Source: a virus
Taxonomy: Duplodnaviria > Caudoviricetes
IMG/VR virus record: IMGVR_UViG_3300042478_001888
Location: 1,910-65,909 of that record
Reading direction: 5' to 3' (one strand)
Length of the DNA: 64,000 nucleotides
A program made the translations under genes and the position numbers. How positions within the stretch are numbered: position 1 is the first letter of the stretch; each line of letters begins with the position of its first letter. The notes beneath the pieces are model-generated. The model made no database searches. It was not told the origin of the DNA and saw nothing but the letters and a program-made list of their open reading frames with translations. Below, piece after piece: positions 1 through 64,000 of the stretch.

Positions 1-102
1 CAGGCTGATTAAAACTCTTAAAGGTGTTTTCATTTTTCAAAGTATTTGCGAAGTCATTAAAATCTTTAGCTGGGTTAGCGTTAACGGTTGATTGTACTTT
101 TA

Positions 103-291
103 TCATAACTCAATGTAATGGTTGGGATAATTCTTAGGGTTTGCCCTTCGGCGCTTATACCTTTCCCGCGCTACCTTTATTTGATTCTTGGTAAAGGTAT
201 AATTAGAAGGTGAGGTAAACAATAGGTGGATAACAATCCCAATGGCTAATGACCAAAGGGGAATAATAAGCAGCAGTATCATATCTTTCAA
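103..291 (-). CDS. small membrane protein, hypothetical
   Basis: 62 aa; N-terminal hydrophobic helix followed by a basic tail; co-oriented with neighbours. Confidence 0.6.
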   Translation of the reverse strand: MKDMILLLIIPLWSLAIGIVIHLLFTSPSNYTFTKNQIKVARERYKRRRANPKNYPNHYIEL

Positions 292-301
292 CTAATAAGG
301 G

Positions 302-913
302 TTAATAGTTTTTACAAGCAAGCCTTGCGTCTTCTAAAGTTTCTCCAAGGTATTCATTTAAGTCCCAGGAATAATAGTATCCAGCATCATAATCCCCTGT
401 TCCATTTGAGTAAGGTTCTTTAAGAAAATATATCTCATCTTCAGCATGCTCAAAAGGAGGTGTATCCCAAGATAAAACTTCGTTAATCTTTCCGTTTTCG
501 CAAACGAAAGAAGCTCCAAAACCTTGCTCTTCTTCCCATTCAAAAGTAAAGTTTGGGATAATTTTGGATAGCATCTCAAGTATGTTTAGTGAAACCGGAC
601 ACCAAGCTGTGGTAAAACGATATGTGTCTCCATCCATTTCGTTGTCATAGGCGCCCCACTTGGTACCCCAATTTTCATGCGCCCATTCATACCAATTATC
701 TTGTCCGTACTTTTTAATAAGCTCTTGGCTTTCTTCTTGTGTTATTCCAATCTTCCCATTTTCCTTTTCAAGTTGGGAAATGATTCGTGTTGGAGCGGTA
801 GTGTTTACCAGTTCTTTTGGCATAGGCACAAGGAACTGTGGTAGCCCTACTTTTGCAATTTCTTTTAATAGTTCTGAGTCAGAACTAAGGTGGCAATAAA
901 CGTGATTAGGCAT
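302..913 (-). CDS. DUF1281/YubB-like ferredoxin-fold protein
   Basis: Motifs NWYEWAHENWGTKWGA and FTTAWCP, typical of this phage/plasmid family. Confidence 0.7.
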   Translation of the reverse strand: MPNHVYCHLSSDSELLKEIAKVGLPQFLVPMPKELVNTTAPTRIISQLEKENGKIGITQEESQELIKKYGQDNWYEWAHENWGTKWGAYDNEMDGDTYRFTTAWCPVSLNILEMLSKIIPNFTFEWEEEQGFGASFVCENGKINEVLSWDTPPFEHAEDEIYFLKEPYSNGTGDYDAGYYYSWDLNEYLGETLEDARLACKNY

Positions 914-1003
914 AGTTGTAAGTATTAAAGGTGGTTAATGGTTAGTGGTTAATGGTTAGTGGTTAAATGTTAAGGGTTAAAGGTGCAGTATCATATTCAT
1001 CTA

Positions 1004-1225
1004 CTAAATGTGTAAAAGGGTTGATTTTAGATGGTGTTCGGTTGCCTTGATATATCCGAGTAGGAAAAAGTTAAGATGCTCGTAGCCTAGGGAGGGGCTT
1101 ATGCATATACCTTCCTTCGTGGCGTAGTAGTGTTTAATCTTTTTCCGCCTATCGTTGTGATACCATTCGTGTACCACTAGGCCGCATTTATCGGCGGCGT
1201 TCTGGAGTGATTGCAGTTCGTTCAT
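1004..1225 (-). CDS. hypothetical protein
   Basis: 73-aa ORF preceded by the TTAACC-rich leader seen before other genes in this region. Confidence 0.6.
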   Translation of the reverse strand: MNELQSLQNAADKCGLVVHEWYHNDRRKKIKHYYATKEGICISPSLGYEHLNFFLLGYIKATEHHLKSTLLHI

Positions 1226-1242
1226 AGGGTTAAGGGTTAATT

Positions 1243-1288
1243 TAAGGTTTGAATAAAGCGCCGGAATGGGTACCGGCGCCGAAGGTTA
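1243..1288. repeat. intergenic hairpin repeat, copy 1 (AAGGTTTGAA..AGCGCCGG-loop-CCGGCGCCGAA-GGTTA)
   Basis: Similar copies at 1968-2018 and 3315-3365; GCGCCGG/CCGGCGC stem. Confidence 0.85.
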
Positions 1289-1516
1289 TACATCAAGGTT
1301 GAGGTTGCTTAAATCAATGTTCAGGTCTGCAAACTCGCAGGCTTTCACGTGGTAGTAGTTTGCTATTTTAGTTTGCTCCGGCCTTGTAAAATTCCGCACG
1401 TTTACGGTCGTTTCAATTATCTGCTTATGCAGGGTTGAGAATTGACGCTCTGCAATGCCTAAAGCCTGTTGCAGTAAAGCAAATTGTTCTTCTGTTAATT
1501 TAATAGTTCGTGTCAT
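1286..1516 (-). CDS. hypothetical protein
   Basis: 76-aa ORF in the minus-strand gene array. Confidence 0.6.
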   Translation of the reverse strand: MTRTIKLTEEQFALLQQALGIAERQFSTLHKQIIETTVNVRNFTRPEQTKIANYYHVKACEFADLNIDLSNLNLDV

Positions 1517-1528
1517 GGTGTTAATGGG

Positions 1529-1957
1529 TTAAAGGTTAAAATTATCTGCAAAGGAGTAATAATCCTCCTCGGTTAGAATAATGTGGTCAAGTACTTGGCA
1601 GTCAAAGAATGCTGCCATGTCTTTAATTTTCTTTGTTATGTCCTTGTCCTGTTGGCTTGGCGTAAGGTTCCCAGATGGGTGGTTGTGGGCTAAGATAACC
1701 CCATAGCACATTGTTTCGGCGATGTACTTGGCGATGATTTTAATATCAACATAGGTCCCGGCCACGCCGCCTTGGCTAATCTTTACGAAGCCTACTGTGC
1801 TGTTTGCTCGGTTGACTAGGAGCATAAAAAAGCTCTCGTAGATTCCAATATCATCGGAGTAAAACTGCCGGATAAATTCTTCTGCTGCTTTGCTAGTGGT
1901 TATCTTGACCTTTGGAAAGTCGGTTTTTGTTTTTTTGATGGTTAGTTCAGGTGTCAT
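1529..1957 (-). CDS. radC: RadC-like JAB domain protein
   Basis: E...HNHPSGNLTPSQQD...LDHII JAB motif. Confidence 0.9.
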   Translation of the reverse strand: MTPELTIKKTKTDFPKVKITTSKAAEEFIRQFYSDDIGIYESFFMLLVNRANSTVGFVKISQGGVAGTYVDIKIIAKYIAETMCYGVILAHNHPSGNLTPSQQDKDITKKIKDMAAFFDCQVLDHIILTEEDYYSFADNFNL

Positions 1958-1967
1958 GGTTATTTAT

Positions 1968-2018
1968 TTAAGGTTTGAAAAGGAGCGCCGGTTTTTAGGC
2001 CGGCGCCGAAAGGGTTAA
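1968..2018. repeat. intergenic hairpin repeat, copy 2
   Basis: aaggtttgaaaaggagcgccggtttttaggccggcgccgaaagggtta. Confidence 0.85.
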
Positions 2019-2019
2019 T

Positions 2020-3279
2020 TTAATCGTTGTTAATCATTACCGGCATTAACAAAGAGGTAAGGTTAAAGAGCGAAGCCCGCGACTCACCAAAGTAGTGGAT
2101 TGTAACCTCGTCCGCCTCAATACTCTTTAGCACGTCGATAAGTTGCGCAGCATTGTACCCTATCTTAATACTTCCAGAGGCGGGTGCGGTGGCGGCAAAG
2201 TTCGTACCTCTGTCAAGGTCGGAGGCGCTTACATTCAGTCCTTCACCCTCGCAAGTCAATACCACTAGCTTTGTATCTTTGTGCGCTGCTTTAAGGGCAT
2301 TTTCTAGCAAAGGTAAAAGCGCCTTTTTGCTAAAGGTTAAGGTCGATTCGGCGCTGTCTGGATTCGGCATGATTGCTTCATACTTTGGATATATCGCATC
2401 AACCAACCATTCCCTTCCTAAAGTAACTCCAATATCTTCAAAGGTGGCGTAATCAGTATGTCCCTTAATTTGCGAATGTTTAAGAAGCTCTAGGGCTACC
2501 TTTGATAGAATCACCCCCTCGCTCTCAAATTGTGCCTCTAGGACGCGTAAACGGTGGGCATCGGTGGCGCAGATTTTACCATTAGCAAAGTAGGCGCCGG
2601 TCATTGCCACCCTCATTTCATCTTTGCCTAGGAACGTTTTGAGGGTGTCAAAAGCGTTAAGCGCGCCGGAGGTGATAAGTAGGTCGCCTTCTTTATATAT
2701 ATTAAAGACGTTATCGGTGGGCGTTACGCCTGCCTTCATTCCATTCTCAAAGGTGGCGATTCCTTCCTGAATGTTTACCGGTATGCCGTTGTCCTTAATA
2801 AACGAAGCGTCAATACTTACTTTGCCAAAGGTGGCGTCCATTTCGTAGTGAACCGGCCCTATCTTAGAGAAATAGCTTAGCACGTTACCCTCCAGGATTG
2901 CGTATGGTACCGCCTTGCTTATAGGTAAGATCCTGAACAGTTCTTTTACCCCAAACTTTGCGGAGCGCTTAGCTCGCGGAGGGGTTGGTGGCGTTGGTGG
3001 CGGTGTTGGCCTAGTTGGTGTTGGTGTTGGCCTAGTTGGTGTTGGTGGTGCATAGATAGGCGCCGAAACGACCTCAACAGTTGCTAAGGTAATGGGCTGA
3101 GGGTTGCCGATTGCAGCGCGTATTTCAACCTCCTTTGTCTTTGAGGCAATCCAACCTGGGCCGCCTTTTAGGTAGGGGTTGTACTTTGCCCCTAGGCTTC
3201 GCAGCGTATCTTTTAGGGGTTTGGTGTCGCCATAAATTTTAATGGCTTTCTCCGAGTAGGTTTCAATTAAAATGTTCAT
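2020..3279 (-). CDS. DNA polymerase III beta-clamp-like protein with extra N-terminal domain and Pro/Thr linker
   Basis: ATDAHRL, YPKYEAIMP, IGYNAAQLIDVL and LLMPV are DnaN-like; N-terminal YSEKAI..GDTKP..GAKYN domain; PTPTRP repeat linker. Confidence 0.75.
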   Translation of the reverse strand: MNILIETYSEKAIKIYGDTKPLKDTLRSLGAKYNPYLKGGPGWIASKTKEVEIRAAIGNPQPITLATVEVVSAPIYAPPTPTRPTPTPTRPTPPPTPPTPPRAKRSAKFGVKELFRILPISKAVPYAILEGNVLSYFSKIGPVHYEMDATFGKVSIDASFIKDNGIPVNIQEGIATFENGMKAGVTPTDNVFNIYKEGDLLITSGALNAFDTLKTFLGKDEMRVAMTGAYFANGKICATDAHRLRVLEAQFESEGVILSKVALELLKHSQIKGHTDYATFEDIGVTLGREWLVDAIYPKYEAIMPNPDSAESTLTFSKKALLPLLENALKAAHKDTKLVVLTCEGEGLNVSASDLDRGTNFAATAPASGSIKIGYNAAQLIDVLKSIEADEVTIHYFGESRASLFNLTSLLMPVMINND

Positions 3280-3314
3280 AGGTAAAGGATTAAAGGGTTA
3301 AAGGTTAAAGGGTT

Positions 3315-3365
3315 AAAGGTTTGAAAAAGAGCGCCGATTTTTAGGCCGGCGCCGAAAAGGTTAAT
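3315..3365. repeat. intergenic hairpin repeat, copy 3
   Basis: aaaggtttgaaaaagagcgccgatttttaggccggcgccgaaaaggtta. Confidence 0.85.
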
Positions 3366-3911
3366 TTAGTTTTGACGATAGATAAAGTACTCGGTTCCGT
3401 TAACGGTTTCTTCGTTCTCTTGGCCGTTGTAAGGGTTAAGGAAGTGCCCACGTCCGTCCCACTGGATTGCTTCCTCAACTAGGGCATCTTCATCGTCAAC
3501 TAGGCTCAGGATTGCGTCGTTGTTGCTTTCACAGCGTCCATTGTTTTGGATTGCGTCAAACACTTCTAAATCTATGCCAGTGGCGGAAGCTAGGAAGTTA
3601 GGAGTAAAAGCCCACAAGGAGTCGAGAATATACTCCTTTGCTTTCTCGTCTGCTTCCTCGTCTGTTAGTACCAGATAATCCTCATCAAGCTCTGTCAGCT
3701 CGTTGCAATTATCTTTGCAGAATGTAAGGAAGTCCCGCGCGCCGCTTTCCTTAAAATCGGTTTGAGCTTCGTCTTCTTCACCCTCAAAGATATGAGCGGC
3801 GTTCTCTGTTTCAACGATAAAAAAATCGTTTTGCAGGTGCATTTGGAGTGCAATTATACGCTCCTGGGTTTCTGTTAAATGGTTCATGGTTTTTGGTGTT
3901 AAATGGTTCAT
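3366..3911 (-). CDS. acidic phage protein, possible anti-restriction DNA mimic
   Basis: Very D/E-rich; ends DGRGHFL..YNGQE..YFIYR; early-region context. Confidence 0.55.
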   Translation of the reverse strand: MNHLTPKTMNHLTETQERIIALQMHLQNDFFIVETENAAHIFEGEEDEAQTDFKESGARDFLTFCKDNCNELTELDEDYLVLTDEEADEKAKEYILDSLWAFTPNFLASATGIDLEVFDAIQNNGRCESNNDAILSLVDDEDALVEEAIQWDGRGHFLNPYNGQENEETVNGTEYFIYRQN

Positions 3912-3959
3912 AATTGATAAAGGTTAAATGGTTAAATGGTTAAATGGTTATCGGATTTT

Positions 3960-4169
3960 TTAATCGCGCCGAAGGGCATTCCCTAAATTAGCGGCCAAAA
4001 AAATACAAAGTAAAGCGAGCAAAGAACTCATAAAGAGTAAAAACCAGTCTTCCTTCATTACCGCCCAATAGAGTACTTGCAAAAAGAACCCAAGGGCACC
4101 GGCAAAAAATAAAACGTAAATAAGCTGCTGAACTTTGCGGTTGAGGAATGTAAACAAGATTAAAAGCAT
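3960..4169 (-). CDS. small membrane protein
   Basis: Two hydrophobic segments; start placed at the ATG of MLLILF. Confidence 0.5.
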   Translation of the reverse strand: MLLILFTFLNRKVQQLIYVLFFAGALGFFLQVLYWAVMKEDWFLLFMSSLLALLCIFLAANLGNALRRD

Positions 4170-4179
4170 GGTTTTTGAA

Positions 4180-4446
4180 TTAAAGGGTTTGAATGAATGA
4201 AAAAAGATAGGCACCTGGGCGGAGTAGATATTCAGAGTACACGAGCTTGAAGCCTGCAACCTCTATTATTTTGCTGTCATCCCCAAAGTTCACCGGCCAA
4301 GAGCTTTGTAAATATGCTCTCTCGCAGCCTGGGCATACTTTGTTAATTACTTTGGCAAAAATCCTATTTGCTTTCTCGTTTTTGTCCTTGGAAATGTAGC
4401 TCCAAGTTTTCGGTATTGGTTTGTCGCCTGTGGTGTAGGTTTTCAT
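4180..4446 (-). CDS. hypothetical protein
   Basis: 88-aa ORF with TTAACC leader. Confidence 0.6.
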   Translation of the reverse strand: MKTYTTGDKPIPKTWSYISKDKNEKANRIFAKVINKVCPGCERAYLQSSWPVNFGDDSKIIEVAGFKLVYSEYLLRPGAYLFSFIQTL

Positions 4447-4502
4447 GTGTTTTTGGTATTAAGGGTTAAAGGTTTCTGAATTATTTTAGGGCGCCGAAAG
4501 GC

Positions 4503-4733
4503 TTAAATGTAAGATACATTCCCAAACCGGTCATACTTATACTTAATAGTAACGCCCAAGGAATCAGTAAGGGATACAACCCGATCCTTTTTATCGTAAA
4601 CTCTATTACTAAAGTAACCGGTCGAAGCTTCAAAGCGGGTGCAGTTGCCGCGCTCATCATATTGCCAAAAGAATGTAATGCCGTCAACCGTTTGGCTGAT
4701 TCGTTGGCCGTTTGCGTTTCTGATTGCGTTCAT
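4503..4733 (-). CDS. small YD-repeat-like protein
   Basis: Repeated YDxxGN / YDxxDR / YDRFGN units. Confidence 0.6.
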   Translation of the reverse strand: MNAIRNANGQRISQTVDGITFFWQYDERGNCTRFEASTGYFSNRVYDKKDRVVSLTDSLGVTIKYKYDRFGNVSYI

Positions 4734-5105
4734 GGTTTTTGATTTTGATTATTGAACAATACAAATGTACGAAGAAAAACGAGACTTGCAAGTATATTTC
4801 CAAAAAAAATACACTTTTTTTTAATCTTTTTTTGAAAGCTACCTATTTACAAGGGATGCAGAACGATAATAATTTTTGCAAAGTGTACATTTTTTTTGAA
4901 TTTGAAGGTAAAAAGGTATGGGTTGGGGGGGTGGTGGATAGGGAAAAAGTGAACGGTTGGCAACACTCAGGCATCAAAACAGGTGCAATTTTGCCAACTG
5001 TTGCATCCCTGGTGCACGTTCAATGGAGTTTTTTTGCAACCAACATGCATCCGAATAACATTAACGAAACGAACAAAAGGGAAACGTTATGGCGTAAAGA
5101 TACAC

Positions 5106-5275
5106 GCATGCCCATGTGTGCGCTCATGTGTGTGCGTGTGCGTGCGTGCGCGCGTAGGTGTGTGCGTGTGTGTGCGTGCGTGGGTGAGGGGTTTACTTTC
5201 GCGTTTCTTTTCGCGTGGGTGCGTGCGTGTGGGTGCGTGCGTGTGTGCGTGTGCGCGTGTGGGTGGGGTGGGGTG
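5106..5275. repeat. alternating purine-pyrimidine (GT/GC) microsatellite-like tract
   Basis: gtgtgcgtgtgcgtgcgtgcgcgcgt-type runs in a non-coding region. Confidence 0.85.
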
Positions 5276-5342
5276 CAAGGCCGCCGGCCCTTTGGCGCGG
5301 GGGCAGGCGCGCTGGATATGTACGATACACCGGGAACACAAA

Positions 5343-5402
5343 GGGATAAGCTGTTTACCACCCCCCTTTACCGCACCCCAAGGGGGATAAGCTGTTTACC
5401 AC
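5343..5402 (+). repeat. 19-bp direct repeat GGGATAAGCTGTTTACCAC x2, followed by TTTACC repeats
   Basis: Copies at 5343-5361 and 5384-5402. Confidence 0.85.
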
Positions 5403-5614
5403 AACCCCAAGGCTCTTTACCCCGCCCCCTTTACCACAACCCTTTGCCAAACCCAAGGCTTCTTTACCTTCCCCCAAGGGCTGTTTGGCGGCTGTTTGCT
5501 TTTCTCTGGGTTACCTTGTCTTTTGGTTACCTTATTGGGTTCTCTGGGGGGTGGGTGTTGATGGGGGGGGTGTTTTTTTGGTAGGGGTGCTTTTCGGCGC
5601 GGTTGGGTAATGGG

Positions 5615-5860
5615 TTATTTTTTGGAAGATTTCCCTCCCTTGCCGTTCCTTGCCCTATTGGTGCTTTTAGCTTCGTTTACGAGCTTCCCAGACTTGGTAT
5701 GGGACTTATCCATGCCTTTAGGTGCTGGGTTGGCTCTATTGGCTTTATTTAGGGCTGCACGATACTTTCTACGCTCTGGGGTGGAGTGGTATTCTTTGTT
5801 ATAGGCGTTTTTCTTCTTTCGGGCCTCTGGGTTTTGCTTGAAGTATTCGGCTGATTTCAT
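5615..5860 (-). CDS. small basic protein, degenerate HNH-like
   Basis: DKSH..G..V.E..S.NRARN resembles short phage HNH proteins; TATCTTTG promoter motif directly upstream. Confidence 0.65.
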   Translation of the reverse strand: MKSAEYFKQNPEARKKKNAYNKEYHSTPERRKYRAALNKANRANPAPKGMDKSHTKSGKLVNEAKSTNRARNGKGGKSSKK

Positions 5861-6140
5861 GCTACAAAGATAAGCCTTTCGGCCAAATTGCCCTTTTGGA
5901 ACGATATTCCAATTTTATATTAAATGTCTATCCCAAAAGCACAAAAACGAAAAGGGGGGTTTTATACAAAAATTCCCGATGCCAGCCTTTTTTATTTGCT
6001 TTTTTTATTAATTGTTAACAAATGGAAAGATGTCGTGGGGTTCGAGTTGTAGCTGTTCAACAAGAATCTTTATCCCTTCAATGGCTTGGAGAACTGAGCA
6101 GTCTAGGTGATACTCCACAGTCATTTTATCCCCTTCCTGT

Positions 6141-6380
6141 TCAAATTTGATTAGTAGGTGCTGCATTTATTGAATCGCATAAATGTTTGGCTAGATCGTA
6201 ATCTTGCTGGGTTTCATACTTGTGGCTGGGGGTAGGCTTCCCCCACACCCTTAGCCATCTTTGGGAAGGGGCAGTGCCCAGGTTGGTGTAGAACTCTATA
6301 ACGCTTACCTTGTCTCCAGAGGTTATTTCTAGCTCTGTGCCTAGGTAGTTGTTGTCTAGGGGAAGGATTCTAGCTCTCAT
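6141..6380 (-). CDS. hypothetical protein
   Basis: ATGA-coupled to the upstream phosphoesterase gene. Confidence 0.6.
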   Translation of the reverse strand: MRARILPLDNNYLGTELEITSGDKVSVIEFYTNLGTAPSQRWLRVWGKPTPSHKYETQQDYDLAKHLCDSINAAPTNQI

Positions 6381-7414
6381 CGTACTTTACGGTTATCAAT
6401 GCGAAAGTTTTCAACGCTGAAATCGCCATCTTCATCAATCTCAACAATCGCAGCCCCGTGATTCCATTTCGTGTATGCGAATGGGCGGTATGCTGGTTGC
6501 AAGTCGCAAAGGCAACCCGTAGAAAAGCAAGCAACTCCTTTGCTGTTCAGGTCGCTTTCGTGATGCTCCGATGTTTGGTGGTTGTGGCCAGCCAATACAG
6601 ATGCCTTACCCCGCAGAAACAATCCCCGTGCTGGGTTTACCGGGCTGAATATGCTATCGCCAAATTCGTGGCCATGTAGTACACTTAGCTTGCCAAACTT
6701 GGCGTGTTGGCGGCTGTCGATTAACTCAATATCAAGTTCATCAAGTCCCAATGCGGCCTTCAGTTGAAGCCCCGGCAGGGTAATCAACTCAGGTGCGTTT
6801 TGAAGTATGTACCTATCCCAGCGGTCTTCGTGGTTGCCCAGCTTGTAGAAAACAGGCAGCCCAAGGCTTACAAGGCCAGCCAAGAAGTCCCGAACCATTT
6901 GCACCTCAACGGGGGCCGACATCAACGCTGGGTCTTTTTCCCATCGGCTAATCTTAGCAAAGTCAATAACATCGCCGTTTAGGTATATCGCATCAACGCC
7001 GTTTTTGAACCCGTAGTCGATAGCCGTTTCGATTGCTGGCAGTTCGTGGTATGGGAAATGAAGGTCGGACAAAACCAAAGGCTTGCGGATGTTGTTCGGC
7101 AGATGCCATACCTCTTTGCTGGTCTTTTCCCCTCGGCCCATGAACGCTTGCATGTACTCGCTTGGCTTCATTTGCTCAGGGTTGTATAGGTTTTCCCGCA
7201 ACGACCCGCTGGCTGTTGCAAAGTCTTTTAGCCTGTCGCCTGCCGCACCCGTTCGGTAGCGGATTGAACATCGCACCCTTTCAACCTCTTGATTCGTTTG
7301 CTCAAACGCACCCGGGTTTTCCATTACAATTTTGCGGGCTAATGTTCGTTTGAAGAAGCCCGGTTCTTGGGTATCAACGTAGCTGTCTATGATTTTTACT
7401 TGTTGTTCGGTCAT
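6377..7414 (-). CDS. calcineurin-like metallophosphoesterase
   Basis: SDLH, GDVID, GNHE, HGHE and GHNH motifs. Confidence 0.9.
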   Translation of the reverse strand: MTEQQVKIIDSYVDTQEPGFFKRTLARKIVMENPGAFEQTNQEVERVRCSIRYRTGAAGDRLKDFATASGSLRENLYNPEQMKPSEYMQAFMGRGEKTSKEVWHLPNNIRKPLVLSDLHFPYHELPAIETAIDYGFKNGVDAIYLNGDVIDFAKISRWEKDPALMSAPVEVQMVRDFLAGLVSLGLPVFYKLGNHEDRWDRYILQNAPELITLPGLQLKAALGLDELDIELIDSRQHAKFGKLSVLHGHEFGDSIFSPVNPARGLFLRGKASVLAGHNHQTSEHHESDLNSKGVACFSTGCLCDLQPAYRPFAYTKWNHGAAIVEIDEDGDFSVENFRIDNRKVR

Positions 7415-7699
7415 AGGTTTTTTTTGGGGACTAAGATATGCAAAAAAAAACCAACCCCCACTTTTTCAAGATGGGGGCTGGTAAAGACGACAGGAGACAT
7501 CACAAAGATACTTAATTTTTACTTTTCGGCGCGGTGGGGTATTCGTAACATTTATTGCCAATATTTGTTACGATAATCGACATAAAACCGATTACCATAA
7601 CCTAACGTAACAACTTGTAAGAAAAGGGATAAAACGCTTTGTTTTTGCGTCTTTAATGACAAGTTAGTAGTTAGGGCGGGATTCCGCCACCTGACTATT

Positions 7700-7912
7700 T
7701 TAATCAACTTCTATATCCTTTAATTCAACATCTTCACCATTAATGTGTTTATAAACGTTATCAAAAAACTCAGCCAATAATTTATAATCTTCTGGTATCA
7801 TCCTACAATAATCAAAAGCTGGTATAACACCATATATTTGATGTTGTACTACTTTTCCTATCCCATCAGGAATATATTCAAAAACAATGTTTCCTCTAAA
7901 AATGTATTTCAT
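7700..7912 (-). CDS. hypothetical protein
   Basis: 70-aa AT-rich ORF between tRNA-like fragments. Confidence 0.55.
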   Translation of the reverse strand: MKYIFRGNIVFEYIPDGIGKVVQHQIYGVIPAFDYCRMIPEDYKLLAEFFDNVYKHINGEDVELKDIEVD

Positions 7913-7913
7913 C

Positions 7914-8372
7914 TCACTTCTTTTTTAGCAGCCGAAGACAGGGGCAGACTTTTTTCTTCCTCCAATTTCTTTGTGATTCAAATTTTAAATCTTTACAATC
8001 TCTACATCTGCATCCTCTATTGTATGCCCCAATACTGGGGTGCTTCTTTAATTTTTCTGTATCAATGCTACCTAAAAGCTTTATTCTATTTTTATCAAAA
8101 GCATCTTGCCAATTGTCTTTTGCTGTACCTAAAAACAAGTGTTCTGGATTAACGCACTTTCTATTATCACAAGTGTGGCAAACATACATACCTTTAGGTA
8201 TCTCACCTTTATGTATTTCATAAGAAACTCTATGAGAATCTATTACTTTCCCATTTATTTTAAATGCCCCATAACCAGTTTTACCCCTTAAACAGGAAGT
8301 CCATATCCAACAAGTTTCTGTTTTTTGTATTTTATTAAAGAATCTTTCCATGACCACATATTTTGTAGTCAT
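7914..8372 (-). CDS. HNH homing endonuclease
   Basis: [36 protein letters not shown]. Confidence 0.9.
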
Positions 8373-8443
8373 AAATGTACGAACTTTTTTATTTAAAAAC
8401 AAGAGATGAAGGATGCATTTCTACCTCCTTCATGCATCTTACA

Positions 8444-8560
8444 TAGCCGAAGACAGGATTCGAACCTGTATGAAATTATGCTTTAGTGTACCATCATGTG
8501 TTTCCACTTAGATACAAAGTTAATTTCTTTCTTAGCGTCTACCAATTCCGCCACCTGACT
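8444..8560 (-). tRNA. tRNA-like (Leu-type D arm) pseudo-tRNA with aberrant central region
   Basis: Minus strand reads AGTCAGGTGGCGGAATTGGTAGACGC...ACAGGTTCGAATCCTGT CTTCGGCTA; D and T arms canonical; central part long with no clear anticodon arm; acceptor stem imperfect. Confidence 0.55.
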
Positions 8561-8656
8561 ATGACACAAAACTAATAAAAGAACCCAAACCTTTAAAAGT
8601 GTTAAAAAATGTTAACTGCATGGCAGCATTAAAGAAATGTTATTTACATTTGTGGT

Positions 8657-9310
8657 ATGAGATACATAGCTTATGGTAGGACATCTACCAACAAACAGGA
8701 CAATGGCATTGAGGTTCAGCGCCAGGCATTGCAGACCTACAACCCTGAGAAGTGGTTTATTGAGCAGGAGAGTGGTAAGAATAAGGAGCGGCCTCAGCTT
8801 CTTGCAGCGTTAGAGTATTGCAAGGAGCATGATTGCACGTTGTTATTCTATAAGATTGACCGATTGGCTAGGGACGCCGAATATGCACTAAAGATTAAGA
8901 ACTCTGGTGTAAAGTTACGCTGCCACACCATGCCGGAGATTAACACGATGGTATTTGGTATTTTTGCTGTTATCGCCCAAGATGAGGCTGAGACCATTTC
9001 CAAGCGGACAAAGGAAGCCCTTAACATCTTAAAGCAGAATGGCAAGAAGTTGGGTTATTATTCCCACAAGCAGGAGTTACCTAGGGAGCATTTTAACTAT
9101 ATGCAGGAGCGTAGTGTTGAGGTTCGTAGGGAGAGGTCTAAGGCTAGGCTTAGTAATGCTGTTAGGCTTGCTAGGAGGTTTAAGGATTCGGGTATGAGTT
9201 ATGCTGCTATTGCCGAGGAGTTTAATGCTCTTGGCATGAAGAGTTCTAGGGGTAAAGGGTTTTTGCCTATGACTGTTCAAAGGCTTATTCGTTTCGGCGC
9301 GGTTAATTAA
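8657..9310 (+). CDS. serine recombinase (resolvase/invertase family)
   Basis: YGRTST.KQ, ESG...RPQL and KIDRLAR motifs; C-terminal AIAEEFNALG..SRG..F...TVQR. Confidence 0.9.
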   Translation: MRYIAYGRTSTNKQDNGIEVQRQALQTYNPEKWFIEQESGKNKERPQLLAALEYCKEHDCTLLFYKIDRLARDAEYALKIKNSGVKLRCHTMPEINTMVFGIFAVIAQDEAETISKRTKEALNILKQNGKKLGYYSHKQELPREHFNYMQERSVEVRRERSKARLSNAVRLARRFKDSGMSYAAIAEEFNALGMKSSRGKGFLPMTVQRLIRFGAVN

Positions 9311-9320
9311 TTGGGAAAAT

Positions 9321-9920
9321 ATGAAAAAAGATTGGACTGGGAATAGTGTATCCTACTCAAAAACACTTGGAGCAAGCTCACACTCACAAAACGAAAGAGA
9401 GAAGCATGATTATTATGCAACAGAGCCAAAGGCCGTAAGAATGCTTTTAGAAATAGAGCATTTTGAAGGCAAGATATGGGAGTGTGCTTGTGGGGAGGGG
9501 CATCTTTCCGAAGAAATGAAAAGGCTTGGCAGGGAAGTTTACAGCACAGATATTGTTGATAGAAATTACCCAGATAGGATAATGGACTTTTTGGGTATTG
9601 AAAACAATGAACAAGTAGATTTCAACATAATCACAAACCCCCCTTATAGGTATGCAAATGAGTTTATATCTAAGGCTTTGTCAATAATGCCAAGAGGGAA
9701 GAAATTAGCATTGTTTTTGCCAATAAGATATTTAGAAGGAAAGCAAAGAAAGGCTATCTTTAAGCTAATGCCCCCAAAGGTTGTATATGTTTCAAGCAGC
9801 AGAATAAAATGCGCTATGAATGGGGATTTTAATAAAATGACAGGTTCGGCGGTTTCCTATGCTTGGTTTGTTTGGGAAAAAGGACATAGTGGAGACACAA
9901 CATTAAAATGGTTCAACTAA
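9321..9920 (+). CDS. DNA adenine (N6) methyltransferase
   Basis: DYYATEP, WECACGEG and ITNPPY motifs. Confidence 0.85.
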   Translation: MKKDWTGNSVSYSKTLGASSHSQNEREKHDYYATEPKAVRMLLEIEHFEGKIWECACGEGHLSEEMKRLGREVYSTDIVDRNYPDRIMDFLGIENNEQVDFNIITNPPYRYANEFISKALSIMPRGKKLALFLPIRYLEGKQRKAIFKLMPPKVVYVSSSRIKCAMNGDFNKMTGSAVSYAWFVWEKGHSGDTTLKWFN

Positions 9921-10216
9921 TGACCTTCCCCTGCATAGGTTGTGGTGCGTGTTGCCGAAGGGTTGGTAGCATACAAAAGTTCCCCGAAGACCACCCTCTA
10001 CACTTTCCCTACAAGAACACTAATGGTGTGTGTGAAAACCTTGTAGATAATCAGTGTAAGGTGTATAATGACAGGCCGTTAGTGTGTAATGTTGAGAAGC
10101 TCCGAGAGTTTTTAGGCGCCGAAAAGGAATCCTTTTACCAAGAAAACATCAAGTATTGTCGTATCTTTGCCAAAGAAGACGGCATAGATTATGATAATCA
10201 TAGACAAATCCCCTGA
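9920..10216 (+). CDS. YkgJ-like Zn/Fe-chelating cysteine-cluster protein
   Basis: CIGCGACC...CENL...CKVYNDRPLVC. Confidence 0.8.
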   Translation: MTFPCIGCGACCRRVGSIQKFPEDHPLHFPYKNTNGVCENLVDNQCKVYNDRPLVCNVEKLREFLGAEKESFYQENIKYCRIFAKEDGIDYDNHRQIP

Positions 10217-11513
10217 GAAAAAGTCTGCCCCCTACATCTGGCAAGACCCAGAGGTATCAAAAATGACCAAGAAGCAAGAAATCGCTTGGAGGGAAGAAGA
10301 GATACGAAGGTGGCGAGAAGGGTACAACGGCATTATGCCTTCCCACTATTTCGCCCTAAGCCAAGGCTTCATCAAGCTCCCATCAGGGAAAACCGTAAGG
10401 CCTTGGTGGAGGGATTGGGACGCTGCCTTGCACGAACAATACGAGAACGATAGGAAGAAACACAACTCCCTATATGTCTTTAAGCGTAGGCGATACGCCC
10501 TTACCACATACTTTGTTGGCTTTGAGCCGTTGCGCATAGCCCTTACCGATAAAGGTTCGGTGTGTGGCTTTACCTCTTGCGATGTCCCTCGTGGCAACAC
10601 CGCGTACAGGGAGAAGCTAATGGTAGCCTTTAGCAACTTTGATGCTCAGTGGAACTACACCAACCTAGACGCTAAAGACTTGAAGGATTTGGAGAAGGAT
10701 AATGGCTTGCCGGATTGGGAAGTGTTTCGCACTGCCCCTGGAACGAGGGACGGCACGAAGCTTAGGATTCAGTTTTTAAAGAAGGAAAAGGTAGGTACGC
10801 TAGAGAAGTTTCGGGAAACTACCGATATTAGCGAAATAACCTATGCGCAGACCTCTAGGAAGGAAAGCGATGCTGCCGCCTTTGAGGGTTTTACCATGAA
10901 CTATTTGTTTGTAGATGAGTTTTTCCTTCACCCATACGCAAATAGGGTGTATGCTTCGGCGGAGGCTTCCCTTTCAGATGGCTTTGTGAGAACTGGAATG
11001 TTTATCACTGGCGGTTCTTGTGGGGAGATGTCCCATCAAGGTATTGCCAATGCCAGAAGGGTTATCAAAGACAGCACCGATGGGAGCAAGGAGAGTGTGT
11101 TCTTTATCCCCGGTTATGCTTGTGTGGATAAAGCCCCAGAGTTTGATGAGTTTGGAAATGAGACCGGCAAGATAGTTTCCTTCATGCATGGCAACGCTGG
11201 GCATCACTATGTTGGCTCTAGGAGAATACACCAGCCAGCATACAGCGATGAGAAAAAGGCTAGGGATTATATCCTAAGCACTAGGGAGAAGTTATCAAGA
11301 AGCAGCGATCCAACAAAGTTTCGTCAGTTTATGAAAGCCTATCCAATTACTTTGGACGAGTTGCTAGAGGCCAGTGGCGATAGTTTGCTCTCTGATGATA
11401 TTATGGAGTATGCTAGGAGGCAGAAGAAGGCTATCCTAAACCAAAAGGACAAGGCGTTTATCGAGTATAAGTTCAAGCAGATAGATGGTCAGCTTAAAAT
11501 CGTGCCGTTATGA
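10191..11513 (+). CDS. terL: terminase large subunit, ATPase part
   Basis: KRRRYALT (degenerate Walker A), YLFVDE Walker B, GGSCG coupling motif; upstream of portal. Confidence 0.8.
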   Translation: MIIIDKSPEKKSAPYIWQDPEVSKMTKKQEIAWREEEIRRWREGYNGIMPSHYFALSQGFIKLPSGKTVRPWWRDWDAALHEQYENDRKKHNSLYVFKRRRYALTTYFVGFEPLRIALTDKGSVCGFTSCDVPRGNTAYREKLMVAFSNFDAQWNYTNLDAKDLKDLEKDNGLPDWEVFRTAPGTRDGTKLRIQFLKKEKVGTLEKFRETTDISEITYAQTSRKESDAAAFEGFTMNYLFVDEFFLHPYANRVYASAEASLSDGFVRTGMFITGGSCGEMSHQGIANARRVIKDSTDGSKESVFFIPGYACVDKAPEFDEFGNETGKIVSFMHGNAGHHYVGSRRIHQPAYSDEKKARDYILSTREKLSRSSDPTKFRQFMKAYPITLDELLEASGDSLLSDDIMEYARRQKKAILNQKDKAFIEYKFKQIDGQLKIVPL

Positions 11514-12283
11514 AGACACTAAGTAAGTTAATGATACTAGAACACCCTCAGGCTGATGGGATTTATTACATGGGCACTGACCCTATACCTTTTGGAGATA
11601 GGGGGCAGGCACACCTAGAGACTGAGGAGCGAAGTAAACAATGCTCTGTGATTATTCGGGAGAACCCAGAGAATGAAAAGGCTCCCTATCCTGTGGCGTA
11701 TTACCTTGCTAGGACTAATGATGTGGACTTTGTGTTTAATGAGACCTTTGCTTTGCAGAAGGCTTATAATGATTGCAAGAACAACTTAGAGCGTAATGCT
11801 GGGGGTGTGTTTATGCAGAGGTATGATGATTCGGGGTTGAGCAGGTATTTAAGCCATTATCCCTATTCGGCGCTTTTGGCTAATTGGCGGAATGCCAAGC
11901 TAGGGAAAGAAAAGAAAAGGCTTAGAGGCTGGAACAACGATAACAGCACCAAAGGGCCAGCAATCAAAGTATTGGTGGAATGGATAATCTATGGCATGGA
12001 TTACTGCTGGGGATATGAGATTATTGAAGACATTGAAAAGTTGGGGGTAGAGAATACCGATATTGCCTGGGCGCTTATCGCTGCCCTGTTAGACTGGAAG
12101 CACCACTACAACATCAGGGAGATTAAGTACCAAGAGCAGAAGCCAATCTACAAGACTGTGTATGTGAGTGAGGGCGGCAGGCCAGTGGCGAAAAGAATTA
12201 AACTAAGGGGTATCCAAGGCCACGAGGGTATAGACATGGACTTGAGGCTTACCCACAACCCAAAGTCAGATGGATTTTTTTAA
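11510..12283 (+). CDS. terL: terminase large subunit, nuclease part
   Basis: ILEHP..YYMGTDP RNase H-like motif, LERN and NTDIAWA; overlaps the previous ORF by ATGA. Confidence 0.75.
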   Translation: MKTLSKLMILEHPQADGIYYMGTDPIPFGDRGQAHLETEERSKQCSVIIRENPENEKAPYPVAYYLARTNDVDFVFNETFALQKAYNDCKNNLERNAGGVFMQRYDDSGLSRYLSHYPYSALLANWRNAKLGKEKKRLRGWNNDNSTKGPAIKVLVEWIIYGMDYCWGYEIIEDIEKLGVENTDIAWALIAALLDWKHHYNIREIKYQEQKPIYKTVYVSEGGRPVAKRIKLRGIQGHEGIDMDLRLTHNPKSDGFF

Positions 12284-12307
12284 TATCTTTGTTGTAATTT
12301 TACCTGA

Positions 12308-14542
12308 ATGATTTTAACTTCACCTACTTCTGGGGTTTATATTAGCAGCTTGCCTGAGCAGGCATTGAGCGATGAGCAGATAACTCAAAAGTATCATTCT
12401 TTGGAAGAGTGGTATGCCCAATGTGTTCGGTTTGTGGCTGGAATGTATAACCGCCCCAACTACAATACTGGCCGGCCAGATGGCAGTGTGGTATCTTCCT
12501 TCACCAATAGTGCTTTGTTTCAAAACACTCCGGTGCAGCAGATGATTAACAACTACATGTATTTTCATGGGGACCAGCCAAACGATAGGTTTTCCTATTT
12601 GTTTGAGGACCCTTTGCAGAATAAGGTATTGCCTGGGGGTGGTGGTTCGCTTATTATCCCTACCCCTTGGGAAAGGGGGCATCAGGTGTATAATTTGATT
12701 ACTCACTTGATTGGCAGCTTTTCGGGCCGTATAGCCTATTCAAAGCTATCTATTCAGAACAACAGCAAGGAAGGTAGGGCAAAGGCCGAAAGTGAGCGTA
12801 TGCAAGCCTATATGTTTGCCATGATGAAAAAGACTGGCATACTTGATGAGCTTGCTAATTTGGGTGTGGAGTATAACCCTTTCCCGGCTGCCTCAGACGC
12901 CGAATTTGAAGACCTAATGGAATACATCAACAACTTCCCCCAAGAGATTGAGGCGTTAAAGTTGATGAAGGATATTATCTTTAGGAACAACACTCCAGCG
13001 CTTATAGAGAAGATATTTTCAAACACGATTATAAATCGCATTGGTGCGATGCTCGTTGATACTGATGAAGAGGGTTATGTTCGCCACCATGTGGTCCAAC
13101 CGCAGCAAGTTATTATCGACCAAGTTGGTGATGAGGATTTTTCCGATAGGGATAGGTTTGCTGGGTACATTGAGTTTTTATCTCCTGAGGAGGTTATCTC
13201 CAAGTACAAGATAACTGATGAGGAAGAGCGTAACACTATTTATTCTATGGCTGGGGGTACGGTACCTACGGCCAATGATTTTTATGGTTCAGCACAAGGG
13301 TATTATTTCCCTTGGTGGTGGAGTGAAGGTGAAGGGCGTGTGGCTTGTGTTACTGCTTTTTGGAAGTCTTACAAGAATGTTGATATTGGGGATTTAATCG
13401 AGGGGAAAGGCCGCCGGAAGAAAGGAGACTTTATGTTTCAAACTATTCGGCGCGGTACCCTAATCGGAAACCAAATCCTAAAGAACTTTGGCGAGGATAA
13501 GAATATCGTAAGGAACCCCTTTAAGCCTAAAGAGGCTGTCCTTCCCATTCTCTCTGTTCGGCCATACACTCGCATTGGTTACAACAAAAGCCTAGTGGAT
13601 AGGCTTCGTGCTGCCCAAGACAAGATAGATGTCATGGAGGCAAAGATTACCGATGCCATAGCCCATGACTTAGGGAATGTGTATGTGTTTTATGGCGATG
13701 CCATTGAAACTGATGCCGATGAGTTTATGAGCGATATTAAGAAGAATCGCTTTACCTTTTTGCGTAGGAGTACCGGTGAGGACTTAGACCAAAGCGACTT
13801 CCAAAGGGTAATGGAAAAGCTTGATATGGGTATTACCCAGAACATCATGCACTACATAAACCTGAAAAAGGAGAAGCAGGCAGAGATGGAGGCTATTGCC
13901 TCAGTGAGCAAGATAGCCCTTGGGCAGCAGCAGACCTATGTAGGTATGAACACCCAAGTGAACACCATCGCCCAAAATGCTAAAGGCGTGGAATACTACT
14001 TTGCCTCAGTGATTAAGCTCTATGCCGATGTTATGCAGTATAGCATAGAGAAGCAGAAGCTTGTTTTAATTAACGATGGCGACAAGGAATTGGAGAGGGA
14101 GATACTCAGTGAGCGTGGCTCGGAGTATTTGAAACTTAATAAAGATTTCTCTTTTACCAAGTTGAATGTTCGGATAGTTGTTGAAGATGTTATCAACTCG
14201 GAGAGTAAGGGAAGGTTAATGCAAATGGCTGTGGCAATGGCTCAGAGTGGCCAGATGGATATGCTTGATTATTTACGCATAGAGACTGCCAACACTTACA
14301 ACGAGCTTATGAATTACTTTGAGGCTGCAATCCGCAGGAAGAAGAAGGAAGAGGCTCAGATGAAGGCTATGCAGCAAATGCAGCAGATGGCAGCTATTGA
14401 AGCCCAAGGGCAGCAGTTAGCACAGCTAGAGGCTATGAAGCAAGATGGCCAAGATGCTCGCCATGCCGATAAGATGGAGCTTGATGCTACTAAGTTGGGG
14501 CTGGAAACTGGGGAAAAATTGATGTTAAATAATAATATGTAA
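12308..14542 (+). CDS. portal protein
   Basis: 744 aa directly after terminase; Q/M-rich coiled-coil C-terminus; crAss-like gene order. Confidence 0.8.
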   Translation: MILTSPTSGVYISSLPEQALSDEQITQKYHSLEEWYAQCVRFVAGMYNRPNYNTGRPDGSVVSSFTNSALFQNTPVQQMINNYMYFHGDQPNDRFSYLFEDPLQNKVLPGGGGSLIIPTPWERGHQVYNLITHLIGSFSGRIAYSKLSIQNNSKEGRAKAESERMQAYMFAMMKKTGILDELANLGVEYNPFPAASDAEFEDLMEYINNFPQEIEALKLMKDIIFRNNTPALIEKIFSNTIINRIGAMLVDTDEEGYVRHHVVQPQQVIIDQVGDEDFSDRDRFAGYIEFLSPEEVISKYKITDEEERNTIYSMAGGTVPTANDFYGSAQGYYFPWWWSEGEGRVACVTAFWKSYKNVDIGDLIEGKGRRKKGDFMFQTIRRGTLIGNQILKNFGEDKNIVRNPFKPKEAVLPILSVRPYTRIGYNKSLVDRLRAAQDKIDVMEAKITDAIAHDLGNVYVFYGDAIETDADEFMSDIKKNRFTFLRRSTGEDLDQSDFQRVMEKLDMGITQNIMHYINLKKEKQAEMEAIASVSKIALGQQQTYVGMNTQVNTIAQNAKGVEYYFASVIKLYADVMQYSIEKQKLVLINDGDKELEREILSERGSEYLKLNKDFSFTKLNVRIVVEDVINSESKGRLMQMAVAMAQSGQMDMLDYLRIETANTYNELMNYFEAAIRRKKKEEAQMKAMQQMQQMAAIEAQGQQLAQLEAMKQDGQDARHADKMELDATKLGLETGEKLMLNNNM

Positions 14543-14565
14543 CTTTGCAATCTAAAACGACAAAT

Positions 14566-15522
14566 ATGGCAGAGACAACAGACGAAGAGGTATTAGTACC
14601 TCAGGTGGCAAACACCACCGAAGAGACATCGGCAGGCGCCCCTGAAACAACCCCAGAGGTTGCAGATGAGGTAGAAGTCGAATCATTTGAGGAGGACCCT
14701 GACTACAAGGACTTCTACACTGGGCCAAAAGCCCCAGCGGAAGGCGATAAGGTTAGTATCTCCCCAGAGGAGTATAGTTCTTTGAAGCAAGCTGCCTCAG
14801 AGTTAGAGCAGCTCAAAAACAACCCTACTGCCTTGGCGGTGCTTAACCACTTCACAAGTGGAGGTACTGCGGAGCAGCTAGCGGCACGTTTTGACACTCG
14901 TGATTACACCAAGATGAGTGAGGTTGAGCTTTACCGCTTAGACTTAGCAAGTGTTCCTGGGGTAACTCAAGAGGAGATAGACGATGAGCTTGAGCGCTTT
15001 GAGGATATGTCTGCTGTTCAGCGTAAGCGTTTAGCTGCCGATATTCGGGAAAGGCTAGAGCGTAGCCGCAACAAAGGTGCTGATGAGCTAGTAAGCTCTG
15101 TGGAGAAATCCAAGCAACAAGAACAGGAGGTGCTTGCAAACTTTAATAAAGAATTTGAGGCTGAAATTGAGAAGTGGGAAAAGAAAGGTAAATACTTTGG
15201 CTTGAACTATGACAAGCAAATGGCGGGCAAGGTTCGTCAGTTTGTCAAGGAAACCAATGGCCTAATTTTCATCAATTCTGATGGAAGCTTAAATGCTCGG
15301 AACTTCCACACTGCGGTAGTTGCCCTTCTAGACCTTCCCAGATTAGCAAGTGCTAAGTTAAACGAAGGTGTTAGAAAAGGTGTACGAAACGTTGTTAAAG
15401 AAGTCCATAACGCCGGAGATAAAAGTACCTCTCCTGGCGGCTCTGAAAACCCACAGTCAACAAAACGAATCGATGATCCGTATGAGTCTTGGGTAAGGAG
15501 TCAATCTGGTGCTAAACGTTAA
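14566..15522 (+). CDS. capsid scaffolding protein (putative)
   Basis: Acidic N-terminus, helical, located between portal and capsid; start placed at the ATG of MAETT. Confidence 0.65.
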   Translation: MAETTDEEVLVPQVANTTEETSAGAPETTPEVADEVEVESFEEDPDYKDFYTGPKAPAEGDKVSISPEEYSSLKQAASELEQLKNNPTALAVLNHFTSGGTAEQLAARFDTRDYTKMSEVELYRLDLASVPGVTQEEIDDELERFEDMSAVQRKRLAADIRERLERSRNKGADELVSSVEKSKQQEQEVLANFNKEFEAEIEKWEKKGKYFGLNYDKQMAGKVRQFVKETNGLIFINSDGSLNARNFHTAVVALLDLPRLASAKLNEGVRKGVRNVVKEVHNAGDKSTSPGGSENPQSTKRIDDPYESWVRSQSGAKR

Positions 15523-15533
15523 AATTAACTAAC

Positions 15534-16943
15534 ATGGCTTTTCAGTCGCTTGATTTATCAACAAACCTGACGCTTCGTGGCCTAAACGATGTAAATCGCC
15601 CACAAGCTGTCTATGACGTTAGTGGAGGGTATCGCTCTCTATACTACGTTATGAGTATCATTTCAAACACTACTAAACAATTCCCCGGTTCACCTGAGGT
15701 TCCCTACTCTGTGGGTTACAACTCTACCGACCGCCGGTTCCAAACCACTTACCTTGATGATTTAAGCATCATTGCCACTATCCAAAACAGAACTGTTGTT
15801 GGGGCAAATTTAGTTCTTACCATCACTGGTGTGAACAACGATGCTTTCCGTCGTGGGGACGTTGTGCTTGGAGGAATGGATTTCTCTCGCTTAGGGCAGG
15901 TGGTAACCGCTACCGCTGGCACTATTGAGATTGCTCCTTTCCAGCCTTTGAATGCTTTCGCCGTTACCGACTTTGCTGTTGGTGCTTTCGTGCGTGTAGC
16001 GTTTGACTCTTCTAATGTAGTACGTTCTACCGGCAAGACTTCTCTTACCGTTACCCCTCGTACCGATTGGAATACCATTTCTACCATTCGGGATTCTTTT
16101 GAATGGTCTTTGCAAAACACCAATGTAGCCTCTTTGATTTCAAAGGTTGGCGATGGTGGCTTGTGGCAAAACGCCCAGATTAACCTAACCTCTCAGCGCT
16201 TGCTTACGAGCATTGACAAGGCGATGTTAATCTCTCAGCGCGCACAATCCAACAATGCTTTGGGTGAGCAAGATACCTTCGGAGGTCTTGATTGGGCTTT
16301 GCGTAACCGCAATGGCTATGTTGTTGACTTGCAAAATGCAATGACTCGTGGTCAGTTTGACGATTTCTTGACTGAGGTTACTCTTCGCAAGAGTGGTAAC
16401 AGACAGAACATTGGTCTTCTTGTTATGGGTACTCAAGCCTTCAACCGCATCAGCTCTTTCGGAAATGGAGACTTTATCCGTTACCAACGTGATTTGAGCG
16501 ATGGCGATAAGACTCTGGGTGTAAACTTCCAATATGTAGAGATTTCCGGTCGCCGGTTCGCTCTTTACATTGCCGATGTTCTTGACAACCGTTTCTTCTT
16601 CCCAGAAACCTCTACGATTGCTGGTGTGAATGGAACTATCAAGTCCAATGACATCTATTACATCGACACTGAGCCAATCAAAACTGACAATGGCATGGGC
16701 TTCAAGCCAGCCGTTGAGATGTTGCACTGGTCTCCCGATGGCACTCCCGGTGGTGGTCAACCCTTCTATGCTGGTATGATTAATGGTATGAACAATGCTG
16801 TTGTTAGCTCTGCTGACATCATTTCTGCTTCTGCCAATAACGTAGTTACTCCCGTTGAAGGTTCGGCTTTGCATTTGATGTACAAAGGTGGTATGAACAT
16901 GATTACCGGTGAGTTCTCTGGTAAAATTGGTTATTTGTTCTAA
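15534..16943 (+). CDS. major capsid protein
   Basis: 469 aa; position after scaffold; strong codon bias; TFGGL motif typical of HK97-fold capsids. Confidence 0.8.
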   Translation: MAFQSLDLSTNLTLRGLNDVNRPQAVYDVSGGYRSLYYVMSIISNTTKQFPGSPEVPYSVGYNSTDRRFQTTYLDDLSIIATIQNRTVVGANLVLTITGVNNDAFRRGDVVLGGMDFSRLGQVVTATAGTIEIAPFQPLNAFAVTDFAVGAFVRVAFDSSNVVRSTGKTSLTVTPRTDWNTISTIRDSFEWSLQNTNVASLISKVGDGGLWQNAQINLTSQRLLTSIDKAMLISQRAQSNNALGEQDTFGGLDWALRNRNGYVVDLQNAMTRGQFDDFLTEVTLRKSGNRQNIGLLVMGTQAFNRISSFGNGDFIRYQRDLSDGDKTLGVNFQYVEISGRRFALYIADVLDNRFFFPETSTIAGVNGTIKSNDIYYIDTEPIKTDNGMGFKPAVEMLHWSPDGTPGGGQPFYAGMINGMNNAVVSSADIISASANNVVTPVEGSALHLMYKGGMNMITGEFSGKIGYLF

Positions 16944-16962
16944 TTTTTAAAACTAATAAGAT

Positions 16963-18249
16963 ATGTCACTATTATCAAATCCCCGTCCTTTAGCATTTGT
17001 AATGAATGCTCCCGTTGCCACTAACTTTAGCGTTGCGAACGGCCTGATTAGCATTTCTGGTTTGACCGATGCGCTTCCTAAGTTTTCTACCCTTCGTCTT
17101 TTGACTGAGGGATTAGAGGAGAGCCAAGTTGCCCAGACTTCTAATTTCAGCGTTGCCTTTACCGCAGCTGCTAGCACAACCTATGCACTTAATGTAACTG
17201 GTGTGAACACTTTAACTGGCCTTACTGAGGCTCGCAAAGTGTCTTTCACTTCTGGTGTAACTTTTAGTGCTGCTGGAATTGCTGCTGCTTTGGTTAACTT
17301 GGTGAACTCTTTGCCTTTCGGCGCTACCGCCACTGGCACAGGTACTCCTGTTACCATTTCCGGTTTAGCGTCTTTGGTTGTTGTTGATGCTGGTAACACT
17401 ACTGTTACCTCTGGCAATGCTGTTATTGCCCCCAATGCCACGGCTAGCACTGCTATTACGCAGGTTCTTAACGCTGCGGCTGCTCCTGCTGCTGCTGGTA
17501 CCACTACGGTAACAATTACCACTGCTGCTGCTCATGGCTTGCTTCCTGGTGATGTTGTTGACCTTGGAGGTGTTTTCACTGGTTTCACCTTTACAGACGT
17601 ACGTCCTGGCGCGCTTCAAACTGCTATTGGTACTGCTTCCAATGTGATTGTTGCCACTGTACCAACTTCTACCACCTTCACCTTGCAAGGTATCATAGGT
17701 TCAGGAACTCATACGGCTGGAACAGGAACAATCACCACCAAGAACGTAGTTACTGTTACTACTTTAGCTGCTCATGGTTTGGTTGTTGGAAACGCAGTTA
17801 GCGTGAGTGGTGTTGCTACTTTGACTGTGAATGGAGGTGCTGCCTTCACTTCACTAGTTCGTAGCGTACCTGCCACTGACAAACTTGTGTTGTTGGGTGC
17901 TGGAAATGGTTCTACCAACTCAGGCACTATCGTAATTACCCGGATTGCCCAACCTGCCAAGGGTTACAACTATGGCACGAAGGTTGGTACTGGAGTTAAT
18001 TCCGAGTGGCGTGCTGCTGATGGCTCTGGAGCTGTTACCGCCGGGCAAGGTTACACTTTGTTAGGTCTTGATTATGCGAATGATGTTGTTGACAACATTT
18101 CTATTCGTCAAGCTCAAAGCCAGCAAGTTTATATCTTGTTGAATGAGGGTGCTACTGGTTATGGTGCTTCTGTGAAGGCTCTTCAAGAGATTCTAAGCAA
18201 CTTTGCTCCTAACACCACCCTTGCCAATCCAGCTTCTATTGCTCCCTGA
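16963..18249 (+). CDS. auxiliary capsid/decoration protein
   Basis: T/G/A-rich with repeated TTAAAHGL..GD.V beta domains; follows capsid gene; ends at a terminator. Confidence 0.65.
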   Translation: MSLLSNPRPLAFVMNAPVATNFSVANGLISISGLTDALPKFSTLRLLTEGLEESQVAQTSNFSVAFTAAASTTYALNVTGVNTLTGLTEARKVSFTSGVTFSAAGIAAALVNLVNSLPFGATATGTGTPVTISGLASLVVVDAGNTTVTSGNAVIAPNATASTAITQVLNAAAAPAAAGTTTVTITTAAAHGLLPGDVVDLGGVFTGFTFTDVRPGALQTAIGTASNVIVATVPTSTTFTLQGIIGSGTHTAGTGTITTKNVVTVTTLAAHGLVVGNAVSVSGVATLTVNGGAAFTSLVRSVPATDKLVLLGAGNGSTNSGTIVITRIAQPAKGYNYGTKVGTGVNSEWRAADGSGAVTAGQGYTLLGLDYANDVVDNISIRQAQSQQVYILLNEGATGYGASVKALQEILSNFAPNTTLANPASIAP

Positions 18250-18271
18250 GTAATATCGGATTGAATAAAAT

Positions 18272-18303
18272 TAGCCCCTTCCTTTTTGGTTGGGGCTTTT
18301 TTA
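18272..18303 (+). terminator. rho-independent terminator
   Basis: agcccc...ggggct followed by T-run. Confidence 0.8.
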
Positions 18304-18495
18304 TTGTATTTGGTTGGGGGTTTTTTAGTATTTGCAGTGCTGGGTTTTGTACTGATTAAATTACTATATTTGCATGTGAGTTTTGTGTTTTTTGCTCATA
18401 GGTTAAGGTTTAGCTCCCTCCGCGTAAGTGGGGGGAGTTTTTATTTTTAACACTTATTAACATTTGGGTATTGAAATAGTTTGTAGGTTTGGGGT

Positions 18496-18594
18496 GTGAA
18501 AGCTAAGAAAATAGAAACAATATTAAAGATACTGCTTGCAATAGGGGTAGGTGTTTTGGTTTGGCAATGGTTTCAAATCATTTCGCTTATTTGA
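18496..18594 (+). CDS. 32-aa single-TM peptide (MKAKKIETILKILLAIGVGVLVWQWFQIISLI)
   Basis: GTG start right after TAGGTTTG promoter motif; terminator follows. Confidence 0.55.
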   Translation: MKAKKIETILKILLAIGVGVLVWQWFQIISLI

Positions 18595-18615
18595 TGTTGG
18601 CAAAATAGGATATTC

Positions 18616-18690
18616 AGCCCTACTTCGGTGGGGCTTTTTGTTTTAACACTTATTAACATTTGCGTGTTGGTTTTTTATTTAGGTTTGCAG
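18616..18690 (+). promoter_or_regulatory. terminator plus promoter module (AGCCCTACTTCGGTGGGGCT-TTTT / TTTTAACACTTATTAACATTTG / TAGGTTTG)
   Basis: Promoter part repeated at about 18445-18491; whole module matches the reverse complement of 63461-63512 and 63805-63853. Confidence 0.7.
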
Positions 18691-18703
18691 AAACAAATAA
18701 CCC

Positions 18704-18943
18704 ATGAGCAACAAACAACAAACCGCAGTAGAACAATTTTGGCAAGACCTACAAGATATTTATTCTTCAAGTTTTGATACCGGAATGGTCATTAAGTTAC
18801 TTATGGCAAGGAAACGAGCCAAAAAAATGGAGAAGGAGCAGATGGAGAATTTATGGCATGCAGCGATATCTCGCGGAGGTTGTAAATGCTATGATGAGAT
18901 TATGACATTTGAAGAATATTACAACGAAACCTTTAACAAATAA
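18704..18943 (+). CDS. KQQTAVE-family small phage protein
   Basis: KQQTAVE...MEKEQ...YYNETFNK; paralogues at 60325-60793. Confidence 0.7.
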   Translation: MSNKQQTAVEQFWQDLQDIYSSSFDTGMVIKLLMARKRAKKMEKEQMENLWHAAISRGGCKCYDEIMTFEEYYNETFNK

Positions 18944-18946
18944 CCC

Positions 18947-19243
18947 ATGCAACAACCAATTAACTTTTGCGACATCATGGCCCTTGGCTTCAATATTGAA
19001 AGCGGGCACGACCCTGTGTTTGAAAGAAGGCACGGCTACGAGTACAAAATCTTTACCAAGATGCTTGCCCCCACGCTGATGCTGGACTGGGATCAAGAAA
19101 CACGCCTTTGCCAACTGTTTGTAATTCGCCCCGAAGATGGGCATATCTATCAACGCATACCAGTTACCGATACCAATTCTTTGCAAACGCTTGTTAATTC
19201 TTTCAAAAAACCCGAACTTGATTCGGCCTATACGGCTTGCTAA
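18947..19243 (+). CDS. hypothetical protein
   Basis: 98-aa ORF ending at GCTAAC. Confidence 0.6.
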   Translation: MQQPINFCDIMALGFNIESGHDPVFERRHGYEYKIFTKMLAPTLMLDWDQETRLCQLFVIRPEDGHIYQRIPVTDTNSLQTLVNSFKKPELDSAYTAC

Positions 19244-19400
19244 CCCCCGATAGGGTACGGCTGCATTAGAAACCAAGCATGCAACTACCGATAGGGTACG
19301 AATTGCTAACACGAAATTAAATTGAAACAAAATGTGCATAGAAAGAGCGCTCCGCCCCGCTTTTGTGTATGCAGTGTTATAGGGCGTTATTTTAAATGAT

Positions 19401-19604
19401 ATGAATGAATTAAAACTAAGAGATTTTTTTGCTTGTCAAGTTATAAGCGAATTATTAAAAGCGGAAACAGATGATTTTAAAATGTTACACGGAAAAACAG
19501 ATGAAAATGTATTGTTTGCCAATACAGCTAAAATAGCTTACAAACTTGCAGACGCTATGCTTTATGTTAGAAAATTAAATCTTAATGAGGATGCCAACAA
19601 ATAA
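19401..19604 (+). CDS. small phage protein (LRDFFA...AYKLADAML family)
   Basis: Recognisable widespread phage motif. Confidence 0.7.
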   Translation: MNELKLRDFFACQVISELLKAETDDFKMLHGKTDENVLFANTAKIAYKLADAMLYVRKLNLNEDANK

Positions 19605-19782
19605 AGAAAAAAACAAACTGCCTTTTGATGTGCGTAAAATGTATTGTCAATCGGTTTGCATTTATCAACAAATCACTTACTATGAAATGGGTGTAATTTC
19701 AGAAATTGAATTTATTGAAGATGTTAGAAAAATAGTCAAAAAATATGAAGAGGTAAAAGATACTTCCGCACTTCTTCCATAA
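19585..19782 (+). CDS. hypothetical protein
   Basis: 65-aa AT-rich ORF within the GTTATAG/CTATAAC-bounded segment. Confidence 0.5.
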   Translation: MRMPTNKEKNKLPFDVRKMYCQSVCIYQQITYYEMGVISEIEFIEDVRKIVKKYEEVKDTSALLP

Positions 19783-19955
19783 TTGGCTATAACAGCACCC
19801 ACAATTTTTAGAACCCAAACAATTAGCCCCAGCCTTGGGGCTTTTTGTATTTTAAGTATCTCGCTTTACGCTCCGTTCTATAAATCGGCACAAAACCGAT
19901 TTGGCTGCCGATAATTTACCATTGGGCGTGTTCAGATATTGCCAGCCTGCAAAAT

Positions 19956-20018
19956 GGCACTAAACTAAAATAGTGGTTGCCGCTATTTTAGTTTAATGCC
20001 ACTAAACTAAAATAGTGG
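19956..20018. repeat. triple direct/inverted ~20-bp repeat (CACTAAACTAAAATAGTGG)
   Basis: Copies at 19956-19976 (+), 19980-20000 (-) and 19999-20018 (+). Confidence 0.85.
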
Positions 20019-20319
20019 CAAAAGTTTGTACCATTAATTCCTTCGGCGGTTTTGGTAAATCGGAAAAGTTAGGTATATTTGACTGCCAGCTTATCCGCGT
20101 TCTTTTACCTTTCATAATTTAAGCTGGCTTTTTGGTTATCCCTCCCCCCACCTTTTTTTTGATTTTGAGGTGGGGGGATTTTTTTGTTCCAAAGAAAAGA
20201 GTACATTTGTACCGCAACCCGCCTATGTTTTCATCTTCTACCTTTTAGTTCCAACAAATAGGTTTTCGGCGGGTTGTTTTTTTTTTCTTATATTTGTAGC
20301 GGAACTAAACTAATGTAAG

Positions 20320-21705
20320 ATGAATAATGTTTCAATAACGAAAACCCCAACCCCGCCGAAGAGCCGAAGAAAGGTACAAAGAACTATCTACCTACCCAAG
20401 GACATTAAACTCAAAGTAGAAGCCTTAGACATTAAGCGCTGCGACAAGGATAACATTTACAAATTCTTAATGATACTAATATCCAAGGCAAAGAAGGAAG
20501 GGGATATTTACAGGGAGGTGGCGTTAGCGTTCAACTACTTAAAGAGGGTGTTAGGGGCTGGCACTTACAAAAGGATAATAACACATTTAGAAAAGTTAGG
20601 GATAATCACTTGCGACTACTTTAAGGTTATGACACTTAATAAGAAGGGGAGGTGTTATAGGTATAAGTTAGTGTTTAAGGAGAGATATTCTAGGGATAAA
20701 GTGGTCGCGGTATCATATTCTTCTACTAAATCATCAGAAGCCTTGCAAACACAAGTGTTTCAAGAGTGGTTTGAGGGGGATTTTAAGAGTTTAGTTATGC
20801 CAATGAATGAGCTTCGGGCGATTGCGAAGCGCCGAAAGGAAAATGTAAGCCTTACCAACTGCAAAGTAGGTACTGAGATAAGGGAAAATGTAGTTGAGAT
20901 AGTCGATATTCGCACAAATTTCTCATATAGGGCGAGTAAAGAGGTGGCAATAGGCAGGGCAAACCTTCACAATCGGTTACTCATACAGGATAAATCTGCG
21001 TGTTACATAATGACTGAGGGGGAGTATTTGAGGTTCAAGCGTTCTGCGGTGGAGTTGTCGGATAGTGATGCGTTGAATAAGATAGAATCTGGGAATTTGC
21101 GAGCGGCCCGAAACACTACCAACCAAAGGTTAGACACGAACTTCACCAACTTGCCAAACGAGTTTATGGCTGAGATATGCAAGGCGAACAACTTAAAAAC
21201 CTTAGACATTGTAAATTCCCAGATAGCGTTAATGTCAAGAGTAATGCCCGACCTCAACACAGCCGATTCCGAGCTGTTTAAGAGCATTTCGGTAGATGGC
21301 ACGTTCTACGAGTCAGTTCAGCAGTTGCTAGGCTTAAAATCAAGGAAAGAGGCTAAAATCGTTTCCTTTGAAATGTTGTTTAGTGCAAGGGGCAACAGGA
21401 GTGTTTATTTGAAGCGTATGCGAGAGGTATTCCCTTCGGTAATGGCGTGGGTAGATGGGTATAAGTTGGAGCATGGGGATAATATGTTTGCGGTGATGTT
21501 GCAGAGGGAGGAGAGCAAGATATTTGTTGATGGGTTGCTCCGCCGCATTAAGGTGCTGGGGTATTTGTGTTTCACGAAGCATGACAGCATTATTTACCGG
21601 GCGGGGGATGCTGGGGAGATAGAGCGGATCGCCGAAGAATATTTTGCTGAGATAGGTTTTAAGTGCAAGTATAAAATAGAGGATTATGGTTTCGCAAGTA
21701 TTTAA
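20320..21705 (+). CDS. divergent family-A-like polymerase (TV-Pol-like), no proofreading domain
   Basis: Motif A-like LDIVNSQ, motif B-like SRKEAK...F, LQREES, motif C-like KHDSI. Confidence 0.65.
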   Translation: MNNVSITKTPTPPKSRRKVQRTIYLPKDIKLKVEALDIKRCDKDNIYKFLMILISKAKKEGDIYREVALAFNYLKRVLGAGTYKRIITHLEKLGIITCDYFKVMTLNKKGRCYRYKLVFKERYSRDKVVAVSYSSTKSSEALQTQVFQEWFEGDFKSLVMPMNELRAIAKRRKENVSLTNCKVGTEIRENVVEIVDIRTNFSYRASKEVAIGRANLHNRLLIQDKSACYIMTEGEYLRFKRSAVELSDSDALNKIESGNLRAARNTTNQRLDTNFTNLPNEFMAEICKANNLKTLDIVNSQIALMSRVMPDLNTADSELFKSISVDGTFYESVQQLLGLKSRKEAKIVSFEMLFSARGNRSVYLKRMREVFPSVMAWVDGYKLEHGDNMFAVMLQREESKIFVDGLLRRIKVLGYLCFTKHDSIIYRAGDAGEIERIAEEYFAEIGFKCKYKIEDYGFASI

Positions 21706-22339
21706 TGAGGATTGCATGGAGGTAATGGCCCGTTACCCTGACAAGTATTTTGATTTGGCCGTTGTTGACCCGCCGTATGGTATTGGTGAGGACGGGGGAA
21801 GCAATCATAGTCGCAGTAAAATCGCAAAATCAAAAATTTATACACCAAAAAACTGGGACAAAGAGCCCCCTAATAAAATGTATTTTGATGAACTTATTAG
21901 GGTTTCTAAAAATCAAATAATTTGGGGGGCAAATCATTTTATTAGCAGAATACCTTTTGATAGCAGTTGCTGGCTTGTTTGGGATAAAGAAAACGGAGAA
22001 AACGATTTTGCGGATTGTGAATTGGCTTGGACATCATTTAAGAAAGCGGTAAGAAGATATAAATTCAGGTGGGCAGGTATGCTTCAGGGCAATATGAAAG
22101 AAAAAGAAATTAGGCTACACCCAACCCAAAAGCCCGTTGCCTTATACGATTGGATTTTCAAGAACTACGCATCGCCGAATGATAAAATACTTGACACGCA
22201 TTTAGGTTCAGGCAGCAGCCGAATAGCGGCACACAAGGCGAAACTTGACTTTGTAGGCTGCGAACTTGACAAAGAATACTTTGATGCACAAGAAAAGCGG
22301 TTCAAAGATTTCTCTTCACAATTAAGGTTTGATTTGTAA
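21686..22339 (+). CDS. DNA N6-adenine/N4-cytosine methyltransferase
   Basis: VDPPY, HPTQKP and ILDTHLGSGSS motifs. Confidence 0.9.
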   Translation: MVSQVFNEDCMEVMARYPDKYFDLAVVDPPYGIGEDGGSNHSRSKIAKSKIYTPKNWDKEPPNKMYFDELIRVSKNQIIWGANHFISRIPFDSSCWLVWDKENGENDFADCELAWTSFKKAVRRYKFRWAGMLQGNMKEKEIRLHPTQKPVALYDWIFKNYASPNDKILDTHLGSGSSRIAAHKAKLDFVGCELDKEYFDAQEKRFKDFSSQLRFDL

Positions 22340-22393
22340 TTGTGAATTTACTTGTATATTTGCACTAGAATTTTTTAACTAAAACTAGATTTA

Positions 22394-23242
22394 ATGAAAC
22401 AGCCAGCTGTTATTTTCAAAACGGCCAATCCAAATGGAGGCCAGCATTATCCTGGGGTGTATTACTCTGAGGACAAGCGAATGTTTGTTTATTTATTGGG
22501 CAGGGGAACGGTAACGGAGACAAAGACCGAGACTACTGACCCCGGCATTTTGAACTCTTTGTTTCGTGCCACGTTAGACCGGAACCAGCCAATTTTAGCG
22601 GGTTCTCAGTTGCCTTATCAATTTGAGGATTTCAGTGAGGTATTGGAAAACAAGGAGGCGTTATCCTTTTTCAAGGCTTTAGCCCAGGACCCGTTGGTTC
22701 AGTGTGATGCTGACATATTGGTTGGTGGGTTGAAGAAGAAGTATTCTCCGAGGTTTATCTTAGAGATTCCCTCGCTGTATGTTAGCCGGAAGGCAACTGA
22801 CACTAAGACTAAGGCCACGATATTAGCTTCCTTTGTTGTTTTGACTGAGGATGAAAAGCGTGAGGTATGTTGGTACTTTGAGGTTGACCCAAGGGAAATG
22901 AGTGATGATGATATGCTAGTTGAGATGGCCGGGGATGGTGGCAAGTTGTATGGTGAGGAGAATGCGAAGCGTTACATCAGCAAGTTTGTAGAGACAGCTT
23001 CTTTGGGTGATGCTTACACTGCGAGGGTTATTGCCATTAAGAAGGCGATGATTATGTCTCAGTCTGACCAGGAGCCATTGGATTATCGTGAGGGCAACTA
23101 TTATCATGGGGAGACTTATGTAGGCAAGGATGTTGACACTATTTTGGCATTCTTTGATGAGAACAAGCGTTTGTTTGATTCATTGATTGGCGGGTTGGTG
23201 AGCAGCGCCGAAGAGAAAAAAACAAGAGGAAAGGCGAAGTAG
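22394..23242 (+). CDS. hypothetical protein (morphogenesis region)
   Basis: 282 aa; TATATTTG promoter motif upstream; terminator-like hairpin at 23249-23280. Confidence 0.65.
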   Translation: MKQPAVIFKTANPNGGQHYPGVYYSEDKRMFVYLLGRGTVTETKTETTDPGILNSLFRATLDRNQPILAGSQLPYQFEDFSEVLENKEALSFFKALAQDPLVQCDADILVGGLKKKYSPRFILEIPSLYVSRKATDTKTKATILASFVVLTEDEKREVCWYFEVDPREMSDDDMLVEMAGDGGKLYGEENAKRYISKFVETASLGDAYTARVIAIKKAMIMSQSDQEPLDYREGNYYHGETYVGKDVDTILAFFDENKRLFDSLIGGLVSSAEEKKTRGKAK

Positions 23243-23294
23243 GAGATATGGCCTCGGTAATAGTGCCGGGGCCTTTTTTTAAACCCTAAAGGAA

Positions 23295-23621
23295 ATGACA
23301 CAGGATTTATTTATAGAGACAATTTTAGCTTTAAAGAAGCAAGTCCGGTACGACACCAAGTTTGCTAGGAAGATAAGCAAGTTGTTTACTGACTGCCAGA
23401 TGATTGGTTACAACAATGATGTTTTAATTGAGCAGATGGTAAAGGTATTGGCTGAGCTTACTGGGGACAAGAGTGATTGGATTGGGTATTATGTTTGGGA
23501 GCTTAGCTTTGGTGATGATTGGCTGGAGGGTGCTGTAATGTTTGGGGGTAAGGACATAAAGCTCCAAACGCCCACAGACTTGTGGAATTTGTTGCAAATG
23601 GGAAAAGGGGTAAAGCCATGA
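23295..23621 (+). CDS. hypothetical phage protein
   Basis: DWIGYYVWELSFG...LQTPTDLW. Confidence 0.65.
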   Translation: MTQDLFIETILALKKQVRYDTKFARKISKLFTDCQMIGYNNDVLIEQMVKVLAELTGDKSDWIGYYVWELSFGDDWLEGAVMFGGKDIKLQTPTDLWNLLQMGKGVKP

Positions 23622-23680
23622 CCAATAAATCATTCATTAACCCTACTTTGTACCTTTAATGACGCAAAAATGATGCAAAA

Positions 23681-23917
23681 ATGAGCCAACTAATTTTAAA
23701 ATTTAACCTTCCCGAAGAAGAAACCGAGGCCAACTTTGCATTAAAGGGTGGGGAATACTTCTTGGTACTGCATGACCTTTACGAAAAGCTGAGGAACATT
23801 ACCAAATACGGAAATAACCCCTTTAACGGCAAAACAGCAAGCGAGCAAGAGATTCTACTTGCCGAGCAGATACGGGAGTATCTTTCTGAGCAAAACATTG
23901 ATGAGTTGTTGCGATAG
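23681..23917 (+). CDS. hypothetical phage protein
   Basis: LKFNLPEE...LRNITKY motif common in phages. Confidence 0.65.
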   Translation: MSQLILKFNLPEEETEANFALKGGEYFLVLHDLYEKLRNITKYGNNPFNGKTASEQEILLAEQIREYLSEQNIDELLR

Positions 23918-23935
23918 CCCAAAAACGCCGAAAAG

Positions 23936-24241
23936 ATGAAGCACATAGAAACAAAATCTGAACTAGAAGAGTTCTTAACCAACCCCTCCGCCTTTTTAGT
24001 TATTGGAGCTACATGGTGTGGCCCATGCATGCTTATGGGTCCAGCCCTAGAAAAGTATTCTGAGGGGAGGAATGTAGCCAAGATAAACATTGACAAGTGC
24101 GACAGCGACCTCGCCGAAGAGATTAAGGGTAAGTATCGTGTAATGGGAGTACCAAAGTCTATGCAATTTGAGAATGGGGAGCTTGTAAAGGACACTGTTG
24201 GCAAGCTGAGTCTGCAAGATATGGAGAGTATGTTTGGGTAA
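23936..24241 (+). CDS. trxA: thioredoxin
   Basis: ATWCGPC active site; GVP cis-Pro motif. Confidence 0.9.
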   Translation: MKHIETKSELEEFLTNPSAFLVIGATWCGPCMLMGPALEKYSEGRNVAKINIDKCDSDLAEEIKGKYRVMGVPKSMQFENGELVKDTVGKLSLQDMESMFG

Positions 24242-24277
24242 TTATCCAAATTCTTTTTTTGTATCTTTGTCTCTACT

Positions 24278-25387
24278 ATGCCAACAACCGGATTAGAATT
24301 ATCAAGGGAGTTAGACTTGCAGATTGACAAGGATTACTCCGGCTATTTAAGCCCTGCCAAGAAGAATAGGCTATTTTTAATGGCTTATATCAATTTGGCC
24401 GAAAAGAAATACAATGGTTTAGACCGGCAGCAAGTATATGATGAGCTTACTCACTTCTTAAAAGTTGACAAGGAGTATGAGATAAGAAATGGAAAGATAT
24501 ATACATCTCCGCTGCAAATTTCAGTTCTAACCTATGCGCCCGGCACATCTACCATTACGACAGTGTTGGATCATGGTTTGCTAGCTGGAGATGTTATTCA
24601 GATTAACAATGTTCAAGGGGTTCTTGGTATTTCGGGGAACTTCACCATTCAGCAGGTATTAACCCCCAAGCAGTTTACCGTTTTACAGCAGACATTTTCT
24701 GGGGTGTATGTTCCCAATACTGGGAGTGTTACCTCGGACAAGATTATTTTTGATTACCACCACTTACTGACTGTTGAGTGTATTTATGTTCGGCAGTACA
24801 TTAAGAACAACATTGTAGATGCCACCAATGCTACTCCGATAGTTATTAAGGTTGAGGGTAGGACAGATTTGCGGAGTGGGGAGAAGGTAACGATTACTGG
24901 TGTTACCGGCAACTTAACGGCGAATGGAATTTACTATTTGAAGAGGTTGTATGCTTATGAGGGGTACAGTAAGTATTCGTTGTATCAGGACAAGGATTTA
25001 ACGATTCCTGTTGCTGGCTTCGGGCCGTACAATAGTGGTGGGGAGATTAAGAAGGAGTTTGACAACTATGCTGTTCAGCGTATTTCCGACCAGAAGATTA
25101 GTATTTTCAGTGATGCTACTGTTGAGTTCCCTAAGTTTCAAGTGAGTGAGGGGTATTTGGTTTTCGAGCCGGCGCCGAACAAGATAAGAATTGACTACAT
25201 GACTGAGGGGCAGGTATCTCCCACGCCAAGGATAGACGTGAATGATGATGCCACAGACTTAGAGTTGTACTACAACAAGAAGTTTTTGGTACGGCTAGTG
25301 AACGAAGCTGCCGACCTATTCAGTTTACAACAAAGGGATTTAAGCCAGTATCAGGCACAAACCCAAGAAACCATTGAGAATCCATGA
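24278..25387 (+). CDS. tail adaptor/ring protein with inserted beta domains
   Basis: First of three coupled genes before the muzzle-like gene; HGLLAGD.I and LRSGEKV.ITGV inserts. Confidence 0.6.
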   Translation: MPTTGLELSRELDLQIDKDYSGYLSPAKKNRLFLMAYINLAEKKYNGLDRQQVYDELTHFLKVDKEYEIRNGKIYTSPLQISVLTYAPGTSTITTVLDHGLLAGDVIQINNVQGVLGISGNFTIQQVLTPKQFTVLQQTFSGVYVPNTGSVTSDKIIFDYHHLLTVECIYVRQYIKNNIVDATNATPIVIKVEGRTDLRSGEKVTITGVTGNLTANGIYYLKRLYAYEGYSKYSLYQDKDLTIPVAGFGPYNSGGEIKKEFDNYAVQRISDQKISIFSDATVEFPKFQVSEGYLVFEPAPNKIRIDYMTEGQVSPTPRIDVNDDATDLELYYNKKFLVRLVNEAADLFSLQQRDLSQYQAQTQETIENP

Positions 25388-26034
25388 AGCGTAGCGACAT
25401 ATTAGATAGATTGTCTGTGTATAAGGGTGGTGGGGTATCGACCGATGAGGCTGTACCTTCCTACCAGTATTACCTTTCGCGATTACATTCTATGCGTGAA
25501 TTTGCTTTGCGGGAGGAGTTTCGGCGTGATGGGGTTATCAACCCAGCGAATTACCAGAACCATTGGTTGGAGTATGATGAGGAGTTGAACCAAGATGATT
25601 GCCGGTTTTACCTTTTCCGCTGCCCAAGGATTTTGCAATTAACGAATCGGGATAGTGGCTTTGGGTATGTTGGGAGTGAAGATGGCATGAGCCAGTACAA
25701 TTTATTTACAAGTCCAGAGCGTTTTGCTGTTGCCCAGGGGCATAGGTTTACGAAGTTGGGCAACAAGATTTCTGCTGCGTATGATTGGGAGGAGGAGATG
25801 ATGAAGTTAAACCAGCCGGTTAAGAGGGGTTTGGTTCGGGCGGTGTTTTTAAGGCCGGAAGATGTACCTACGTTCAATGTTGATATTGATGATTATCCTT
25901 TTAGTGCGAAGGGTTTGGAGATACTTGAAGAAGCGATTTCCAAGGGCACTATAAACTATATCCTTCGGGTTCCACAGGACAAGGTATCGAATAGTAATAC
26001 CGATGCGGATTTGTTAAAAACGCCGAATAGATGA
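25384..26034 (+). CDS. tail ring/tubular protein
   Basis: RAVF..PEDV...DDYP motif; crAss-like position. Confidence 0.6.
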   Translation: MKRSDILDRLSVYKGGGVSTDEAVPSYQYYLSRLHSMREFALREEFRRDGVINPANYQNHWLEYDEELNQDDCRFYLFRCPRILQLTNRDSGFGYVGSEDGMSQYNLFTSPERFAVAQGHRFTKLGNKISAAYDWEEEMMKLNQPVKRGLVRAVFLRPEDVPTFNVDIDDYPFSAKGLEILEEAISKGTINYILRVPQDKVSNSNTDADLLKTPNR

Positions 26035-26699
26035 GATACACAACGATACCCATATCCAACGCCATATCAAGGGCGAAGATGGAATTAAACTTGGAGCATA
26101 CTCAGGAGTATGACCCTTACCTATTGATACTAGCCAACGATGCGTTAATGCACATAGGTAGTGTTGACCAGATAAGTGAGCATAGTGCGGTGTATGACAT
26201 TGTGGATAATAAGGTGGCATTACCTGCCGGCCTTGTTTCGCTTGTTGCGTTTATCTTTGTTGATGATGATGGTTGCCCTTCGACTTATGGTAGTGTTGAT
26301 GAAACTAAGATATTAAAGGGGCCGGTAGGAGGTTGGAGAGATTGGGGTTATAGCATCCAGGCCAACGATGGCGGTCAGATAGTTTTCGATTGCTCTGTGG
26401 ATTTGCCTACGGAAAAGGTAAGGCTTTTCTGGGAGGGTAGGTTGGTGGATAAGTATGGTGTGAGCTTAATGCACGAGATGGAGGAGCGTGGCGTTGCTGC
26501 GTACATTTGTTACAAGTTTGCTCGGCGCTTTCCTATGATGTATGATAGGGGGATGGTTGGCGATTTCAAGAAGGAGTGGGAAAATCAGAAGCGCTTTTTA
26601 CGTGCTGATGCTGTGGTGAATAGTTATCGTCAGTATCGCGGTAAAATACAAGATTTGTGGAATGCGTATGTTGTTTACAAGCCTTTTGGAAATAGTTAA
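26031..26699 (+). CDS. tail ring/tubular protein
   Basis: ATGA-coupled; KVALP...AAYICYK; position before muzzle. Confidence 0.55.
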   Translation: MRYTTIPISNAISRAKMELNLEHTQEYDPYLLILANDALMHIGSVDQISEHSAVYDIVDNKVALPAGLVSLVAFIFVDDDGCPSTYGSVDETKILKGPVGGWRDWGYSIQANDGGQIVFDCSVDLPTEKVRLFWEGRLVDKYGVSLMHEMEERGVAAYICYKFARRFPMMYDRGMVGDFKKEWENQKRFLRADAVVNSYRQYRGKIQDLWNAYVVYKPFGNS

Positions 26700-26701
26700 T
26701 T

Positions 26702-29700
26702 ATGGCAAATATATTACCGGTACAGCATAATATTAAGGGTACGCTAGATTTAGATAGTGAGTATGGTGACGTGCGTTCCGGGAATTATGTCGGCGCCGAA
26801 AATGTACAATTCATTAGCAAGGAAGGGAATGAAAGTATTCCCAAGCAACCTTTCATAGGAAACAAGTTCTTATTTGACAAGGGTAGAGTAGAGGTACAGA
26901 ACAAGCGGTTCCGGTTATACTTAGCCCTTGGTGATACGTTTGACTTTCAGGTGTTCGGAACGAATAATGTAACGCAACTTTCTTCTTTGTTTGTTGTTCC
27001 TTCCAACGCATCTTATGCTGCGTATAGGAGTGCTATTCAAGGCTTTTTAACGAGCGCTGGCCTAACTTCTAACATAACAATAGGTATAGACTACTTAGAC
27101 ATAGAAATAACGTCTGTGGCAACGTATGACTATCAGTTTCGTGTTTCTAATGCGAGTGCTGGTGTGAGGGTTATTATTACCCAAGAGAGCATTGCCAACA
27201 ACTTCACTGGCTTTTTGAAAGACATTGGGAGTTACGATTTGAATGGCGATTTGTTTATTTTCTCTACCCCTCAGGAAGAGTTGCCTGAAGAGGTTACTGT
27301 TTCGGGGGTGAATAGTGCTGGTGTTGTAACTACAATTGTTCCTCATGGTTTATCTGCCGGGGACGAGGTTCGTTTGGCGGGTAGCGGGGCGAATGATGGT
27401 ATTTTGTTGGTGAATGTGGTGTTGAGTGCTACTACTTTCTCGTATCACTACCCTGCCGGTGTTGCTGGTGTGGGAGGTATTATCACAAAGAATTATACGG
27501 GAGTGGGGGAGATTGGAGTTGCCCAATTTGACGAGCAGGCCGAAACGGGAACTTACACTAGATTACTAAGGAGTAAAGAGTTTGGCTTTAACACGCTACA
27601 CCAGATAGACTGCGATGGGGAGATTAACCCTTTAGGAAAATCGTTATATTTCAATCAGTACAAGTACAATCCCCCTAGGGTATTTTACTACTTAGGAAAC
27701 TATGTTTTGAATGGAGCTTTGACTTATGTGAATAGCGAGAATCGGTATGAGTATGGTACTATTGACTTGGAAACGAGGACGATATTAAACATTCAAACTG
27801 CAAAGTTAGATTTGGTAAGTGTTACTGAGGGTGGCAATGTAAAGGCTGGGAACAAACAATATTTTATTAGGTTTCTAACTTCTGAAGATGCGTTGTCTGG
27901 AACTGATTATCATGCGTTTACTGGTAATGTAAATATCTACAAGGGCTCTGATACTAGCGACCCGAATAAGATTGCAGGTAATGTTTCCGGAACGCTCACT
28001 ACCAAGAAGGTTACGTTGAGGGTTGAGAACGCTCAGCCGGAGTTGTTTGGGTATGTTGAGTTATGTGTTGCTGAGTGGTTTGGTGATGCGGTAACGTTTT
28101 CGACTGTCCGAAGGGAGGAGTTTGACGAAAGTACATTTGAGATTGAGCATAATGGTTTTGAGGTTGCCACTCCGCTTTCTACCGAGGAGGTGTTGCGGTT
28201 AAACTCATTGATTAAAAACATTGGCGGCCAGCGTATTGTGGACAATCGGTTAGTGATGCATGACATTACTTACGAAGAGCGCAAGGATTTTAGGGCTTGG
28301 GCCGAAAAGATTAACCACACAATTATCAAGGAAGAAATTACTGGTAATGGATTTGTTGAAAATAAAGTGTATGGTGGTTATCAAAACCCTCAGAACACGT
28401 TTAGGTTTGTTGGGTATAAGTGGTTTGAAACGTACAGGTTTGGTATTAGGTTGTATTTGAAGGAGGGTGGAGTTACCGAAACCTTTTGGATTGATGATAT
28501 TAAGTTTGATATTACTCCCACTAATGTAACCACGCCGAATAGAAGAGTTGGCACACCTCCCCCTAACTACGAGTTAAACGTACAAGCATTAGACGACAAC
28601 TTCTTTGTTCCGGGGGTAGAGTTTAGTAATATAGACCTAGAGTATTTGATTAACGGGGATAGGATTAAAGATGTTGTCAGCAAGATTGAGTTTATGAGGG
28701 TGGAGTTGAAAGACGACACTAAAGAGGTTTTGTTAAATGGCATGGGTATCCTGAGTTTTTATGGAATATATGAAGAGGGTTCGCATCGTTTTGGGAACTT
28801 AAACGCTACATTTAGCCAAGCTAACCCTACATATCAAGCAAGGTATCCATTCCCGTTTTTTTCTGGGCAGAACATATTTACCGTAGATGTTGGTGGTGTT
28901 CCAACTGCTCCATTTAATACAAATGGTTATAGGAACATGATTAACACTGAGGCTGCTGGTGGGCTGAAAAGGGGTATCGTTGATACATTTGGTTTATTCA
29001 TAATTTCAAATGATGTTGTTTTTGGAAAGACTGAAATAGAGCGTGCGCCTGGAGACCAGATAATAAACTTTGGGAGGCCTATGTCTGAGCCTGCCTATCC
29101 TATAAACGGCATATCTGGGAAGAATTTTATCCGAGATTTTAGGCTGTTGAATATGGGTGTTGATGGTTTGCCCGCTCCATATTTCCATGATATTGAAGAT
29201 GCAAAGATTTTGCCTAGGGATTCAAATGTTATTATGGATAGGAATGGGGTTAGCCCTGGGCCGACTTTATATGTTTCTAATGCAAAGTCTGACCAAAACA
29301 CTGGTGCTTCTTTTGATAGCTTTGAAAGGACTTATGTTTTTGAATCTAGCATAGCTATATCTTTGGTTAATTCGCTTACCTCCCCATTGCCTTCCCCAGC
29401 ACTTCCATTGTCTTTTACAAATAGCAATGAAGGTGTTTATTGGGTAAGCTATTACAGGCCGAAAGTTTACACTACTCCAGACGATTCAAAGTTTGGAGCT
29501 AGAGATAAAACGGTTTATATATCTACTGGGATAAGCAATTTAATAAATCAAAACTCCTCTGCAACAATAAGTTCCAAGGTTTTTGGGGGGGATACGTTTA
29601 TTGGTAGAATGCAGTTGAAGTTGTGGAACCACTTGACTGAAACTCAGGGGCCTGATTATATTGACGAAACTTATGCTATGTCATTTGTTTCTCAAAGTAC

Positions 29701-31162
29701 GGTAAGCCCCGAAATGCGTATTGATACAGGCCAAGTTGCCCCAGCTTCTTTCCCCGCCACTCCTACTAACGATTACAAGGCTTGGCTAACTAACTTAACG
29801 TTAGATTCTACGGAATATGATAATAGTTACAACTTCCATGCAATAGGTAATTCTTTTGGGTTTAGCACGAATAGAACTTTCATTGACAAGTTCCCCTCTC
29901 GCGTGATATGGAGTGATTTGAAGCCTGATGGTAGTTTCTTTGATTCATACAGGTTTTTCCCTCCCGGCCAGTTCAATGACTATTCAAGGAATTATGGGCC
30001 GGTGGTACACATAGAAACTCTTGATGATGAGTTTTTTGTAATGCAGCACAGGAATTTCAGCAGGGAGTATTTCAACACTACTGGCACGATAACCTCTGAC
30101 ACCGATGAGTTGGTGATATTGGGTAATGCTGGTGTTCTTGCTCGCAAGGGTGCTACGATTACCTCTTATGGTTCGCTTCACAAGTGGTCTTGCGTTAAGG
30201 GGCGTAGTGCTTCTGGCCGAGATGTGTTGTATTGGTTCAATGCTGAGAATGGTTTATTCTTAAAGTATGGCGGAAGGGGTGCAGAGCCATTAAGTATGGC
30301 GAAGGGGTTAAACCAGTGGTTCAATGAGAACAGCAAATTTGTTTACAGCCACAACACTCCGGCAGCAGGCAGGGGGATATGTGGTGGTTGGAACGAGCGT
30401 TTCCAAGAGTTGCGTTATACCTTTAGGGGTTACAAGAATAGCCCTGAGTGGGGTGTAGGTAATACTTACGATAAGGGTGATGTGGTTATTTATGGCGGTA
30501 ATGGGTTTGTTCCTGTGCAGTTGTATTTGTCTAGGGTTGACCATATTAGTTCTCCTGCGAACATTCCTGGGGGAAACACTGTAACGTGGGAGGCTATTTC
30601 CGAAAAAGATTCACGTTATTACAATGTATTTACATTGGTGTATAATGAAATGAAAGATGGCTTTACGAGTTTCCTATCTCCGAAGCCGTTGATATATCAT
30701 CGTTGGAGGAATAATTTATTGACACAGCGTTATGGTGAGTGGAGTCAGTATCCAAATTACTTAGAGAATTTCGGTGATTACAACACGTGGTATTCTTCTG
30801 AGGAGGGGGAGTTGGCCGAAGATGGTTTTGTCATTCCGGTTATCAATTACAATAGCGATGTGATTAAGAAGTTTTCGGCGTTGTATGTTGATAGTGAGGT
30901 TGCTCCTGACAGGGTTGAGTTTTTCACTCCTGAGCATGAGAGTTTTTTGGTGTTGAGTGATTTTGAGAGTAGGGAAGGTATGTGGGTAAGCACTATTAAA
31001 AACGATATTTTAACCGCGCCGAATGGCATAAACGATGGGGATACAAGTCGCTTATTTGGTAGGTACTTACTGGTCAAGGTTTTCTTTTCTCCCAAAAAAT
31101 TCCAATCTTTGCGTAACATAAGAGTGCGCTTACAATTTAATTCACGATATTTACAAACATAG
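26702..31162 (+). CDS. tail stabilisation/muzzle protein (P22 gp10-like)
   Basis: 1486 aa; GTLDLD..NYVGAENV start, YRFGI, SRVIWS, SRLFGRY end, like crAss-like muzzle proteins. Confidence 0.75.
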   Translation: MANILPVQHNIKGTLDLDSEYGDVRSGNYVGAENVQFISKEGNESIPKQPFIGNKFLFDKGRVEVQNKRFRLYLALGDTFDFQVFGTNNVTQLSSLFVVPSNASYAAYRSAIQGFLTSAGLTSNITIGIDYLDIEITSVATYDYQFRVSNASAGVRVIITQESIANNFTGFLKDIGSYDLNGDLFIFSTPQEELPEEVTVSGVNSAGVVTTIVPHGLSAGDEVRLAGSGANDGILLVNVVLSATTFSYHYPAGVAGVGGIITKNYTGVGEIGVAQFDEQAETGTYTRLLRSKEFGFNTLHQIDCDGEINPLGKSLYFNQYKYNPPRVFYYLGNYVLNGALTYVNSENRYEYGTIDLETRTILNIQTAKLDLVSVTEGGNVKAGNKQYFIRFLTSEDALSGTDYHAFTGNVNIYKGSDTSDPNKIAGNVSGTLTTKKVTLRVENAQPELFGYVELCVAEWFGDAVTFSTVRREEFDESTFEIEHNGFEVATPLSTEEVLRLNSLIKNIGGQRIVDNRLVMHDITYEERKDFRAWAEKINHTIIKEEITGNGFVENKVYGGYQNPQNTFRFVGYKWFETYRFGIRLYLKEGGVTETFWIDDIKFDITPTNVTTPNRRVGTPPPNYELNVQALDDNFFVPGVEFSNIDLEYLINGDRIKDVVSKIEFMRVELKDDTKEVLLNGMGILSFYGIYEEGSHRFGNLNATFSQANPTYQARYPFPFFSGQNIFTVDVGGVPTAPFNTNGYRNMINTEAAGGLKRGIVDTFGLFIISNDVVFGKTEIERAPGDQIINFGRPMSEPAYPINGISGKNFIRDFRLLNMGVDGLPAPYFHDIEDAKILPRDSNVIMDRNGVSPGPTLYVSNAKSDQNTGASFDSFERTYVFESSIAISLVNSLTSPLPSPALPLSFTNSNEGVYWVSYYRPKVYTTPDDSKFGARDKTVYISTGISNLINQNSSATISSKVFGGDTFIGRMQLKLWNHLTETQGPDYIDETYAMSFVSQSTVSPEMRIDTGQVAPASFPATPTNDYKAWLTNLTLDSTEYDNSYNFHAIGNSFGFSTNRTFIDKFPSRVIWSDLKPDGSFFDSYRFFPPGQFNDYSRNYGPVVHIETLDDEFFVMQHRNFSREYFNTTGTITSDTDELVILGNAGVLARKGATITSYGSLHKWSCVKGRSASGRDVLYWFNAENGLFLKYGGRGAEPLSMAKGLNQWFNENSKFVYSHNTPAAGRGICGGWNERFQELRYTFRGYKNSPEWGVGNTYDKGDVVIYGGNGFVPVQLYLSRVDHISSPANIPGGNTVTWEAISEKDSRYYNVFTLVYNEMKDGFTSFLSPKPLIYHRWRNNLLTQRYGEWSQYPNYLENFGDYNTWYSSEEGELAEDGFVIPVINYNSDVIKKFSALYVDSEVAPDRVEFFTPEHESFLVLSDFESREGMWVSTIKNDILTAPNGINDGDTSRLFGRYLLVKVFFSPKKFQSLRNIRVRLQFNSRYLQT

Positions 31163-31166
31163 TATT

Positions 31167-31787
31167 ATGCCAGCACCATTAGCAATAGGTTCATTAGTTT
31201 TAGGTGGTATCCAGACCATAGGTGGTTTGGCTGCTGCGCTTTCGATGGGTAGGCGCCCAAGGTTTCAGGAAGACCCAAGGTTTACCGGAGCGGCAGGTCG
31301 CGCCGAATACATGGCTGGAATGGGGTATATGCCTCAGGAGCGTGCCGCGTTTCAAGGCGATATAGCTTCTCAGACCGCTGGGGATTATCGTAGGGGGATT
31401 GATATGTCTGGTGGCAATATGGCGAGAGCGTTGGGGGGTATAAGCACTGCGAGAACGTTAGGGGCGTACAATCGTTTTGCCGCTCAGGATGCTGCTTTGC
31501 GTAGGCAGAATATTCAGTATGCCGACCAGTTTTCTCGTGAGCGTCAGCGTAGGGCGGATATGCAAACGCAGGCGGATATGGCACAGTATGACAGGGAGCA
31601 ACAGGCAACAGGGCAGGCTATTAGTTCGGGTTTGACCGGTATGGCTGGTGCGGCGAACTTTAGCCAAGCGATGAATTTTTATGGCAAGCAGGGTATGACT
31701 GGTGGTGTTCAGGGAGCAGGCAAGTATCCTAAGGACAACTATTTAAACCAGTATGGGTTTTTTGACCCGATAAAATTACCCATATAA
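31167..31787 (+). CDS. ejection/internal virion protein 1
   Basis: N-terminal Gly/Ala zipper, Q/A-rich coiled coil; follows muzzle. Confidence 0.6.
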   Translation: MPAPLAIGSLVLGGIQTIGGLAAALSMGRRPRFQEDPRFTGAAGRAEYMAGMGYMPQERAAFQGDIASQTAGDYRRGIDMSGGNMARALGGISTARTLGAYNRFAAQDAALRRQNIQYADQFSRERQRRADMQTQADMAQYDREQQATGQAISSGLTGMAGAANFSQAMNFYGKQGMTGGVQGAGKYPKDNYLNQYGFFDPIKLPI

Positions 31788-31813
31788 TAAAACGCGCCGA
31801 AAAGCAATAATCA

Positions 31814-33436
31814 ATGACACCACTAGTAGCAGGTATAGCATTAACAGGAAAAGCCCCAGTGTACGAAAACGTATATATGGCAGGGCTTAAACAAAAGGCA
31901 GCTGGTGAGGCGGCGGCGGCGAAGGAAAAAAACAAGCAGTTAGAAGACATAAGAGCTGCTATAACGATTCCAAAGGGAGGTGTTCATAACTCCCTCGTTA
32001 ATGAGGTTAAGGATTTGGCTGCTGAGACTTTCTTAAATGCCACTAAAGCTGTTGAGTCAGACCCAACAAGGGGGATAAATAAGGCTATGGAAATGATTCT
32101 TGAATTTCAGTCTAAATTGAATGTGTATCAAAACACAAGCAAAGCGCTAGAAAAAATTGAAACGCCTGAATACAGTAAGAATTATTTTAGTTCTCCGCAA
32201 TTTGTTCAGGGTATTGGAACAAAGAATTTCAAAGAGGTAGAAAGCGACCAAGCGATTGTCGAAAATGCTAGAAAAGCGGGTATAAATATTCAAAGGGCAA
32301 ATGGTCTTCCTGTTGTTTCTACAATAGACTATCCAAGGTTTGACCCTGCTAAGCCTTTTATTGATTGGCAAAAAGCCACTGTTGCTAAATATGAAGCAGA
32401 GGTTGGAGACCCTACAAAATTAGGTAAGAGTTTGCGTCAAGAGATATTAAAGCGGGTTAATGAGCAAGAGGCAATGGCATATTTAGAAGGTAGTGCCGCA
32501 GATGATAACGAGGTAGCCGCTTGGCAGAATAAACATAACATCGACATAACAACTTCTGAAGGAAGGAAAGCGGCTGCGCAGAGATTTTTGTACACGCAAG
32601 AAAAGGCTCAAACTTCTGGGCCTGGATTTAATATTAATCTTGGCCCTGGAAGCCAAACAACAACCTCTCCGGTTGTTTCTGAAACTTCTCTAACTGCTAA
32701 CACTAGTTTTAACTGGAGTCCATCATCAAGGTCTGATAACTCTGGCGAGTACTACGTTTTACAATTTGCGGAAGGGTTTGGCAACAAGAATCTTGTCGCT
32801 GGTGATGGAAGGGGAAATCCATTAAAGTTTAAAAGCAGTAAAGAGGCAGAAGAATATCTTGTCAATAATAGCAAGTTTGATTATGAAGCTATTAAAACTT
32901 TAAACTTAGACGTTCCTTCTGTTGGCATTACAATTCCTGCTGGTGAGAAGTCCTTTACTATTGGTGAGGAGGGTTCTAATACTGGTTATGGTGAAAAGGT
33001 TGAGTCTAATACTTTCAATATGAAAGTTAATAGGTTGGAAACTGTGGAAACTTATACTGGTGATAAGATTTTGACTGTGGGTTTATTTAGAATGGAAAAG
33101 GGGGACATTATACCTAAAGAAGTATCAAAATACGTTCCTTCTGATAAAACAGAAAAAAGGGTTTTTGTTGTTGGGGAGGTAGAAACTTCATATAAAACAA
33201 ATGTAGGGGCAAGAGATAAGGGTGGTACTGTGTATGTCCCTGCTACTAAGCAAAACATAAGCGCCATTATTTCAAAGCTTCCTTCAACAGAAAAGGAAAC
33301 AAGACGGATGCTTGAAGAAATTAATACTGGCAAGCAAAAGCTTGGTGATGGTAAGATACTTGGCGCAGCAACGAAGGGCGCCGAAAGGCAACCTAAGAGT
33401 GGTTTTAGTTTGTTAGAATTTGATAATATAGCATAA
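31814..33436 (+). CDS. ejection/internal virion protein 2 (putative)
   Basis: 540 aa, located between ejection protein 1 and the giant protein. Confidence 0.5.
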   Translation: MTPLVAGIALTGKAPVYENVYMAGLKQKAAGEAAAAKEKNKQLEDIRAAITIPKGGVHNSLVNEVKDLAAETFLNATKAVESDPTRGINKAMEMILEFQSKLNVYQNTSKALEKIETPEYSKNYFSSPQFVQGIGTKNFKEVESDQAIVENARKAGINIQRANGLPVVSTIDYPRFDPAKPFIDWQKATVAKYEAEVGDPTKLGKSLRQEILKRVNEQEAMAYLEGSAADDNEVAAWQNKHNIDITTSEGRKAAAQRFLYTQEKAQTSGPGFNINLGPGSQTTTSPVVSETSLTANTSFNWSPSSRSDNSGEYYVLQFAEGFGNKNLVAGDGRGNPLKFKSSKEAEEYLVNNSKFDYEAIKTLNLDVPSVGITIPAGEKSFTIGEEGSNTGYGEKVESNTFNMKVNRLETVETYTGDKILTVGLFRMEKGDIIPKEVSKYVPSDKTEKRVFVVGEVETSYKTNVGARDKGGTVYVPATKQNISAIISKLPSTEKETRRMLEEINTGKQKLGDGKILGAATKGAERQPKSGFSLLEFDNIA

Positions 33437-36400
33437 TGAGTAAAGAGATACTAAAAGGCATATTTGAGGAGAACATAGCTCCTGTGCGTGAAGACATAAC
33501 CTTTGAGGGTTGGGTAGATAAGATTAGGGATAACGAGGAGTACAAGGTGGGTTTATTTGAGAACTACGTCCAGCCGAGTATGCCTGAGGCCACATTTGAG
33601 GAGTTTAATTCTAATGCGTTTGGAAGCCTGGGAAAGGTGGAGGCCCCACTTGCTGGGGCGCAATCCGAAGAAAGTTTTTCCCCTACCGAATCCGTATCGA
33701 GCGAATTTGAGGTAGGGCCACCTGCTGGGGGAACGCCTCCCGGTGTTGAGCCTAAGGGTGAGCCGGTTGCTGAGGCTGCTGCGTTGGTTGGGGATGTTGG
33801 CTCAGAGGGTGAGCCTACGATTATTGGGCAGGAGTTAGATCCTTACACGATTGTTGAGAAGGACGATAGGAATTTCTTTGAGCGTCTTTTTGGCGAGGAT
33901 CGTTATCGCAGGGTAACGGAGCGTGCGGTGGAAACGATACCGGCTTTGACTAGGTTATTTGGCAAGGCTGCTGCGAAGGATGTTCAGAAAGAGGTAAATG
34001 ATTTAGGTAGGGCTATGGAGGCTGACCCTGAGTTTGTGATTAAGGCTTCGCAGAATGGTCTTTTCACTACGAACAATTTAGCCACGTATTTAAGCCAGGA
34101 GGCTGCCGGGGATAAGAAGGGCGCCGAAGAGATAAATATGTTTTTAGAAAAGGGTGCAACGGGCAAGACTACTCAGTTTGAAAGGTTCAAGACGCTATAT
34201 GCTCCAATCGAAAAAGAGCGCAACGAGGCTATACAAAAAGAGTTATTATCCAACAGAGATTATGTAGCGTTAAGGGGAAAGATAGATGCTGAGTTTAATA
34301 GTCAGCGAGTAGGTGTTGATGAGAAGTATGATTTTAAGGCTTTGATGGGTGAGGAGTTTAAGGTTGGCGAGAAGGAATTATTGGGCAAGTACGAATCTGC
34401 CACGCTTGCTTTACCTATGCAATTAGAAACCAAGGCGAGTGAGTTGAAGTTTGACTATCAGACCAAGGTGAATAATGGGCAGATGGGTGTTAACGAAGCC
34501 AATGAAGGCTTAAAGCGTGATTTAGATGCTTATGGTGCGGAGTTGCAGAAGCAGAGTGATGAGGCGTTGGGGGAGTATAATTCCGGCGTTAGCGCCTTGG
34601 CCGAAAGGGTACAAAAGGGTGTTAAGGATAAGCCAGAGTTCAAGGCTTACATGGACGAGTTGAACGACTTGCGTAATGGGGTTGTTGAGAGTTTTTCTGG
34701 CGATTACCAAAAGATTCAGCAGGCGGTGTTCAACAATATTGCCCCTAAGTACAACTCTAAGATTGAGAGTGCTATAACGAATAGCATGAAGGGTGAAACT
34801 CCTTTGCTTAACAAGTCTGGGGTAAAGGGTGATATTGACAAGATTTTGGGAAATAGGGGTTGGGATTACTTACCTTTCGACCAGAAGAAGGCTGCGTTGG
34901 ATACTATGTTTGGCACTGCCTTATCTAAGTTGAAGCGTAGCGGTGTTGAGATAAACGATGGTGTTGTTGCTGGGTTGCGTGCTGAGTTTGACGATGCGTT
35001 TATGGATAGGGCGTATTTTACCAAGAAGGGTACTCCTTCTTTGTTTATGGTAAAGACGCGTGCTATTGAGGAGGCTGAACGTCTTGACGAGATGCTTAAA
35101 GAGCGTGAGGCAAAGACTGGCACTAAGACGTACACTTCTGGGATATATGGTTCGGAGTTTGGCGTTGGCGGTATGGGTTATGATGATACTGACGTTCAGG
35201 AGTTGCGTTTGGCGAGGGAAAAGTTACAGGAGATAATTGAGATGCCTGAAACGATGTCGGATAATGAGTGGTCGAATTTTTGGAATGGATTAACTTCGGG
35301 GAAGGTTGTTGATTATTTACCATTTGTTTCTGGGTTAAAGAATTTGAGTGGCACGTTGGCGTTGTATCGTGCTGTGGGTAAGGACACTGAATCTGCCCGA
35401 TATTTGAAGAACGCCGAAGCGTTAAATTCCACATACAAAAATATGTATGAGGTAAACAACATGGCTTCGGATTGGTATAGGGCTGGTAGGGGTACTGCCG
35501 AGAGTTTGCCTTTTATGATGGAGTTTGCTGCCACCGCAGGGATAGGTAGTGGCGTAAGGATAGCAACTGAAAAGGTTGCTGTAAAGTTGCTTGGCAAACA
35601 GGCAGAAACGATGGTTGGCAAGTCGTTTAAGGTTCTTGCTGGAACGCTTGTTAGTTCGTTAGCGCAAACCACGTTAAACCCTCAGCGTTATGTAGATGAA
35701 ACGTTGAAGCGTATGACGCCCCAGATGACTATTGCGTTTTCTCCTGAGGGTGATGATTTGGTTGCCATGTTAGACAGCAGTGATGCTGAGGGTGGCTTTG
35801 AGGCTGCGTTAAAAGGTTTTGGTGTAACCGCTTCCGAGTATTTCTCTGAGGGGTTAGGTTTTGCGGGAGCGAGGGCAATGAAAGCGTTGGGGAGTAAGAT
35901 GTTGCAGAACGAGTTTTTGAAGAAGGCGTATGTGGGTTGGTATATGAGCAAGTTCAATTTAGATACACCTACTGCGTTTAAGAAGATTGCGGAGATGGGT
36001 GGTTGGAATGGATTTTTGATGGAGTTTGGCGAAGAGCTTGTAAACATACCGTTGACCAATTTGATTACTGGTGATGCGAAGGTAATGGAGGGCATCATTA
36101 AGGACGGGGAGTTTGATACTGAGAACTTGGCCGATATTGCTCGCACCTTATTACCTATTAGCCTTGCTGGTGGTTCAGTTAGTTTGGGTGGTTTAGCTAT
36201 CAACAAAATAGCCCCTGAGGGTGTTACGGTAACGTATAGGGACATTAACAACCTGCCTACTACCGAAACCATTAACAAGGGTGTTTGGGATGCTGTAACT
36301 GAGGTTATGAAGTCTCCTTCCAAGGTGCGTGATTTTATTGCGAATGAGTTACCTAAGTTAAAGGTAGATGGTAAGGGTAGGGAGTTAGTAACTTCTATGT

Positions 36401-39400
36401 TAGAGCGTTCTGCTATTGAGTTTGATAGGGGTGTTGTTGGTGCTGGTACACGTCAGGTTGCTGAGGCTACTTCTCCTTTGGAGGTAACTTTCGAGCCTAT
36501 TCCCGAAACGGGGGGAGCGCCGAAGGTTGAAATCGTTGCCAAGCGTAGGCAGAAGTTAAATAGTGACAGGACTAAGTTAGTACCTACTGGTGGTTTTGAT
36601 TATTTCGCAAAGGTAGGGGATAGGGAGGTTAAGTTAAGTGATGCTGAGTATAAGGCATATAAGGAAAGCGGTGTGTTGCCTGAGAGTGTTTCGGCGGTTG
36701 AGGCTACTCCGAAAGTTGAGGGGGAAGTTGTGCCTGCGGCTACCGAAGAGGTGGTTGCGGAGGCGGTAACCCCTGAGGTTACCCAAGCGCCCGAAGTCGC
36801 CGAAGGGCAACCTGCCGAGGTTATTTCCCCAGAGGTAGCGGAAGTGTTATCAACCGAGGACACCACACGTATTGCGTTAGAATCGCTAGAGGTGTTACCT
36901 GAGGGCATAGAGAGTGCCGAGGAAGGTGCGCGTATCTACCACGAAGCGATAGGCAAGGAGGAGCGTACTGAGGCTGAGGACGCTGTTGTTATGGCGGTGG
37001 AGGATGCGGTTATTGGTGGTGCGGTTGTGCCTGAGGTGGAAACTCCCGAAGCGGTAGAAACCGCCGAAGCAGTTACCCCCGAAGAGGTATCTACCGAGGG
37101 TGTTACCCCAGAGGTTTCCGGGGTGGTGGAAGCCGCCGAAGGGCAAAGGCAGCCAAGTCGTGTAGCCACCTTTTTCTCTGGTGCAGGCACAATGGAAGCG
37201 TCTTTACCCAACGCCCAATCTGTTATGGCTGTTGAGTTCAACCCAGCGTACGTTGAAGCGTACAACAAAGCCTTTGGTGTTGAGTATGAAGCCAAAGATG
37301 TTAGGGATATTAACCCTGAGGAAGTGATAGCTTCTAAGCCGGACATATTCCATGCTTCTCCTGTTTGCAAGAACTTTTCGGCGGCCAAGAATAAACGAAC
37401 AGTTTTGAAGTCAGATATGGAATCGGCTGATGCTGTTGCGAGGGTTATTCGTGAGGCACAACCACCGATTGTAACGATAGAAAATGTTCCTGACTACCAA
37501 GGCACTGTCCCATTTGAAACAATAGTAAAGGCCTTAGAAGATGCAGGCTACACCTTTGATGTTGGAGTTTACAACTCTGCGGATTTCGGTGGTGTTCAAA
37601 ATAGGGAGCGTCTGTTAATTCGTGCTGTGAAGAGTGGCGAACTGCCACCTATCCAAGAGAAAACTGCTCCTGGGGATTGGTATTCTGCAATAGAGGATTT
37701 GATTGAAAGTGCCCCAGACTCAAAGTTTGAATCTAGGAGTGAGAGTGAGAATTGGGAGATGGCTAGGATTAAGGATATGGTGCGTAAGGGTAAGTTAGAT
37801 GCAACCAAGCCAATCATTACTATGGGTGGTTCTGCTTCTAGCGGTGTGGCTGCTGCTGCCAATGCTGGCGGCCCTGCGCCTACGTTATTAAGCACTTCGC
37901 GTTCTGTTCCAAGGATTATTTTGCCTGATGGCACAGTTAAGAGGGTAACTCCTGAGATGATGCGTAGGCTTATGGGATTGCCTGAGAGTTATCCTATACC
38001 TTCCAACCCAAAGATTGCGAAGGAAGTTTTGGGGAATGGCGTTGATGGAGCGTTTACTAGGGCGTTGATTGACCCGTTGTTGAATCGCGCCGAAACGCAA
38101 CCCAGCGCCGAAACGCAACCCAGCGCCGAAGGATTAACTTCTAAGGAGAAAGCAGAACAATACAAAAAGGAAGCCGAAGAGATAGCCAAGGAGATACGTA
38201 GAAAGCTAAAAATCAGGAGCGGAATTAAAGGCAATATAGGAATAAGTCCCTTCTCTCGCGCCAAGCGTTTGGCTGAGTTAGAAAAAGATATTCTTTATGA
38301 TGTTAAGGACTACATTTACAAAAGGGTTGCTCAGGCAATTCAACTATCTAAGGTTTACACCTTCAAGGATTTCGTGGAGGATATGAAGGAGAATAGTAAG
38401 CGGCTTTTTGGGGTGCAGATTGAGGTTGCTGATTCTGATAAATCAATATTCCATTCAGCGCGGTCTCGTTTTGAGATAAACGATGCTTTTGCTCAGGAGA
38501 TATTGGATTTGAAAGATGATTTTCTCTTTTCTATTGCCGCTATGTCTGGCCGAATGAATATGAATTTTCAGGAGTTTATATCTTCAAATAGTGCATTGGT
38601 TAACGGATTTGTGAATCGCGCCGAAAGCATTTACGGTTTAGACGATCAAGCTATGATGTTAGTGCAAGAGATGTACCAAGACGCGTTACGTGCTGCTGCC
38701 AACCGCGCCGAATCGTACACTACTCTAGAAGATGTAAAGAAGTTCCACGAAACCAAGGAAGAGTTGTTAGGCTTAGAGAGGGACATGGAAAGGGCGCGTA
38801 TCAACGAAGAGATAAAGCGTAGGCGTAACTGGTTGAGCAGAAACTTTGACAAGTTCCAGCGTGCGTTTATTACTCCTGTGAAAAACTTTAATCGTGCGTT
38901 TGGGTATAGGGCTGGTAAGTTTTCCGATTACAGAACTTCGCAAGAGCGTGATGTATATTCTGCACGTAAGTATCGTATGGGTGCTTCCACCAAGGCAGGC
39001 AATTGGTACAATGCTATCCACAACAAGATTTATGGTGGGTTGTCTTGGTTTGAGAAGGTAGAGTTAGACAAGTATTTGATTTATCGTAGGATTGTAGAGG
39101 TTTCTGAGGTACGCAATCAAAGGGCGGCGGAACATAAGAAGCTCGAAAATGAGTTGGCGGCTGGCGTTACTCCGGTAAGAAAGCAAGAGATTAAGGAGGC
39201 TATGGCGGAGCTTGAAAAGGCGGGCATGGGTGAGGTTAAGAGTGGTTCGATTATGGTTGATGGTAAGAAGGAGAAATACACTGTTGCGCTTGCTGAGGCG
39301 TTTGTGAATGACATAAACGCTCGTAATGATGCTTTGGCAATCAAAATTAGGAATCGCGCCGAAATGTACACTGAGGCTAACAATGAGTTGTTAAAAATGC

Positions 39401-42099
39401 GTTTAGATTCAGGCGAAATATCTCAGGAGGCTTACGATTCAATGCAGAAGCGTGATTATGTTCGTAGGTTGTTTGTTGACCTTTCAAACACAACCTTAGA
39501 TGAAGCAAATTATTCCCCTGTATCTAAAGAAATAAAAGCTATCAAGGAAGGTAGTGAGGACGCAATATTGGAAATGGATACTCAGGCTTTGTTGCAGATT
39601 AACGCTCAAATAACTTTCGATAGTGTTGCTAAAAACAACTTCATTAAAAAGGTTGTTGGTTGGTCGGAAGCTAAGCAGCAGGATTATTTAGACAAGGCGC
39701 TTGAAAAGTTCAAGGACGCTCGTGCTAGAACGGAGAGGTATCTTCGTTCTAGTCCTAGGCCATTAACCCAAGACGAGATAGACAGATTCATAAAGGAGCA
39801 GACGTTATTTATTCCTTTGAGTAATGATGCGAAGGTTCCTAGTGGGTTTACTGCGCAGAAGTATTTTGTAGATGGTGTTGAGAAGAGGGTTGCTGTTCGT
39901 AATGATATTGCAAACATATTTCAAACGCCAAGCGGAAGGGGTATTAACGAGAACAGTTTTGCTATTAAGGCTATATCTGCGCTTCTTTTAACTCCGGTTA
40001 TTAAGGCTTCGGCGGTATTTGTAAACCCAGCGTTTGCGATAGGTAACTTTGCCCTTGACGTAATTCATGCGTCAATGGTTACTAGGGATTTGTATAAGTC
40101 GTTTACTTTTAACCTTGGTACTATTTTGGCAAAGGCTACGGGATATACTGCGGAGAACATATATCGCAAGGCGGTGAAGTATGGTGCTTCCCTTTTTGGT
40201 AGAACTGCCAGGGATTCAAAGTTCGAGCGTCTTGTAAAGGATTACTTTGAGCATGGTGGAGGTATGTCTGGCCTTTCCAATCCTTCGTCAAGAATGTATA
40301 GTGATAAGCTGTCTAGTAGTGCTTTGCGTAGGAGTTTTGGTGATGCTATGGATGGTATTATTGCTGTGTTGGACGTAATAAATTCTTTGCAATCGGGTTC
40401 GGAGCTTATTACTAGGGTTATTGTTTATGAGGCTGCATTGGATAAAAACATAGCGGCGTATAGGGAGAAGAATGGTGTTGACCCAGTTGGGGAGGATTTA
40501 GCGTTAATGAAGATGTCTGCGGCGGCGAGTTCTGCTGATTTGATTGATTTCAGGGAAGGCGCCGAAGCAACAAAAGCGCTCGACCAAACCCTTCTGCCTT
40601 TCTTAAACGCTATGATTCAAGGTGCTAAGGCAGAGATTGATTTTGCATCCAAGAATCCTTTACTTGCTGCTGCAAGATTGGCAGAGTTTGGAGGTATGGC
40701 ACTTGGGGCTGCTCTGTACAATGCTAATTCCGGAGATGAAGATGAAAAAGAGGGTATCGTTGGCTACAATGGTATTACCGATTACATAAAGTCGAACTAC
40801 TTTGTAATGATGATGCCTTGGACTAAGAAGAATGAGCGTGGGGAGATTGTCCGTCCGTTCATATCAATTAAGTTGCCTGCTGCGTTAAAGGCTACGAACA
40901 TTTTGGTTAGCGGTATGGTTGCCGACCAAGGGGCGGAGAATACTATTGGCCAAATGGCAAGTGCGTTAGAAGGTGGTTATGTTCCTGAGATTGGTTCTGT
41001 ATCTCCTACCGCCCAGATTTTTATGGCTTTGAATGACAATAGGGATGCGTTTAGGAAGGGCGCTCCGGTGTATCGTGGTAGGGCAGACGTGTTATTAACT
41101 GAGCGTTTCAACGCAGGGGAAACGAAGGCTATTTATCGTGATTTGTTTGGTGCTATGTATGATTTAATCAATGAGGATGGCGAGAATGAGGGTGTTTTAG
41201 GTTTTGATGAGGCGGGGCCGGCGCAATGGCAAGCGGCTTTCGAGAAGGCAATATCTTCAAACAATCCATACTACCTTGGCATTACGTCCACCTACGCGAC
41301 CATATCTTCGCTATACGGCAAGGATAATAAGAAAGAGGTAGATGCGCTTATGGACGAGAAGTTTGCTGCCTTAAATGCGTTTGGGAGCAGAGTATATCGC
41401 GAGCCGAATAGTAATGTTCAGCAGAAGAATATGAAGGATAGGAAACAGGTTGATTTCCTTCGCGACCAGATAGGTTCTTGGCAAAAAAAGAACGATGATG
41501 CTATTGAGTTTGCTGCCAAGACGATACGGGATATTAACAAGTTAGAGGGTAACTCGAAGAATGTTAAAATAGATTTATTCTTTGACAGGGAGGTGTTTAA
41601 TTATATTTCTGATGCTCAAATGATTAAGGGGATAAAGGATCAAGGCATAAAAGATATTCCTGAGAACTTAGATGACCTTAATAAAGTTATCAATAAAGAG
41701 CAAACTCGTTTGTCGTTGAGACTTTTAGAAGAGTTTAAACCAAACTTTGTTTTCAAGCATCCGGCGTTAAAGAGTTATGCGCAGAGTGAGGATTCTTATG
41801 TTGGTTTAAACGCCGAAATGATTAACAAAATTGCTAAAGAGTATGACAGTTCTAGGAATAGGAGGTCATATCTTATTGCGTTGAAGTTTGTTGCTGGTGA
41901 TGATTTTAAGAATATCGTTCAACAAATTGGGGCGCACGAAAGGGACTTGTCTGTTGTAGAAGGTATTACAGAAACTACGAGTGCAACTAAGTACAAGCGA
42001 CTTTATCTTCGTCCTGATAATAGAAGCTCAAAGCCAATATCCTCCGAGTCTGCAATAAACAATTTGATACTGCTAAAATATTTATTGACAAATGAGTAA
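33436..42099 (+). CDS. giant internal virion/ejection protein with embedded C5-cytosine methyltransferase and LPD38-like C-terminal region
   Basis: 2887 aa; FFSGAG, HASPVC, ENV, QNRER, TPEMMRRLMGLP and LGNGV at about 37150-38085; late NYFVMM..IKLP..NRDAF..P motifs. Confidence 0.8.
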   Translation: MSKEILKGIFEENIAPVREDITFEGWVDKIRDNEEYKVGLFENYVQPSMPEATFEEFNSNAFGSLGKVEAPLAGAQSEESFSPTESVSSEFEVGPPAGGTPPGVEPKGEPVAEAAALVGDVGSEGEPTIIGQELDPYTIVEKDDRNFFERLFGEDRYRRVTERAVETIPALTRLFGKAAAKDVQKEVNDLGRAMEADPEFVIKASQNGLFTTNNLATYLSQEAAGDKKGAEEINMFLEKGATGKTTQFERFKTLYAPIEKERNEAIQKELLSNRDYVALRGKIDAEFNSQRVGVDEKYDFKALMGEEFKVGEKELLGKYESATLALPMQLETKASELKFDYQTKVNNGQMGVNEANEGLKRDLDAYGAELQKQSDEALGEYNSGVSALAERVQKGVKDKPEFKAYMDELNDLRNGVVESFSGDYQKIQQAVFNNIAPKYNSKIESAITNSMKGETPLLNKSGVKGDIDKILGNRGWDYLPFDQKKAALDTMFGTALSKLKRSGVEINDGVVAGLRAEFDDAFMDRAYFTKKGTPSLFMVKTRAIEEAERLDEMLKEREAKTGTKTYTSGIYGSEFGVGGMGYDDTDVQELRLAREKLQEIIEMPETMSDNEWSNFWNGLTSGKVVDYLPFVSGLKNLSGTLALYRAVGKDTESARYLKNAEALNSTYKNMYEVNNMASDWYRAGRGTAESLPFMMEFAATAGIGSGVRIATEKVAVKLLGKQAETMVGKSFKVLAGTLVSSLAQTTLNPQRYVDETLKRMTPQMTIAFSPEGDDLVAMLDSSDAEGGFEAALKGFGVTASEYFSEGLGFAGARAMKALGSKMLQNEFLKKAYVGWYMSKFNLDTPTAFKKIAEMGGWNGFLMEFGEELVNIPLTNLITGDAKVMEGIIKDGEFDTENLADIARTLLPISLAGGSVSLGGLAINKIAPEGVTVTYRDINNLPTTETINKGVWDAVTEVMKSPSKVRDFIANELPKLKVDGKGRELVTSMLERSAIEFDRGVVGAGTRQVAEATSPLEVTFEPIPETGGAPKVEIVAKRRQKLNSDRTKLVPTGGFDYFAKVGDREVKLSDAEYKAYKESGVLPESVSAVEATPKVEGEVVPAATEEVVAEAVTPEVTQAPEVAEGQPAEVISPEVAEVLSTEDTTRIALESLEVLPEGIESAEEGARIYHEAIGKEERTEAEDAVVMAVEDAVIGGAVVPEVETPEAVETAEAVTPEEVSTEGVTPEVSGVVEAAEGQRQPSRVATFFSGAGTMEASLPNAQSVMAVEFNPAYVEAYNKAFGVEYEAKDVRDINPEEVIASKPDIFHASPVCKNFSAAKNKRTVLKSDMESADAVARVIREAQPPIVTIENVPDYQGTVPFETIVKALEDAGYTFDVGVYNSADFGGVQNRERLLIRAVKSGELPPIQEKTAPGDWYSAIEDLIESAPDSKFESRSESENWEMARIKDMVRKGKLDATKPIITMGGSASSGVAAAANAGGPAPTLLSTSRSVPRIILPDGTVKRVTPEMMRRLMGLPESYPIPSNPKIAKEVLGNGVDGAFTRALIDPLLNRAETQPSAETQPSAEGLTSKEKAEQYKKEAEEIAKEIRRKLKIRSGIKGNIGISPFSRAKRLAELEKDILYDVKDYIYKRVAQAIQLSKVYTFKDFVEDMKENSKRLFGVQIEVADSDKSIFHSARSRFEINDAFAQEILDLKDDFLFSIAAMSGRMNMNFQEFISSNSALVNGFVNRAESIYGLDDQAMMLVQEMYQDALRAAANRAESYTTLEDVKKFHETKEELLGLERDMERARINEEIKRRRNWLSRNFDKFQRAFITPVKNFNRAFGYRAGKFSDYRTSQERDVYSARKYRMGASTKAGNWYNAIHNKIYGGLSWFEKVELDKYLIYRRIVEVSEVRNQRAAEHKKLENELAAGVTPVRKQEIKEAMAELEKAGMGEVKSGSIMVDGKKEKYTVALAEAFVNDINARNDALAIKIRNRAEMYTEANNELLKMRLDSGEISQEAYDSMQKRDYVRRLFVDLSNTTLDEANYSPVSKEIKAIKEGSEDAILEMDTQALLQINAQITFDSVAKNNFIKKVVGWSEAKQQDYLDKALEKFKDARARTERYLRSSPRPLTQDEIDRFIKEQTLFIPLSNDAKVPSGFTAQKYFVDGVEKRVAVRNDIANIFQTPSGRGINENSFAIKAISALLLTPVIKASAVFVNPAFAIGNFALDVIHASMVTRDLYKSFTFNLGTILAKATGYTAENIYRKAVKYGASLFGRTARDSKFERLVKDYFEHGGGMSGLSNPSSRMYSDKLSSSALRRSFGDAMDGIIAVLDVINSLQSGSELITRVIVYEAALDKNIAAYREKNGVDPVGEDLALMKMSAAASSADLIDFREGAEATKALDQTLLPFLNAMIQGAKAEIDFASKNPLLAAARLAEFGGMALGAALYNANSGDEDEKEGIVGYNGITDYIKSNYFVMMMPWTKKNERGEIVRPFISIKLPAALKATNILVSGMVADQGAENTIGQMASALEGGYVPEIGSVSPTAQIFMALNDNRDAFRKGAPVYRGRADVLLTERFNAGETKAIYRDLFGAMYDLINEDGENEGVLGFDEAGPAQWQAAFEKAISSNNPYYLGITSTYATISSLYGKDNKKEVDALMDEKFAALNAFGSRVYREPNSNVQQKNMKDRKQVDFLRDQIGSWQKKNDDAIEFAAKTIRDINKLEGNSKNVKIDLFFDREVFNYISDAQMIKGIKDQGIKDIPENLDDLNKVINKEQTRLSLRLLEEFKPNFVFKHPALKSYAQSEDSYVGLNAEMINKIAKEYDSSRNRRSYLIALKFVAGDDFKNIVQQIGAHERDLSVVEGITETTSATKYKRLYLRPDNRSSKPISSESAINNLILLKYLLTNE

Positions 42100-42496
42100 C
42101 TACACCAAACCGAAATTAAGGGAAAGCATTAAGGATAGGGTAATGGCTTCTAGCAAGGGTGGCAAGCCTGGCCAGTGGTCAGCGCGGAAGGCACAGCTTT
42201 TATCTCAGGAGTATGAGAAGAAGGGTGGGGGGTATAGTGGCGGCAAGAGTGGTGCCCAGAAGAGTTTAAGTAAGTGGACGAAGGAGGAGTGGGGTACTAA
42301 GAGTGGCAAGCCTTCTACGCAGGGGCCGAAGGCTACTGGTGAGCGGTATTTACCAAAGGCAGCGCGTGAGGCGTTATCGCCGAAGGAGTATGCTGCCACT
42401 TCTGCCAAGAAGCGTAGTGATACTGCCAAGGGCAAGCAGTTTAGCAGTCAGCCCAAGAAAATAGCAACCAAAACAAGTAAATATCGTGGAAAGTAA
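42092..42496 (+). CDS. basic phage protein (DUF5872-like)
   Basis: GGKPGQWSARKAQ..YEKKGGGY..SLSKWTKEEW. Confidence 0.75.
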   Translation: MSNYTKPKLRESIKDRVMASSKGGKPGQWSARKAQLLSQEYEKKGGGYSGGKSGAQKSLSKWTKEEWGTKSGKPSTQGPKATGERYLPKAAREALSPKEYAATSAKKRSDTAKGKQFSSQPKKIATKTSKYRGK

Positions 42497-42659
42497 GTTC
42501 AAGAAATTGCAAAAGAGTGTAGCCAAGGGCTACGCCGAAAAGGGTAGTAAGAAAGCTATGGAGATTGGCGCTGCCGTTGCGTACAAGCAGGGTGTCAAGA
42601 AATATGGCAAGGAGGTTATGGCTAAGAAAGCCATTGCCGGAAAGAAGAAAAAAAAGTAG
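42486..42659 (+). CDS. 57-aa Lys-rich protein
   Basis: GTG-start ORF MESKFKKLQKSVAKG...AGKKKKK, read from the sequence. Confidence 0.6.
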   Translation: MESKFKKLQKSVAKGYAEKGSKKAMEIGAAVAYKQGVKKYGKEVMAKKAIAGKKKKK

Positions 42660-42681
42660 TATCTTTGAAACAAAAATTGTT

Positions 42682-42780
42682 ATGAAAGCAACTACCAAGG
42701 GTGGTTCAACCACCAAAACAAAAGTTACCACTAGTGGTGGCTCTGGAAAGAAAGTAAAAGTAAACACTAAATCCTGTTAA
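42682..42780 (+). CDS. 32-aa Lys/Thr/Gly-rich peptide
   Basis: MKATTKGGSTTKTKV...; TATCTTTG promoter motif upstream. Confidence 0.5.
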   Translation: MKATTKGGSTTKTKVTTSGGSGKKVKVNTKSC

Positions 42781-42782
42781 TT

Positions 42783-42938
42783 ATGTACGGAATGAAGAAA
42801 GCTGGCGGTAGCAAAACCGCTAAAATGGGCAAAATGGCTGGCAAAATGGCTGGCATGGTTGCTGGAGCTAAAGCTGGTGCTAAGGCTGGCAAGGCTATGG
42901 GCAAAATGGCTGCTGCCAAGGTGTCTAAGAAAAAATGA
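42783..42938 (+). CDS. 51-aa Lys/Ala/Gly/Met-rich protein
   Basis: MYGMKKAGGSKTAKMGKMAG...KKK; ATGA-coupled to the next gene. Confidence 0.6.
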   Translation: MYGMKKAGGSKTAKMGKMAGKMAGMVAGAKAGAKAGKAMGKMAAAKVSKKK

Positions 42939-43240
42939 AGAAAGACTCTCGAATAGAGCGTGCAGGTGTGGCTGGGTTTAATAAACCTAAGGCCACACCT
43001 TCTCACCCTACTAAGAGCCATATTGTAGTGGCTAAGGAGGGTGAGAAGGTAAAGACTTTGCGTTTTGGGCAACAGAATGTCAAGACCAACCAGACTGTTG
43101 GGCAGAGGGAGGCTTTCAAGTCTCGCCATGCCAAGAACATTGCGAAGGGCAAAATGAGTCCTGCGTATTGGTCGGATAAGGTAAAGTGGTCTTCTTCAAA
43201 GACAAAATCTCCATCTAAGAAATGGGTTAAGGGAAGCTAA
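42935..43240 (+). CDS. basic phage protein
   Basis: FNKPKATPSHPTKSHIVVAK..RFGQQ..FKSRH..SPAYW, a widespread phage family. Confidence 0.75.
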   Translation: MKKDSRIERAGVAGFNKPKATPSHPTKSHIVVAKEGEKVKTLRFGQQNVKTNQTVGQREAFKSRHAKNIAKGKMSPAYWSDKVKWSSSKTKSPSKKWVKGS

Positions 43241-44079
43241 TGGCACTACAAGTAAAAATAAAATTAGATGGTTGGAGTGTTTGCTTTACGGCAAGCAACT
43301 CTACTGTTTACAACTTCAATGTATCTGGTTTAAACACCATAACGGGTTTGACTCAGGAGATAGAGGTTTATTATGAAAGTCCAGCATCAAATACAACCGA
43401 AGCTACGATAGCGAGTGAATTAGTAACTCTGCTAAATGCTTTGCCTTTTAACATTAGTTCTACTGGCTCTTCATCTCCAGTTTTTGTTTATGGTGATAAC
43501 ACTATTTCTATAACTGCGTTGAACAATGTAACTGTTGCACCTCCCGGCGGGAATAGTGATGTTATGACAATAACAGAAACCACTTCGGCATACAATCCTG
43601 TTTCAAATGTAACTGGTTGGGGTACAAGTGGATTAGACCCAAACCCTCAAACTTCTGACGCTAGTCAAGCTACGTTTTACATTGTAACGCCTACGGGTAC
43701 AAGCCATACCATTTCTGTTTATCCAACGCTTCCTTCGGATTCTTTTGGAGGTTATTCTGTTTCTCCTTCTGCTTTAGGATATACTAGTAAGTTGCCTGAT
43801 GGGTACTATCAAGTTCAATATGAAGTTCAAGGTACTTTTGGTGGGAATAGTGGTGTGTTGAGTAGTGAGAAGAAGCAGATTCTTTTGTATGGAAGTGTTT
43901 ATTGTTGCATACAGAAAATGAGCATACAGGATGATTGCGAATGTGATGATTCTGACTTGTCTGAAATGCTTTTATTGTTTGAGGCTATGAAGGCCGCCGA
44001 TGAGTGTTGCGATATTGTTTGTGCCAAAAAGATACTTAATGAATTAACCAGGCGTTGTGCCAAAAAATGTAATTGCTGA
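43240..44079 (+). CDS. structural protein with Cys-rich C-terminus
   Basis: LPDGYY motif; Cys-rich tail; N-terminal segment similar to part of the 16963 protein. Confidence 0.6.
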   Translation: MALQVKIKLDGWSVCFTASNSTVYNFNVSGLNTITGLTQEIEVYYESPASNTTEATIASELVTLLNALPFNISSTGSSSPVFVYGDNTISITALNNVTVAPPGGNSDVMTITETTSAYNPVSNVTGWGTSGLDPNPQTSDASQATFYIVTPTGTSHTISVYPTLPSDSFGGYSVSPSALGYTSKLPDGYYQVQYEVQGTFGGNSGVLSSEKKQILLYGSVYCCIQKMSIQDDCECDDSDLSEMLLLFEAMKAADECCDIVCAKKILNELTRRCAKKCNC

Positions 44080-44882
44080 TGAGCTGTAATTGTCAAGATA
44101 CTCCTTGTTCGTGTGTAGATGGGTTGAACTCGTTTACCACTTTAGCGGCTAGTTTCACTCAGCCAGGTGTTGGGTTAAATGTTACCGTTTCCACCACTAA
44201 CCTCGGCCAGTTGAATAACCGGTGGGTGGGTGTTAATCAGATTTTATATGTTGTGGGTGGTGGTTACTACCAAGTGGTTAGTATCCCTAGCTTAGTATCT
44301 ATCCAGCTTCAAAACTTGGGATATACTGGCAATGCTGCCCCTGCCGCTACGGTTGCTTCTGGGGGCAATGTGTCCCCAGGTGGGTTAGCTGGGGTTACCG
44401 GCCCTTCTGGGGCCAGTGGCACTGCGTTATTGTTTAATGACCACACTCAGCAAACTGCGACTTCTAGTGCTACGTTGTACACTTATTCAATGCCCCAAGG
44501 CACATTGACGCCGAATGGATCACAGCTAGAGTTAGAGTATTGGACGGCAACCGCTCCGAGTGTTGCAAATAGGAACTTGCGTATTGGCATTGGCGGCACT
44601 ACGTTTAACTTCCAGAATTTAGGTATTTCTTCTTCTGTTGTTTTGCAGAGGGGGAGTGCTATTGTTACGAGGTTATCTGCCACTACTGTTGCGATTGCGG
44701 TAAAGTCGGAGAGTTATAGCGTTTCCGGAAACATCATAAGCACTGAAAACTACTACACTACTTCTGCTGCTGTTACGAACTTAGATAGCGGTGGGGCGCT
44801 TGCGGTAACCTTGCAGAGTGTTATTCCTACTACTGGTAACATTGTTACTGAATACTTTACAATTAAAAGAAACTTGATATGA
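44079..44882 (+). CDS. tail fibre/appendage protein
   Basis: S/T/G-rich; short collagen-like GxxG stretch. Confidence 0.55.
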   Translation: MSCNCQDTPCSCVDGLNSFTTLAASFTQPGVGLNVTVSTTNLGQLNNRWVGVNQILYVVGGGYYQVVSIPSLVSIQLQNLGYTGNAAPAATVASGGNVSPGGLAGVTGPSGASGTALLFNDHTQQTATSSATLYTYSMPQGTLTPNGSQLELEYWTATAPSVANRNLRIGIGGTTFNFQNLGISSSVVLQRGSAIVTRLSATTVAIAVKSESYSVSGNIISTENYYTTSAAVTNLDSGGALAVTLQSVIPTTGNIVTEYFTIKRNLI

Positions 44883-46534
44883 TAGTCCAGTCCTATAAAA
44901 CGATTGCAATAGGTGTAGCCAATTTAACGCTAGAGGGTGGTTCTCCTGCTTCTACGTTGAACTTAGACGAAACCGATTTGTTGCAATACTATGTAATGAC
45001 TACTGCGGGGGTGAGTTTATCTTCTCCGCTAACGATTGCGTATGGTGGGGCAGGTACTCCTCCAACGGGAATGGTTGGAATGTTTTTCTTCCCTGGGGGT
45101 GTTACCTTGGGGGCAAATACTTTCACGGTATTTGGGTATGCGTTGAGTGCTACTGAGGCGTTGAAGGGCGCTGTGATTGCGGTGGTGTATAATGGTTCTG
45201 CTTTTAGTGTTTCTGTGTTACCGGCGGCGAATGCTACTGAGTGGATAGAAACTGGAGATATTGCTGCCTTGGCGGTTACTAATGCCAAGATAGCGACTGG
45301 TATTGATGGAAGCAAGGTTTCGGTTGGTAGTATGCCTGCTGACAGGTTAGCTGCTGCGAGCATTACAAATGCTCAGTTGGCCACCATGCCGACCTTGACT
45401 ATTAAGGGCAACAATACGGGGGGCGCTTCCACTCCCATTGACCTTACGGCAGCTCAGGTGTGGACGATATTGGGTGGGCAAATCTTTACTGCTGCTGCCG
45501 GCACGAGTAGTTTTGTGCAAAATGGTAGTGGTTCTACGGCTGCTGGCAATTATGCTGGGGCTGTTGGGCAGAGTAATGTTGCCAGTGGTCTTAATTCCTT
45601 TGCTCAGGGCAACGGAAACACTACGAGTGGGGCTAGGGCTTCGGCTAGTGGCAATGCCAACACAGCGAGTGGTTCTAACTCAAAGGCTGTGGGGGATAGC
45701 AACGTTGCTTCTGGGGTTAATTCTTTCGCTGGGGGTATAAGCTCTACGGCGAGTGGCACTCAGTCATTTGCGTATGGGGAGGGTGTTACTGCTAGTGGCA
45801 ATAATTCTATTGCTTTAGGGGAAGATGTAACGGCTAGCCGGGAGGGTGAATTTGCCCGAAACAATGTAAACACATCGGCGCTCCGCAAGAATGCTATTAA
45901 CTTATTGCAATCTGCCACTACGAATGCTACTCCAGCAATAATGTTTTTGGGGGATAGTGGTTTATCGTTTAACGTGCCCACTAATTCTTCTGTTGCGTTT
46001 AGCGCTTTAGTAAACGCCGTTCAGGATAATACTGGTGGCGGTGGCGCCCCTGGAGATAGTGCAAGTTGGCATTTGACTGGCTTGGTTAAGAATGTGGGGG
46101 GTACTACTTCCCTTGTGAATGGTGTTAACTTCGACACTACTTTGTCGCGTACTATTCGCGAAGCGGGAACGGCTCAGGCTGGTGCTGCTGGCACTATTAC
46201 CTTGCAGGCTAGTGCTACTTCCATTACCAATGCGTTTGAGCGTTCTTACATATACATCATTAGCGGTACCGGTTCTGGGCAGAATAGGGAGATTACTGCG
46301 TACAATGGCACTACGAAGGTGGCTACGGTATCTCCCAACTGGGGGGTGAATCCAGATGCTACTTCGGTGTATCGGATTGTTACCCAAGAGCATTATCAGT
46401 CCACCACTATTGGTTGGGACGTGAATGCTGTGGCGAACAATTCTACTGACACGTTGGATATAACGGTTACTGGTGAGGGGAGCAAGAACATTGTTTGGTA
46501 TTGCCGGTTAGAAACCATTGAATTAGGGTTCTAA
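44879..46534 (+). CDS. tail fibre with YadA-head-like repeats
   Basis: Repeated N.ASG.NSFA.G 14-residue units. Confidence 0.7.
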   Translation: MIVQSYKTIAIGVANLTLEGGSPASTLNLDETDLLQYYVMTTAGVSLSSPLTIAYGGAGTPPTGMVGMFFFPGGVTLGANTFTVFGYALSATEALKGAVIAVVYNGSAFSVSVLPAANATEWIETGDIAALAVTNAKIATGIDGSKVSVGSMPADRLAAASITNAQLATMPTLTIKGNNTGGASTPIDLTAAQVWTILGGQIFTAAAGTSSFVQNGSGSTAAGNYAGAVGQSNVASGLNSFAQGNGNTTSGARASASGNANTASGSNSKAVGDSNVASGVNSFAGGISSTASGTQSFAYGEGVTASGNNSIALGEDVTASREGEFARNNVNTSALRKNAINLLQSATTNATPAIMFLGDSGLSFNVPTNSSVAFSALVNAVQDNTGGGGAPGDSASWHLTGLVKNVGGTTSLVNGVNFDTTLSRTIREAGTAQAGAAGTITLQASATSITNAFERSYIYIISGTGSGQNREITAYNGTTKVATVSPNWGVNPDATSVYRIVTQEHYQSTTIGWDVNAVANNSTDTLDITVTGEGSKNIVWYCRLETIELGF

Positions 46535-47040
46535 TGGAGCCATACAAGTATGTGTGTAAATACTTAGATGCTTTGCACTCAGGGAACTGGGAGAAGGCTG
46601 AGGAGTATTTATCGTGTGCTAAGAAGCTCATATCGATTACTATTCCAACTTTAGATACTATTGCTCCAAATGTACGTTTATACACGAATGTATGTAGTTA
46701 TTTGGATGCTTTGCATTCTGGAAAATTAGAACTCGCCGAAAAGCATCTAGCTTGCGCTCAAAACGCTTATGATATTTTGTTTGGAATAATTGTAATTCCA
46801 GAAGTAGTTCCTATTCCGATACTACCACCAAGCATTGAGCCGGTATGCGAAATACCTCTAAGAAGGTTGTCTGATTTCGTTGCACCTTATTCGTACTGCG
46901 GCACGGCCTACCTTGGGACGCCTACAAGCACGCCTACTTGGACAATTTACAGAATACAGGTTGCCAATAATGGCAGCATAACAATTCAATCGGCAGTTAA
47001 TGTCGCTTGGGATAACCGATTAACAGCAATTTATACTTAA
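46534..47040 (+). CDS. hypothetical structural protein with internal duplication
   Basis: VCKYLDALHSG..EKAEEYLSCA repeated as VCSYLDALHSG..ELAEKHLACA. Confidence 0.6.
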   Translation: MEPYKYVCKYLDALHSGNWEKAEEYLSCAKKLISITIPTLDTIAPNVRLYTNVCSYLDALHSGKLELAEKHLACAQNAYDILFGIIVIPEVVPIPILPPSIEPVCEIPLRRLSDFVAPYSYCGTAYLGTPTSTPTWTIYRIQVANNGSITIQSAVNVAWDNRLTAIYT

Positions 47041-47044
47041 AGTT

Positions 47045-47338
47045 ATGAACACAAACAAACCAATCACCGTTGATGGCGTTACCTACAACAAGGTTGCCGC
47101 ATCACTATCTTCAATGCCATTGTTTAACGCTACTGAGGTAGGCCAAACTGTTGCAATGCGTTTGCAGTATTTCGCTACCGATGAGGCTGGTGATGTGCTT
47201 CGGCCTGAAAACCCAAGCCAATACGATGTGCCTATTGTGTTTGGGGACGTTTTAACTTCGCAAGATGCCGATGCGGTCAAGGCGTTTGCTAAGATTACCG
47301 AGGCGATTCAAGAGTACATTAACGCAAAAGGTCTTTAA
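47045..47338 (+). CDS. hypothetical protein (fibre-associated)
   Basis: 97-aa ORF in the fibre cluster. Confidence 0.6.
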   Translation: MNTNKPITVDGVTYNKVAASLSSMPLFNATEVGQTVAMRLQYFATDEAGDVLRPENPSQYDVPIVFGDVLTSQDADAVKAFAKITEAIQEYINAKGL

Positions 47339-47341
47339 GTT

Positions 47342-48595
47342 ATGGCTAATTACAAAGCGGTAGCCAACGGCAACTGGTCGGCATTGGCTACGTGGCAAGA
47401 TGATGCAGGCGGCAGTTATATAGCATCTACGGTGTTGCCCGGGGCAAGTGATGTTGTTTATTTCAACAACTTCACCGTGCAAATGGATATTGATGCTACG
47501 GTTTTACAGATTAGAAACAATAGTGCAACAGGCGTAACGGCTGGCGGTAGCGGTGTTATTTCTGCATCAAGAACCGTAAATGCGGATTTGTTTCATGGAA
47601 CTGGAACATTAATAACCATTTCGGCATCATCGCCAAGCGTTGTAAACATTACAGGCAATATGCCGGGGACATCTGCAATAGCCAATAGCAGAGGATTAAA
47701 TATTACAAGTAATTGCACTGTAAATTATGTGGGGGATATTGTTTCTGCGGTTATACTTAATACTGGTGGCACAACTGGAATCCAAGCATCAAGTGGTATT
47801 TTAAATATCACAGGAAATGTAACGGGAGGGACTTTGAGTTCCTTTACTACTCCTACAGCAGGCATAAGAGCGTCAAGTGGGACAATAAACATTGTTGGGA
47901 ATGTTTATGCAACAATATTAGGAACAAGGGATAATTATGGTATATTAGGTGCTACTAATGGCACAATTAATATCACAGGACAAGTTTATGGGTCAACCTC
48001 GGCAATTAGCACATTAAATATGGGGATAAACGTAGGGGCTTTACTTATACTTACAATAGTAGGAAATATAAATGCCGCTAATGGCAGTCCAGCAATTCAC
48101 GGACCAACAAGCTCGACAACGATTCTATTATATGGGAATGCGATTAATTCACCAAACGGAACAATGGCTGCAATATGCCCGTTCCTTTTTCTTGAAAATA
48201 TAAATTTTTGGGAGTTTAGAAAATCAAACCTAACTACCAACACCCTATACACCCCCGGTGTTGCAACTGGCCACCCAGCCACCAACAATGTAAGAACAGG
48301 TATTGTTTACGGCCCTACAAATAACCTAACAGGTACTTGTGCTGTGCCTCCTGCTGCTGCTGTTAGCCTTGGTGTTCCTGTTGACAATACGGTGGGCACT
48401 GCAAGCCTTGATGCTAATGCCTTGGCTATTGCGTTAAACGCTTCGCTATTAGCAAGCCTACCGCCAGCAATCGCACCGCTGTTGTGGGACGAAGCGGTTA
48501 CCAACATAACCACGCCAAACAGCATTGGCGAGCGGTTAAAGAACTGTTCTACCGTTGCAACCACAGGGGCACAAATTGCATCATTTAACCCGTAA
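47342..48595 (+). CDS. tail fibre/beta-helix protein
   Basis: GNWS..ATW start; repeated NITGN.. units. Confidence 0.6.
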   Translation: MANYKAVANGNWSALATWQDDAGGSYIASTVLPGASDVVYFNNFTVQMDIDATVLQIRNNSATGVTAGGSGVISASRTVNADLFHGTGTLITISASSPSVVNITGNMPGTSAIANSRGLNITSNCTVNYVGDIVSAVILNTGGTTGIQASSGILNITGNVTGGTLSSFTTPTAGIRASSGTINIVGNVYATILGTRDNYGILGATNGTINITGQVYGSTSAISTLNMGINVGALLILTIVGNINAANGSPAIHGPTSSTTILLYGNAINSPNGTMAAICPFLFLENINFWEFRKSNLTTNTLYTPGVATGHPATNNVRTGIVYGPTNNLTGTCAVPPAAAVSLGVPVDNTVGTASLDANALAIALNASLLASLPPAIAPLLWDEAVTNITTPNSIGERLKNCSTVATTGAQIASFNP

Positions 48596-48598
48596 ACC

Positions 48599-49021
48599 AT
48601 GCGACCAATTAACCACATCGTTTTGCACACCACGGCCAGCAACATAACGGCCACGGCTGACAGCATTAACCGCTATCATAAAAAGGTACTGAACTGGCGT
48701 TCGCCCGGTTACCATTTCATCATTGAACGGGACGGCAAGGTAGTTGACAACTGGCCAATCACCAAACCCACCAACGGGGTAAAGGGCCACAACCACGACA
48801 GCATTCATATCAGCTACATTGGCGGCATTGATGAAAAAGGCAAGCCGAAGGACAACCGAACCAAAGAACAGAAGCAAGCAATGGCAGAACTGGTTACCAA
48901 GCTAACCGAAAAATTCCCAAACGCTAAGGTTTTAGGGCATCGGGACTTTCCTAATGTGAACAAAGCCTGCCCATGTTTTGATGCTGGGGCTTGGTGGGCA
49001 GAAGTAAAAAAAGAGTTATGA
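48599..49021 (+). CDS. endolysin, N-acetylmuramoyl-L-alanine amidase (T7 lysozyme-like)
   Basis: IVLHTTA, GYHFII, SYIGG and GHRDF..KACPCF motifs. Confidence 0.92.
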   Translation: MRPINHIVLHTTASNITATADSINRYHKKVLNWRSPGYHFIIERDGKVVDNWPITKPTNGVKGHNHDSIHISYIGGIDEKGKPKDNRTKEQKQAMAELVTKLTEKFPNAKVLGHRDFPNVNKACPCFDAGAWWAEVKKEL

Positions 49022-49449
49022 TTCGTATTGCCATTCTTATCTTTTTACTATCATCGTGCATTACTGAGAAGAAGTGTAATGAAAAGTTTCCTCCAAGGGA
49101 AAGTGTTGAGGTTCGTGATTCTATTGTGTATCGCGATACGACTATAATCATTCCTCCGGACACTATATCCTTTACGTTTATAGATACGTGTCAGAATATG
49201 GATACTGTGTTTATTACCAAGAAGGGAAAGGTTCGGGTGATACGTGAGAAGGGTAGAATGTGGGTGGATTGTGTTACGGCGCCGAAGGATTTTATAGCCA
49301 CCTTACAAGACCTCCACCGCCACACGATACGCACCATAGTAAAGGGATTGACATGGTGGGAGAAAGCCTTTATTTTGATTGGTAAATTCTTTTTATTTTT
49401 GTTGTTAGCAAGTATGCTATATGTAATTGGGAAACGATGGATAAGATAA
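49018..49449 (+). CDS. putative unimolecular spanin (lipoprotein with C-terminal TM helix)
   Basis: MIRIAILIFLLSSC lipobox; C-terminal hydrophobic helix; lies between endolysin and holin. Confidence 0.6.
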   Translation: MIRIAILIFLLSSCITEKKCNEKFPPRESVEVRDSIVYRDTTIIIPPDTISFTFIDTCQNMDTVFITKKGKVRVIREKGRMWVDCVTAPKDFIATLQDLHRHTIRTIVKGLTWWEKAFILIGKFFLFLLLASMLYVIGKRWIR

Positions 49450-49889
49450 CTTTTAAGGCAACGCTGTTGTCATACATTTCGGTAGTGATTTCATTCTTTA
49501 TTCCATTAGCCCCTTTATTAGTGCTAGTGTTTTTCGCTGTGGTTGCTGACACTTTTGTTGGCCGGTGGTATGCTAAGAGGACAGGGGAAGTGATAACAAG
49601 CAAGAAAACTAGGGAGGGTTTTACGGCCAAGATGGTAAGCTATTGTGCTGGCCTTACCTTTGTTTATTTGCTTGATTCTTGGGTGTTGAATGAGCTTGTG
49701 ATGATGTACTTCCCGAAAGACCACTTTTCAACGCTTCTAACGGCCTTATTTTTGATTTGGATAGAATATACCTCGGTAGATGAGAAAGTCAAATGGGCAA
49801 CAGGAAATGGCATTACAGACAGGGTATTTGACTTTATCAAGAAGGCAAAGAAAGGATTAGGTATTATCCGGAGTGTCAAGCCTGATTAA
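49437..49889 (+). CDS. holin
   Basis: Multiple TM helices; DTFVG...ITSKK.R...IEYTSVDE pattern; next to endolysin. Confidence 0.75.
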   Translation: MDKITFKATLLSYISVVISFFIPLAPLLVLVFFAVVADTFVGRWYAKRTGEVITSKKTREGFTAKMVSYCAGLTFVYLLDSWVLNELVMMYFPKDHFSTLLTALFLIWIEYTSVDEKVKWATGNGITDRVFDFIKKAKKGLGIIRSVKPD

Positions 49890-50214
49890 ATGTGCTGTTC
49901 TTTGTGCCGACCCAAATATGGCGAAGCACTATGAAGATGTTTTAACAGACAAGGGGATATATTGCGTTAGGAAGAGGGGTTTTGAGATGATTGTTTCCTT
50001 TGACAACAAGTTTTCCCCAGATTTATACTTTGTAGATTTCTCTTGTATTTCCTTTAAGGGGATAGAGGTTATGTATATGATAAAAAAGATTAGGGCCATA
50101 ACCATGTCTCGGAAGGTTTTTATCCGCCGAAAGGTTCACATCATAGGCTATGGCGCCAATCGTCATTTGTTTAAAATAGTAGATAGGTGGGTGGATTCAG
50201 TCCACGATATTTGA
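49873..50214 (+). CDS. hypothetical protein, weak receiver-domain resemblance
   Basis: PDLYFVDF...KGIEVMYMIKK. Confidence 0.4.
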   Translation: MSSLIKCAVLCADPNMAKHYEDVLTDKGIYCVRKRGFEMIVSFDNKFSPDLYFVDFSCISFKGIEVMYMIKKIRAITMSRKVFIRRKVHIIGYGANRHLFKIVDRWVDSVHDI

Positions 50215-50310
50215 TTGTCGAACCACACAATCATTCCCTTTTCATCTTTCTTTACATTAACCAAATCTTCCTTATTGACTATTAGCATAGGGGATATGGA
50301 GTGGGTAATG

Positions 50311-50709
50311 CTAAAGAGTTGGTGGGGAGTCTTCACTCTTTTTTTTAGTGGTTCTACGCCGTTTATTAGGATTGTCAGCAGATCGTAATCCTCCATCGGG
50401 AGCATGTGCTTCATCAGGAATTTGAGTGTCTTGAGTTGTATCTTCTTCATAAAGTCCAAATAGTTGTAGTAGTTGTAATGGGAAATCATCTCTTAGTGCA
50501 TTGGCACGTTTCCCTTCGGCGTGGCGTTTATTCCAGAGGGCTTTAAACTCCATGCCTTTTTTAAGCATGGCCTTCTGTGCGGCTTGCATATCGGTTTCCC
50601 CTTCGGCCACTTGGAAGGTGATGTTTTTGGCAGACTCAATAAATTTGCCAAGTATCTGCTGGTCGTTTTCTACGGCCTTAGCGTTTATTTTTCTTTGTCT
50701 TCGGTTCAT
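50311..50709 (-). CDS. hypothetical protein
   Basis: 132 aa; MNRRQRK start. Confidence 0.55.
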   Translation of the reverse strand: MNRRQRKINAKAVENDQQILGKFIESAKNITFQVAEGETDMQAAQKAMLKKGMEFKALWNKRHAEGKRANALRDDFPLQLLQLFGLYEEDTTQDTQIPDEAHAPDGGLRSADNPNKRRRTTKKKSEDSPPTL

Positions 50710-50756
50710 GATAAAAGTTAAAAAGCCCCAGCTGTTACACTGGGGCTGTGGTTAAT

Positions 50757-51440
50757 TTAGAATGGGAAGTCCTCATCATCGCTCTCGGCCAAGAGTTCCT
50801 CTTCCCCTTGGGTTAGAGGCTTATCTGTTACCGGGGTGGTGGGAGCTGTGCCAAAGTATGCCTCCAGGTAATCCTCTAGGAGTTGCCACACGCCCTTGCC
50901 AGACTCTTCCTCTTGCGGGGTTGTTTGCTCTAGGGTGAACTTGGGGAACTTGTAGGATACAGCGCCTTTCTTGCCGGAGCCAACCTCTGAGAATTTAACT
51001 GCTCCATCGTACATGCGGTTGTTCTTTTGGAAATCAACCCATGAGTTAAGGGCAGCGCCGGAGAGTTTGATGTTGCCAAGTTTAACCTCGCCATCGACTT
51101 CTATTGCGATGTAAATGGAGGAGGTAAACTTAATGCCTTTGGGCAGGCTTTCTTTCATTTGGCTATACAGCCCTTTTTTAATTACCCCAGACTTAGTTCT
51201 GACGGTTATCTCTTGCTTTGTGGTGTCCCTCACCTCATTGGCATACACGCCTTGGTTTGAACTTTCGTCAAAACCGGTGATGGTGCTAAGGACATCTAGC
51301 ACAATAAACCGCCCCAGTTCAAATGGGACTCTGGTACCTGCTGCTTTATCATAGTAGCGAAAGTTACCATCAGCACCACCCCACTCTAACCAAAGAGTGC
51401 AAGGGTGCTGGTTTGTGTTACGAGGCTTAAATCTGCTCAT
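50757..51440 (-). CDS. single-stranded DNA-binding protein (putative)
   Basis: Acidic C-terminal DDEDFPF tail; KKGAVSY..PKF; minus-strand terminator at about 50721-50748. Confidence 0.7.
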   Translation of the reverse strand: MSRFKPRNTNQHPCTLWLEWGGADGNFRYYDKAAGTRVPFELGRFIVLDVLSTITGFDESSNQGVYANEVRDTTKQEITVRTKSGVIKKGLYSQMKESLPKGIKFTSSIYIAIEVDGEVKLGNIKLSGAALNSWVDFQKNNRMYDGAVKFSEVGSGKKGAVSYKFPKFTLEQTTPQEEESGKGVWQLLEDYLEAYFGTAPTTPVTDKPLTQGEEELLAESDDEDFPF

Positions 51441-51458
51441 AGTTTAACGGATTAGTGG

Positions 51459-51656
51459 TTAAAATTTTTTGCCGTAGGGCTTTAGTTCTTTGATAATGTT
51501 TTTGATTGCTGTGGCGTTTCTAACTAGCCGGAAGGAAGCTTTGCTCATAGTTTTCTGGGCAGTTTTGCATCCATTTTCGGCTTCTTCAATGTGGAGTTTT
51601 AACTCTACGGACAAGTCCTCAATGTTAGCTAGTAGGTGTAGTGCTGCTTGTTTCAT
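51459..51656 (-). CDS. small helical protein, possibly Bacteroidota histone-H1-like
   Basis: EEAENGCKTAQKTMSKAS resembles the GNKAA..R.RK.S motif. Confidence 0.4.
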   Translation of the reverse strand: MKQAALHLLANIEDLSVELKLHIEEAENGCKTAQKTMSKASFRLVRNATAIKNIIKELKPYGKKF

Positions 51657-52188
51657 CTTTTACGAATATGCCACCTTGTGTCTTGCCAGTACGGTTTTTG
51701 ATTTGTTCCCATGCTAGGGAAAGACATTCGGCGAGGTTAATGTTTCGGAGTTTACAATAGATTATGAGTGTTACAAGCACGTCTCCCACAGCGTCTTTTT
51801 CCTCTTCTTCTTTGTTTTTAAGCAGTGCGCTTGCAAGCTCACCACCTTCCTCAAAGAACTTTAGGAGTTGGGATTGGGGGGAGGTTATGCCTCTGGCCTT
51901 TGCCCAGGCTTCAATGCTTGGGATAAGGGTTTCGATTGGTGTGGGGAGGGGTGCGCCTGATTGAAAAGGAGCGTCTGGGGAGGGGGCAATACCCTGCACC
52001 ACTTCGTCGTGAACATTATACCAAAAGGCGCCTCCTTCTGGGGAGTTACCCCAATCAAAGCTACCCAAAAGGGCATCGGCCAAATTGTCGTATTTAAACA
52101 ACAATGGTATTTTACCGGTATTAGCCAAAGCCAGTTTTCTGGCGTGTTGTGGTAATTCTGCGAACCACTCGCGTGCTGTTTTTTTCAT
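51625..52188 (-). CDS. MazG-like nucleotide pyrophosphohydrolase with N-terminal extension
   Basis: QLLKFFEEGGELA..DAVGDVLVTL..IKNRTGK..GIFVK. Confidence 0.85.
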   Translation of the reverse strand: MKKTAREWFAELPQHARKLALANTGKIPLLFKYDNLADALLGSFDWGNSPEGGAFWYNVHDEVVQGIAPSPDAPFQSGAPLPTPIETLIPSIEAWAKARGITSPQSQLLKFFEEGGELASALLKNKEEEEKDAVGDVLVTLIIYCKLRNINLAECLSLAWEQIKNRTGKTQGGIFVKDETSSTTPTS

Positions 52189-52499
52189 AGGTTTGATTTT
52201 ACTTTTTCCCAGTAGTTAAGGGTTGATTCTTTAAGGTGTCCTTTCGGCCCGCCATTCCATTTCCGGGCAATAACCTCAGCGCTTTTATATCCGCTAACTT
52301 TTACCCACTTAGCAAAGGCTTCCTTCGACTTATCGCAATCGAGCCTATCCTCTAAGGTAAACTGTATGCCAATACTATTGAAGTGTTGCACCATTGTAGG
52401 GCGGATTTGCAAGCACCCTTCCGCATCGCCATTCCGCGCCGAAGGGTTACCCCCACTTTCTACCATAACGATAGCAGCAATTAAAACTAAAATATTCAT
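52185..52499 (-). CDS. lysozyme-like / transglycosylase SLT domain protein
   Basis: VESGGN..A..GCLQI..ARKWNGGP..YW. Confidence 0.75.
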   Translation of the reverse strand: MNILVLIAAIVMVESGGNPSARNGDAEGCLQIRPTMVQHFNSIGIQFTLEDRLDCDKSKEAFAKWVKVSGYKSAEVIARKWNGGPKGHLKESTLNYWEKVKSNL

Positions 52500-52533
52500 C
52501 TTTTGTCGTATTTAATGTAAAGGAAAGGACAAT

Positions 52534-52989
52534 TTATGTAATATCCAAAAGATATTTACCTTTTAACGTTTCTTCACATTTAAGCTCCATATACCTATCT
52601 GCAATTTCCATAGCATTATCCAAAGAAGAAGAAAAGAAAGCGCAATATCCCTTAGAGCGTAAAAGCTCAATAGTCTTGAACTGCTCCTCCAAGTGATTTA
52701 CCTTAATGATTAACGGCCCTCTACGCTTAACCTCAGTTTGCATTTTAAGAGTACCATCTTTCTTTAAGGGGGAATCCTTCTTTAACTCTATGTATAGGCC
52801 ATGATAACTACCTTTAGGCTCAGAGATAAACACGTCGGGGTGGGTATGCGCTGAACGTACTTCCTTTAACGCTATTGCCTGGCCCATAGTTACCCTCACG
52901 CCACTACTCTCGGAGGTGAATACTACGTTGGGGTATTTCTCTTTTAGGTAGTGGGCGAAGGCTTTATGGATATTTTTCTCGGTACTCAC
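52534..52989 (-). CDS. VRR-NUC-like endonuclease
   Basis: PDVFI..YHGLYIELK..EEQ..LRSKGY. Confidence 0.8.
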   Translation of the reverse strand: MSTEKNIHKAFAHYLKEKYPNVVFTSESSGVRVTMGQAIALKEVRSAHTHPDVFISEPKGSYHGLYIELKKDSPLKKDGTLKMQTEVKRRGPLIIKVNHLEEQFKTIELLRSKGYCAFFSSSLDNAMEIADRYMELKCEETLKGKYLLDIT

Positions 52990-53102
52990 TTCTTAACTAC
53001 TAGTATAAAGATTTGTGTTTTACATTCTTTGCATTTATACACCTTCTCAGGTGTTCTTTCGGGCTTTATTAACGCCCCAGAGCATATTGGGCAGTGTTTC
53101 AT
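52986..53102 (-). CDS. 38-aa zinc-ribbon peptide (MKHCPICSG...YKCKECK)
   Basis: Two CxxC pairs; coupled to both neighbours; read from the sequence. Confidence 0.55.
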   Translation of the reverse strand: MKHCPICSGALIKPERTPEKVYKCKECKTQIFILVVKK

Positions 53103-54154
53103 AATTTAGAAAGCCATTGGTTGTAAACTTGCTCTGCGATTTTTGCGGTCATTAAAGGCGGTACGCTCATACCGATTAGGTATTGAGGTTTATTATCACA
53201 AAAGTCATAATCTTTCGGATAAGAACCACACTCACAAAGCTCATCGAAATTTCTATATCTTGGTTCATCAAATAAAACACATTGGTCATTACCAAGTATT
53301 GTGTTTATTGTTCCTGTTTGATATATGAACTTTGATCCAAAATGTAAAAACTTTTTACCAAACTCCCTTTCGTTTATTATTTCAAAACTTAAATCTCCAA
53401 CCTTTCTTAAGTCCCATATTTTTTTCATATTATCGGATAAAGGTCTGTCAGTATAGTTATGATAAATATCTTTGAAAGGTATCTCATGTTCATTAAACTC
53501 AAGTGTAAGTTTAGGGACTCTAGTGTACAAATCGGCGTTCTCTAAAAACTGCCCAGCTAAATCTTTACGCAAAGCAACAAAGAAAACCCTTTCTCTACGC
53601 TGTGGCACACCCATTTTGCTTGCATCTAAAAGCCAATGTTGAACGATATACCCAGCCTTATCAAACGCTTCATAAATCTTCCTAACATATTCAATAGCAC
53701 CTCCAAGCAACAAACCTTTTACGTTTTCGGCAATGACTACTTTTGGTTGTAGCTTTTCGGCCAAATCAATAAAGTCAAAAAACAAGGTGTCAAGAACTTG
53801 TTCTGCTTGCCCTTCACGAAACACCTTTTCTTTACCCCAATCCTTTTCACGATTGCCGGCCATTGAAAAACTACTGCAAGGCGGTGACCCATCAAGAATA
53901 TCCAACTCGTACAATTCTTGTGGCAAGTCCTCACGTAACTTGAATGCTTGTATTGGTTCTAAATAAGCATACTTTGGGTTATGGTTTGTCTTGTATGCAC
54001 CCATCATCTTTGGGTCAATTTCGTTACAACCAAGAACATCAAACCCGGCCAATTTATATCCCATTGTTGAACCTCCTCCACAAGCAAAGCAACTAAACAC
54101 CTTTCCTTTATCTTTGGTAAATACTGCGTCTTTAAGCGTCCACTTGTAGTTCAT
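53099..54154 (-). CDS. dcm: DNA cytosine-5 methyltransferase
   Basis: FACGGG, GSPPC, ENV, QRRER and GMSVPP motifs. Confidence 0.92.
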   Translation of the reverse strand: MNYKWTLKDAVFTKDKGKVFSCFACGGGSTMGYKLAGFDVLGCNEIDPKMMGAYKTNHNPKYAYLEPIQAFKLREDLPQELYELDILDGSPPCSSFSMAGNREKDWGKEKVFREGQAEQVLDTLFFDFIDLAEKLQPKVVIAENVKGLLLGGAIEYVRKIYEAFDKAGYIVQHWLLDASKMGVPQRRERVFFVALRKDLAGQFLENADLYTRVPKLTLEFNEHEIPFKDIYHNYTDRPLSDNMKKIWDLRKVGDLSFEIINEREFGKKFLHFGSKFIYQTGTINTILGNDQCVLFDEPRYRNFDELCECGSYPKDYDFCDNKPQYLIGMSVPPLMTAKIAEQVYNQWLSKL

Positions 54155-54996
54155 AACAATCCGTTATTCTTAGATTTAATTGGTCGAGAGCCAAACTCAT
54201 TACGATACCTTTCATAAACGCCTCGCAAGGTAATGTTTATTTCCTTTCCGTCAAACTTTCTACCTTCAAACCTTCCAGCAAGTAATCTATCTGCGATATT
54301 CTGCTCCACGCCCATTCTATTCAAGATACAGCATATCTTAAAAACGTATAGGTTTCGCTGCCCAGGCCGAAAGGTTATGCCCGTATTCTGCACTCCCTTT
54401 TCCGCTATCCTTAACGCATCATCTATACCCCTTACCTCCATAGGGTTGAAGTAGATAGGCTTCTCCTCAGGCATGATGGGTGGCGTGTAGGTAGGTGCTT
54501 CTAGGTTTAGGTATGCTTCGGGGTCATAGGACAAGTTACACTGCTTGTTTACAGGCTTTCCGGCCTTGTCGGAAAGGCCGAAGGCAAACTCTCTATCAAT
54601 ACACTCCCATGCCCACTTGTGATGGTAGTTGTCCTTTGGGATAGCTGTTCTAAAGCCAACTTTAACTCCTCCCCTTGGGGAACGGAACAAAAATAAAACG
54701 TATGTTGTGTCAAGGTAGGATAGTACCCTTTCGGCGCGTTGTTTTCCATCAATGTCTAAGTGTATAATTCCAGAATGTTTAACTAAGTTCTCAGCCTTCT
54801 TTCCCCCAGAAAATACCCCAGAGGGGAAAAAGGCCGGAAGCATCATCTTCGCAGCATCAGCATCTTCCTTTTTCATCTTCCTAATTGCTCCAATCCTATC
54901 CCTCATGGCATCGCTTTTAATATGCCCTATGATAGTCTTGATATGCACAGGCTTACCCTCTAACTGGTAATTGTCTGGGAGAACGGTGCAAATCAT
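54151..54996 (-). CDS. BT4734/VirE-N-like primase-polymerase domain with PriCT-like C-terminus
   Basis: LPAFFPSGVF, HSGIIHLDID, SPRGGVK, LSYDPEAY and GQRN motifs. Confidence 0.8.
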   Translation of the reverse strand: MICTVLPDNYQLEGKPVHIKTIIGHIKSDAMRDRIGAIRKMKKEDADAAKMMLPAFFPSGVFSGGKKAENLVKHSGIIHLDIDGKQRAERVLSYLDTTYVLFLFRSPRGGVKVGFRTAIPKDNYHHKWAWECIDREFAFGLSDKAGKPVNKQCNLSYDPEAYLNLEAPTYTPPIMPEEKPIYFNPMEVRGIDDALRIAEKGVQNTGITFRPGQRNLYVFKICCILNRMGVEQNIADRLLAGRFEGRKFDGKEINITLRGVYERYRNEFGSRPIKSKNNGLL

Positions 54997-55724
54997 AATA
55001 GCTTGGGTTGAATTTGAGATATACGCTTTTCGGCGACCTTAATGTATTCGGCAAACAATTCGCTGCCAATATAGTTTCGGTTTTCGCTTATTGCCGCGAC
55101 TGCTGTTGTTCCGCTTCCCATATATGGGTCGTAAACCAAATCGCCTTTATCCGTTGCAGATAAAATGCAATTCAATGGAAATGAAATAGGGAAAGGTGCT
55201 GGGTGCCCATTTGAAGCATCGGGGCTAATATCCCAAACGCTTTTTTTATACAAAGCCATATCCCTATAAAACTTTGGCCTTGCAATCTTGTCTTTTTTAA
55301 TCCAAAAAACATATTCAGTAATAGGGTAAAAGTAGCTTACATCAAGTTTTGGGGTGTTTTTTCTATTCCAAATAATCACTTGTTTAAGGGGAAAATCATA
55401 TACATACTTTGGGTGTATTGTTGTATGCAAATGCAAAATATCAATGTGGTTGTAAAATATACTGCCAGTCGGCTTGAGTATTCTTATGCACTCGCTTAAT
55501 ACTTGCCTTTGTTGTTTTTCGTATTCTTCTGGGTGTAATTTATCATTAAAATCACCATACACTATTTTCCTTGACTTGGTTCTAAAGTCGCCGTTGTTTT
55601 GGTTTTGGTTCATACTCCAAAAGGACTTATTGTAAGGCGGCGAAGTAACTACCAAGTCCACGAAATTGTCAGGCATTCTTGCCATTGTGTCAAGGCAGTT
55701 CTCGTTGTGAATTTGATTTATCAT
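54993..55724 (-). CDS. DNA N4-cytosine/N6-adenine methyltransferase
   Basis: TSPPY, HPAPFP and YDPYMGSGTT motifs. Confidence 0.9.
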   Translation of the reverse strand: MINQIHNENCLDTMARMPDNFVDLVVTSPPYNKSFWSMNQNQNNGDFRTKSRKIVYGDFNDKLHPEEYEKQQRQVLSECIRILKPTGSIFYNHIDILHLHTTIHPKYVYDFPLKQVIIWNRKNTPKLDVSYFYPITEYVFWIKKDKIARPKFYRDMALYKKSVWDISPDASNGHPAPFPISFPLNCILSATDKGDLVYDPYMGSGTTAVAAISENRNYIGSELFAEYIKVAEKRISQIQPKLL

Positions 55725-56770
55725 ATCATCACCGGCATGAAGTACAAGGCAACATCGCCCTTAATAATTCCTACCACTCGGTTATCTGCTTGGAAGCCAA
55801 TGGTAGCCTCGCCAATCATTCCCACAGCTTGAAGCAACTGCTTGCCGTTTAACCCTACCTCATTCTCTTCAAGCAATCCCGGCATCTCTTCCTCATAGTT
55901 CTTGCCAAAGTCAATATCCTCAGAAGCTACCTTCCCCTTGCCAATTCTAATCAGGGAAGTAGCCTTCGGGCTAAAAGATATACACCTTTCCACAGCACCT
56001 AAAAACTCCGGCAGGGAAACCTCGCAAAGCACTGGGTACTCTTTAATAATCACACTTTCAATAACCTCTAATTTCATTGGGTTGTCGGCAGTACGCATGA
56101 ACAAAGAGGTAATGCCATCGCTAAACTGATGCCACTTCTCAGATGCACCAACATGAACTATGCCTTGCATACTGGCAACCACCGGGATATACCTTGGGGT
56201 TATGCCCACAATCCTACCATCGTTTTCCTCTACCCTGTCTATGTACTTAACCTCTGAGAGATAAACACTATACGCATTGGTGGCGTAGCAATACACCTTA
56301 TCCCTTCGTGTTTGTAGGTTTACTTGGCACATTTGTGGCCGCAGATCATCATTGCCAGCGAACCTGCCAGCCAAGGAAAGGTGTGAAACAAGGTCTTTAA
56401 CCGGCTCGGAAAATAGCGCTGGGGCTAAGGTATAGTTAAAGGATAGTGCCGAAGAACTGTCTTGGAGTGGCACTTGGCCTTTACCCCTGCCGCTTTTGAA
56501 GTATAGCACATCGGAGGCGGTAAGCCCTATGTCTTCGGCGCTTCCCTTATTTGCGATTGTTTCAAGGTCATAGTATGAAACATAAAAGTCATTGGGAATA
56601 GTGTCGGGGAAAGCCTCAATGTTAATCAATATCGCGGCATCTAACCCAGCGCAAGATATTGTCCTGTCTGTTACCCTCAGCCAAGAAGTTGCTGGTGCGG
56701 TGCTTTTTGCTTTTGCTACTGGCGCTAAGGCTGCCAATGCGTTTTTTAGTTGTGTTCTAGTTACTACCAT
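55721..56770 (-). CDS. DNA polymerase III beta-clamp-like protein
   Basis: DDLRPQM, YATNAY, VGLNGKQL and FMPVMI motifs; 349 aa. Confidence 0.7.
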   Translation of the reverse strand: MVVTRTQLKNALAALAPVAKAKSTAPATSWLRVTDRTISCAGLDAAILINIEAFPDTIPNDFYVSYYDLETIANKGSAEDIGLTASDVLYFKSGRGKGQVPLQDSSSALSFNYTLAPALFSEPVKDLVSHLSLAGRFAGNDDLRPQMCQVNLQTRRDKVYCYATNAYSVYLSEVKYIDRVEENDGRIVGITPRYIPVVASMQGIVHVGASEKWHQFSDGITSLFMRTADNPMKLEVIESVIIKEYPVLCEVSLPEFLGAVERCISFSPKATSLIRIGKGKVASEDIDFGKNYEEEMPGLLEENEVGLNGKQLLQAVGMIGEATIGFQADNRVVGIIKGDVALYFMPVMI

Positions 56771-58359
56771 GTTTTTATGTAATTGTATATTTCTTCAAAG
56801 ATATTTTCCTTTTTCATATTATATGGCTTACCATCAATAATTTTATCAATGTCCTCCATTTTGTTCCCCATTAAGTTCCAGATATGCTCGTCAATAGTAT
56901 CTTTTACGAGTATGGTATAGATGTTCACTGGCTTGGTCTGGCCGGCACGATACACCCTACTCACTGCCTGGGCGAAGTCAGTAGGTACAAATGCCCAATT
57001 CAAGAAGAGTACATCGGAAGCGTTTTGAAGCTCAATAGAGGTCCCTGCGGCCCTCATATTGCCAATGAATACCTTGCACCTATTATCTCCAGTAAACCTT
57101 CTAATAATGTCTCCACGCTTCTCTGTGGCAACGCTCCCATCGATATAAGCCGCCGAAGGGTATAACTTATACACCTCTTGCAAGGGGGCGGTATAACTAC
57201 CAAACACCACAGCCTTTTTCCCAGCCTCAATGATATTGTCAATAGTTTCCTTAATGATTGGCACTTTGGCTAAAGATATGATTCGATTTAGGGAATGGAT
57301 ATTGTTTTCAAGCTGCTGCCTGGTTCTAACCTCCTCCTCGCAGATTCTTTTAATTTCAGCCTCGTACTGTTCTAGCCACTGGCCATCGCCCTTCACATTG
57401 TAAAGCACATAGTTTTTCTTTGGCATATCCCAGCAATCTTCCAGCCGATACCTTACCATAAAGTTTGCCATTTCGCGTCTAAGCTGGGGGATATTCTTTG
57501 CCCCTTTCACTTTAAAGCCATCTTTCTCCAAGAAATTAAGGTCAAACTTCAACTTGTTGGAGCCTAAAGGGTGGCCGGCAAGTTTAAGGTAAGCAAAGAA
57601 ATCATCTGCCCTATTGGTGTTGGGTGTGCCAGAGGCAAAGGTAATATGGGCATCAGAGCCTTTAAGGATAGCCTTCACAGCCTTAAACCTTTGGGTTTTG
57701 GTACTCTTGATCCGTTGGCACTCGTCTAGGATAATGTGCTTTATGCCCTTGCTTCTAAGGTAATCAACACTCCTATGCAATAGGTCATAGTTGATAATGA
57801 TAAACTTTTCGTTTAGGGCTTGAATAAAGTGGCGGCGCTGGGAATACACTACGGTAAACTCAAAGGAGTTAAATCCCCACTGCTCACTCAGGGAGGTTAC
57901 CCAGTTGTCTTTGGCACTGGCCTCACAAACTATTAAAGTTGGGTAGAGGTTTTTGTACTTAGACTTCATGATGGTGGTAATGGTTTTGCCGGTGCCTTGG
58001 TCTAGGGCTGCTAGGGTATGCTTGTTGGTGCAAGCAAACATTAGGGTGTCTATTTGGTGGTGGCGTAGCTTCCTGCCGTTGAGGGGGAATAGGGAGTGTA
58101 CCTTGGTGTCAAACATTTTGTAGAGTTTGTTGTATGCTACCTTTAGCTTTTCGGCGATTATGATGCCTTGGGGAGACTTCCAATCTATGCCTCTATCATC
58201 AAGGAGATTCTTTACCGCCTCTTTGCGGAGCGCCGAAAGGTTACCCTTCCAATAGGCTTTCCCCCCCACCACAACCTTTGTCATACCATACAGCTCTGCA
58301 TAATACTCTCCCTCCCTATACTCTAGATATAGGTTTCCATTCTCCTTTAAGTGCATCAT
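56764..58359 (-). CDS. SNF2-like helicase
   Basis: DQGTGKT, LDECQ, SGTP and QAVSRVYRAGQ motifs. Confidence 0.9.
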   Translation of the reverse strand: MMHLKENGNLYLEYREGEYYAELYGMTKVVVGGKAYWKGNLSALRKEAVKNLLDDRGIDWKSPQGIIIAEKLKVAYNKLYKMFDTKVHSLFPLNGRKLRHHQIDTLMFACTNKHTLAALDQGTGKTITTIMKSKYKNLYPTLIVCEASAKDNWVTSLSEQWGFNSFEFTVVYSQRRHFIQALNEKFIIINYDLLHRSVDYLRSKGIKHIILDECQRIKSTKTQRFKAVKAILKGSDAHITFASGTPNTNRADDFFAYLKLAGHPLGSNKLKFDLNFLEKDGFKVKGAKNIPQLRREMANFMVRYRLEDCWDMPKKNYVLYNVKGDGQWLEQYEAEIKRICEEEVRTRQQLENNIHSLNRIISLAKVPIIKETIDNIIEAGKKAVVFGSYTAPLQEVYKLYPSAAYIDGSVATEKRGDIIRRFTGDNRCKVFIGNMRAAGTSIELQNASDVLFLNWAFVPTDFAQAVSRVYRAGQTKPVNIYTILVKDTIDEHIWNLMGNKMEDIDKIIDGKPYNMKKENIFEEIYNYIKTW

Positions 58360-58817
58360 AGATTCTCTTTCAGGAAGGCGTCAAAATGCGTGTAGGATTC
58401 AAAAACATTGGCGAGTTTCTTGCTAAGTTCTTTTGCAGTCCATTTCTTTTCCAGCATAGTATCAATAGCATCTTTGAATACAGCATACATAAGGTCGGAA
58501 GCCTCGGAAGAGCCATCTGCCAACCACCTGTCCCCTTCACGCACAAACACTAAGTCAATCCCTCTGCAATACACCTCAGCGAAGCTAGAATTGTCTGTAT
58601 CTACAATCACATCGCCATACGTTTCAATCGTGCCATAGCCATCGAAATTAACATATCCGGCAGAGGTAACAATCAGGCAGTCTTTACTTCCCCTTACGAG
58701 GGTGTCAAAGTCGTGCTGGTTGTTGGGGGTGGCAGAGTAAGAAACCTTGCCCATTGCGGTGTAAACGTACTCATCATCTCGATAGTCGCTTAACTTGTTG
58801 ATTACAATTTTTATCAT
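58356..58817 (-). CDS. hypothetical protein
   Basis: 153 aa, coupled within the operon. Confidence 0.6.
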   Translation of the reverse strand: MIKIVINKLSDYRDDEYVYTAMGKVSYSATPNNQHDFDTLVRGSKDCLIVTSAGYVNFDGYGTIETYGDVIVDTDNSSFAEVYCRGIDLVFVREGDRWLADGSSEASDLMYAVFKDAIDTMLEKKWTAKELSKKLANVFESYTHFDAFLKENL

Positions 58818-58820
58818 GGC

Positions 58821-60071
58821 TTAAAGTATTTCCTCTGTGAATTTAATCTCTACACCTTCCTCTGCGTCCCAGCCAACCTTTTCAAAGATAAGCTGAATAT
58901 CCTCTCCGGCCAAGTCAACAATCCGCTCAAAGGTATCTTTGTCCATTGAGTTCATGTCTAGCTTCATTACCCTAAAGTTTGAGCCTAAAGCGCGGAAGAT
59001 ATGGAAGCCTACCTCGTATATCTTGGCAGTGTTTATCTGCCCTTCCTCAAAGGGTAGGCCGTTTAGGTAAACACCATCATCATCAAACGATAAGCCTTCA
59101 ACCGGCAAGGAACTGCTGGAGAGTATCTCTGCCTTTTCCCTGTCTATGTCAGCGAGTTTATTGGTTAAGGAAACACTTGCCTTTTTGTAGTATTGGAGTT
59201 CTTGGTGTTGGGCTATGAGTGCCTCTTGGATTTTTACTTTGGCGTTATGCTCTTCGGCGGCCTTTAGCTTTTCGGATATTTGTTCTCCCGAGGGCTTTTC
59301 CCTTTTCTTTAACCAAGCATCAGCCTTTTCAATCTCTGCCTTTAGGGTTTCGTTTTCAAGCTCTAATGCTTTAATCTTTTCCCGGTAGCCCTCAATCGCC
59401 GAAAGGTTATCATTGAGCTTATCAAGCCTCTCCGCCTTGCCACTTTCAGCCCTAACATAAAGCTCAACTTCTTTCCCTACATTCTGCATCTGGGAATAAA
59501 TATCCGAGGTGTCAATAGCCTTTAGCATTTCCCCCAACTCTTGACCTTTGAGCTTACCTTCGTACTCAGAAACCTTTCGGTTAACATCTGTACGATCCTC
59601 ATAGGCCTTTTTCCTTTCAATATCTAACAGGTCTAATTCTTTCTTCCTACCAGACAAAGTTTTAAGAAGCTCAATTTGCTCGTTTTTCTTGCGTCTAAGG
59701 AAGTTTTCCACTACGTCAAAGGAGATAGTGCCAAGCATCTGCCGAAAGGCCTTTATACCTAACTTCTGGCCTTGGGAGTTATGCACTGTGATATTCCCTT
59801 CGGTTTTACCGGTGTTGTTTGACCATACAGCCCTTACCTTGTAGGTATCTTGCTCATCTCCCACCTCCACAATTACCTCTGCCATAGTTTCCCCTTTACG
59901 GATTACCTCTGTGGGGTGGCCTTGGCCGGAAAGGGTGGAGAGGAAGGCTTGAATGGTTGATGTCTTACCGGCACCATTGGGCGCGGTAACAATGAACGAC
60001 TTGCCATCTACGTTTATCTGGGCTTCGGATATGCCCTTGTAGTTCTTAATGTGTGCGCTTTGTAGCTTCAT
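58821..60071 (-). CDS. SMC/SbcC-like AAA ATPase with coiled coil
   Basis: IKNYKGI, APNGAGKTS Walker A, long coiled coil, NGLPF. Confidence 0.8.
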   Translation of the reverse strand: MKLQSAHIKNYKGISEAQINVDGKSFIVTAPNGAGKTSTIQAFLSTLSGQGHPTEVIRKGETMAEVIVEVGDEQDTYKVRAVWSNNTGKTEGNITVHNSQGQKLGIKAFRQMLGTISFDVVENFLRRKKNEQIELLKTLSGRKKELDLLDIERKKAYEDRTDVNRKVSEYEGKLKGQELGEMLKAIDTSDIYSQMQNVGKEVELYVRAESGKAERLDKLNDNLSAIEGYREKIKALELENETLKAEIEKADAWLKKREKPSGEQISEKLKAAEEHNAKVKIQEALIAQHQELQYYKKASVSLTNKLADIDREKAEILSSSSLPVEGLSFDDDGVYLNGLPFEEGQINTAKIYEVGFHIFRALGSNFRVMKLDMNSMDKDTFERIVDLAGEDIQLIFEKVGWDAEEGVEIKFTEEIL

Positions 60072-60076
60072 GGTTT

Positions 60077-60328
60077 TTATTGTTTAGGTTGTATGATTAC
60101 TCCTTGTGGATATGATAATTCACTTTCATTCACTCCTATTGGCATATTACCCCAACTTTCTTCAACAGGTAGTATTGTTGCTGATGATAGGATTTCTTTT
60201 AATTCTTTGATTCTCCCTAAGTAGTAATCGTTGTTATCTGATGATGATTCCTTGCGTGTATTTTCAAGTTCAGCTATCTTAGCTTCAATCTCTTGTTTAC
60301 CCTCTTGGGTTAAATAAATGCCTATCAT
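60077..60328 (-). CDS. hypothetical protein
   Basis: 83-aa ORF. Confidence 0.6.
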   Translation of the reverse strand: MIGIYLTQEGKQEIEAKIAELENTRKESSSDNNDYYLGRIKELKEILSSATILPVEESWGNMPIGVNESELSYPQGVIIQPKQ

Positions 60329-60537
60329 GGTTTATTGGTTAAAGGTTTCGTTGTACTATCGTTCACCGCTGCTGCAATTGTTTGTAATATCCAAAATTCT
60401 CCGTGTTTAAAAGCCTCATTACTCTGCTCCTTCTCCATTTCTTTGGCTTGATAAAAATCAACTGCTGAAAGTTTACCATTTTCATTTAGTTGCACTTCCA
60501 ACCATTCTACCGCTGTTTGTTGTTTGTTGTTGCTCAT
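60325..60537 (-). CDS. KQQTAVE-family protein (C-terminus frameshifted)
   Basis: KQQTAVEWL..EMEKEQ; the family end YNETFNQ* lies in another frame. Confidence 0.6.
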   Translation of the reverse strand: MSNNKQQTAVEWLEVQLNENGKLSAVDFYQAKEMEKEQSNEAFKHGEFWILQTIAAAVNDSTTKPLTNKP

Positions 60538-60540
60538 AAG

Positions 60541-60793
60541 TTATTTGTTATAGGTTTCGTTGTAGTATTTTTCAGCGTCTGCCATTGGGTCATCATCATT
60601 CCAACCGTTGTTTGAATAGGCGGATTATCTGCTCCTTCTCCAGTTCTTTAGCTTGTTCGCAAAAGTTAATAGCTTTGACTAATCCAATTCTATAATCCCC
60701 TGTACGATTTGTGCCAAGTTGATTGTGGGCAGATTTTCTTATTTCTTCTTTTAGCTGGCTAATTACCAATTCTAACGCTGTTTGCTGTGGCAT
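60541..60793 (-). pseudogene. KQQTAVE-family gene with frameshift
   Basis: MPQQTALE..EKEQII, then AYSNNGW..AEKYYNETYNK* in a shifted frame. Confidence 0.55.
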
Positions 60794-60794
60794 A

Positions 60795-61583
60795 TTACTT
60801 CTTTTTTTGTTGTTCAAACCATTCTTTTTTTGCTTTTGGGAATGAATAATTTTCTCCTCTATATAACCATCCATTATAAAATGCATTATGTAAATCTTCC
60901 TCACTATACATTCTTTCAGCTTGAAATTTAGCACCATTATTAAATATATTTCTTGGTTCTTCATTCAAATCAACTGCCTTCATTGGAAAATACATTAGCC
61001 TTATTGGATATAATCTTTCAGCAGCTTCTTCATGAGTTTCTTGTTTAGGTTCTAAAGCCCCCTTCAACCTCATATAGTTTTCAGCTCTTTGCTTAGCTTC
61101 TTCGGTAGGTTCTTCAAGAGTTTTTTGTAAAGGTTCACAATCACAAGTTATAGTATGACCACAATAACATTTAATTTGTTTAGGTTCTTCTTGTGGAAGA
61201 ATGATTTTGTATCGCCAAGTTCCATCCGGAGAAACATTACCCATTTTAAACCCAAACATAGTACCATTTCCTTCCCATTCGTTTTCAACCTCAACCCTCT
61301 CACAACTTGGATTCTTAACAAACCATTCTAAGAACTCATTGTCAATAGGTTGTACCCCTTCTGCGATTAGGTCTGGGTTGTCGGTTAGAATGATTTTTTT
61401 ACACCAATTACTATGATTTACATTCTTTTCATAGATTAAATCATCACACTTATCTAACTTACCATTTAGTGTATTTAAAAACCAATCTCCCTCTTTAATT
61501 CTCTCATCATTAGTGATGTAAAGGTATTGATGCAGAACATCAGCGCCTTCTTGCTCTTTTGTAATTAAATGTACGTTTGTCAT
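60795..61583 (-). CDS. mosaic hypothetical protein of Bacteroidota phages
   Basis: KKIILTD.PDLI..GVQ.ID.EFLEWFVKNPSCE, EEPKQ and ERMYSEED modules. Confidence 0.7.
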   Translation of the reverse strand: MTNVHLITKEQEGADVLHQYLYITNDERIKEGDWFLNTLNGKLDKCDDLIYEKNVNHSNWCKKIILTDNPDLIAEGVQPIDNEFLEWFVKNPSCERVEVENEWEGNGTMFGFKMGNVSPDGTWRYKIILPQEEPKQIKCYCGHTITCDCEPLQKTLEEPTEEAKQRAENYMRLKGALEPKQETHEEAAERLYPIRLMYFPMKAVDLNEEPRNIFNNGAKFQAERMYSEEDLHNAFYNGWLYRGENYSFPKAKKEWFEQQKKK

Positions 61584-61765
61584 GGTGTTTGTGTTTTAAT
61601 TTGTTTACTTAAAGATTTAAGTTCGTTAATGAGTTGGCTTACCTCGCTTTTGGTTAGCGATGTTTTGTAATAATAGTCGCAGCATTCTCCAATAAACAAT
61701 TCTCCGCTGGGACTAACTTCAAAAAAAACAATTCTTGCTTCCTCAAGTTTTTTGAGTATTGGCAT
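61580..61765 (-). CDS. hypothetical protein
   Basis: 61 aa, coupled. Confidence 0.5.
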   Translation of the reverse strand: MPILKKLEEARIVFFEVSPSGELFIGECCDYYYKTSLTKSEVSQLINELKSLSKQIKTQTP

Positions 61766-61776
61766 GGTTTTGTGTA

Positions 61777-62007
61777 TTAAAGGTTAGTAGGCTGCGACCA
61801 GTCAATGCGGTAGATTGCGTTCTTGTGTTCTACTACCTCGAAGCCGTTTATTTTTAGCCTTTGAATGTCTTCATTGGCAATCGGGCCTTTTACCCAGCAG
61901 TACATTTCGCCTTGCTTAGCCTTGTTAATGCAGGCGGCTTCGATTTCGGCCATTAAAATTCTTGGCTTGATGTTTGCCAAGTTGTGAAGGTGGTTTGCGT
62001 AAATCAT
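61777..62007 (-). CDS. hypothetical protein
   Basis: 76-aa ORF. Confidence 0.55.
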   Translation of the reverse strand: MIYANHLHNLANIKPRILMAEIEAACINKAKQGEMYCWVKGPIANEDIQRLKINGFEVVEHKNAIYRIDWSQPTNL

Positions 62008-62018
62008 GGTGTTTGTTG

Positions 62019-62246
62019 TTAATTGTTTATCTCGTTAAGTTCAATTTGCAAGCTGCTAATCATTGATGATACTCTGCCCTTGGCAAACTCAGCCTCAACA
62101 GGCATATAGCCGAGGGCAAGGCTTAACTGCTCAATGGCGAAGCGTAGCCTTTCGGCGTTTTCCCTCTCCCTGGCAACCTTAAACAACTCCTTACCACCGT
62201 ACATATTTGGCAATAACATCTCTTCTAAGAAATCAACGCCACTCAT
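62019..62246 (-). CDS. hypothetical protein
   Basis: 75-aa ORF. Confidence 0.55.
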   Translation of the reverse strand: MSGVDFLEEMLLPNMYGGKELFKVARERENAERLRFAIEQLSLALGYMPVEAEFAKGRVSSMISSLQIELNEINN

Positions 62247-62388
62247 TTCCAGTTCCTTACTTCATAATAAAAACTGAAACAAAGCCAGCTAACGCTAAAC
62301 TCCAAGTGCAACAGCACATTCATTCTCCGAAAGTAATCTACCCTCACGCATGGCAAGAGGTAAAACGCATTTTTGTGAAAGTAGTAAC

Positions 62389-63429
62389 TCATTGGTTTTC
62401 TAATTTATATTGTTTGCAAAAATCTTTAAACTCACAGTAATCGTTGCAGCGCTTGTTCTCGCCCTCAATCTTTTTTACTATCACGCCCTCTGGGTGCTTA
62501 TGCTCATTCTCCAACACCCACTGCAAAGCATCGTTCTCGCGGTAAAACTCACTCGCTAAAGACCTCTTCTGCTTCTCTGGGTTGGCATTATACACCTTCC
62601 AGGCACTTGCACTCTGCCACTTCTCCTCTGGGGTGCATTGGTAAGAGTCCGGCCCTTCAAGCTCTACCTTCTGGTGCAAGGCGATCCTTTCGGTAACATA
62701 CTCCTCAACCTCCTTAAAGCCCATTAGCGGGACCTCAATTTCCATTACCCTTTGGGGTGGATATACAGATGAAGATGTGGACTGTGCCTTACTTTTCTGC
62801 CAATCCCTGAACCACTTAACAAGTACCGATTGGGCAATGTCTATGTCAAGTTCCTTTTTAATCATCCACCGGTAAATGTTCTGTTGAAGGTTGTGCTGCC
62901 GAGATTCGTACTTGTTGGCATAAGACCATACCGACACCTTCTTAAAGTCAATGAGCTTCCTCTTATCAAGCTCTACCCTATCAAACTGCCCCTTTAGATG
63001 CCAGCCCAACACTTCAACTTGCATTATCTCCTCAGTGATAACATACTTGCGGTAATATGGGAAGCCGGAGGTTAACACTTCTTGCAGCCCTTCCCTAATT
63101 TCTTTTGATTTGAAATATAGGGGCATCTGCTCTCGGTTGTTGAACTGGCTGACTAGCTTGTCAAGAACGTCTATGGCTCGGTGCAAGGTTCTGGCATCGG
63201 CGTTATACACATCGGCCATTTCAAGTACATAGTGTAGTGCTGTGCCCTCAATAGCTGGGAGCATATCTACCACGTCTTTGTGTACCTTGTTGGCATATTT
63301 CTTTTTGAACTGCCGAATCTTTGGGCTGTCAATAAGAGAGGTAACGCTTATATCCCCCTTGCTAATGTACGTTTCGCAATGGGCGGCTTTGAAAATTACC
63401 TCTGGGAGGTTGTGTTTGTTGGTTAGCAT
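62389..63429 (-). CDS. PD-(D/E)XK exonuclease (Cas4-like phage recombination nuclease)
   Basis: LTNKHNLP, ISVTSLI, GTALH, GQFD..LIDFK, QQNIY and RC..YC..C motifs. Confidence 0.8.
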   Translation of the reverse strand: MLTNKHNLPEVIFKAAHCETYISKGDISVTSLIDSPKIRQFKKKYANKVHKDVVDMLPAIEGTALHYVLEMADVYNADARTLHRAIDVLDKLVSQFNNREQMPLYFKSKEIREGLQEVLTSGFPYYRKYVITEEIMQVEVLGWHLKGQFDRVELDKRKLIDFKKVSVWSYANKYESRQHNLQQNIYRWMIKKELDIDIAQSVLVKWFRDWQKSKAQSTSSSVYPPQRVMEIEVPLMGFKEVEEYVTERIALHQKVELEGPDSYQCTPEEKWQSASAWKVYNANPEKQKRSLASEFYRENDALQWVLENEHKHPEGVIVKKIEGENKRCNDYCEFKDFCKQYKLENQ

Positions 63430-63460
63430 TGTGCAATGTTAAGTATTATTTTCACATCAA

Positions 63461-63876
63461 AATGTTAAAAGGTGTTAAAACGAAAAGCGGCCACAACGAA
63501 GTAGGGCTGTTGGGGCTATACATTAGTTAGCGGTCATTGGGGTGGTAATGTTCCCTTATTTCCTGACATGCTTCTTTTGTTGCATCATTGTAGCCCTGTT
63601 CATAACCTTTGTCAAAGCCCAACGAACCGCTAACATCGTGTATGCGTAAGGCTTGCTTCACTTTTTCAATATACTCTGTCAAATTACATTCTTGCTGCTT
63701 AACACCTTTATCGTAAACTTCAAACAGTAGTTTTTCTAATTGCTTGTCTTGTTTTTTGTTCTTCATTCTAATTAAGTTTTTCGTTAATAAATAGCCCTAC
63801 GCATAAATGTTAAAAATAGTTAAAAGAAAAGCGGCCCCACCGAAGTAGGGCTGTTGGGTTTATACATTAGTTAGCG
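63461..63876. repeat. ~72-bp direct repeats (63461-63532 and 63805-63876) flanking a 79-aa gene
   Basis: aatgttaaaa..gttaaaa..aaaagcggcc.ca.cgaagtagggctgttggg..tatacattagttagcg, present twice. Confidence 0.85.
63527..63766 (-). CDS. hypothetical protein with ALRIHDVSGS junction
   Basis: 79 aa, between the direct repeats. Confidence 0.65.
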   Translation of the reverse strand: MKNKKQDKQLEKLLFEVYDKGVKQQECNLTEYIEKVKQALRIHDVSGSLGFDKGYEQGYNDATKEACQEIREHYHPNDR

Positions 63877-64000
63877 AGATTGCGAAGACGCTGTTCACAA
63901 AGACGCTTGACATCAGCACAATCATCCATTCTCCACCATTGATAAGTTTTTTCTATCCTATGAAACACCCGCCCTAAAACATCCCTTGCACTCATCACGC

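Follow-up and report, generated by a model that had tools for sequence, protein, structure and literature searches.

CGCCGAA in a phage clade: a selected heptamer with a polar skew footprint and a possible role in DNA processing

The stretch of phage DNA analysed here (the window, 64,000 nt) raises the question of why the word CGCCGAA recurs throughout it and why the base composition of the strand changes where it does. An exact-word count gives 74 copies in the window on both strands (48 on the + strand and 26 on the − strand; all positions are window coordinates), compared with 3.92 ± 1.79 (maximum 13) in 100 dinucleotide-preserving shuffles of the window; an earlier note on this DNA, which put the number at about 70 against a rough expectation of 4–5, had thus judged the excess well. 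The complete 65.9-kb viral contig holds 76 copies, and the reversed word, used as a control, has 2+5 copies in the contig. No 7-mer is more over-represented than CGCCGAA, which reaches 15 times the mononucleotide expectation and whose one-mismatch variants occur in numbers near expectation.

Distribution of the motif and selection at the DNA level

The excess goes beyond Ala-Glu codon pairs, the control that the earlier note had called for: under a protein-preserving shuffle of synonymous codons about seven genic copies are expected and 64 are observed. The totals over 200 synonymous shuffles within genes, which include the 10 intergenic copies left unshuffled, were 17.0 ± 2.5 with a maximum of 24, against the 74 observed. 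GCC-GAA encodes 45 of the 120 Ala-Glu pairs, and a C precedes 32 of these 45. According to crude ORF calls, on which the codon-phase and genic or intergenic classes rest, the word is found in every codon phase and in both orientations, with 32 sense copies in phase 2, 10 in phase 1 and three in phase 0, the 19 antisense copies dividing by phase into 14, 3 and 2, and 10 copies being intergenic. As the protein-preserving shuffle leaves few copies, selection is acting on the DNA and not on the protein.

Three intergenic copies in the early region (1277..1283, 2004..2010 and 3350..3356, all +) end GCGCCGG-N8-CCGGCGC hairpins, confirming a feature that had been noticed earlier; hairpins as a general explanation were tried and rejected. 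The other intergenic copies lie at 4492..4498, 31795..31801 and 42533..42539 (+) and at 5593..5599, 7525..7531, 20042..20048 and 20265..20271 (−), the last of which closes a block of mostly − copies; the copy at 20354..20360 (+) opens a block of mostly + copies. Within a gene for a 2887-residue protein, the copies at 37062..37068 and 37134..37140 (+; the second ends 22 nt before the domain) and a triplet in 18-nt tandem spacing at 38088..38094, 38106..38112 and 38124..38130 (+; the first is 39 nt beyond the domain) flank a C5 methylase domain (residues 1243–1538; 37162..38049, +; PF00145, E 1.2e-30), so the methylase insert is bracketed as had been claimed. The earlier note also placed GCCGAA in a duplication around the only HNH gene of the phage, which is absent from a relative (G001); here the only GCCGAA seen was a single one some 60 nt rightward of the insertion, and a duplication bearing the core was not confirmed.

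Copies called without further features are found on the + strand at 3061..3067, 3967..3973, 8875..8881, 20830..20836, 21630..21636, 22173..22179, 23926..23932, 24112..24118, 25173..25179, 26021..26027, 26794..26800, 28533..28539, 31017..31023, 31301..31307, 33379..33385, 34122..34128, 35412..35418, 36798..36804, 38619..38625, 38706..38712, 39357..39363, 40560..40566, 41811..41817, 42378..42384, 44509..44515, 49280..49286, 50125..50131, 52437..52443, 57151..57157, 58231..58237 and 59397..59403, and on the − strand at 147..153, 1715..1721, 2347..2353, 10955..10961, 11866..11872, 13446..13452, 17317..17323, 25520..25526, 30874..30880, 36690..36696, 37377..37383, 40008..40014, 50515..50521, 51727..51733, 54730..54736, 55029..55035, 56534..56540, 58150..58156, 59253..59259 and 62151..62157.

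The enrichment is limited to this phage clade: all 11 close relatives have it, at 0.8–1.45 copies per kb, and among 10 distant relatives nine have no copy and one has a single copy. Relatives retain copies well beyond what neutrality would give. At 4.7% divergence, 66 of the 69 copies that align are intact and the core diverges by 1.45%; at 17.7% divergence 15 of 23 are kept, where by our own arithmetic about six would be if the word were neutral. Gains come as clustered changes that are often fully synonymous, as at 12898..12904 (+), where three synonymous changes separate GAC GCC GAA from the GAT GCA GAG of a relative (L021); the copy at 10117..10123 (+) has no counterpart at the matching L021 position. 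The copies in this lake phage are both maintained and newly made by selection at the DNA level.

A polar skew footprint

The top-strand G+T content around the motif is 0.587 at −50..−25 and 0.475 at +25..+50. Taken 5′ to 3′ across each copy with 100-nt arms, G+T drops at 56 copies, rises at 15 and is unchanged at three (n = 74, z 6.8). The signal is strongest at third codon positions (0.665 versus 0.522, z 8.2), where the earlier note had proposed to look for it, and copies set back by 100 to 200 nt or more from the edges of a gene still show it when compared with random positions of their own gene (z 6.4 to 7.4). Among all 5-, 6- and 7-mers, none stands further out by its flip than the motif family, with t of 6.3–7.6 on a null whose standard deviation is 1.2–1.3; near-variant words were searched for the flip and do not have it. 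The better the motif, the larger the flip (with G at −1, d is 0.118, 33 positive and four negative); it peaks with the GCGCCGAA form and recurs at 33 copies in relatives that are not common to this genome (26 positive, six negative). So sharp a change in base composition at the copies suggests that they are places where cutting or other processing of the phage DNA recurs.

The footprint has its maximum adjoining the site and reaches baseline by +150 and by −400. Its 3′ arm tracks motif orientation and is alike at sense (−0.105), antisense (−0.099) and intergenic (−0.089) copies, with A and C up and G and T down on the motif strand in all three classes. There is no 5′ arm at the antisense copies (n = 19, +0.003). 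The earlier statement that composition flips regardless of motif orientation thus needs qualifying, since the flip depends on orientation in part.

Several origins of this pattern can be weighed. The flanks may equally owe their composition to selection or to mutation bias; substitutions in the 5′ flank are still running towards G/T (rate ratio 1.55, versus 0.92 far from copies). A bidirectional origin at CGCCGAA would leave the reverse of the observed polarity, which is G+T-rich 5′ and A+C-rich 3′ on both strands, as the earlier note had soundly argued, and if priming took place at the motif and left the lagging-strand template exposed, the sign would, by our own reasoning, likewise be the opposite. 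Removal of a strand 5′ to 3′ starting at the site, in contrast, would yield a G+T-rich 5′ side and an A+C-rich 3′ side, with a peak beside the site decaying to baseline. A simple symmetric double-strand break at CGCCGAA would not predict the missing 5′ arm at antisense copies and fits less well; since the footprint is partly tied to orientation, a polar signal, i.e. a nick on one strand, a Chi-like site or a one-way barrier, fits better.

The two known systems used for comparison do not share the footprint. It is absent from phage tf, whose nick sites have been mapped (14 sites; seven positive, seven negative), and from Chi in P1 (27 sites over the first 50 kb; 13 positive, 13 negative), whereas the CGCCGAA copies of this phage have it; nicking or Chi action alone thus need not leave one.

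Recombination junctions near copies

Mosaic junctions are moderately enriched at the copies. Of the 55 points at which a mosaic or indel junction falls, eight are no more than 17 nt from a copy, where 2.6 are expected (P 0.0044), the 17-nt threshold having been picked after seeing the data and 30 nt giving P 0.058. An earlier test using BLAST block ends gave P 0.035–0.07 and a local jump test P 0.017–0.075; a likelihood test of divergence blocks was not significant (P 0.23).

Two clean insertions relative to G001 begin just past a copy: a 239-bp segment (1290..1528) 6 nt past the copy at 1277, and a 616-bp gene cassette with a methylase-like fragment (9304..9919, +) 4 nt past the copy at 9293..9299 (−), with a further copy inside it (9845..9851, −). 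Similarity blocks with G001 stop 12 nt beyond the copy at 3350 and 17 nt beyond that at 46734..46740 (+). Junctions with L021 fall on the copy at 5593, 8 nt from that at 20042 and 4 nt from that at 23206..23212 (+), and a junction with another relative (L018) is 7 nt from the copy at 7525. A 2733-bp segment of the giant gene (33768..36500, +) has lower depth, and part of the natural population lacks it (runs X1 and X7); the right joint of this deletion (36501) is the first base of the element upstream of the copy at 36518..36524 (+).

A possible processing signal and its enzymes

The phage encodes proteins that could act at such a signal, and Pfam and PHROG matches substantiate the nucleases, SbcC-like ATPase and methyltransferases named earlier. 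A PD-(D/E)XK exonuclease (62389..63429, −; PF12705, E 1.4e-7; PHROG 2139 'exonuclease', E 6e-46) is a candidate resection enzyme, and an SbcC/Rad50-like ATPase (58821..60071, −; AAA_23, E 8.1e-8; PHROG 1499; a weak match to the SbcC-like PHROG 77) is a candidate for motif processing, possibly with a metallophosphoesterase (6377..7414, −; PF00149, E 1.4e-7; PHROG 221, E 1.2e-37) as an SbcD/Mre11-like partner. Also present are a SNF2-family ATPase/helicase (56764..58359, −; PF00176, E 9.2e-20; PHROG 62), a C5 cytosine methylase (53099..54154, −; PF00145, E 1.8e-42), an N6/N4 methylase (54993..55724, −; PF01555, E 1.9e-39) and a resolvase-like gene. No sequence-specific nuclease was identified; the recognizing enzyme could be phage-encoded or could be AddAB of the host, which is probably a member of the Bacteroidota. 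Chi-rich phages described so far lack recombination genes of their own (PMC12315714), whereas this phage has some.

As judged from assembled contigs, which show no molecule ends, the best reading is a polar, Chi-like or nick-like signal for DNA processing and recombination. The Chi-like reading of the earlier note gains from the polarity, the shape of the footprint, the nuclease genes and the moderate junction excess, and is supported in part; the data fit a polar signal better than a symmetric break. The signal, in its strongest form GCGCCGAA, would be read strand-specifically on DNA rather than on protein or RNA. The DNA may be nicked, chiefly in the strand that bears the motif, or broken, with resection or nick translation to follow; or a helicase-nuclease may be switched at CGCCGAA in the fashion of Chi. 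By either route the strand running 5′ to 3′ towards the site would, on each side, be more often single-stranded or re-copied, and the footprint would stem from this exposure or from repair synthesis. We tentatively propose, at somewhat less than an even chance, that CGCCGAA is a clade-specific, strand-read cis-acting signal at which DNA is repeatedly processed 5′ to 3′ in the service of recombination; its role may lie in recombination-dependent replication and repair, or in the exchange of gene modules.

Abundance, definition and conservation of CGCCGAA

CGCCGAA, counted on either strand, is the most over-represented 7-mer of the window. It occurs 74 times (48 copies on the top strand, '+', and 26 on the other) against 3.92 ± 1.79, with a maximum of 13, in dinucleotide-preserving shuffles; the count is 15 times the mononucleotide expectation, and the mean spacing of the copies is ∼0.87 kb. 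The whole contig holds 76 copies (49 forward and 27 reverse), and the reversed word, used as a control, is found 2 + 5 times. Copies lie in all three codon phases, on both gene strands and between genes, with 10 of the 74 intergenic (enrichment P = 0.036); these classes rest on rough ORF calls, and the minus-strand ORF that holds the copies at 23926 and 24112 is doubtful. The enrichment claimed in the earlier note also holds against a codon-aware null, in which synonymous codons were shuffled within each gene so that the protein and the per-gene codon usage were kept. These shuffles gave 17.0 ± 2.5 copies in total, including the 10 untouched intergenic ones, so that ∼7 genic copies are expected and 64 are observed. 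Ala-Glu is encoded by 32 of the 64 genic copies; GCC-GAA writes 45 of the 120 Ala-Glu pairs, and 32 of those 45 are preceded by C. The enrichment is real and acts on the DNA.

The word is sharply defined; only one of its 21 one-mismatch variants is clearly raised (GGCCGAA, at 4.2 times expectation). Around it there is a weaker extended context of ∼32 nt, from −18 to +13, with C at −15 in 51 of the 76 copies, G at −1 in 37 and G at +9 in 49. An upstream element, C[CG][GA]A at −15, accompanies 26 of the 76 copies against a background of 1.4%.

Comparison with relatives indicates that the copies are maintained. G001, a mosaic relative of 65.1 kb that is 78–100% identical to this genome in blocks, carries 75 copies; 66 of the 69 aligned copies are intact at an overall divergence of 4.7%, and the core diverges by 1.45% compared with 3–5% in the flanks. 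Two scans of viral contigs for relatives returned G001 only. Against the more distant relative L021 (17.7% nucleotide divergence), 15 of 23 aligned copies are intact, where the neutral expectation is ∼6 (0.823^7), and there is turnover, with eight copies found only here and seven only in the relative. The changes that create or remove copies are clustered and often fully synonymous: AAG CGT AGG CGA TAC versus AAG CGC CGA AGG TAT (both KRRRY), and GAC GCC GAA versus GAT GCA GAG (both DAE). The window encodes a portal protein, by which related loci could be graded. All 11 loci with at least 95% portal identity carry 0.8–1.45 copies per kb, while nine of the ten loci with 42–54% identity carry none and the tenth carries one; the motif signal is thus young and specific to this phage clade. 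A different dispersed motif in the distant relatives was considered and rejected, as their top words belong to a tandem 12-nt coding repeat. This repeat lies just downstream of the portal gene in the contigs L026, L031, L032 and L033 (L031: 1419–1550); its units end GACCAAGCT and its copy number differs among the contigs.

Strand composition around the copies and their orientation

The top strand changes composition at the copies. Its G+T content rises from 0.54 to 0.587 just 5' of a copy and is 0.475 just 3' of it, returning to baseline by about +200 and −400 on either side. With 100-nt arms the flip is positive at 56 and negative at 15 of the 74 copies (z = 6.8 against random sites). At third codon positions, where the earlier note proposed to look for an inflection, the values are 0.665 and 0.522 (z = 8.2); the flip is weaker at first positions (z = 4.2), and second positions do not show it (z = 1.4). 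When all 5-, 6- and 7-mers of sufficient copy number are compared, none departs further from the null than the motif and its sub-words (t = 6.3–7.6; null s.d. 1.2–1.3). A gene-boundary confound was rejected: copies at least 100–200 nt inside a gene keep the flip (z = 6.4–7.4 against random sites in the same gene), and enrichment of copies near gene ends is weak (P = 0.06–0.16). The 50 copies with no neighbouring copy within 250 nt show a flip of 0.074.

The flip depends on the quality of the motif. With G at −1 it is 0.118 (33 positive and four negative, n = 37), compared with 0.02 when A or C stands there. Near-variants away from true copies show none (−0.004 for [AGT]GCCGAA, n = 23; 0.001 for other CCGAA words, n = 43), and neither do the other Ala-Glu codon pairs (−0.013, n = 114). 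The relatives' copies that have no match here, 33 in all from three sets that may overlap one another, are split 26 positive to six negative.

Because reverse complementation gives back the same pattern, G+T-rich on the 5' side and A+C-rich on the 3' side, no global polarity is required, and the pattern by itself does not tell a cause that is symmetric on the DNA from one linked to the direction of genes. More can be learnt by dividing the copies according to orientation. Read on the motif strand at third positions, the G+T content of the 3' arm is down by 0.105 at the 45 sense copies, 0.099 at the 19 antisense copies and 0.089 at the ten intergenic copies, with A and C both up; in the 5' arm G+T is up by 0.077 and 0.098 at sense and intergenic copies and by 0.003 at antisense copies. 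The 3' arm thus follows the orientation of the motif and the 5' arm is missing at antisense copies, which points to a polar process rather than a symmetric one. The earlier note had described the flip as indifferent to motif orientation and gene strand; it is not fully independent of motif orientation, as the 3' arm is present in all three classes and the 5' arm is absent at antisense copies. Differences among close genomes, polarised by more distant ones over ∼20 kb and expressed as per-base rates, give a rate of change to G/T relative to A/C of 1.55 in the 5' flanks (56:46), compared with 0.98 in the 3' flanks (69:73) and 0.92 elsewhere (168:210). The 5'-flank bias is still being fed, a trend that either mutation bias or selection could produce.

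The polarity is, as the earlier note had it, the reverse of that of a bidirectional origin, and an origin of replication at the copies was rejected on this ground. At origins and termini, shifts in GC or keto skew take a strand from G+T excess to A+C excess and are commonly taken to show which strand is the more frequently single-stranded one. The same kind of switch on one strand is seen here; however, a genome has one or two of the known switches, extending over tens to thousands of kilobases, while the ∼75 switches of this phage are local, terminus-like in polarity, 150–400 nt wide and centred on a word. A second word, AAACGTA, has 20 copies in the window against 8.1 expected (for example at 4112, 26935, 28428, 54342 and 63368). 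Its flip runs the other way, with an origin-like sign (d = −0.082, t = −5.0), and none of the 1151 7-mers lies further out on the negative side; no extended consensus was found around the 20 copies.

The copies are not oriented at random along the genome. Between 20.3 and 50.3 kb there are 35 '+' and five '−' copies, against 13 and 21 elsewhere (Fisher P = 1.9 × 10^−5), and a preference for the sense orientation accounts for part of this regional bias. In the plus-strand structural genes at 8.6–18.3 kb, sense and antisense copies stand at 3:6, compared with 42:13 at the other genic copies (P = 0.016); as the copies there are mostly antisense, orientation does not simply follow transcription. 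The switch at ∼20.3 kb falls in an intergenic hub (19953–20021 and 20143–20185), where a 22-nt near-palindrome occurs three times (direct, inverted, direct) ahead of a G/C-rich hairpin with a T run; TAnnTTTG-like words near 20205 and 20289 resemble the −7 box of Bacteroidota promoters. Such a layout would be in keeping with a polar signal that is organised about an origin or an end of the DNA.

Mosaic junctions, gene content and a candidate processing signal

Indels and replacements were listed against the relatives G001, L018 and L021, giving 30 events with 55 junction points in the coordinates of this genome; three of the points away from copies are the same place in the three comparisons. 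Eight of the 55 lie within 17 nt of a copy, where 2.6 are expected (binomial P = 0.0044, the threshold having been chosen post hoc), and the excess has P = 0.008 at 10 nt, 0.058 at 30 nt and 0.018 at 60 nt. Two clean insertions start 4 and 6 nt after a copy. A further joint lies in the gene at 33436–42099, which encodes a giant protein of 2887 residues with an embedded C5 methylase domain (residues 1243–1538) that is bracketed by motif copies. A 2733-bp segment of this gene, 33768–36500, has its right joint at the first base of the upstream element of the copy at 36518, and it is missing in about one quarter to one third of the natural population in the sequencing runs X1 and X7 (depth at the deletion joint 10.4 of ∼39 and 109 of ∼350, respectively, with lower local depth). 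Population variants were seen in the assembled contigs of four runs. When the copies were taken as a partition of the divergence landscape between this genome (G000) and G001, the likelihood test was not significant (P = 0.23); a local jump test gave P = 0.017–0.075.

Two mobile-looking genes are present here and missing from G001. One is a 728-bp insertion with an HNH endonuclease gene (7672–8399), with the nearest copy 140 nt away; the second is a cassette of 616 bp (9304–9919) that matches the C-terminal half of a PHROG 'DNA methyltransferase'. Directly upstream of the packaging genes is the gene of a small serine recombinase (8657–9310; resolvase N-terminal domain, E = 4.9 × 10^−25), and the motif copy at 9293 sits at the 3' end of this gene.

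We read CGCCGAA as a polar break-, nick- or Chi-like signal for DNA processing and recombination, the interpretation that we favour while placing it somewhat short of an even chance. A more specific proposal, which we advance tentatively, is that the phage has its own site-specific system for starting recombination. A phage-encoded enzyme would nick or break the DNA at GCGCCGAA, and phage nucleases would resect 5'→3' from the cut; the resected tails would prime recombination-dependent replication and let relatives that infect the same cell swap gene modules, and repeated exposure of single strands would be written into the genome as ∼75 local mutational footprints. The earlier note had likewise ascribed the skew to cutting and resection, or to stalled forks; the geometry agrees with removal of strands 5'→3' from the site, and the footprint is partly polar, which fits a polar signal better than a symmetric double-strand break. 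Among the genes of the window are those of a PD-(D/E)XK exonuclease (62389–63429), an SbcC-like ATPase (58821–60071) and a metallophosphoesterase (6377–7414), together with RadC, the HNH endonuclease, an SNF2-family ATPase and two further DNA methylases.

Among the closest phage counterparts are the site-specific nicks, for which PMC3517423 gives the consensus sequences 5'-R/GCGCRGG-3' in T5, 5'-TACT/RTGMC-3' in phage tf and 5'-CGACxxxxxCCTA/CTCCGG-3' in phiKMV-like phages. Like these interruptions, the copies share a strict consensus (7–19 nt in the known cases) that recurs inside and between genes, here an exact 7-mer at every site with a weak extended context, and both the T5 consensus and the strong form of the motif contain GCGC. 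The known systems have 4–14 physically mapped sites on one strand; here there are 76 sequence-defined sites, which lie on both strands. No skew flip was seen at the 14 mapped nick sites of phage tf (HE611333; seven positive and seven negative) or at the 27 Chi sites in the first 50 kb of phage P1 (13 and 13). The footprint is not general to phage nick sites or Chi-rich phages; it is the more unusual for that, and the case for simply equating the motif with one or the other is weaker. Searches of the literature on phage motifs, strand asymmetry, recombination hotspots, crAss-like phages and primase recognition found nothing like this footprint, and none of the papers listed for CGCCGAA concerned a phage signal; Supplemental Table S3 of PMC12315714 may hold further Chi-rich phages.

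The stoperators of cluster A mycobacteriophages offer another comparison. Most of these sites occupy the short gaps between genes, and they are oriented with transcription. As in those phages, tens of copies of an asymmetric motif are spread over the genome with an orientation bias; unlike stoperators, 64 of the 74 copies are genic, with ten between genes, and at 8.6–18.3 kb they do not run with transcription.

The contig (65,909 bp, of which the window is bases 1910–65909) is rated 93% complete. A 1486-residue protein encoded at 26702–31162 has a crAssvirus muzzle domain (E = 9.7 × 10^−39), and this stretch had no match by blastn in the phage collection. The methylase set comprises two C5 domains (one free-standing and one inside the giant protein) and one N6/N4 methylase, and the nearest genomic homologues of the free-standing C5 enzyme are mostly from Bacteroidota. 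Because of the muzzle domain and these homologues, the host is likely to belong to the Bacteroidota. Were the giant protein a virion protein, its methylase would be unusual in being virion-borne. Many 6-bp palindromes are wholly absent (CCATGG, 0 against 12 expected; GAATTC, 0 against 11.9; GTATAC, 0 against 15; CTGCAG, 0 against 8.6; CTATAG, 0 against 7.8) and GATC is scarce (21 against 173), while GGCGCC, CCGG and the GCGC- and TGCGCA-type words escape avoidance. This purge may reflect a host that has many restriction systems, some of the sites being protected by methylases that the phage encodes. GTGCGTG/CACGCAC heads the 7-mers of the window when a maximal-order Markov model is the reference (16 against 5.5 expected).

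Alternative explanations and significance

The motif might instead be the Chi site of the host AddAB or RecBCD, accumulated by the phage to use or survive the helicase-nuclease; this shares with our preferred reading the idea that the word works like Chi and differs in that the signal would belong to the host. We consider it possible, if doubtful. PMC12315714 describes three phages, LLS, P1 and Pseudomonas phage MD8, in which the host Chi is the most frequent octamer (one per 1.9 kb), with Chi orientations of 20:3 and 32:0 in Chi-rich phages, which are there described as having no recombination module of their own. Here too a short asymmetric word is the commonest oligomer (about one per 1–2 kb in all of these genomes), is positively selected beyond codon usage, is biased in orientation (35 '+' to five '−' over 30 kb) and may be linked to recombination. 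Bacteroides has AddAB, the Chi of which was still unknown in 2010 (PMC2887965), and this phage is probably one of Bacteroidota. In those phages the word is the known Chi of their host and its orientation is nearly uniform, unlike the 13:21 found here outside the 30-kb block. Against a host Chi, this phage encodes an exonuclease and an SbcC-like ATPase. The Chi sites of P1 have no flank footprint, and the relatives at 42–54% portal identity are nearly free of copies. In a sample of 401 Bacteroidota genomes none has a phage-like enrichment; the best ratio of word to reversed word is ∼4.5, in genome G375, where the word does not stand out (Markov z = −0.9) and forms no strand runs. Candidate hosts suggested by methylase homologues were also rejected: L052 looked enriched, but its genome has 483 copies against 470 of the reversed control, and G003–G006 show no enrichment. 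A few Bacteroidota genomes nearly lack the word (0–1 copies against ∼350–650 of the reversed control in G117, G141, G365 and G317; ten against 191 in G193). These were discarded as a lead to the host, since G141 lacks the whole 5-mer CGCCG/CGGCG from 280 kb at 43% G+C, so that the absence is not specific to the 7-mer, and does not share the palindrome avoidance of the phage. These depleted genomes, listed with L067–L080, might be explained by restriction or by an assembly error that recurs wherever the word is methylated.

A sequence-specific DNA-binding protein of phage or host could, without cutting, block replication forks or RNA polymerase in one direction or make them pause; at stalled forks the lagging-strand template beside the site would stay single-stranded, which would produce the footprint. 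By this reasoning the sign of the footprint fits forks that stall on approach, and the tie of the 3' arm to motif orientation is as expected of a polar barrier; the weakly conserved ∼32-nt context, with its C at −15 and G at +9, suits a protein footprint, and the regional bias would correspond to the orientation that lets forks pass from an origin near 20.3 kb. We nevertheless judge it unlikely: the analysis turned up no candidate for the binding protein, a genome of 64 kb would pay heavily for 74 barriers, strong conservation between relatives is confined to the 7–8-nt core, and the junction excess is left unexplained. Less probable still is recognition of the motif by a primase of the phage, whose 7-nt specificity would then force selection for about one site per kilobase on the lagging-strand template of each replication arm. 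The mean spacing lies within the range of Okazaki fragment lengths, a primase-like gene is present (BT4734-like N-terminal domain, E = 7.8 × 10^−12; weak match to PHROG 'DNA primase/helicase'), and the switch at 20.3 kb would place the copies on the lagging template of a bidirectional origin there. However, priming would leave the template exposed longest just 3' of the site, so that, if single-stranded DNA accumulates C>T and A>G changes, the motif strand should be G+T-rich there, an indirect prediction and not a defining feature of a primase site; the opposite is found in all three classes, and the argument holds whichever strand is the template; moreover, the footprint returns to baseline on both sides instead of forming a sawtooth over the whole interval, and about a third of the copies are in the 'wrong' orientation. 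We give similarly little credence, if anything slightly less, to the motif being the target of a phage methylase or of a host defence or modification system, with the flank composition a side effect or unrelated. The phage does encode the three methylase domains, and its genome, purged of many palindromes and GATC, has been shaped by restriction–modification; yet such targets are normally avoided or neutral, not enriched 15-fold through synonymous changes, methylated cytosines should decay while the core is the most conserved stretch, and there is no reason for a footprint of 150–400 nt. Finally, it is most improbable that the copies are the apexes of hairpin or MITE-like elements, or that the whole pattern is a codon or amino-acid artefact. 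Three intergenic copies do lie at the 3' edge of GC-rich hairpins, and G+T-rich and A+C-rich arms could in principle pair, but those three are the only copies that a hairpin adjoins and the flanks do not form pairing inverted-repeat arms. Folding energies match those of random sites (−50.9 against −50.0 at w = 100, P = 0.74; arm–arm duplex P = 0.78), as do arm-shuffled foldings (z = −0.33 against −0.34 at w = 40 and −0.71 against −0.36 at w = 100). The artefact could draw on the half of genic copies that encode Ala-Glu, but the codon-preserving null is exceeded ∼9-fold, other Ala-Glu pairs have no flip, and the effect is largest at third positions.

Phages are mosaics, but in very few of them is it known which signals in the DNA direct recombination, the main case being host Chi in some coliphages. 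In this phage a short word is under both strong positive and strong purifying selection, and its copies carry a local strand-composition footprint of a kind normally confined to replication origins and termini. The phage that bears it is widespread in lakes, as 20 public lake-water runs contain at least half of the sampled words of a 9.9-kb stretch (8.6–18.5 kb). If the word proved to be the Chi of a Bacteroidota AddAB, it would fill a gap stated in PMC2887965. If the phage has its own system, it would be the first virus whose use of hotspots is directly visible in its base composition. Should the footprint be a record of strand exposure, the places where viral DNA opens could be mapped from composition alone, and the motif-centred profile could then be applied to all phage genomes to find such signals. 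The motif would also offer a testable handle on two old questions: what site-specific phage nicks are for, and how modules are exchanged at gene boundaries.

What the first reader, a model, noticed from the sequence alone, without database searches (positions are those of the whole stretch)
37130..38132. C5-cytosine methyltransferase domain embedded in the giant ejected virion protein
Seen: inside the 2887-aa protein, about 310 aa carry the ordered Dcm motifs FFSGAG (I), VEFN (II), HASPVC (IV, catalytic Cys kept but VC rather than PC), ENV (VI), QNRER (VIII), R.TPEMMRRLMG (IX) and LGNGV (X). The domain follows an acidic AEAVTPEV linker and precedes AETQPS repeats. Established: giant proteins after the muzzle gene are typically co-ejected; crAss-like phages eject an RNA polymerase, and P1 DarB is a virion-delivered protein with an MTase domain. 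Inference: the phage may methylate its genome on entry as an anti-restriction measure. No RNAP motif was recognised. GCCGAAGG flanks the domain on both sides (about 37135 and 38124), consistent with insertion at the genome-wide motif.
Basis: partly seen in the sequence, partly recalled or inferred. Interest (0 to 1): 0.78.

Follow-up and report, generated by a model that had tools for sequence, protein, structure and literature searches.

The report
Swappable cytosine methylase in phage giant protein
A freshwater phage carries a complete, well-conserved DNA cytosine methyltransferase as an exchangeable in-frame module of the giant protein encoded after its tail genes, which fits a known anti-restriction design with an enzyme type I found described for it in no searched paper.

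Summary
Residues 1243-1538 of the 2887-aa ORF (window 33436-42099, +) match Pfam PF00145 (E 1.2e-30). They align end to end with M.HhaI and fold like it (pLDDT 90.4; Foldseek E 3e-16, TM 0.69-0.73).

The unusual motif IV, SPVC, marks a whole subfamily. The module is under purifying selection (dN/dS 0.06-0.12).

The domain is a 954-nt (318-codon) cassette. Two relatives with 98-99% identical C-terminal flanks lack exactly it. DNA empty sites join at a GCCGAA hexamer inside AE[G/T]QPS linker repeats. The cassette is 93-99% identical in giant proteins whose C-terminal backbones are only 53-74% identical.

Relatives carry ART-PolyVal, ParB_N or LPD23 at the same region, so this is a phage-type polyvalent protein (Iyer 2017). 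No RNA polymerase signature was found.

Virion packaging and methylation on entry remain inferences. Methylation of progeny DNA late in the producer cell is a serious rival or complement.

This scan noted analogous methylase cassettes on other DNA (e1-5872553, e1-3416626). Verdict: a new variant of a known kind, of moderate interest.

The parts
33436..42099 (+). Giant ORF of 2887 aa (P0001). Its ATG overlaps the stop of the upstream 540-aa ORF by one base (TAATG).
33436..36651 (+). Conserved N-terminal module, residues 1 to about 1072. No curated Pfam hit; LPD14 only at E 0.015. Its nearest ESM-Atlas clusters are viral, and one carries LPD14 on 66% of members.
36652..37134 (+). Acidic linker region rich in Pro, Glu, Val, Ala and Thr (residues about 1073-1233), interrupted by a 32-aa conserved mini-domain at 36871-36966. 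Relatives carry extra cassettes at about 36711/36782 and at 37037/37039.
37135..37158 (+). Left junction unit AEGQRQPS. It begins with GCCGAAGG.
37141..38094 (+). C5-cytosine methyltransferase cassette: 954 nt, 318 codons, present or absent as a unit. The Pfam PF00145 match covers residues 1243-1538, which is 37162-38049.
37351..37380 (+). Motif IV, HASPVCKNFS, with the catalytic Cys1311. The Ser-Pro-x-Cys is invariant and the Val is nearly invariant in 36 aligned subfamily members.
38089..38132 (+). Right junction: two tandem 18-nt units GCCGAAACGCAACCCAGC (AETQPS twice), then GCCGAAGG (AEG).
38134..42096 (+). Conserved C-terminal module. Its core, residues 1840-2480 (38953-40875), is mostly alpha-helical and is shared by 498 representative clusters, most of the 150 listed being proteins of 1000-4200 aa. 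The nearest ESM-Atlas clusters carry LPD38.
26702..31162 (+). Upstream crAss-type muzzle protein of 1486 aa.
   Evidence: PF25731, E 9.7e-39
31167..33436 (+). Two ORFs (206 aa and 540 aa) between the muzzle gene and the giant gene. No family found. They sit where crAss001 has its small cargo proteins.
53099..54154 (-). Second, stand-alone C5-cytosine methyltransferase of the same phage (351 aa, motif IV SPPC). It is only 25% identical to the cassette.
54993..55724 (-). Stand-alone N6/N4 DNA methyltransferase (PF01555, E 1.9e-39).

Best explanation
The 2887-aa product is a phage-type polyvalent cargo protein. A conserved N-terminal module and a conserved, mostly alpha-helical C-terminal module (LPD38-like neighbourhood) flank a hypervariable middle. 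That middle is built from effector cassettes strung on disordered acidic linkers. In this phage the only enzymatic cassette is a complete M.HhaI-like, SAM-dependent C5-cytosine DNA methyltransferase of an 'SPVC' motif-IV subfamily. SHOWN: the domain's identity, its completeness, its fold and purifying selection on it. SHOWN: it is a 318-codon unit gained or lost between short direct repeats of the linker unit AE[G/T]QPS, with microhomology CGCCGAA. SHOWN: nearly the same cassette sits in giant genes with strongly diverged or unrelated backbones, so it was exchanged laterally and recently. SHOWN: relatives carry ART-PolyVal, ParB_N or LPD23 cassettes in the same region. INFERRED: the protein is translated with the late structural operon, packed into the capsid like the cargo proteins encoded after the muzzle gene of crAss001, and ejected into the next host. 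There the refolded methylase, using host SAM, would supply cytosine methylation from the first minutes of infection, before the late gene can be expressed. The same domain probably already methylates progeny DNA late in the producer cell. Together these would protect the genome against a cytosine-sensitive restriction system. The target sequence is unknown.
For: Domain identity: PF00145 at E 1.2e-30. M.HhaI aligns over residues 1235-1536 against chain residues 6-306 at E 4e-11. The AF2 model has pLDDT 90.4 and pTM 0.88. The top Foldseek PDB hits are M.HhaI entries at E 3e-16 with TM 0.69-0.73. Motifs I, IV, VI, VIII, IX and X are in order.

Motif IV: S-P-x-C is invariant and Val is at least 90% conserved in 36 aligned members, down to 30% identity. 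SPVC was read in 49 of 66 BLAST-matched sequences. The other 17 gave no match to my regex, and some of them are fragments.

Selection: dN/dS is 0.064 against L015 (16 nonsynonymous, 60 synonymous changes), 0.084 against L005 and 0.118 against L013.

Cassette: P0002 (C-terminal flank 99% identical, N-terminal flank 89%) and P0003 (C-terminal 97-98%, N-terminal 98%) lack residues of about 1238-1556. DNA empty sites in L012 and L011 join the left flank to the right flank at GCCGAA.

Lateral exchange: the cassette is 93-99% identical in 13 of the 25 C-module homologues, whose C-modules are 51-98% identical to the query; eleven of the thirteen have C-modules of 51-74%. L015 is 91% identical at the DNA level over 37063-38120 but 72% just downstream. 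P0226-P0230 share the leader, the linkers and the cassette, then continue with a different C-terminal backbone.

Polyvalent character: ART-PolyVal, ParB_N and LPD23 occur in homologues. LPD38 occurs in 5 and LPD23 in 3 of 16 diverse C-core proteins. The Atlas neighbours carry LPD38 and LPD14. [quoted passage not shown]

Virion context: the gene follows the portal gene and a crAss-type muzzle gene. Its start overlaps the upstream stop. In crAss001 the proteins gp45, gp46, gp47, gp49 and gp50, which that paper treats as cargo, were detected in virions by mass spectrometry (PMC10172136, passages). In Cellulophaga phage phi18:3 the giant gene closing the structural block is annotated as a structural protein from MS/MS proteomics.

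Breadth: 1297 proteins of 1587-5053 aa match the cassette at E <= 0.001 among 8000 scored. All 120 listed carry PF00145; 30 also carry ART-PolyVal and 14 LPD38.
Against: No proteomic, structural or expression evidence exists for this protein itself. The MS-proven phi18:3 giant protein is not detectably homologous to the C-core (hhalign probability 10.8%). The two small upstream ORFs do not match the phi18:3 structural proteins.

Two close relatives do without the cassette, so it is accessory. None of 147 further C-core representatives carries it; the positive controls P0013 and P0024 did score.

This protein has no HExxH peptidase motif that could release the domain.

The phage already has two stand-alone methylases and strong palindrome avoidance, so the need for a delivered enzyme is not obvious.

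Because the domain is made late, progeny DNA may be methylated before packaging, which leaves little to do on entry. From my own knowledge, C5 methylases turn over slowly compared with DNA entry and restriction.

The only RNA-library evidence is contigs 90-95% alike from one run, which may be DNA carry-over.
Confidence: 0.55

Rival explanations
1. The domain works only in the producer cell. The variable middle of the giant gene is simply an in-frame landing pad that gives accessory genes late expression. The methylase modifies progeny DNA before packaging, and whether it then rides in the virion is irrelevant, or the protein is not packaged at all.
For: The gene lies in the late structural operon with a coupled start. 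The cassette has the length of a whole stand-alone enzyme: the 313-aa relatives P0038 and P0047 align over nearly their whole lengths. The cassette has no start codon of its own before motif I, so it depends on the host ORF. No packaging evidence exists for this protein.
Against: The companions at the same site in relatives are ART-PolyVal, ParB_N and LPD domains, which define proteins predicted to act after delivery (PMC5512222, passages). The position matches the MS-proven cargo genes of crAss001. The phage already has early-module methylases for ordinary modification.
Confidence: 0.3
2. The delivered methylase targets host DNA or a competing element rather than the phage genome. It might reprogramme host transcription, or mark host DNA to subvert a methylation-dependent system.
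For: Polyvalent proteins combine host-directed effectors (PMC5512222, passages). The ART-PolyVal partners found in relatives are host-protein modifiers by annotation.
Against: Nothing in the sequence points to host targeting. The domain is a plain monomeric type-II-like methylase with no extra targeting domain. A few delivered copies could not modify a whole chromosome quickly (my inference).
Confidence: 0.07
3. The domain is a DNMT2-like RNA (tRNA) methyltransferase, or a C5 hypermodifying enzyme such as a carboxymethyltransferase, and not a DNA methylase.
For: DNMT2 and tRNA-C38 methyltransferases appear among the PDB hits (E 3.8e-5 to 9.5e-4; Foldseek ranks 4, 11 and 16). A DNA cytosine C5-carboxymethyltransferase (8yf3) is at Foldseek rank 25. 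The homologous giant protein of Maribacter phage Panino is annotated 'tRNA methyltransferase'.
Against: M.HhaI scores six or more orders of magnitude better by sequence and aligns over the full length, including the target-recognition part. The Panino protein shows no Pfam family in my scan, so that annotation has no support here. 8yf3 matches only residues 1334-1400 by sequence, at E 0.47.
Confidence: 0.04
4. The domain is catalytically dead and serves as a structural or DNA-binding spacer.
For: Motif IV reads PVC rather than the textbook PC preceded by Pro, and Gln after the Cys is replaced by Lys.
Against: SPVC is conserved across the subfamily, including apparently stand-alone enzymes. All other catalytic motifs are intact. 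dN/dS is 0.06-0.12.
Confidence: 0.03

Closest known systems
Phage-type polyvalent proteins (Iyer, Burroughs, Anand, de Souza, Aravind 2017, J Bacteriol; PMC5512222)
   Same: A giant multidomain protein encoded among virion genes. Disparate effector domains sit in one polypeptide. LPD-type domains (LPD38, LPD23, LPD14 neighbourhood) and ART-PolyVal or ParB cassettes occur in relatives. The predicted role is delivery with the DNA to counter restriction.
   Different: The methylase described there is an N6-adenine enzyme in a dyad with an SWI2/SNF2 helicase and LPD36. In that paper's main text the word 'cytosine' occurs only in the reference list (its supplements were not seen). Here the enzyme is a solo C5-cytosine methylase with no helicase, and this protein has no zincin peptidase motif.
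Phage P1 DarB
   Same: A large head-internal protein with a DNA methyltransferase domain that protects incoming DNA in cis against restriction, as summarised in PMC5512222 (passages).
   Different: DarB is an adenine methylase fused to a helicase, and it acts against type I systems. No sequence relationship to this protein was found, and packaging is proven for DarB but not here.
Cargo proteins of crAss001 (gp45, gp46, gp47, gp49, gp50; Bayfield et al. 2023, PMC10172136) and the virion RNA polymerase gp66 of Cellulophaga phage phi14:2
   Same: The gene lies after a crAss-type muzzle gene and two smaller ORFs. The protein is very large and its conserved module is largely alpha-helical.
   Different: No RNA polymerase features were found. 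There was no PDB sequence or profile hit to a phage RNA polymerase, no Foldseek hit at E <= 0.001 and no DxDxD motif. The name and motif of gp66 are recalled from memory, not taken from a call.
M.HhaI and other type II C5-cytosine methyltransferases (PDB 1mht, 2uyc and others)
   Same: The same fold and the same order of motifs I, IV, VI, VIII, IX and X; full-length alignment.
   Different: About 18-20% identity. Motif IV is SPVCK instead of GFPCQ (M.HhaI). The domain is embedded in frame in a 2887-aa protein, and its target is unknown.
Giant proteins of Maribacter phage Panino (CDS0069) and Cellulophaga phage phi46:3 (gp121; Pachyviridae)
   Same: The C-terminal core is homologous: 23% identity over about 620-675 residues at E 1e-18 by tblastn and E 3e-26 by BLASTP. 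The genes sit in the same place, at the end of the structural block of podoviruses of Flavobacteriia.
   Different: Neither has a methylase or any other Pfam domain. The N-terminal parts are unrelated at the BLAST level.

Membership tests
C5-cytosine DNA methyltransferase (PF00145) | Profile match above the curated cut-off | tested here: met
   107.5 bits against a cut-off of 22, E 1.2e-30, profile positions 3-312 of 324
C5-cytosine DNA methyltransferase (PF00145) | Ordered motifs: I (FxGxG), IV (catalytic Cys), VI (ENV), VIII (QxRxR), IX and X (GN) | tested here: met
   FFSGAG, SPVC (Cys1311), IENV, QNRER, RVTPEMMRRLMG and LGNGV occur in that order. They align to the same motifs of M.HhaI. 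The residue before the Cys is Val, not Pro, and this is conserved in the subfamily. The motif names are recalled from memory.
C5-cytosine DNA methyltransferase (PF00145) | Two-lobed fold: a Rossmann-type catalytic domain plus a target-recognition domain | tested here: met
   AF2 pLDDT 90.4. Foldseek top hits are M.HhaI entries at E 3e-16, TM 0.69-0.73.
C5-cytosine DNA methyltransferase (PF00145) | SAM-dependent transfer of a methyl group to C5 of cytosine in DNA | not testable with these tools
   Only indirect support: dN/dS of 0.06-0.12.
Phage-type polyvalent protein (Iyer 2017) | A large protein that combines unrelated effector domains with LPD domains | tested here: met
   This protein has one enzymatic domain, and LPD14 only at E 0.015. 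Its homologues carry ART-PolyVal, ParB_N, LPD23 and LPD38. Atlas neighbours carry LPD38 and LPD14.
Phage-type polyvalent protein (Iyer 2017) | Encoded among late or virion genes | tested here: met
   Portal, muzzle and a virion structural PHROG lie upstream on the same strand.
Phage-type polyvalent protein (Iyer 2017) | Zincin-like metallopeptidase for processing (common, not universal) | tested here: not met
   P0001 has no HExxH. A HEMAH-bearing module is present in P0006, P0007 and P0019 and in the giant ORFs of L012 and L013.
Phage-type polyvalent protein (Iyer 2017) | Packaged in the virion and delivered with the DNA | not testable with these tools
   Positional analogy only.
crAss-like virion RNA polymerase (phi14:2 gp66 type) | Double-psi beta-barrel domains with an Asp-rich metal-binding motif (features recalled from memory) | tested here: not met
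   No PDB sequence or profile hit to an RNA polymerase. The C-core model is mostly helical and has no Foldseek hit at E <= 0.001. There is no DxDxD motif. The N-module and the last 400 residues were not folded.
DarB-like adenine methylase-SNF2 dyad | N6A methylase fused to an SF2 helicase and LPD36 | tested here: not met
   Pfam finds no N6 methylase or helicase in P0001. A separate SNF2 gene and a separate N6/N4 methylase gene lie elsewhere, on the minus strand.

The most novel reading that the evidence does not exclude
The short linker units (AE[G/T]QPS, each starting GCCGAA) may be dedicated in-frame recombination sockets. They may be related to the genome-wide, strand-biased 8-mer GCCGAAGG, which also lies within about 20 bases of two other block boundaries (about 36501 and 36782). 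Such sockets would let a community of diverged lake phages trade ready-to-use effector cassettes without breaking the reading frame. In this reading the methylase, tethered by about 170 residues of disordered linker to an ejection scaffold, would modify the genome as it threads into the cell.
Probability: 0.15. Interest if true: 0.8.

Novelty: new variant of a known kind. Interest (0 to 1): 0.5.

Why it matters
The best-studied delivered anti-restriction methylase, P1 DarB, is an adenine enzyme with a helicase. The polyvalent-protein survey (PMC5512222), as far as its main text goes, describes only that type.

This case shows that a plain C5-cytosine methylase is also used as a module of giant phage proteins, and widely. 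1297 proteins of 1587-5053 aa matched the cassette in one capped search.

It also gives an unusually clean natural experiment. Phage genomes with 98-99% identical C-terminal flanks exist with and without the cassette, the junctions are resolved to the base, and the cassette is much younger than the backbones that hold it.

That makes two questions directly testable. Do virion-borne methylases act before, or only after, the first round of gene expression? How do in-frame effector cassettes move between phages?

Tried and rejected
RNA polymerase reading. The whole protein against PDB sequences gave only methyltransferases. A 30-sequence profile of the C-core gave nothing below E 0.37. The C-core model (pLDDT 72.6) had no Foldseek PDB hit at E <= 0.001. 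There is no DxDxD or HExxH motif. I did not run the wide VIA-align search, and I did not fold the N-module or the last 400 residues.

Link to MS-proven virion proteins of Cellulophaga phage phi18:3. The giant gp123 is not detectably homologous to the C-core (hhalign probability 10.8%). gp120 and gp121 do not match the 206-aa and 540-aa ORFs. Only the positional analogy remains.

Transmembrane segments. Only three weak hydrophobic peaks were found (Kyte-Doolittle 1.55-1.67), so I make no claim of a membrane channel.

Promoters and terminators around or inside the gene. The counts do not differ from shuffles.

Reads. In three lake-water DNA runs the contigs cross the cassette without differences, and no joint skips it. 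Contigs drop rare variants, so this says nothing about a minority empty form. The RNA-library run X19 holds contigs 90-95% alike over 36968-37979, which may be DNA and come from a relative. I do not count this as expression.

Target specificity. Palindrome statistics give only a lead: CCGG and GCGC are not avoided.

Junction tag. The Gly-Gly-x-LPKAQ tag noted by an earlier scan report is absent from P0001.

Literature. Searches for 'polyvalent protein' with 'cytosine methyltransferase' gave 0 papers. crAss-like + virion RNA polymerase + methyltransferase, cytosine methyltransferase + virion + injected + anti-restriction and Crassvirales + cargo terms gave nothing relevant. Supplementary files of PMC5512222, which hold its domain tables, could not be seen and might list a C5 methylase.
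Full report
WHAT IS THERE

The window is nearly the whole of a 65.9-kb virus record rated 93% complete. The plus strand carries a structural block. It holds a P22-like portal (12308-14542) and a crAss-type muzzle protein (26702-31162; PF25731, E 9.7e-39). Two ORFs of 206 and 540 aa follow, and then a 2887-aa ORF at 33436-42099. The start codon of the giant ORF overlaps the stop of the preceding ORF by one base (TAATG).

Residues 1243-1538 match Pfam PF00145 at E 1.2e-30, with 107.5 bits against a cut-off of 22. PHROG methyltransferase families match as well. Its start coordinate is merely off the codon phase, which explains the stops.

IS IT A REAL, WORKING-LOOKING METHYLASE?

The domain aligns to M.HhaI from chain residue 6 to 306, at E 4e-11. 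An AlphaFold2 model built on 36 subfamily sequences has pLDDT 90.4 and pTM 0.88. Its best Foldseek matches in the PDB are M.HhaI structures, at E 3e-16 and TM 0.69-0.73.

The one oddity is motif IV, which reads S-P-V-C-K where M.HhaI reads F-P-C-Q. This is a subfamily trait and not decay. In the 36-sequence alignment Ser, Pro and Cys are invariant and Val is kept in at least 90% of members, down to 30% identity. SPVC was read in 49 of 66 matched proteins; the other 17 gave no match to my regex, and some are fragments.

Codon comparisons with three related loci give dN/dS of 0.064 (16 nonsynonymous against 60 synonymous changes), 0.084 and 0.118. Activity itself cannot be tested here.

IT IS A CASSETTE

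A search with the C-terminal 1288 residues found 25 homologous giant proteins. Thirteen carry the methylase and twelve do not.

Two of the twelve, P0002 and P0003, are 98-99% identical to the query over the C-terminal module and 89% and 98% identical over the N-terminal 1237 residues. They lack precisely residues of about 1238-1556. They read ...GVVEA-AEGQPS-AEGLTSKEK. This phage reads ...GVVEA-AEGQRQPS-[methylase]-AETQPS-AETQPS-AEGLTSKEK.

At the DNA level, empty sites in two more distant loci (L012, L011) join ...GAAGCC|GCCGAA|ACGCAACCCAGC.... The extra segment is therefore 954 nt, or 318 codons, lying between the GCCGAA at 37135 and the GCCGAA at 38089. The shared microhomology is 7 bases, CGCCGAA.

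The left edge is a GCCGAAGG copy. The right edge is the first of two tandem 18-nt units that precede the GCCGAAGG at 38125.

The cassette has about the length of whole stand-alone relatives: P0038 and P0047 are 313 aa and 46-48% identical. It has no start codon of its own before motif I.

IT MOVES

The cassette is 93-99% identical in all thirteen carriers, whose C-modules are 51-98% identical to the query. In eleven of the thirteen the C-module is only 51-74% identical.

L015 is 91% identical in DNA across 37063-38120 but 72% identical just downstream. Synonymous divergence of the cassette is 0.02-0.35.

Proteins P0226-P0230 share the 150-residue leader, the linkers, the cassette and about 100 residues after it. 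They then continue with a different C-terminal backbone.

A capped search with the cassette alone against proteins of 1587-5053 aa returned 1297 matches at E <= 0.001 among 8000 scored. All 120 listed carry PF00145; 30 also carry ART-PolyVal and 14 carry LPD38. Of the 107 that were new, 96 share with this protein only the cassette and at most about 140 flanking residues.

Conversely, none of 147 further representatives of the C-core family carries the cassette; the positive controls scored. So the methylase and the backbone are independent building blocks.

WHAT THE GIANT PROTEIN IS

The middle of the protein (residues about 1073-1243) is 70-85% Glu, Pro, Val, Ala and Thr. In relatives it is the place where other modules sit between similar linkers. 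Those modules include ART-PolyVal (E 3e-12 to 4e-22), ParB_N, LPD23, and a module of about 700 residues with a HEMAH zincin motif.

The C-terminal core (residues 1840-2480) occurs in 498 representative clusters at E <= 0.001, and in 228 at E <= 1e-10. Most of the 150 listed are proteins of 1000-4200 aa with the core near the C-terminus. Among 16 diverse members, 5 carry LPD38 and 3 carry LPD23. The nearest ESM-Atlas clusters are viral and carry LPD38 on 61-93% of members.

These are the signature domains of the 'polyvalent proteins' of Iyer et al. 2017, who list LPD38 as phage-specific and predict delivery with the DNA (PMC5512222, passages read).

The protein is not recognisably an RNA polymerase. 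There were no PDB sequence or profile hits. The core model is mostly helical and has no fold match at E <= 0.001. There is no DxDxD motif.

The only cultured relatives of the core are giant proteins of Maribacter phage Panino and Cellulophaga phage phi46:3 (Pachyviridae). Both are podoviruses of Flavobacteriia. Runs holding this DNA are lake-water metagenomes. A freshwater Bacteroidota host is therefore plausible but not shown.

HOW IT MOST LIKELY WORKS

Shown: an intact C5 methylase module sits, tethered by long disordered linkers, inside a late-operon giant protein of the polyvalent type.

Inferred: the protein is packed and ejected like the crAss001 cargo proteins gp45, gp46, gp47, gp49 and gp50. 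Those were found in virions by mass spectrometry and are thought to pass the tail partly unfolded and then refold (PMC10172136, passages).

One logical point weakens the simple 'methylate on entry' story. A late-expressed methylase can already modify progeny DNA before packaging. What delivery would add is activity in the early phase of the next infection, before late genes are on, when new unmethylated strands appear.

I therefore put the delivered anti-restriction reading at 0.55 and a producer-cell-only role at 0.30. Host-directed methylation, an RNA target or hypermodification, and an inactive spacer are minor rivals.

The phage also encodes a stand-alone Dcm that is 25% identical to the cassette, and an N6/N4 methylase. 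It avoids many palindromes. The cassette is thus one layer of several, and it is dispensable in close relatives.

POPULATION EVIDENCE

In three lake-water DNA runs dated 2020, 2023 and 2024, which may include the source of the window, contigs cross the cassette without or with very few differences at depth of about 50. Contigs break at 36501-36546, 36682-36711 and 36782-36846. Loose ends of lower depth (9-17) there read into other variants. One has the ending ...AVEELLGKP of the extra cassette seen in P0004. No joint skipping the methylase was seen, which for contigs is not evidence of absence.

COMPARISON AND NOVELTY

The design is known: virion-associated polyvalent proteins, with P1 DarB as the methylase archetype. 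Three things are different here.
- The enzyme class is a solo C5-cytosine methylase, not an adenine methylase-helicase dyad.
- The cassette can be shown, base by base, to be a repeat-flanked plug-in unit.
- There is evidence of its recent spread across unrelated backbones.

I found no paper describing this. In the main text of PMC5512222 'cytosine' occurs only in the reference list, and a search for 'polyvalent protein' with 'cytosine methyltransferase' gave 0 papers. Three further searches gave nothing relevant. The supplements of PMC5512222 could not be seen.

This scan has noted analogous cases on other DNA (look-alike e1-5872553). Those are unchecked AI notes and not independent support.

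Verdict: a new variant of a known kind; interest 0.5.

Noticed in passing
window, 18 sites: 145(-), 1278, 3968, 9954, 20040(-), 36519, 36799, 37135, 38125, 42325, 42379, 48844, 49281, 50513(-), 50600(-), 52438, 54577, 57152: The 8-mer GCCGAAGG occurs 18 times against 1.25 expected, 14 on the plus strand and 4 on the minus. About six copies lie between ORFs of 120 aa or more. Nine copies share the extended form GC/CC-GCCGAAGG, often followed by G. Inside the giant gene three copies lie within about 20 bases of block boundaries seen against relatives (about 36501, 36782, 37135). Its function is unknown; a recombination or regulatory signal is possible.
   Followed up: partly
whole window: Strong palindrome avoidance. 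GATC has an observed/expected ratio of 0.11. CATATG, GTATAC, CGGCCG and CCATGG are absent, and GATATC is at 0.04. CCGG (1.05) and GCGC (0.82) are not avoided, which makes them candidate targets of the two C5 methylases.
   Followed up: no
window 53099-58359 (-): A cluster on the minus strand holds a stand-alone C5 methylase (53099-54154), a protein with a BT4734-like N-terminal domain (54151-54996), an N6/N4 methylase (54993-55724) and an SNF2-family helicase (56764-58359). Counting the cassette, the phage has three DNA methylases.
   Followed up: partly
window 8657-9310 (+): A serine recombinase (Resolvase N-terminal domain, E 4.9e-25). This suggests possible integration or an invertible segment.
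   Followed up: no
L012:889-10671 and L013:464-9751 (giant ORFs of relatives): Relatives string up to four modules between the same linkers. One is a ParB_N-like module, one is an ART-like module of about 150 aa, and one is a module of about 700 aa ending in a HEMAHIFEHY zincin-type motif directly upstream of the methylase position.
   Followed up: partly
P0226-P0230 (proteins): These five share this protein's first 150 residues or so, its linkers, its methylase cassette and about 100 residues after it. They then continue with a C-terminal backbone that shows no BLAST similarity to this one. Even the 'backbone' is therefore modular.
   Followed up: partly
L001:9256-14745 (Maribacter phage Panino CDS0069): The GenBank product name is 'tRNA methyltransferase', but my Pfam scan found no family at E <= 0.01. 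The name may be an annotation artefact.
   Followed up: partly
window 36501-36846: Contigs of three lake-water runs end at 36501-36546, 36682-36711 and 36782-36846. Minority loose ends there (depth 9-17 against about 50) read into other variants, so variant giant genes coexist in one habitat.
   Followed up: partly
window 37062: A contig 90-95% alike from an RNA-library run carries an extra 18-nt linker unit that starts with GCCGAA (reading AEAPKA). This is another sign that linker units are gained and lost whole.
   Followed up: no
window 24278-25387 (+): A 369-aa protein with an endosialidase-type beta-barrel domain (PF12195, E 1.8e-9). It is probably a tail spike or fibre part.
   Followed up: no
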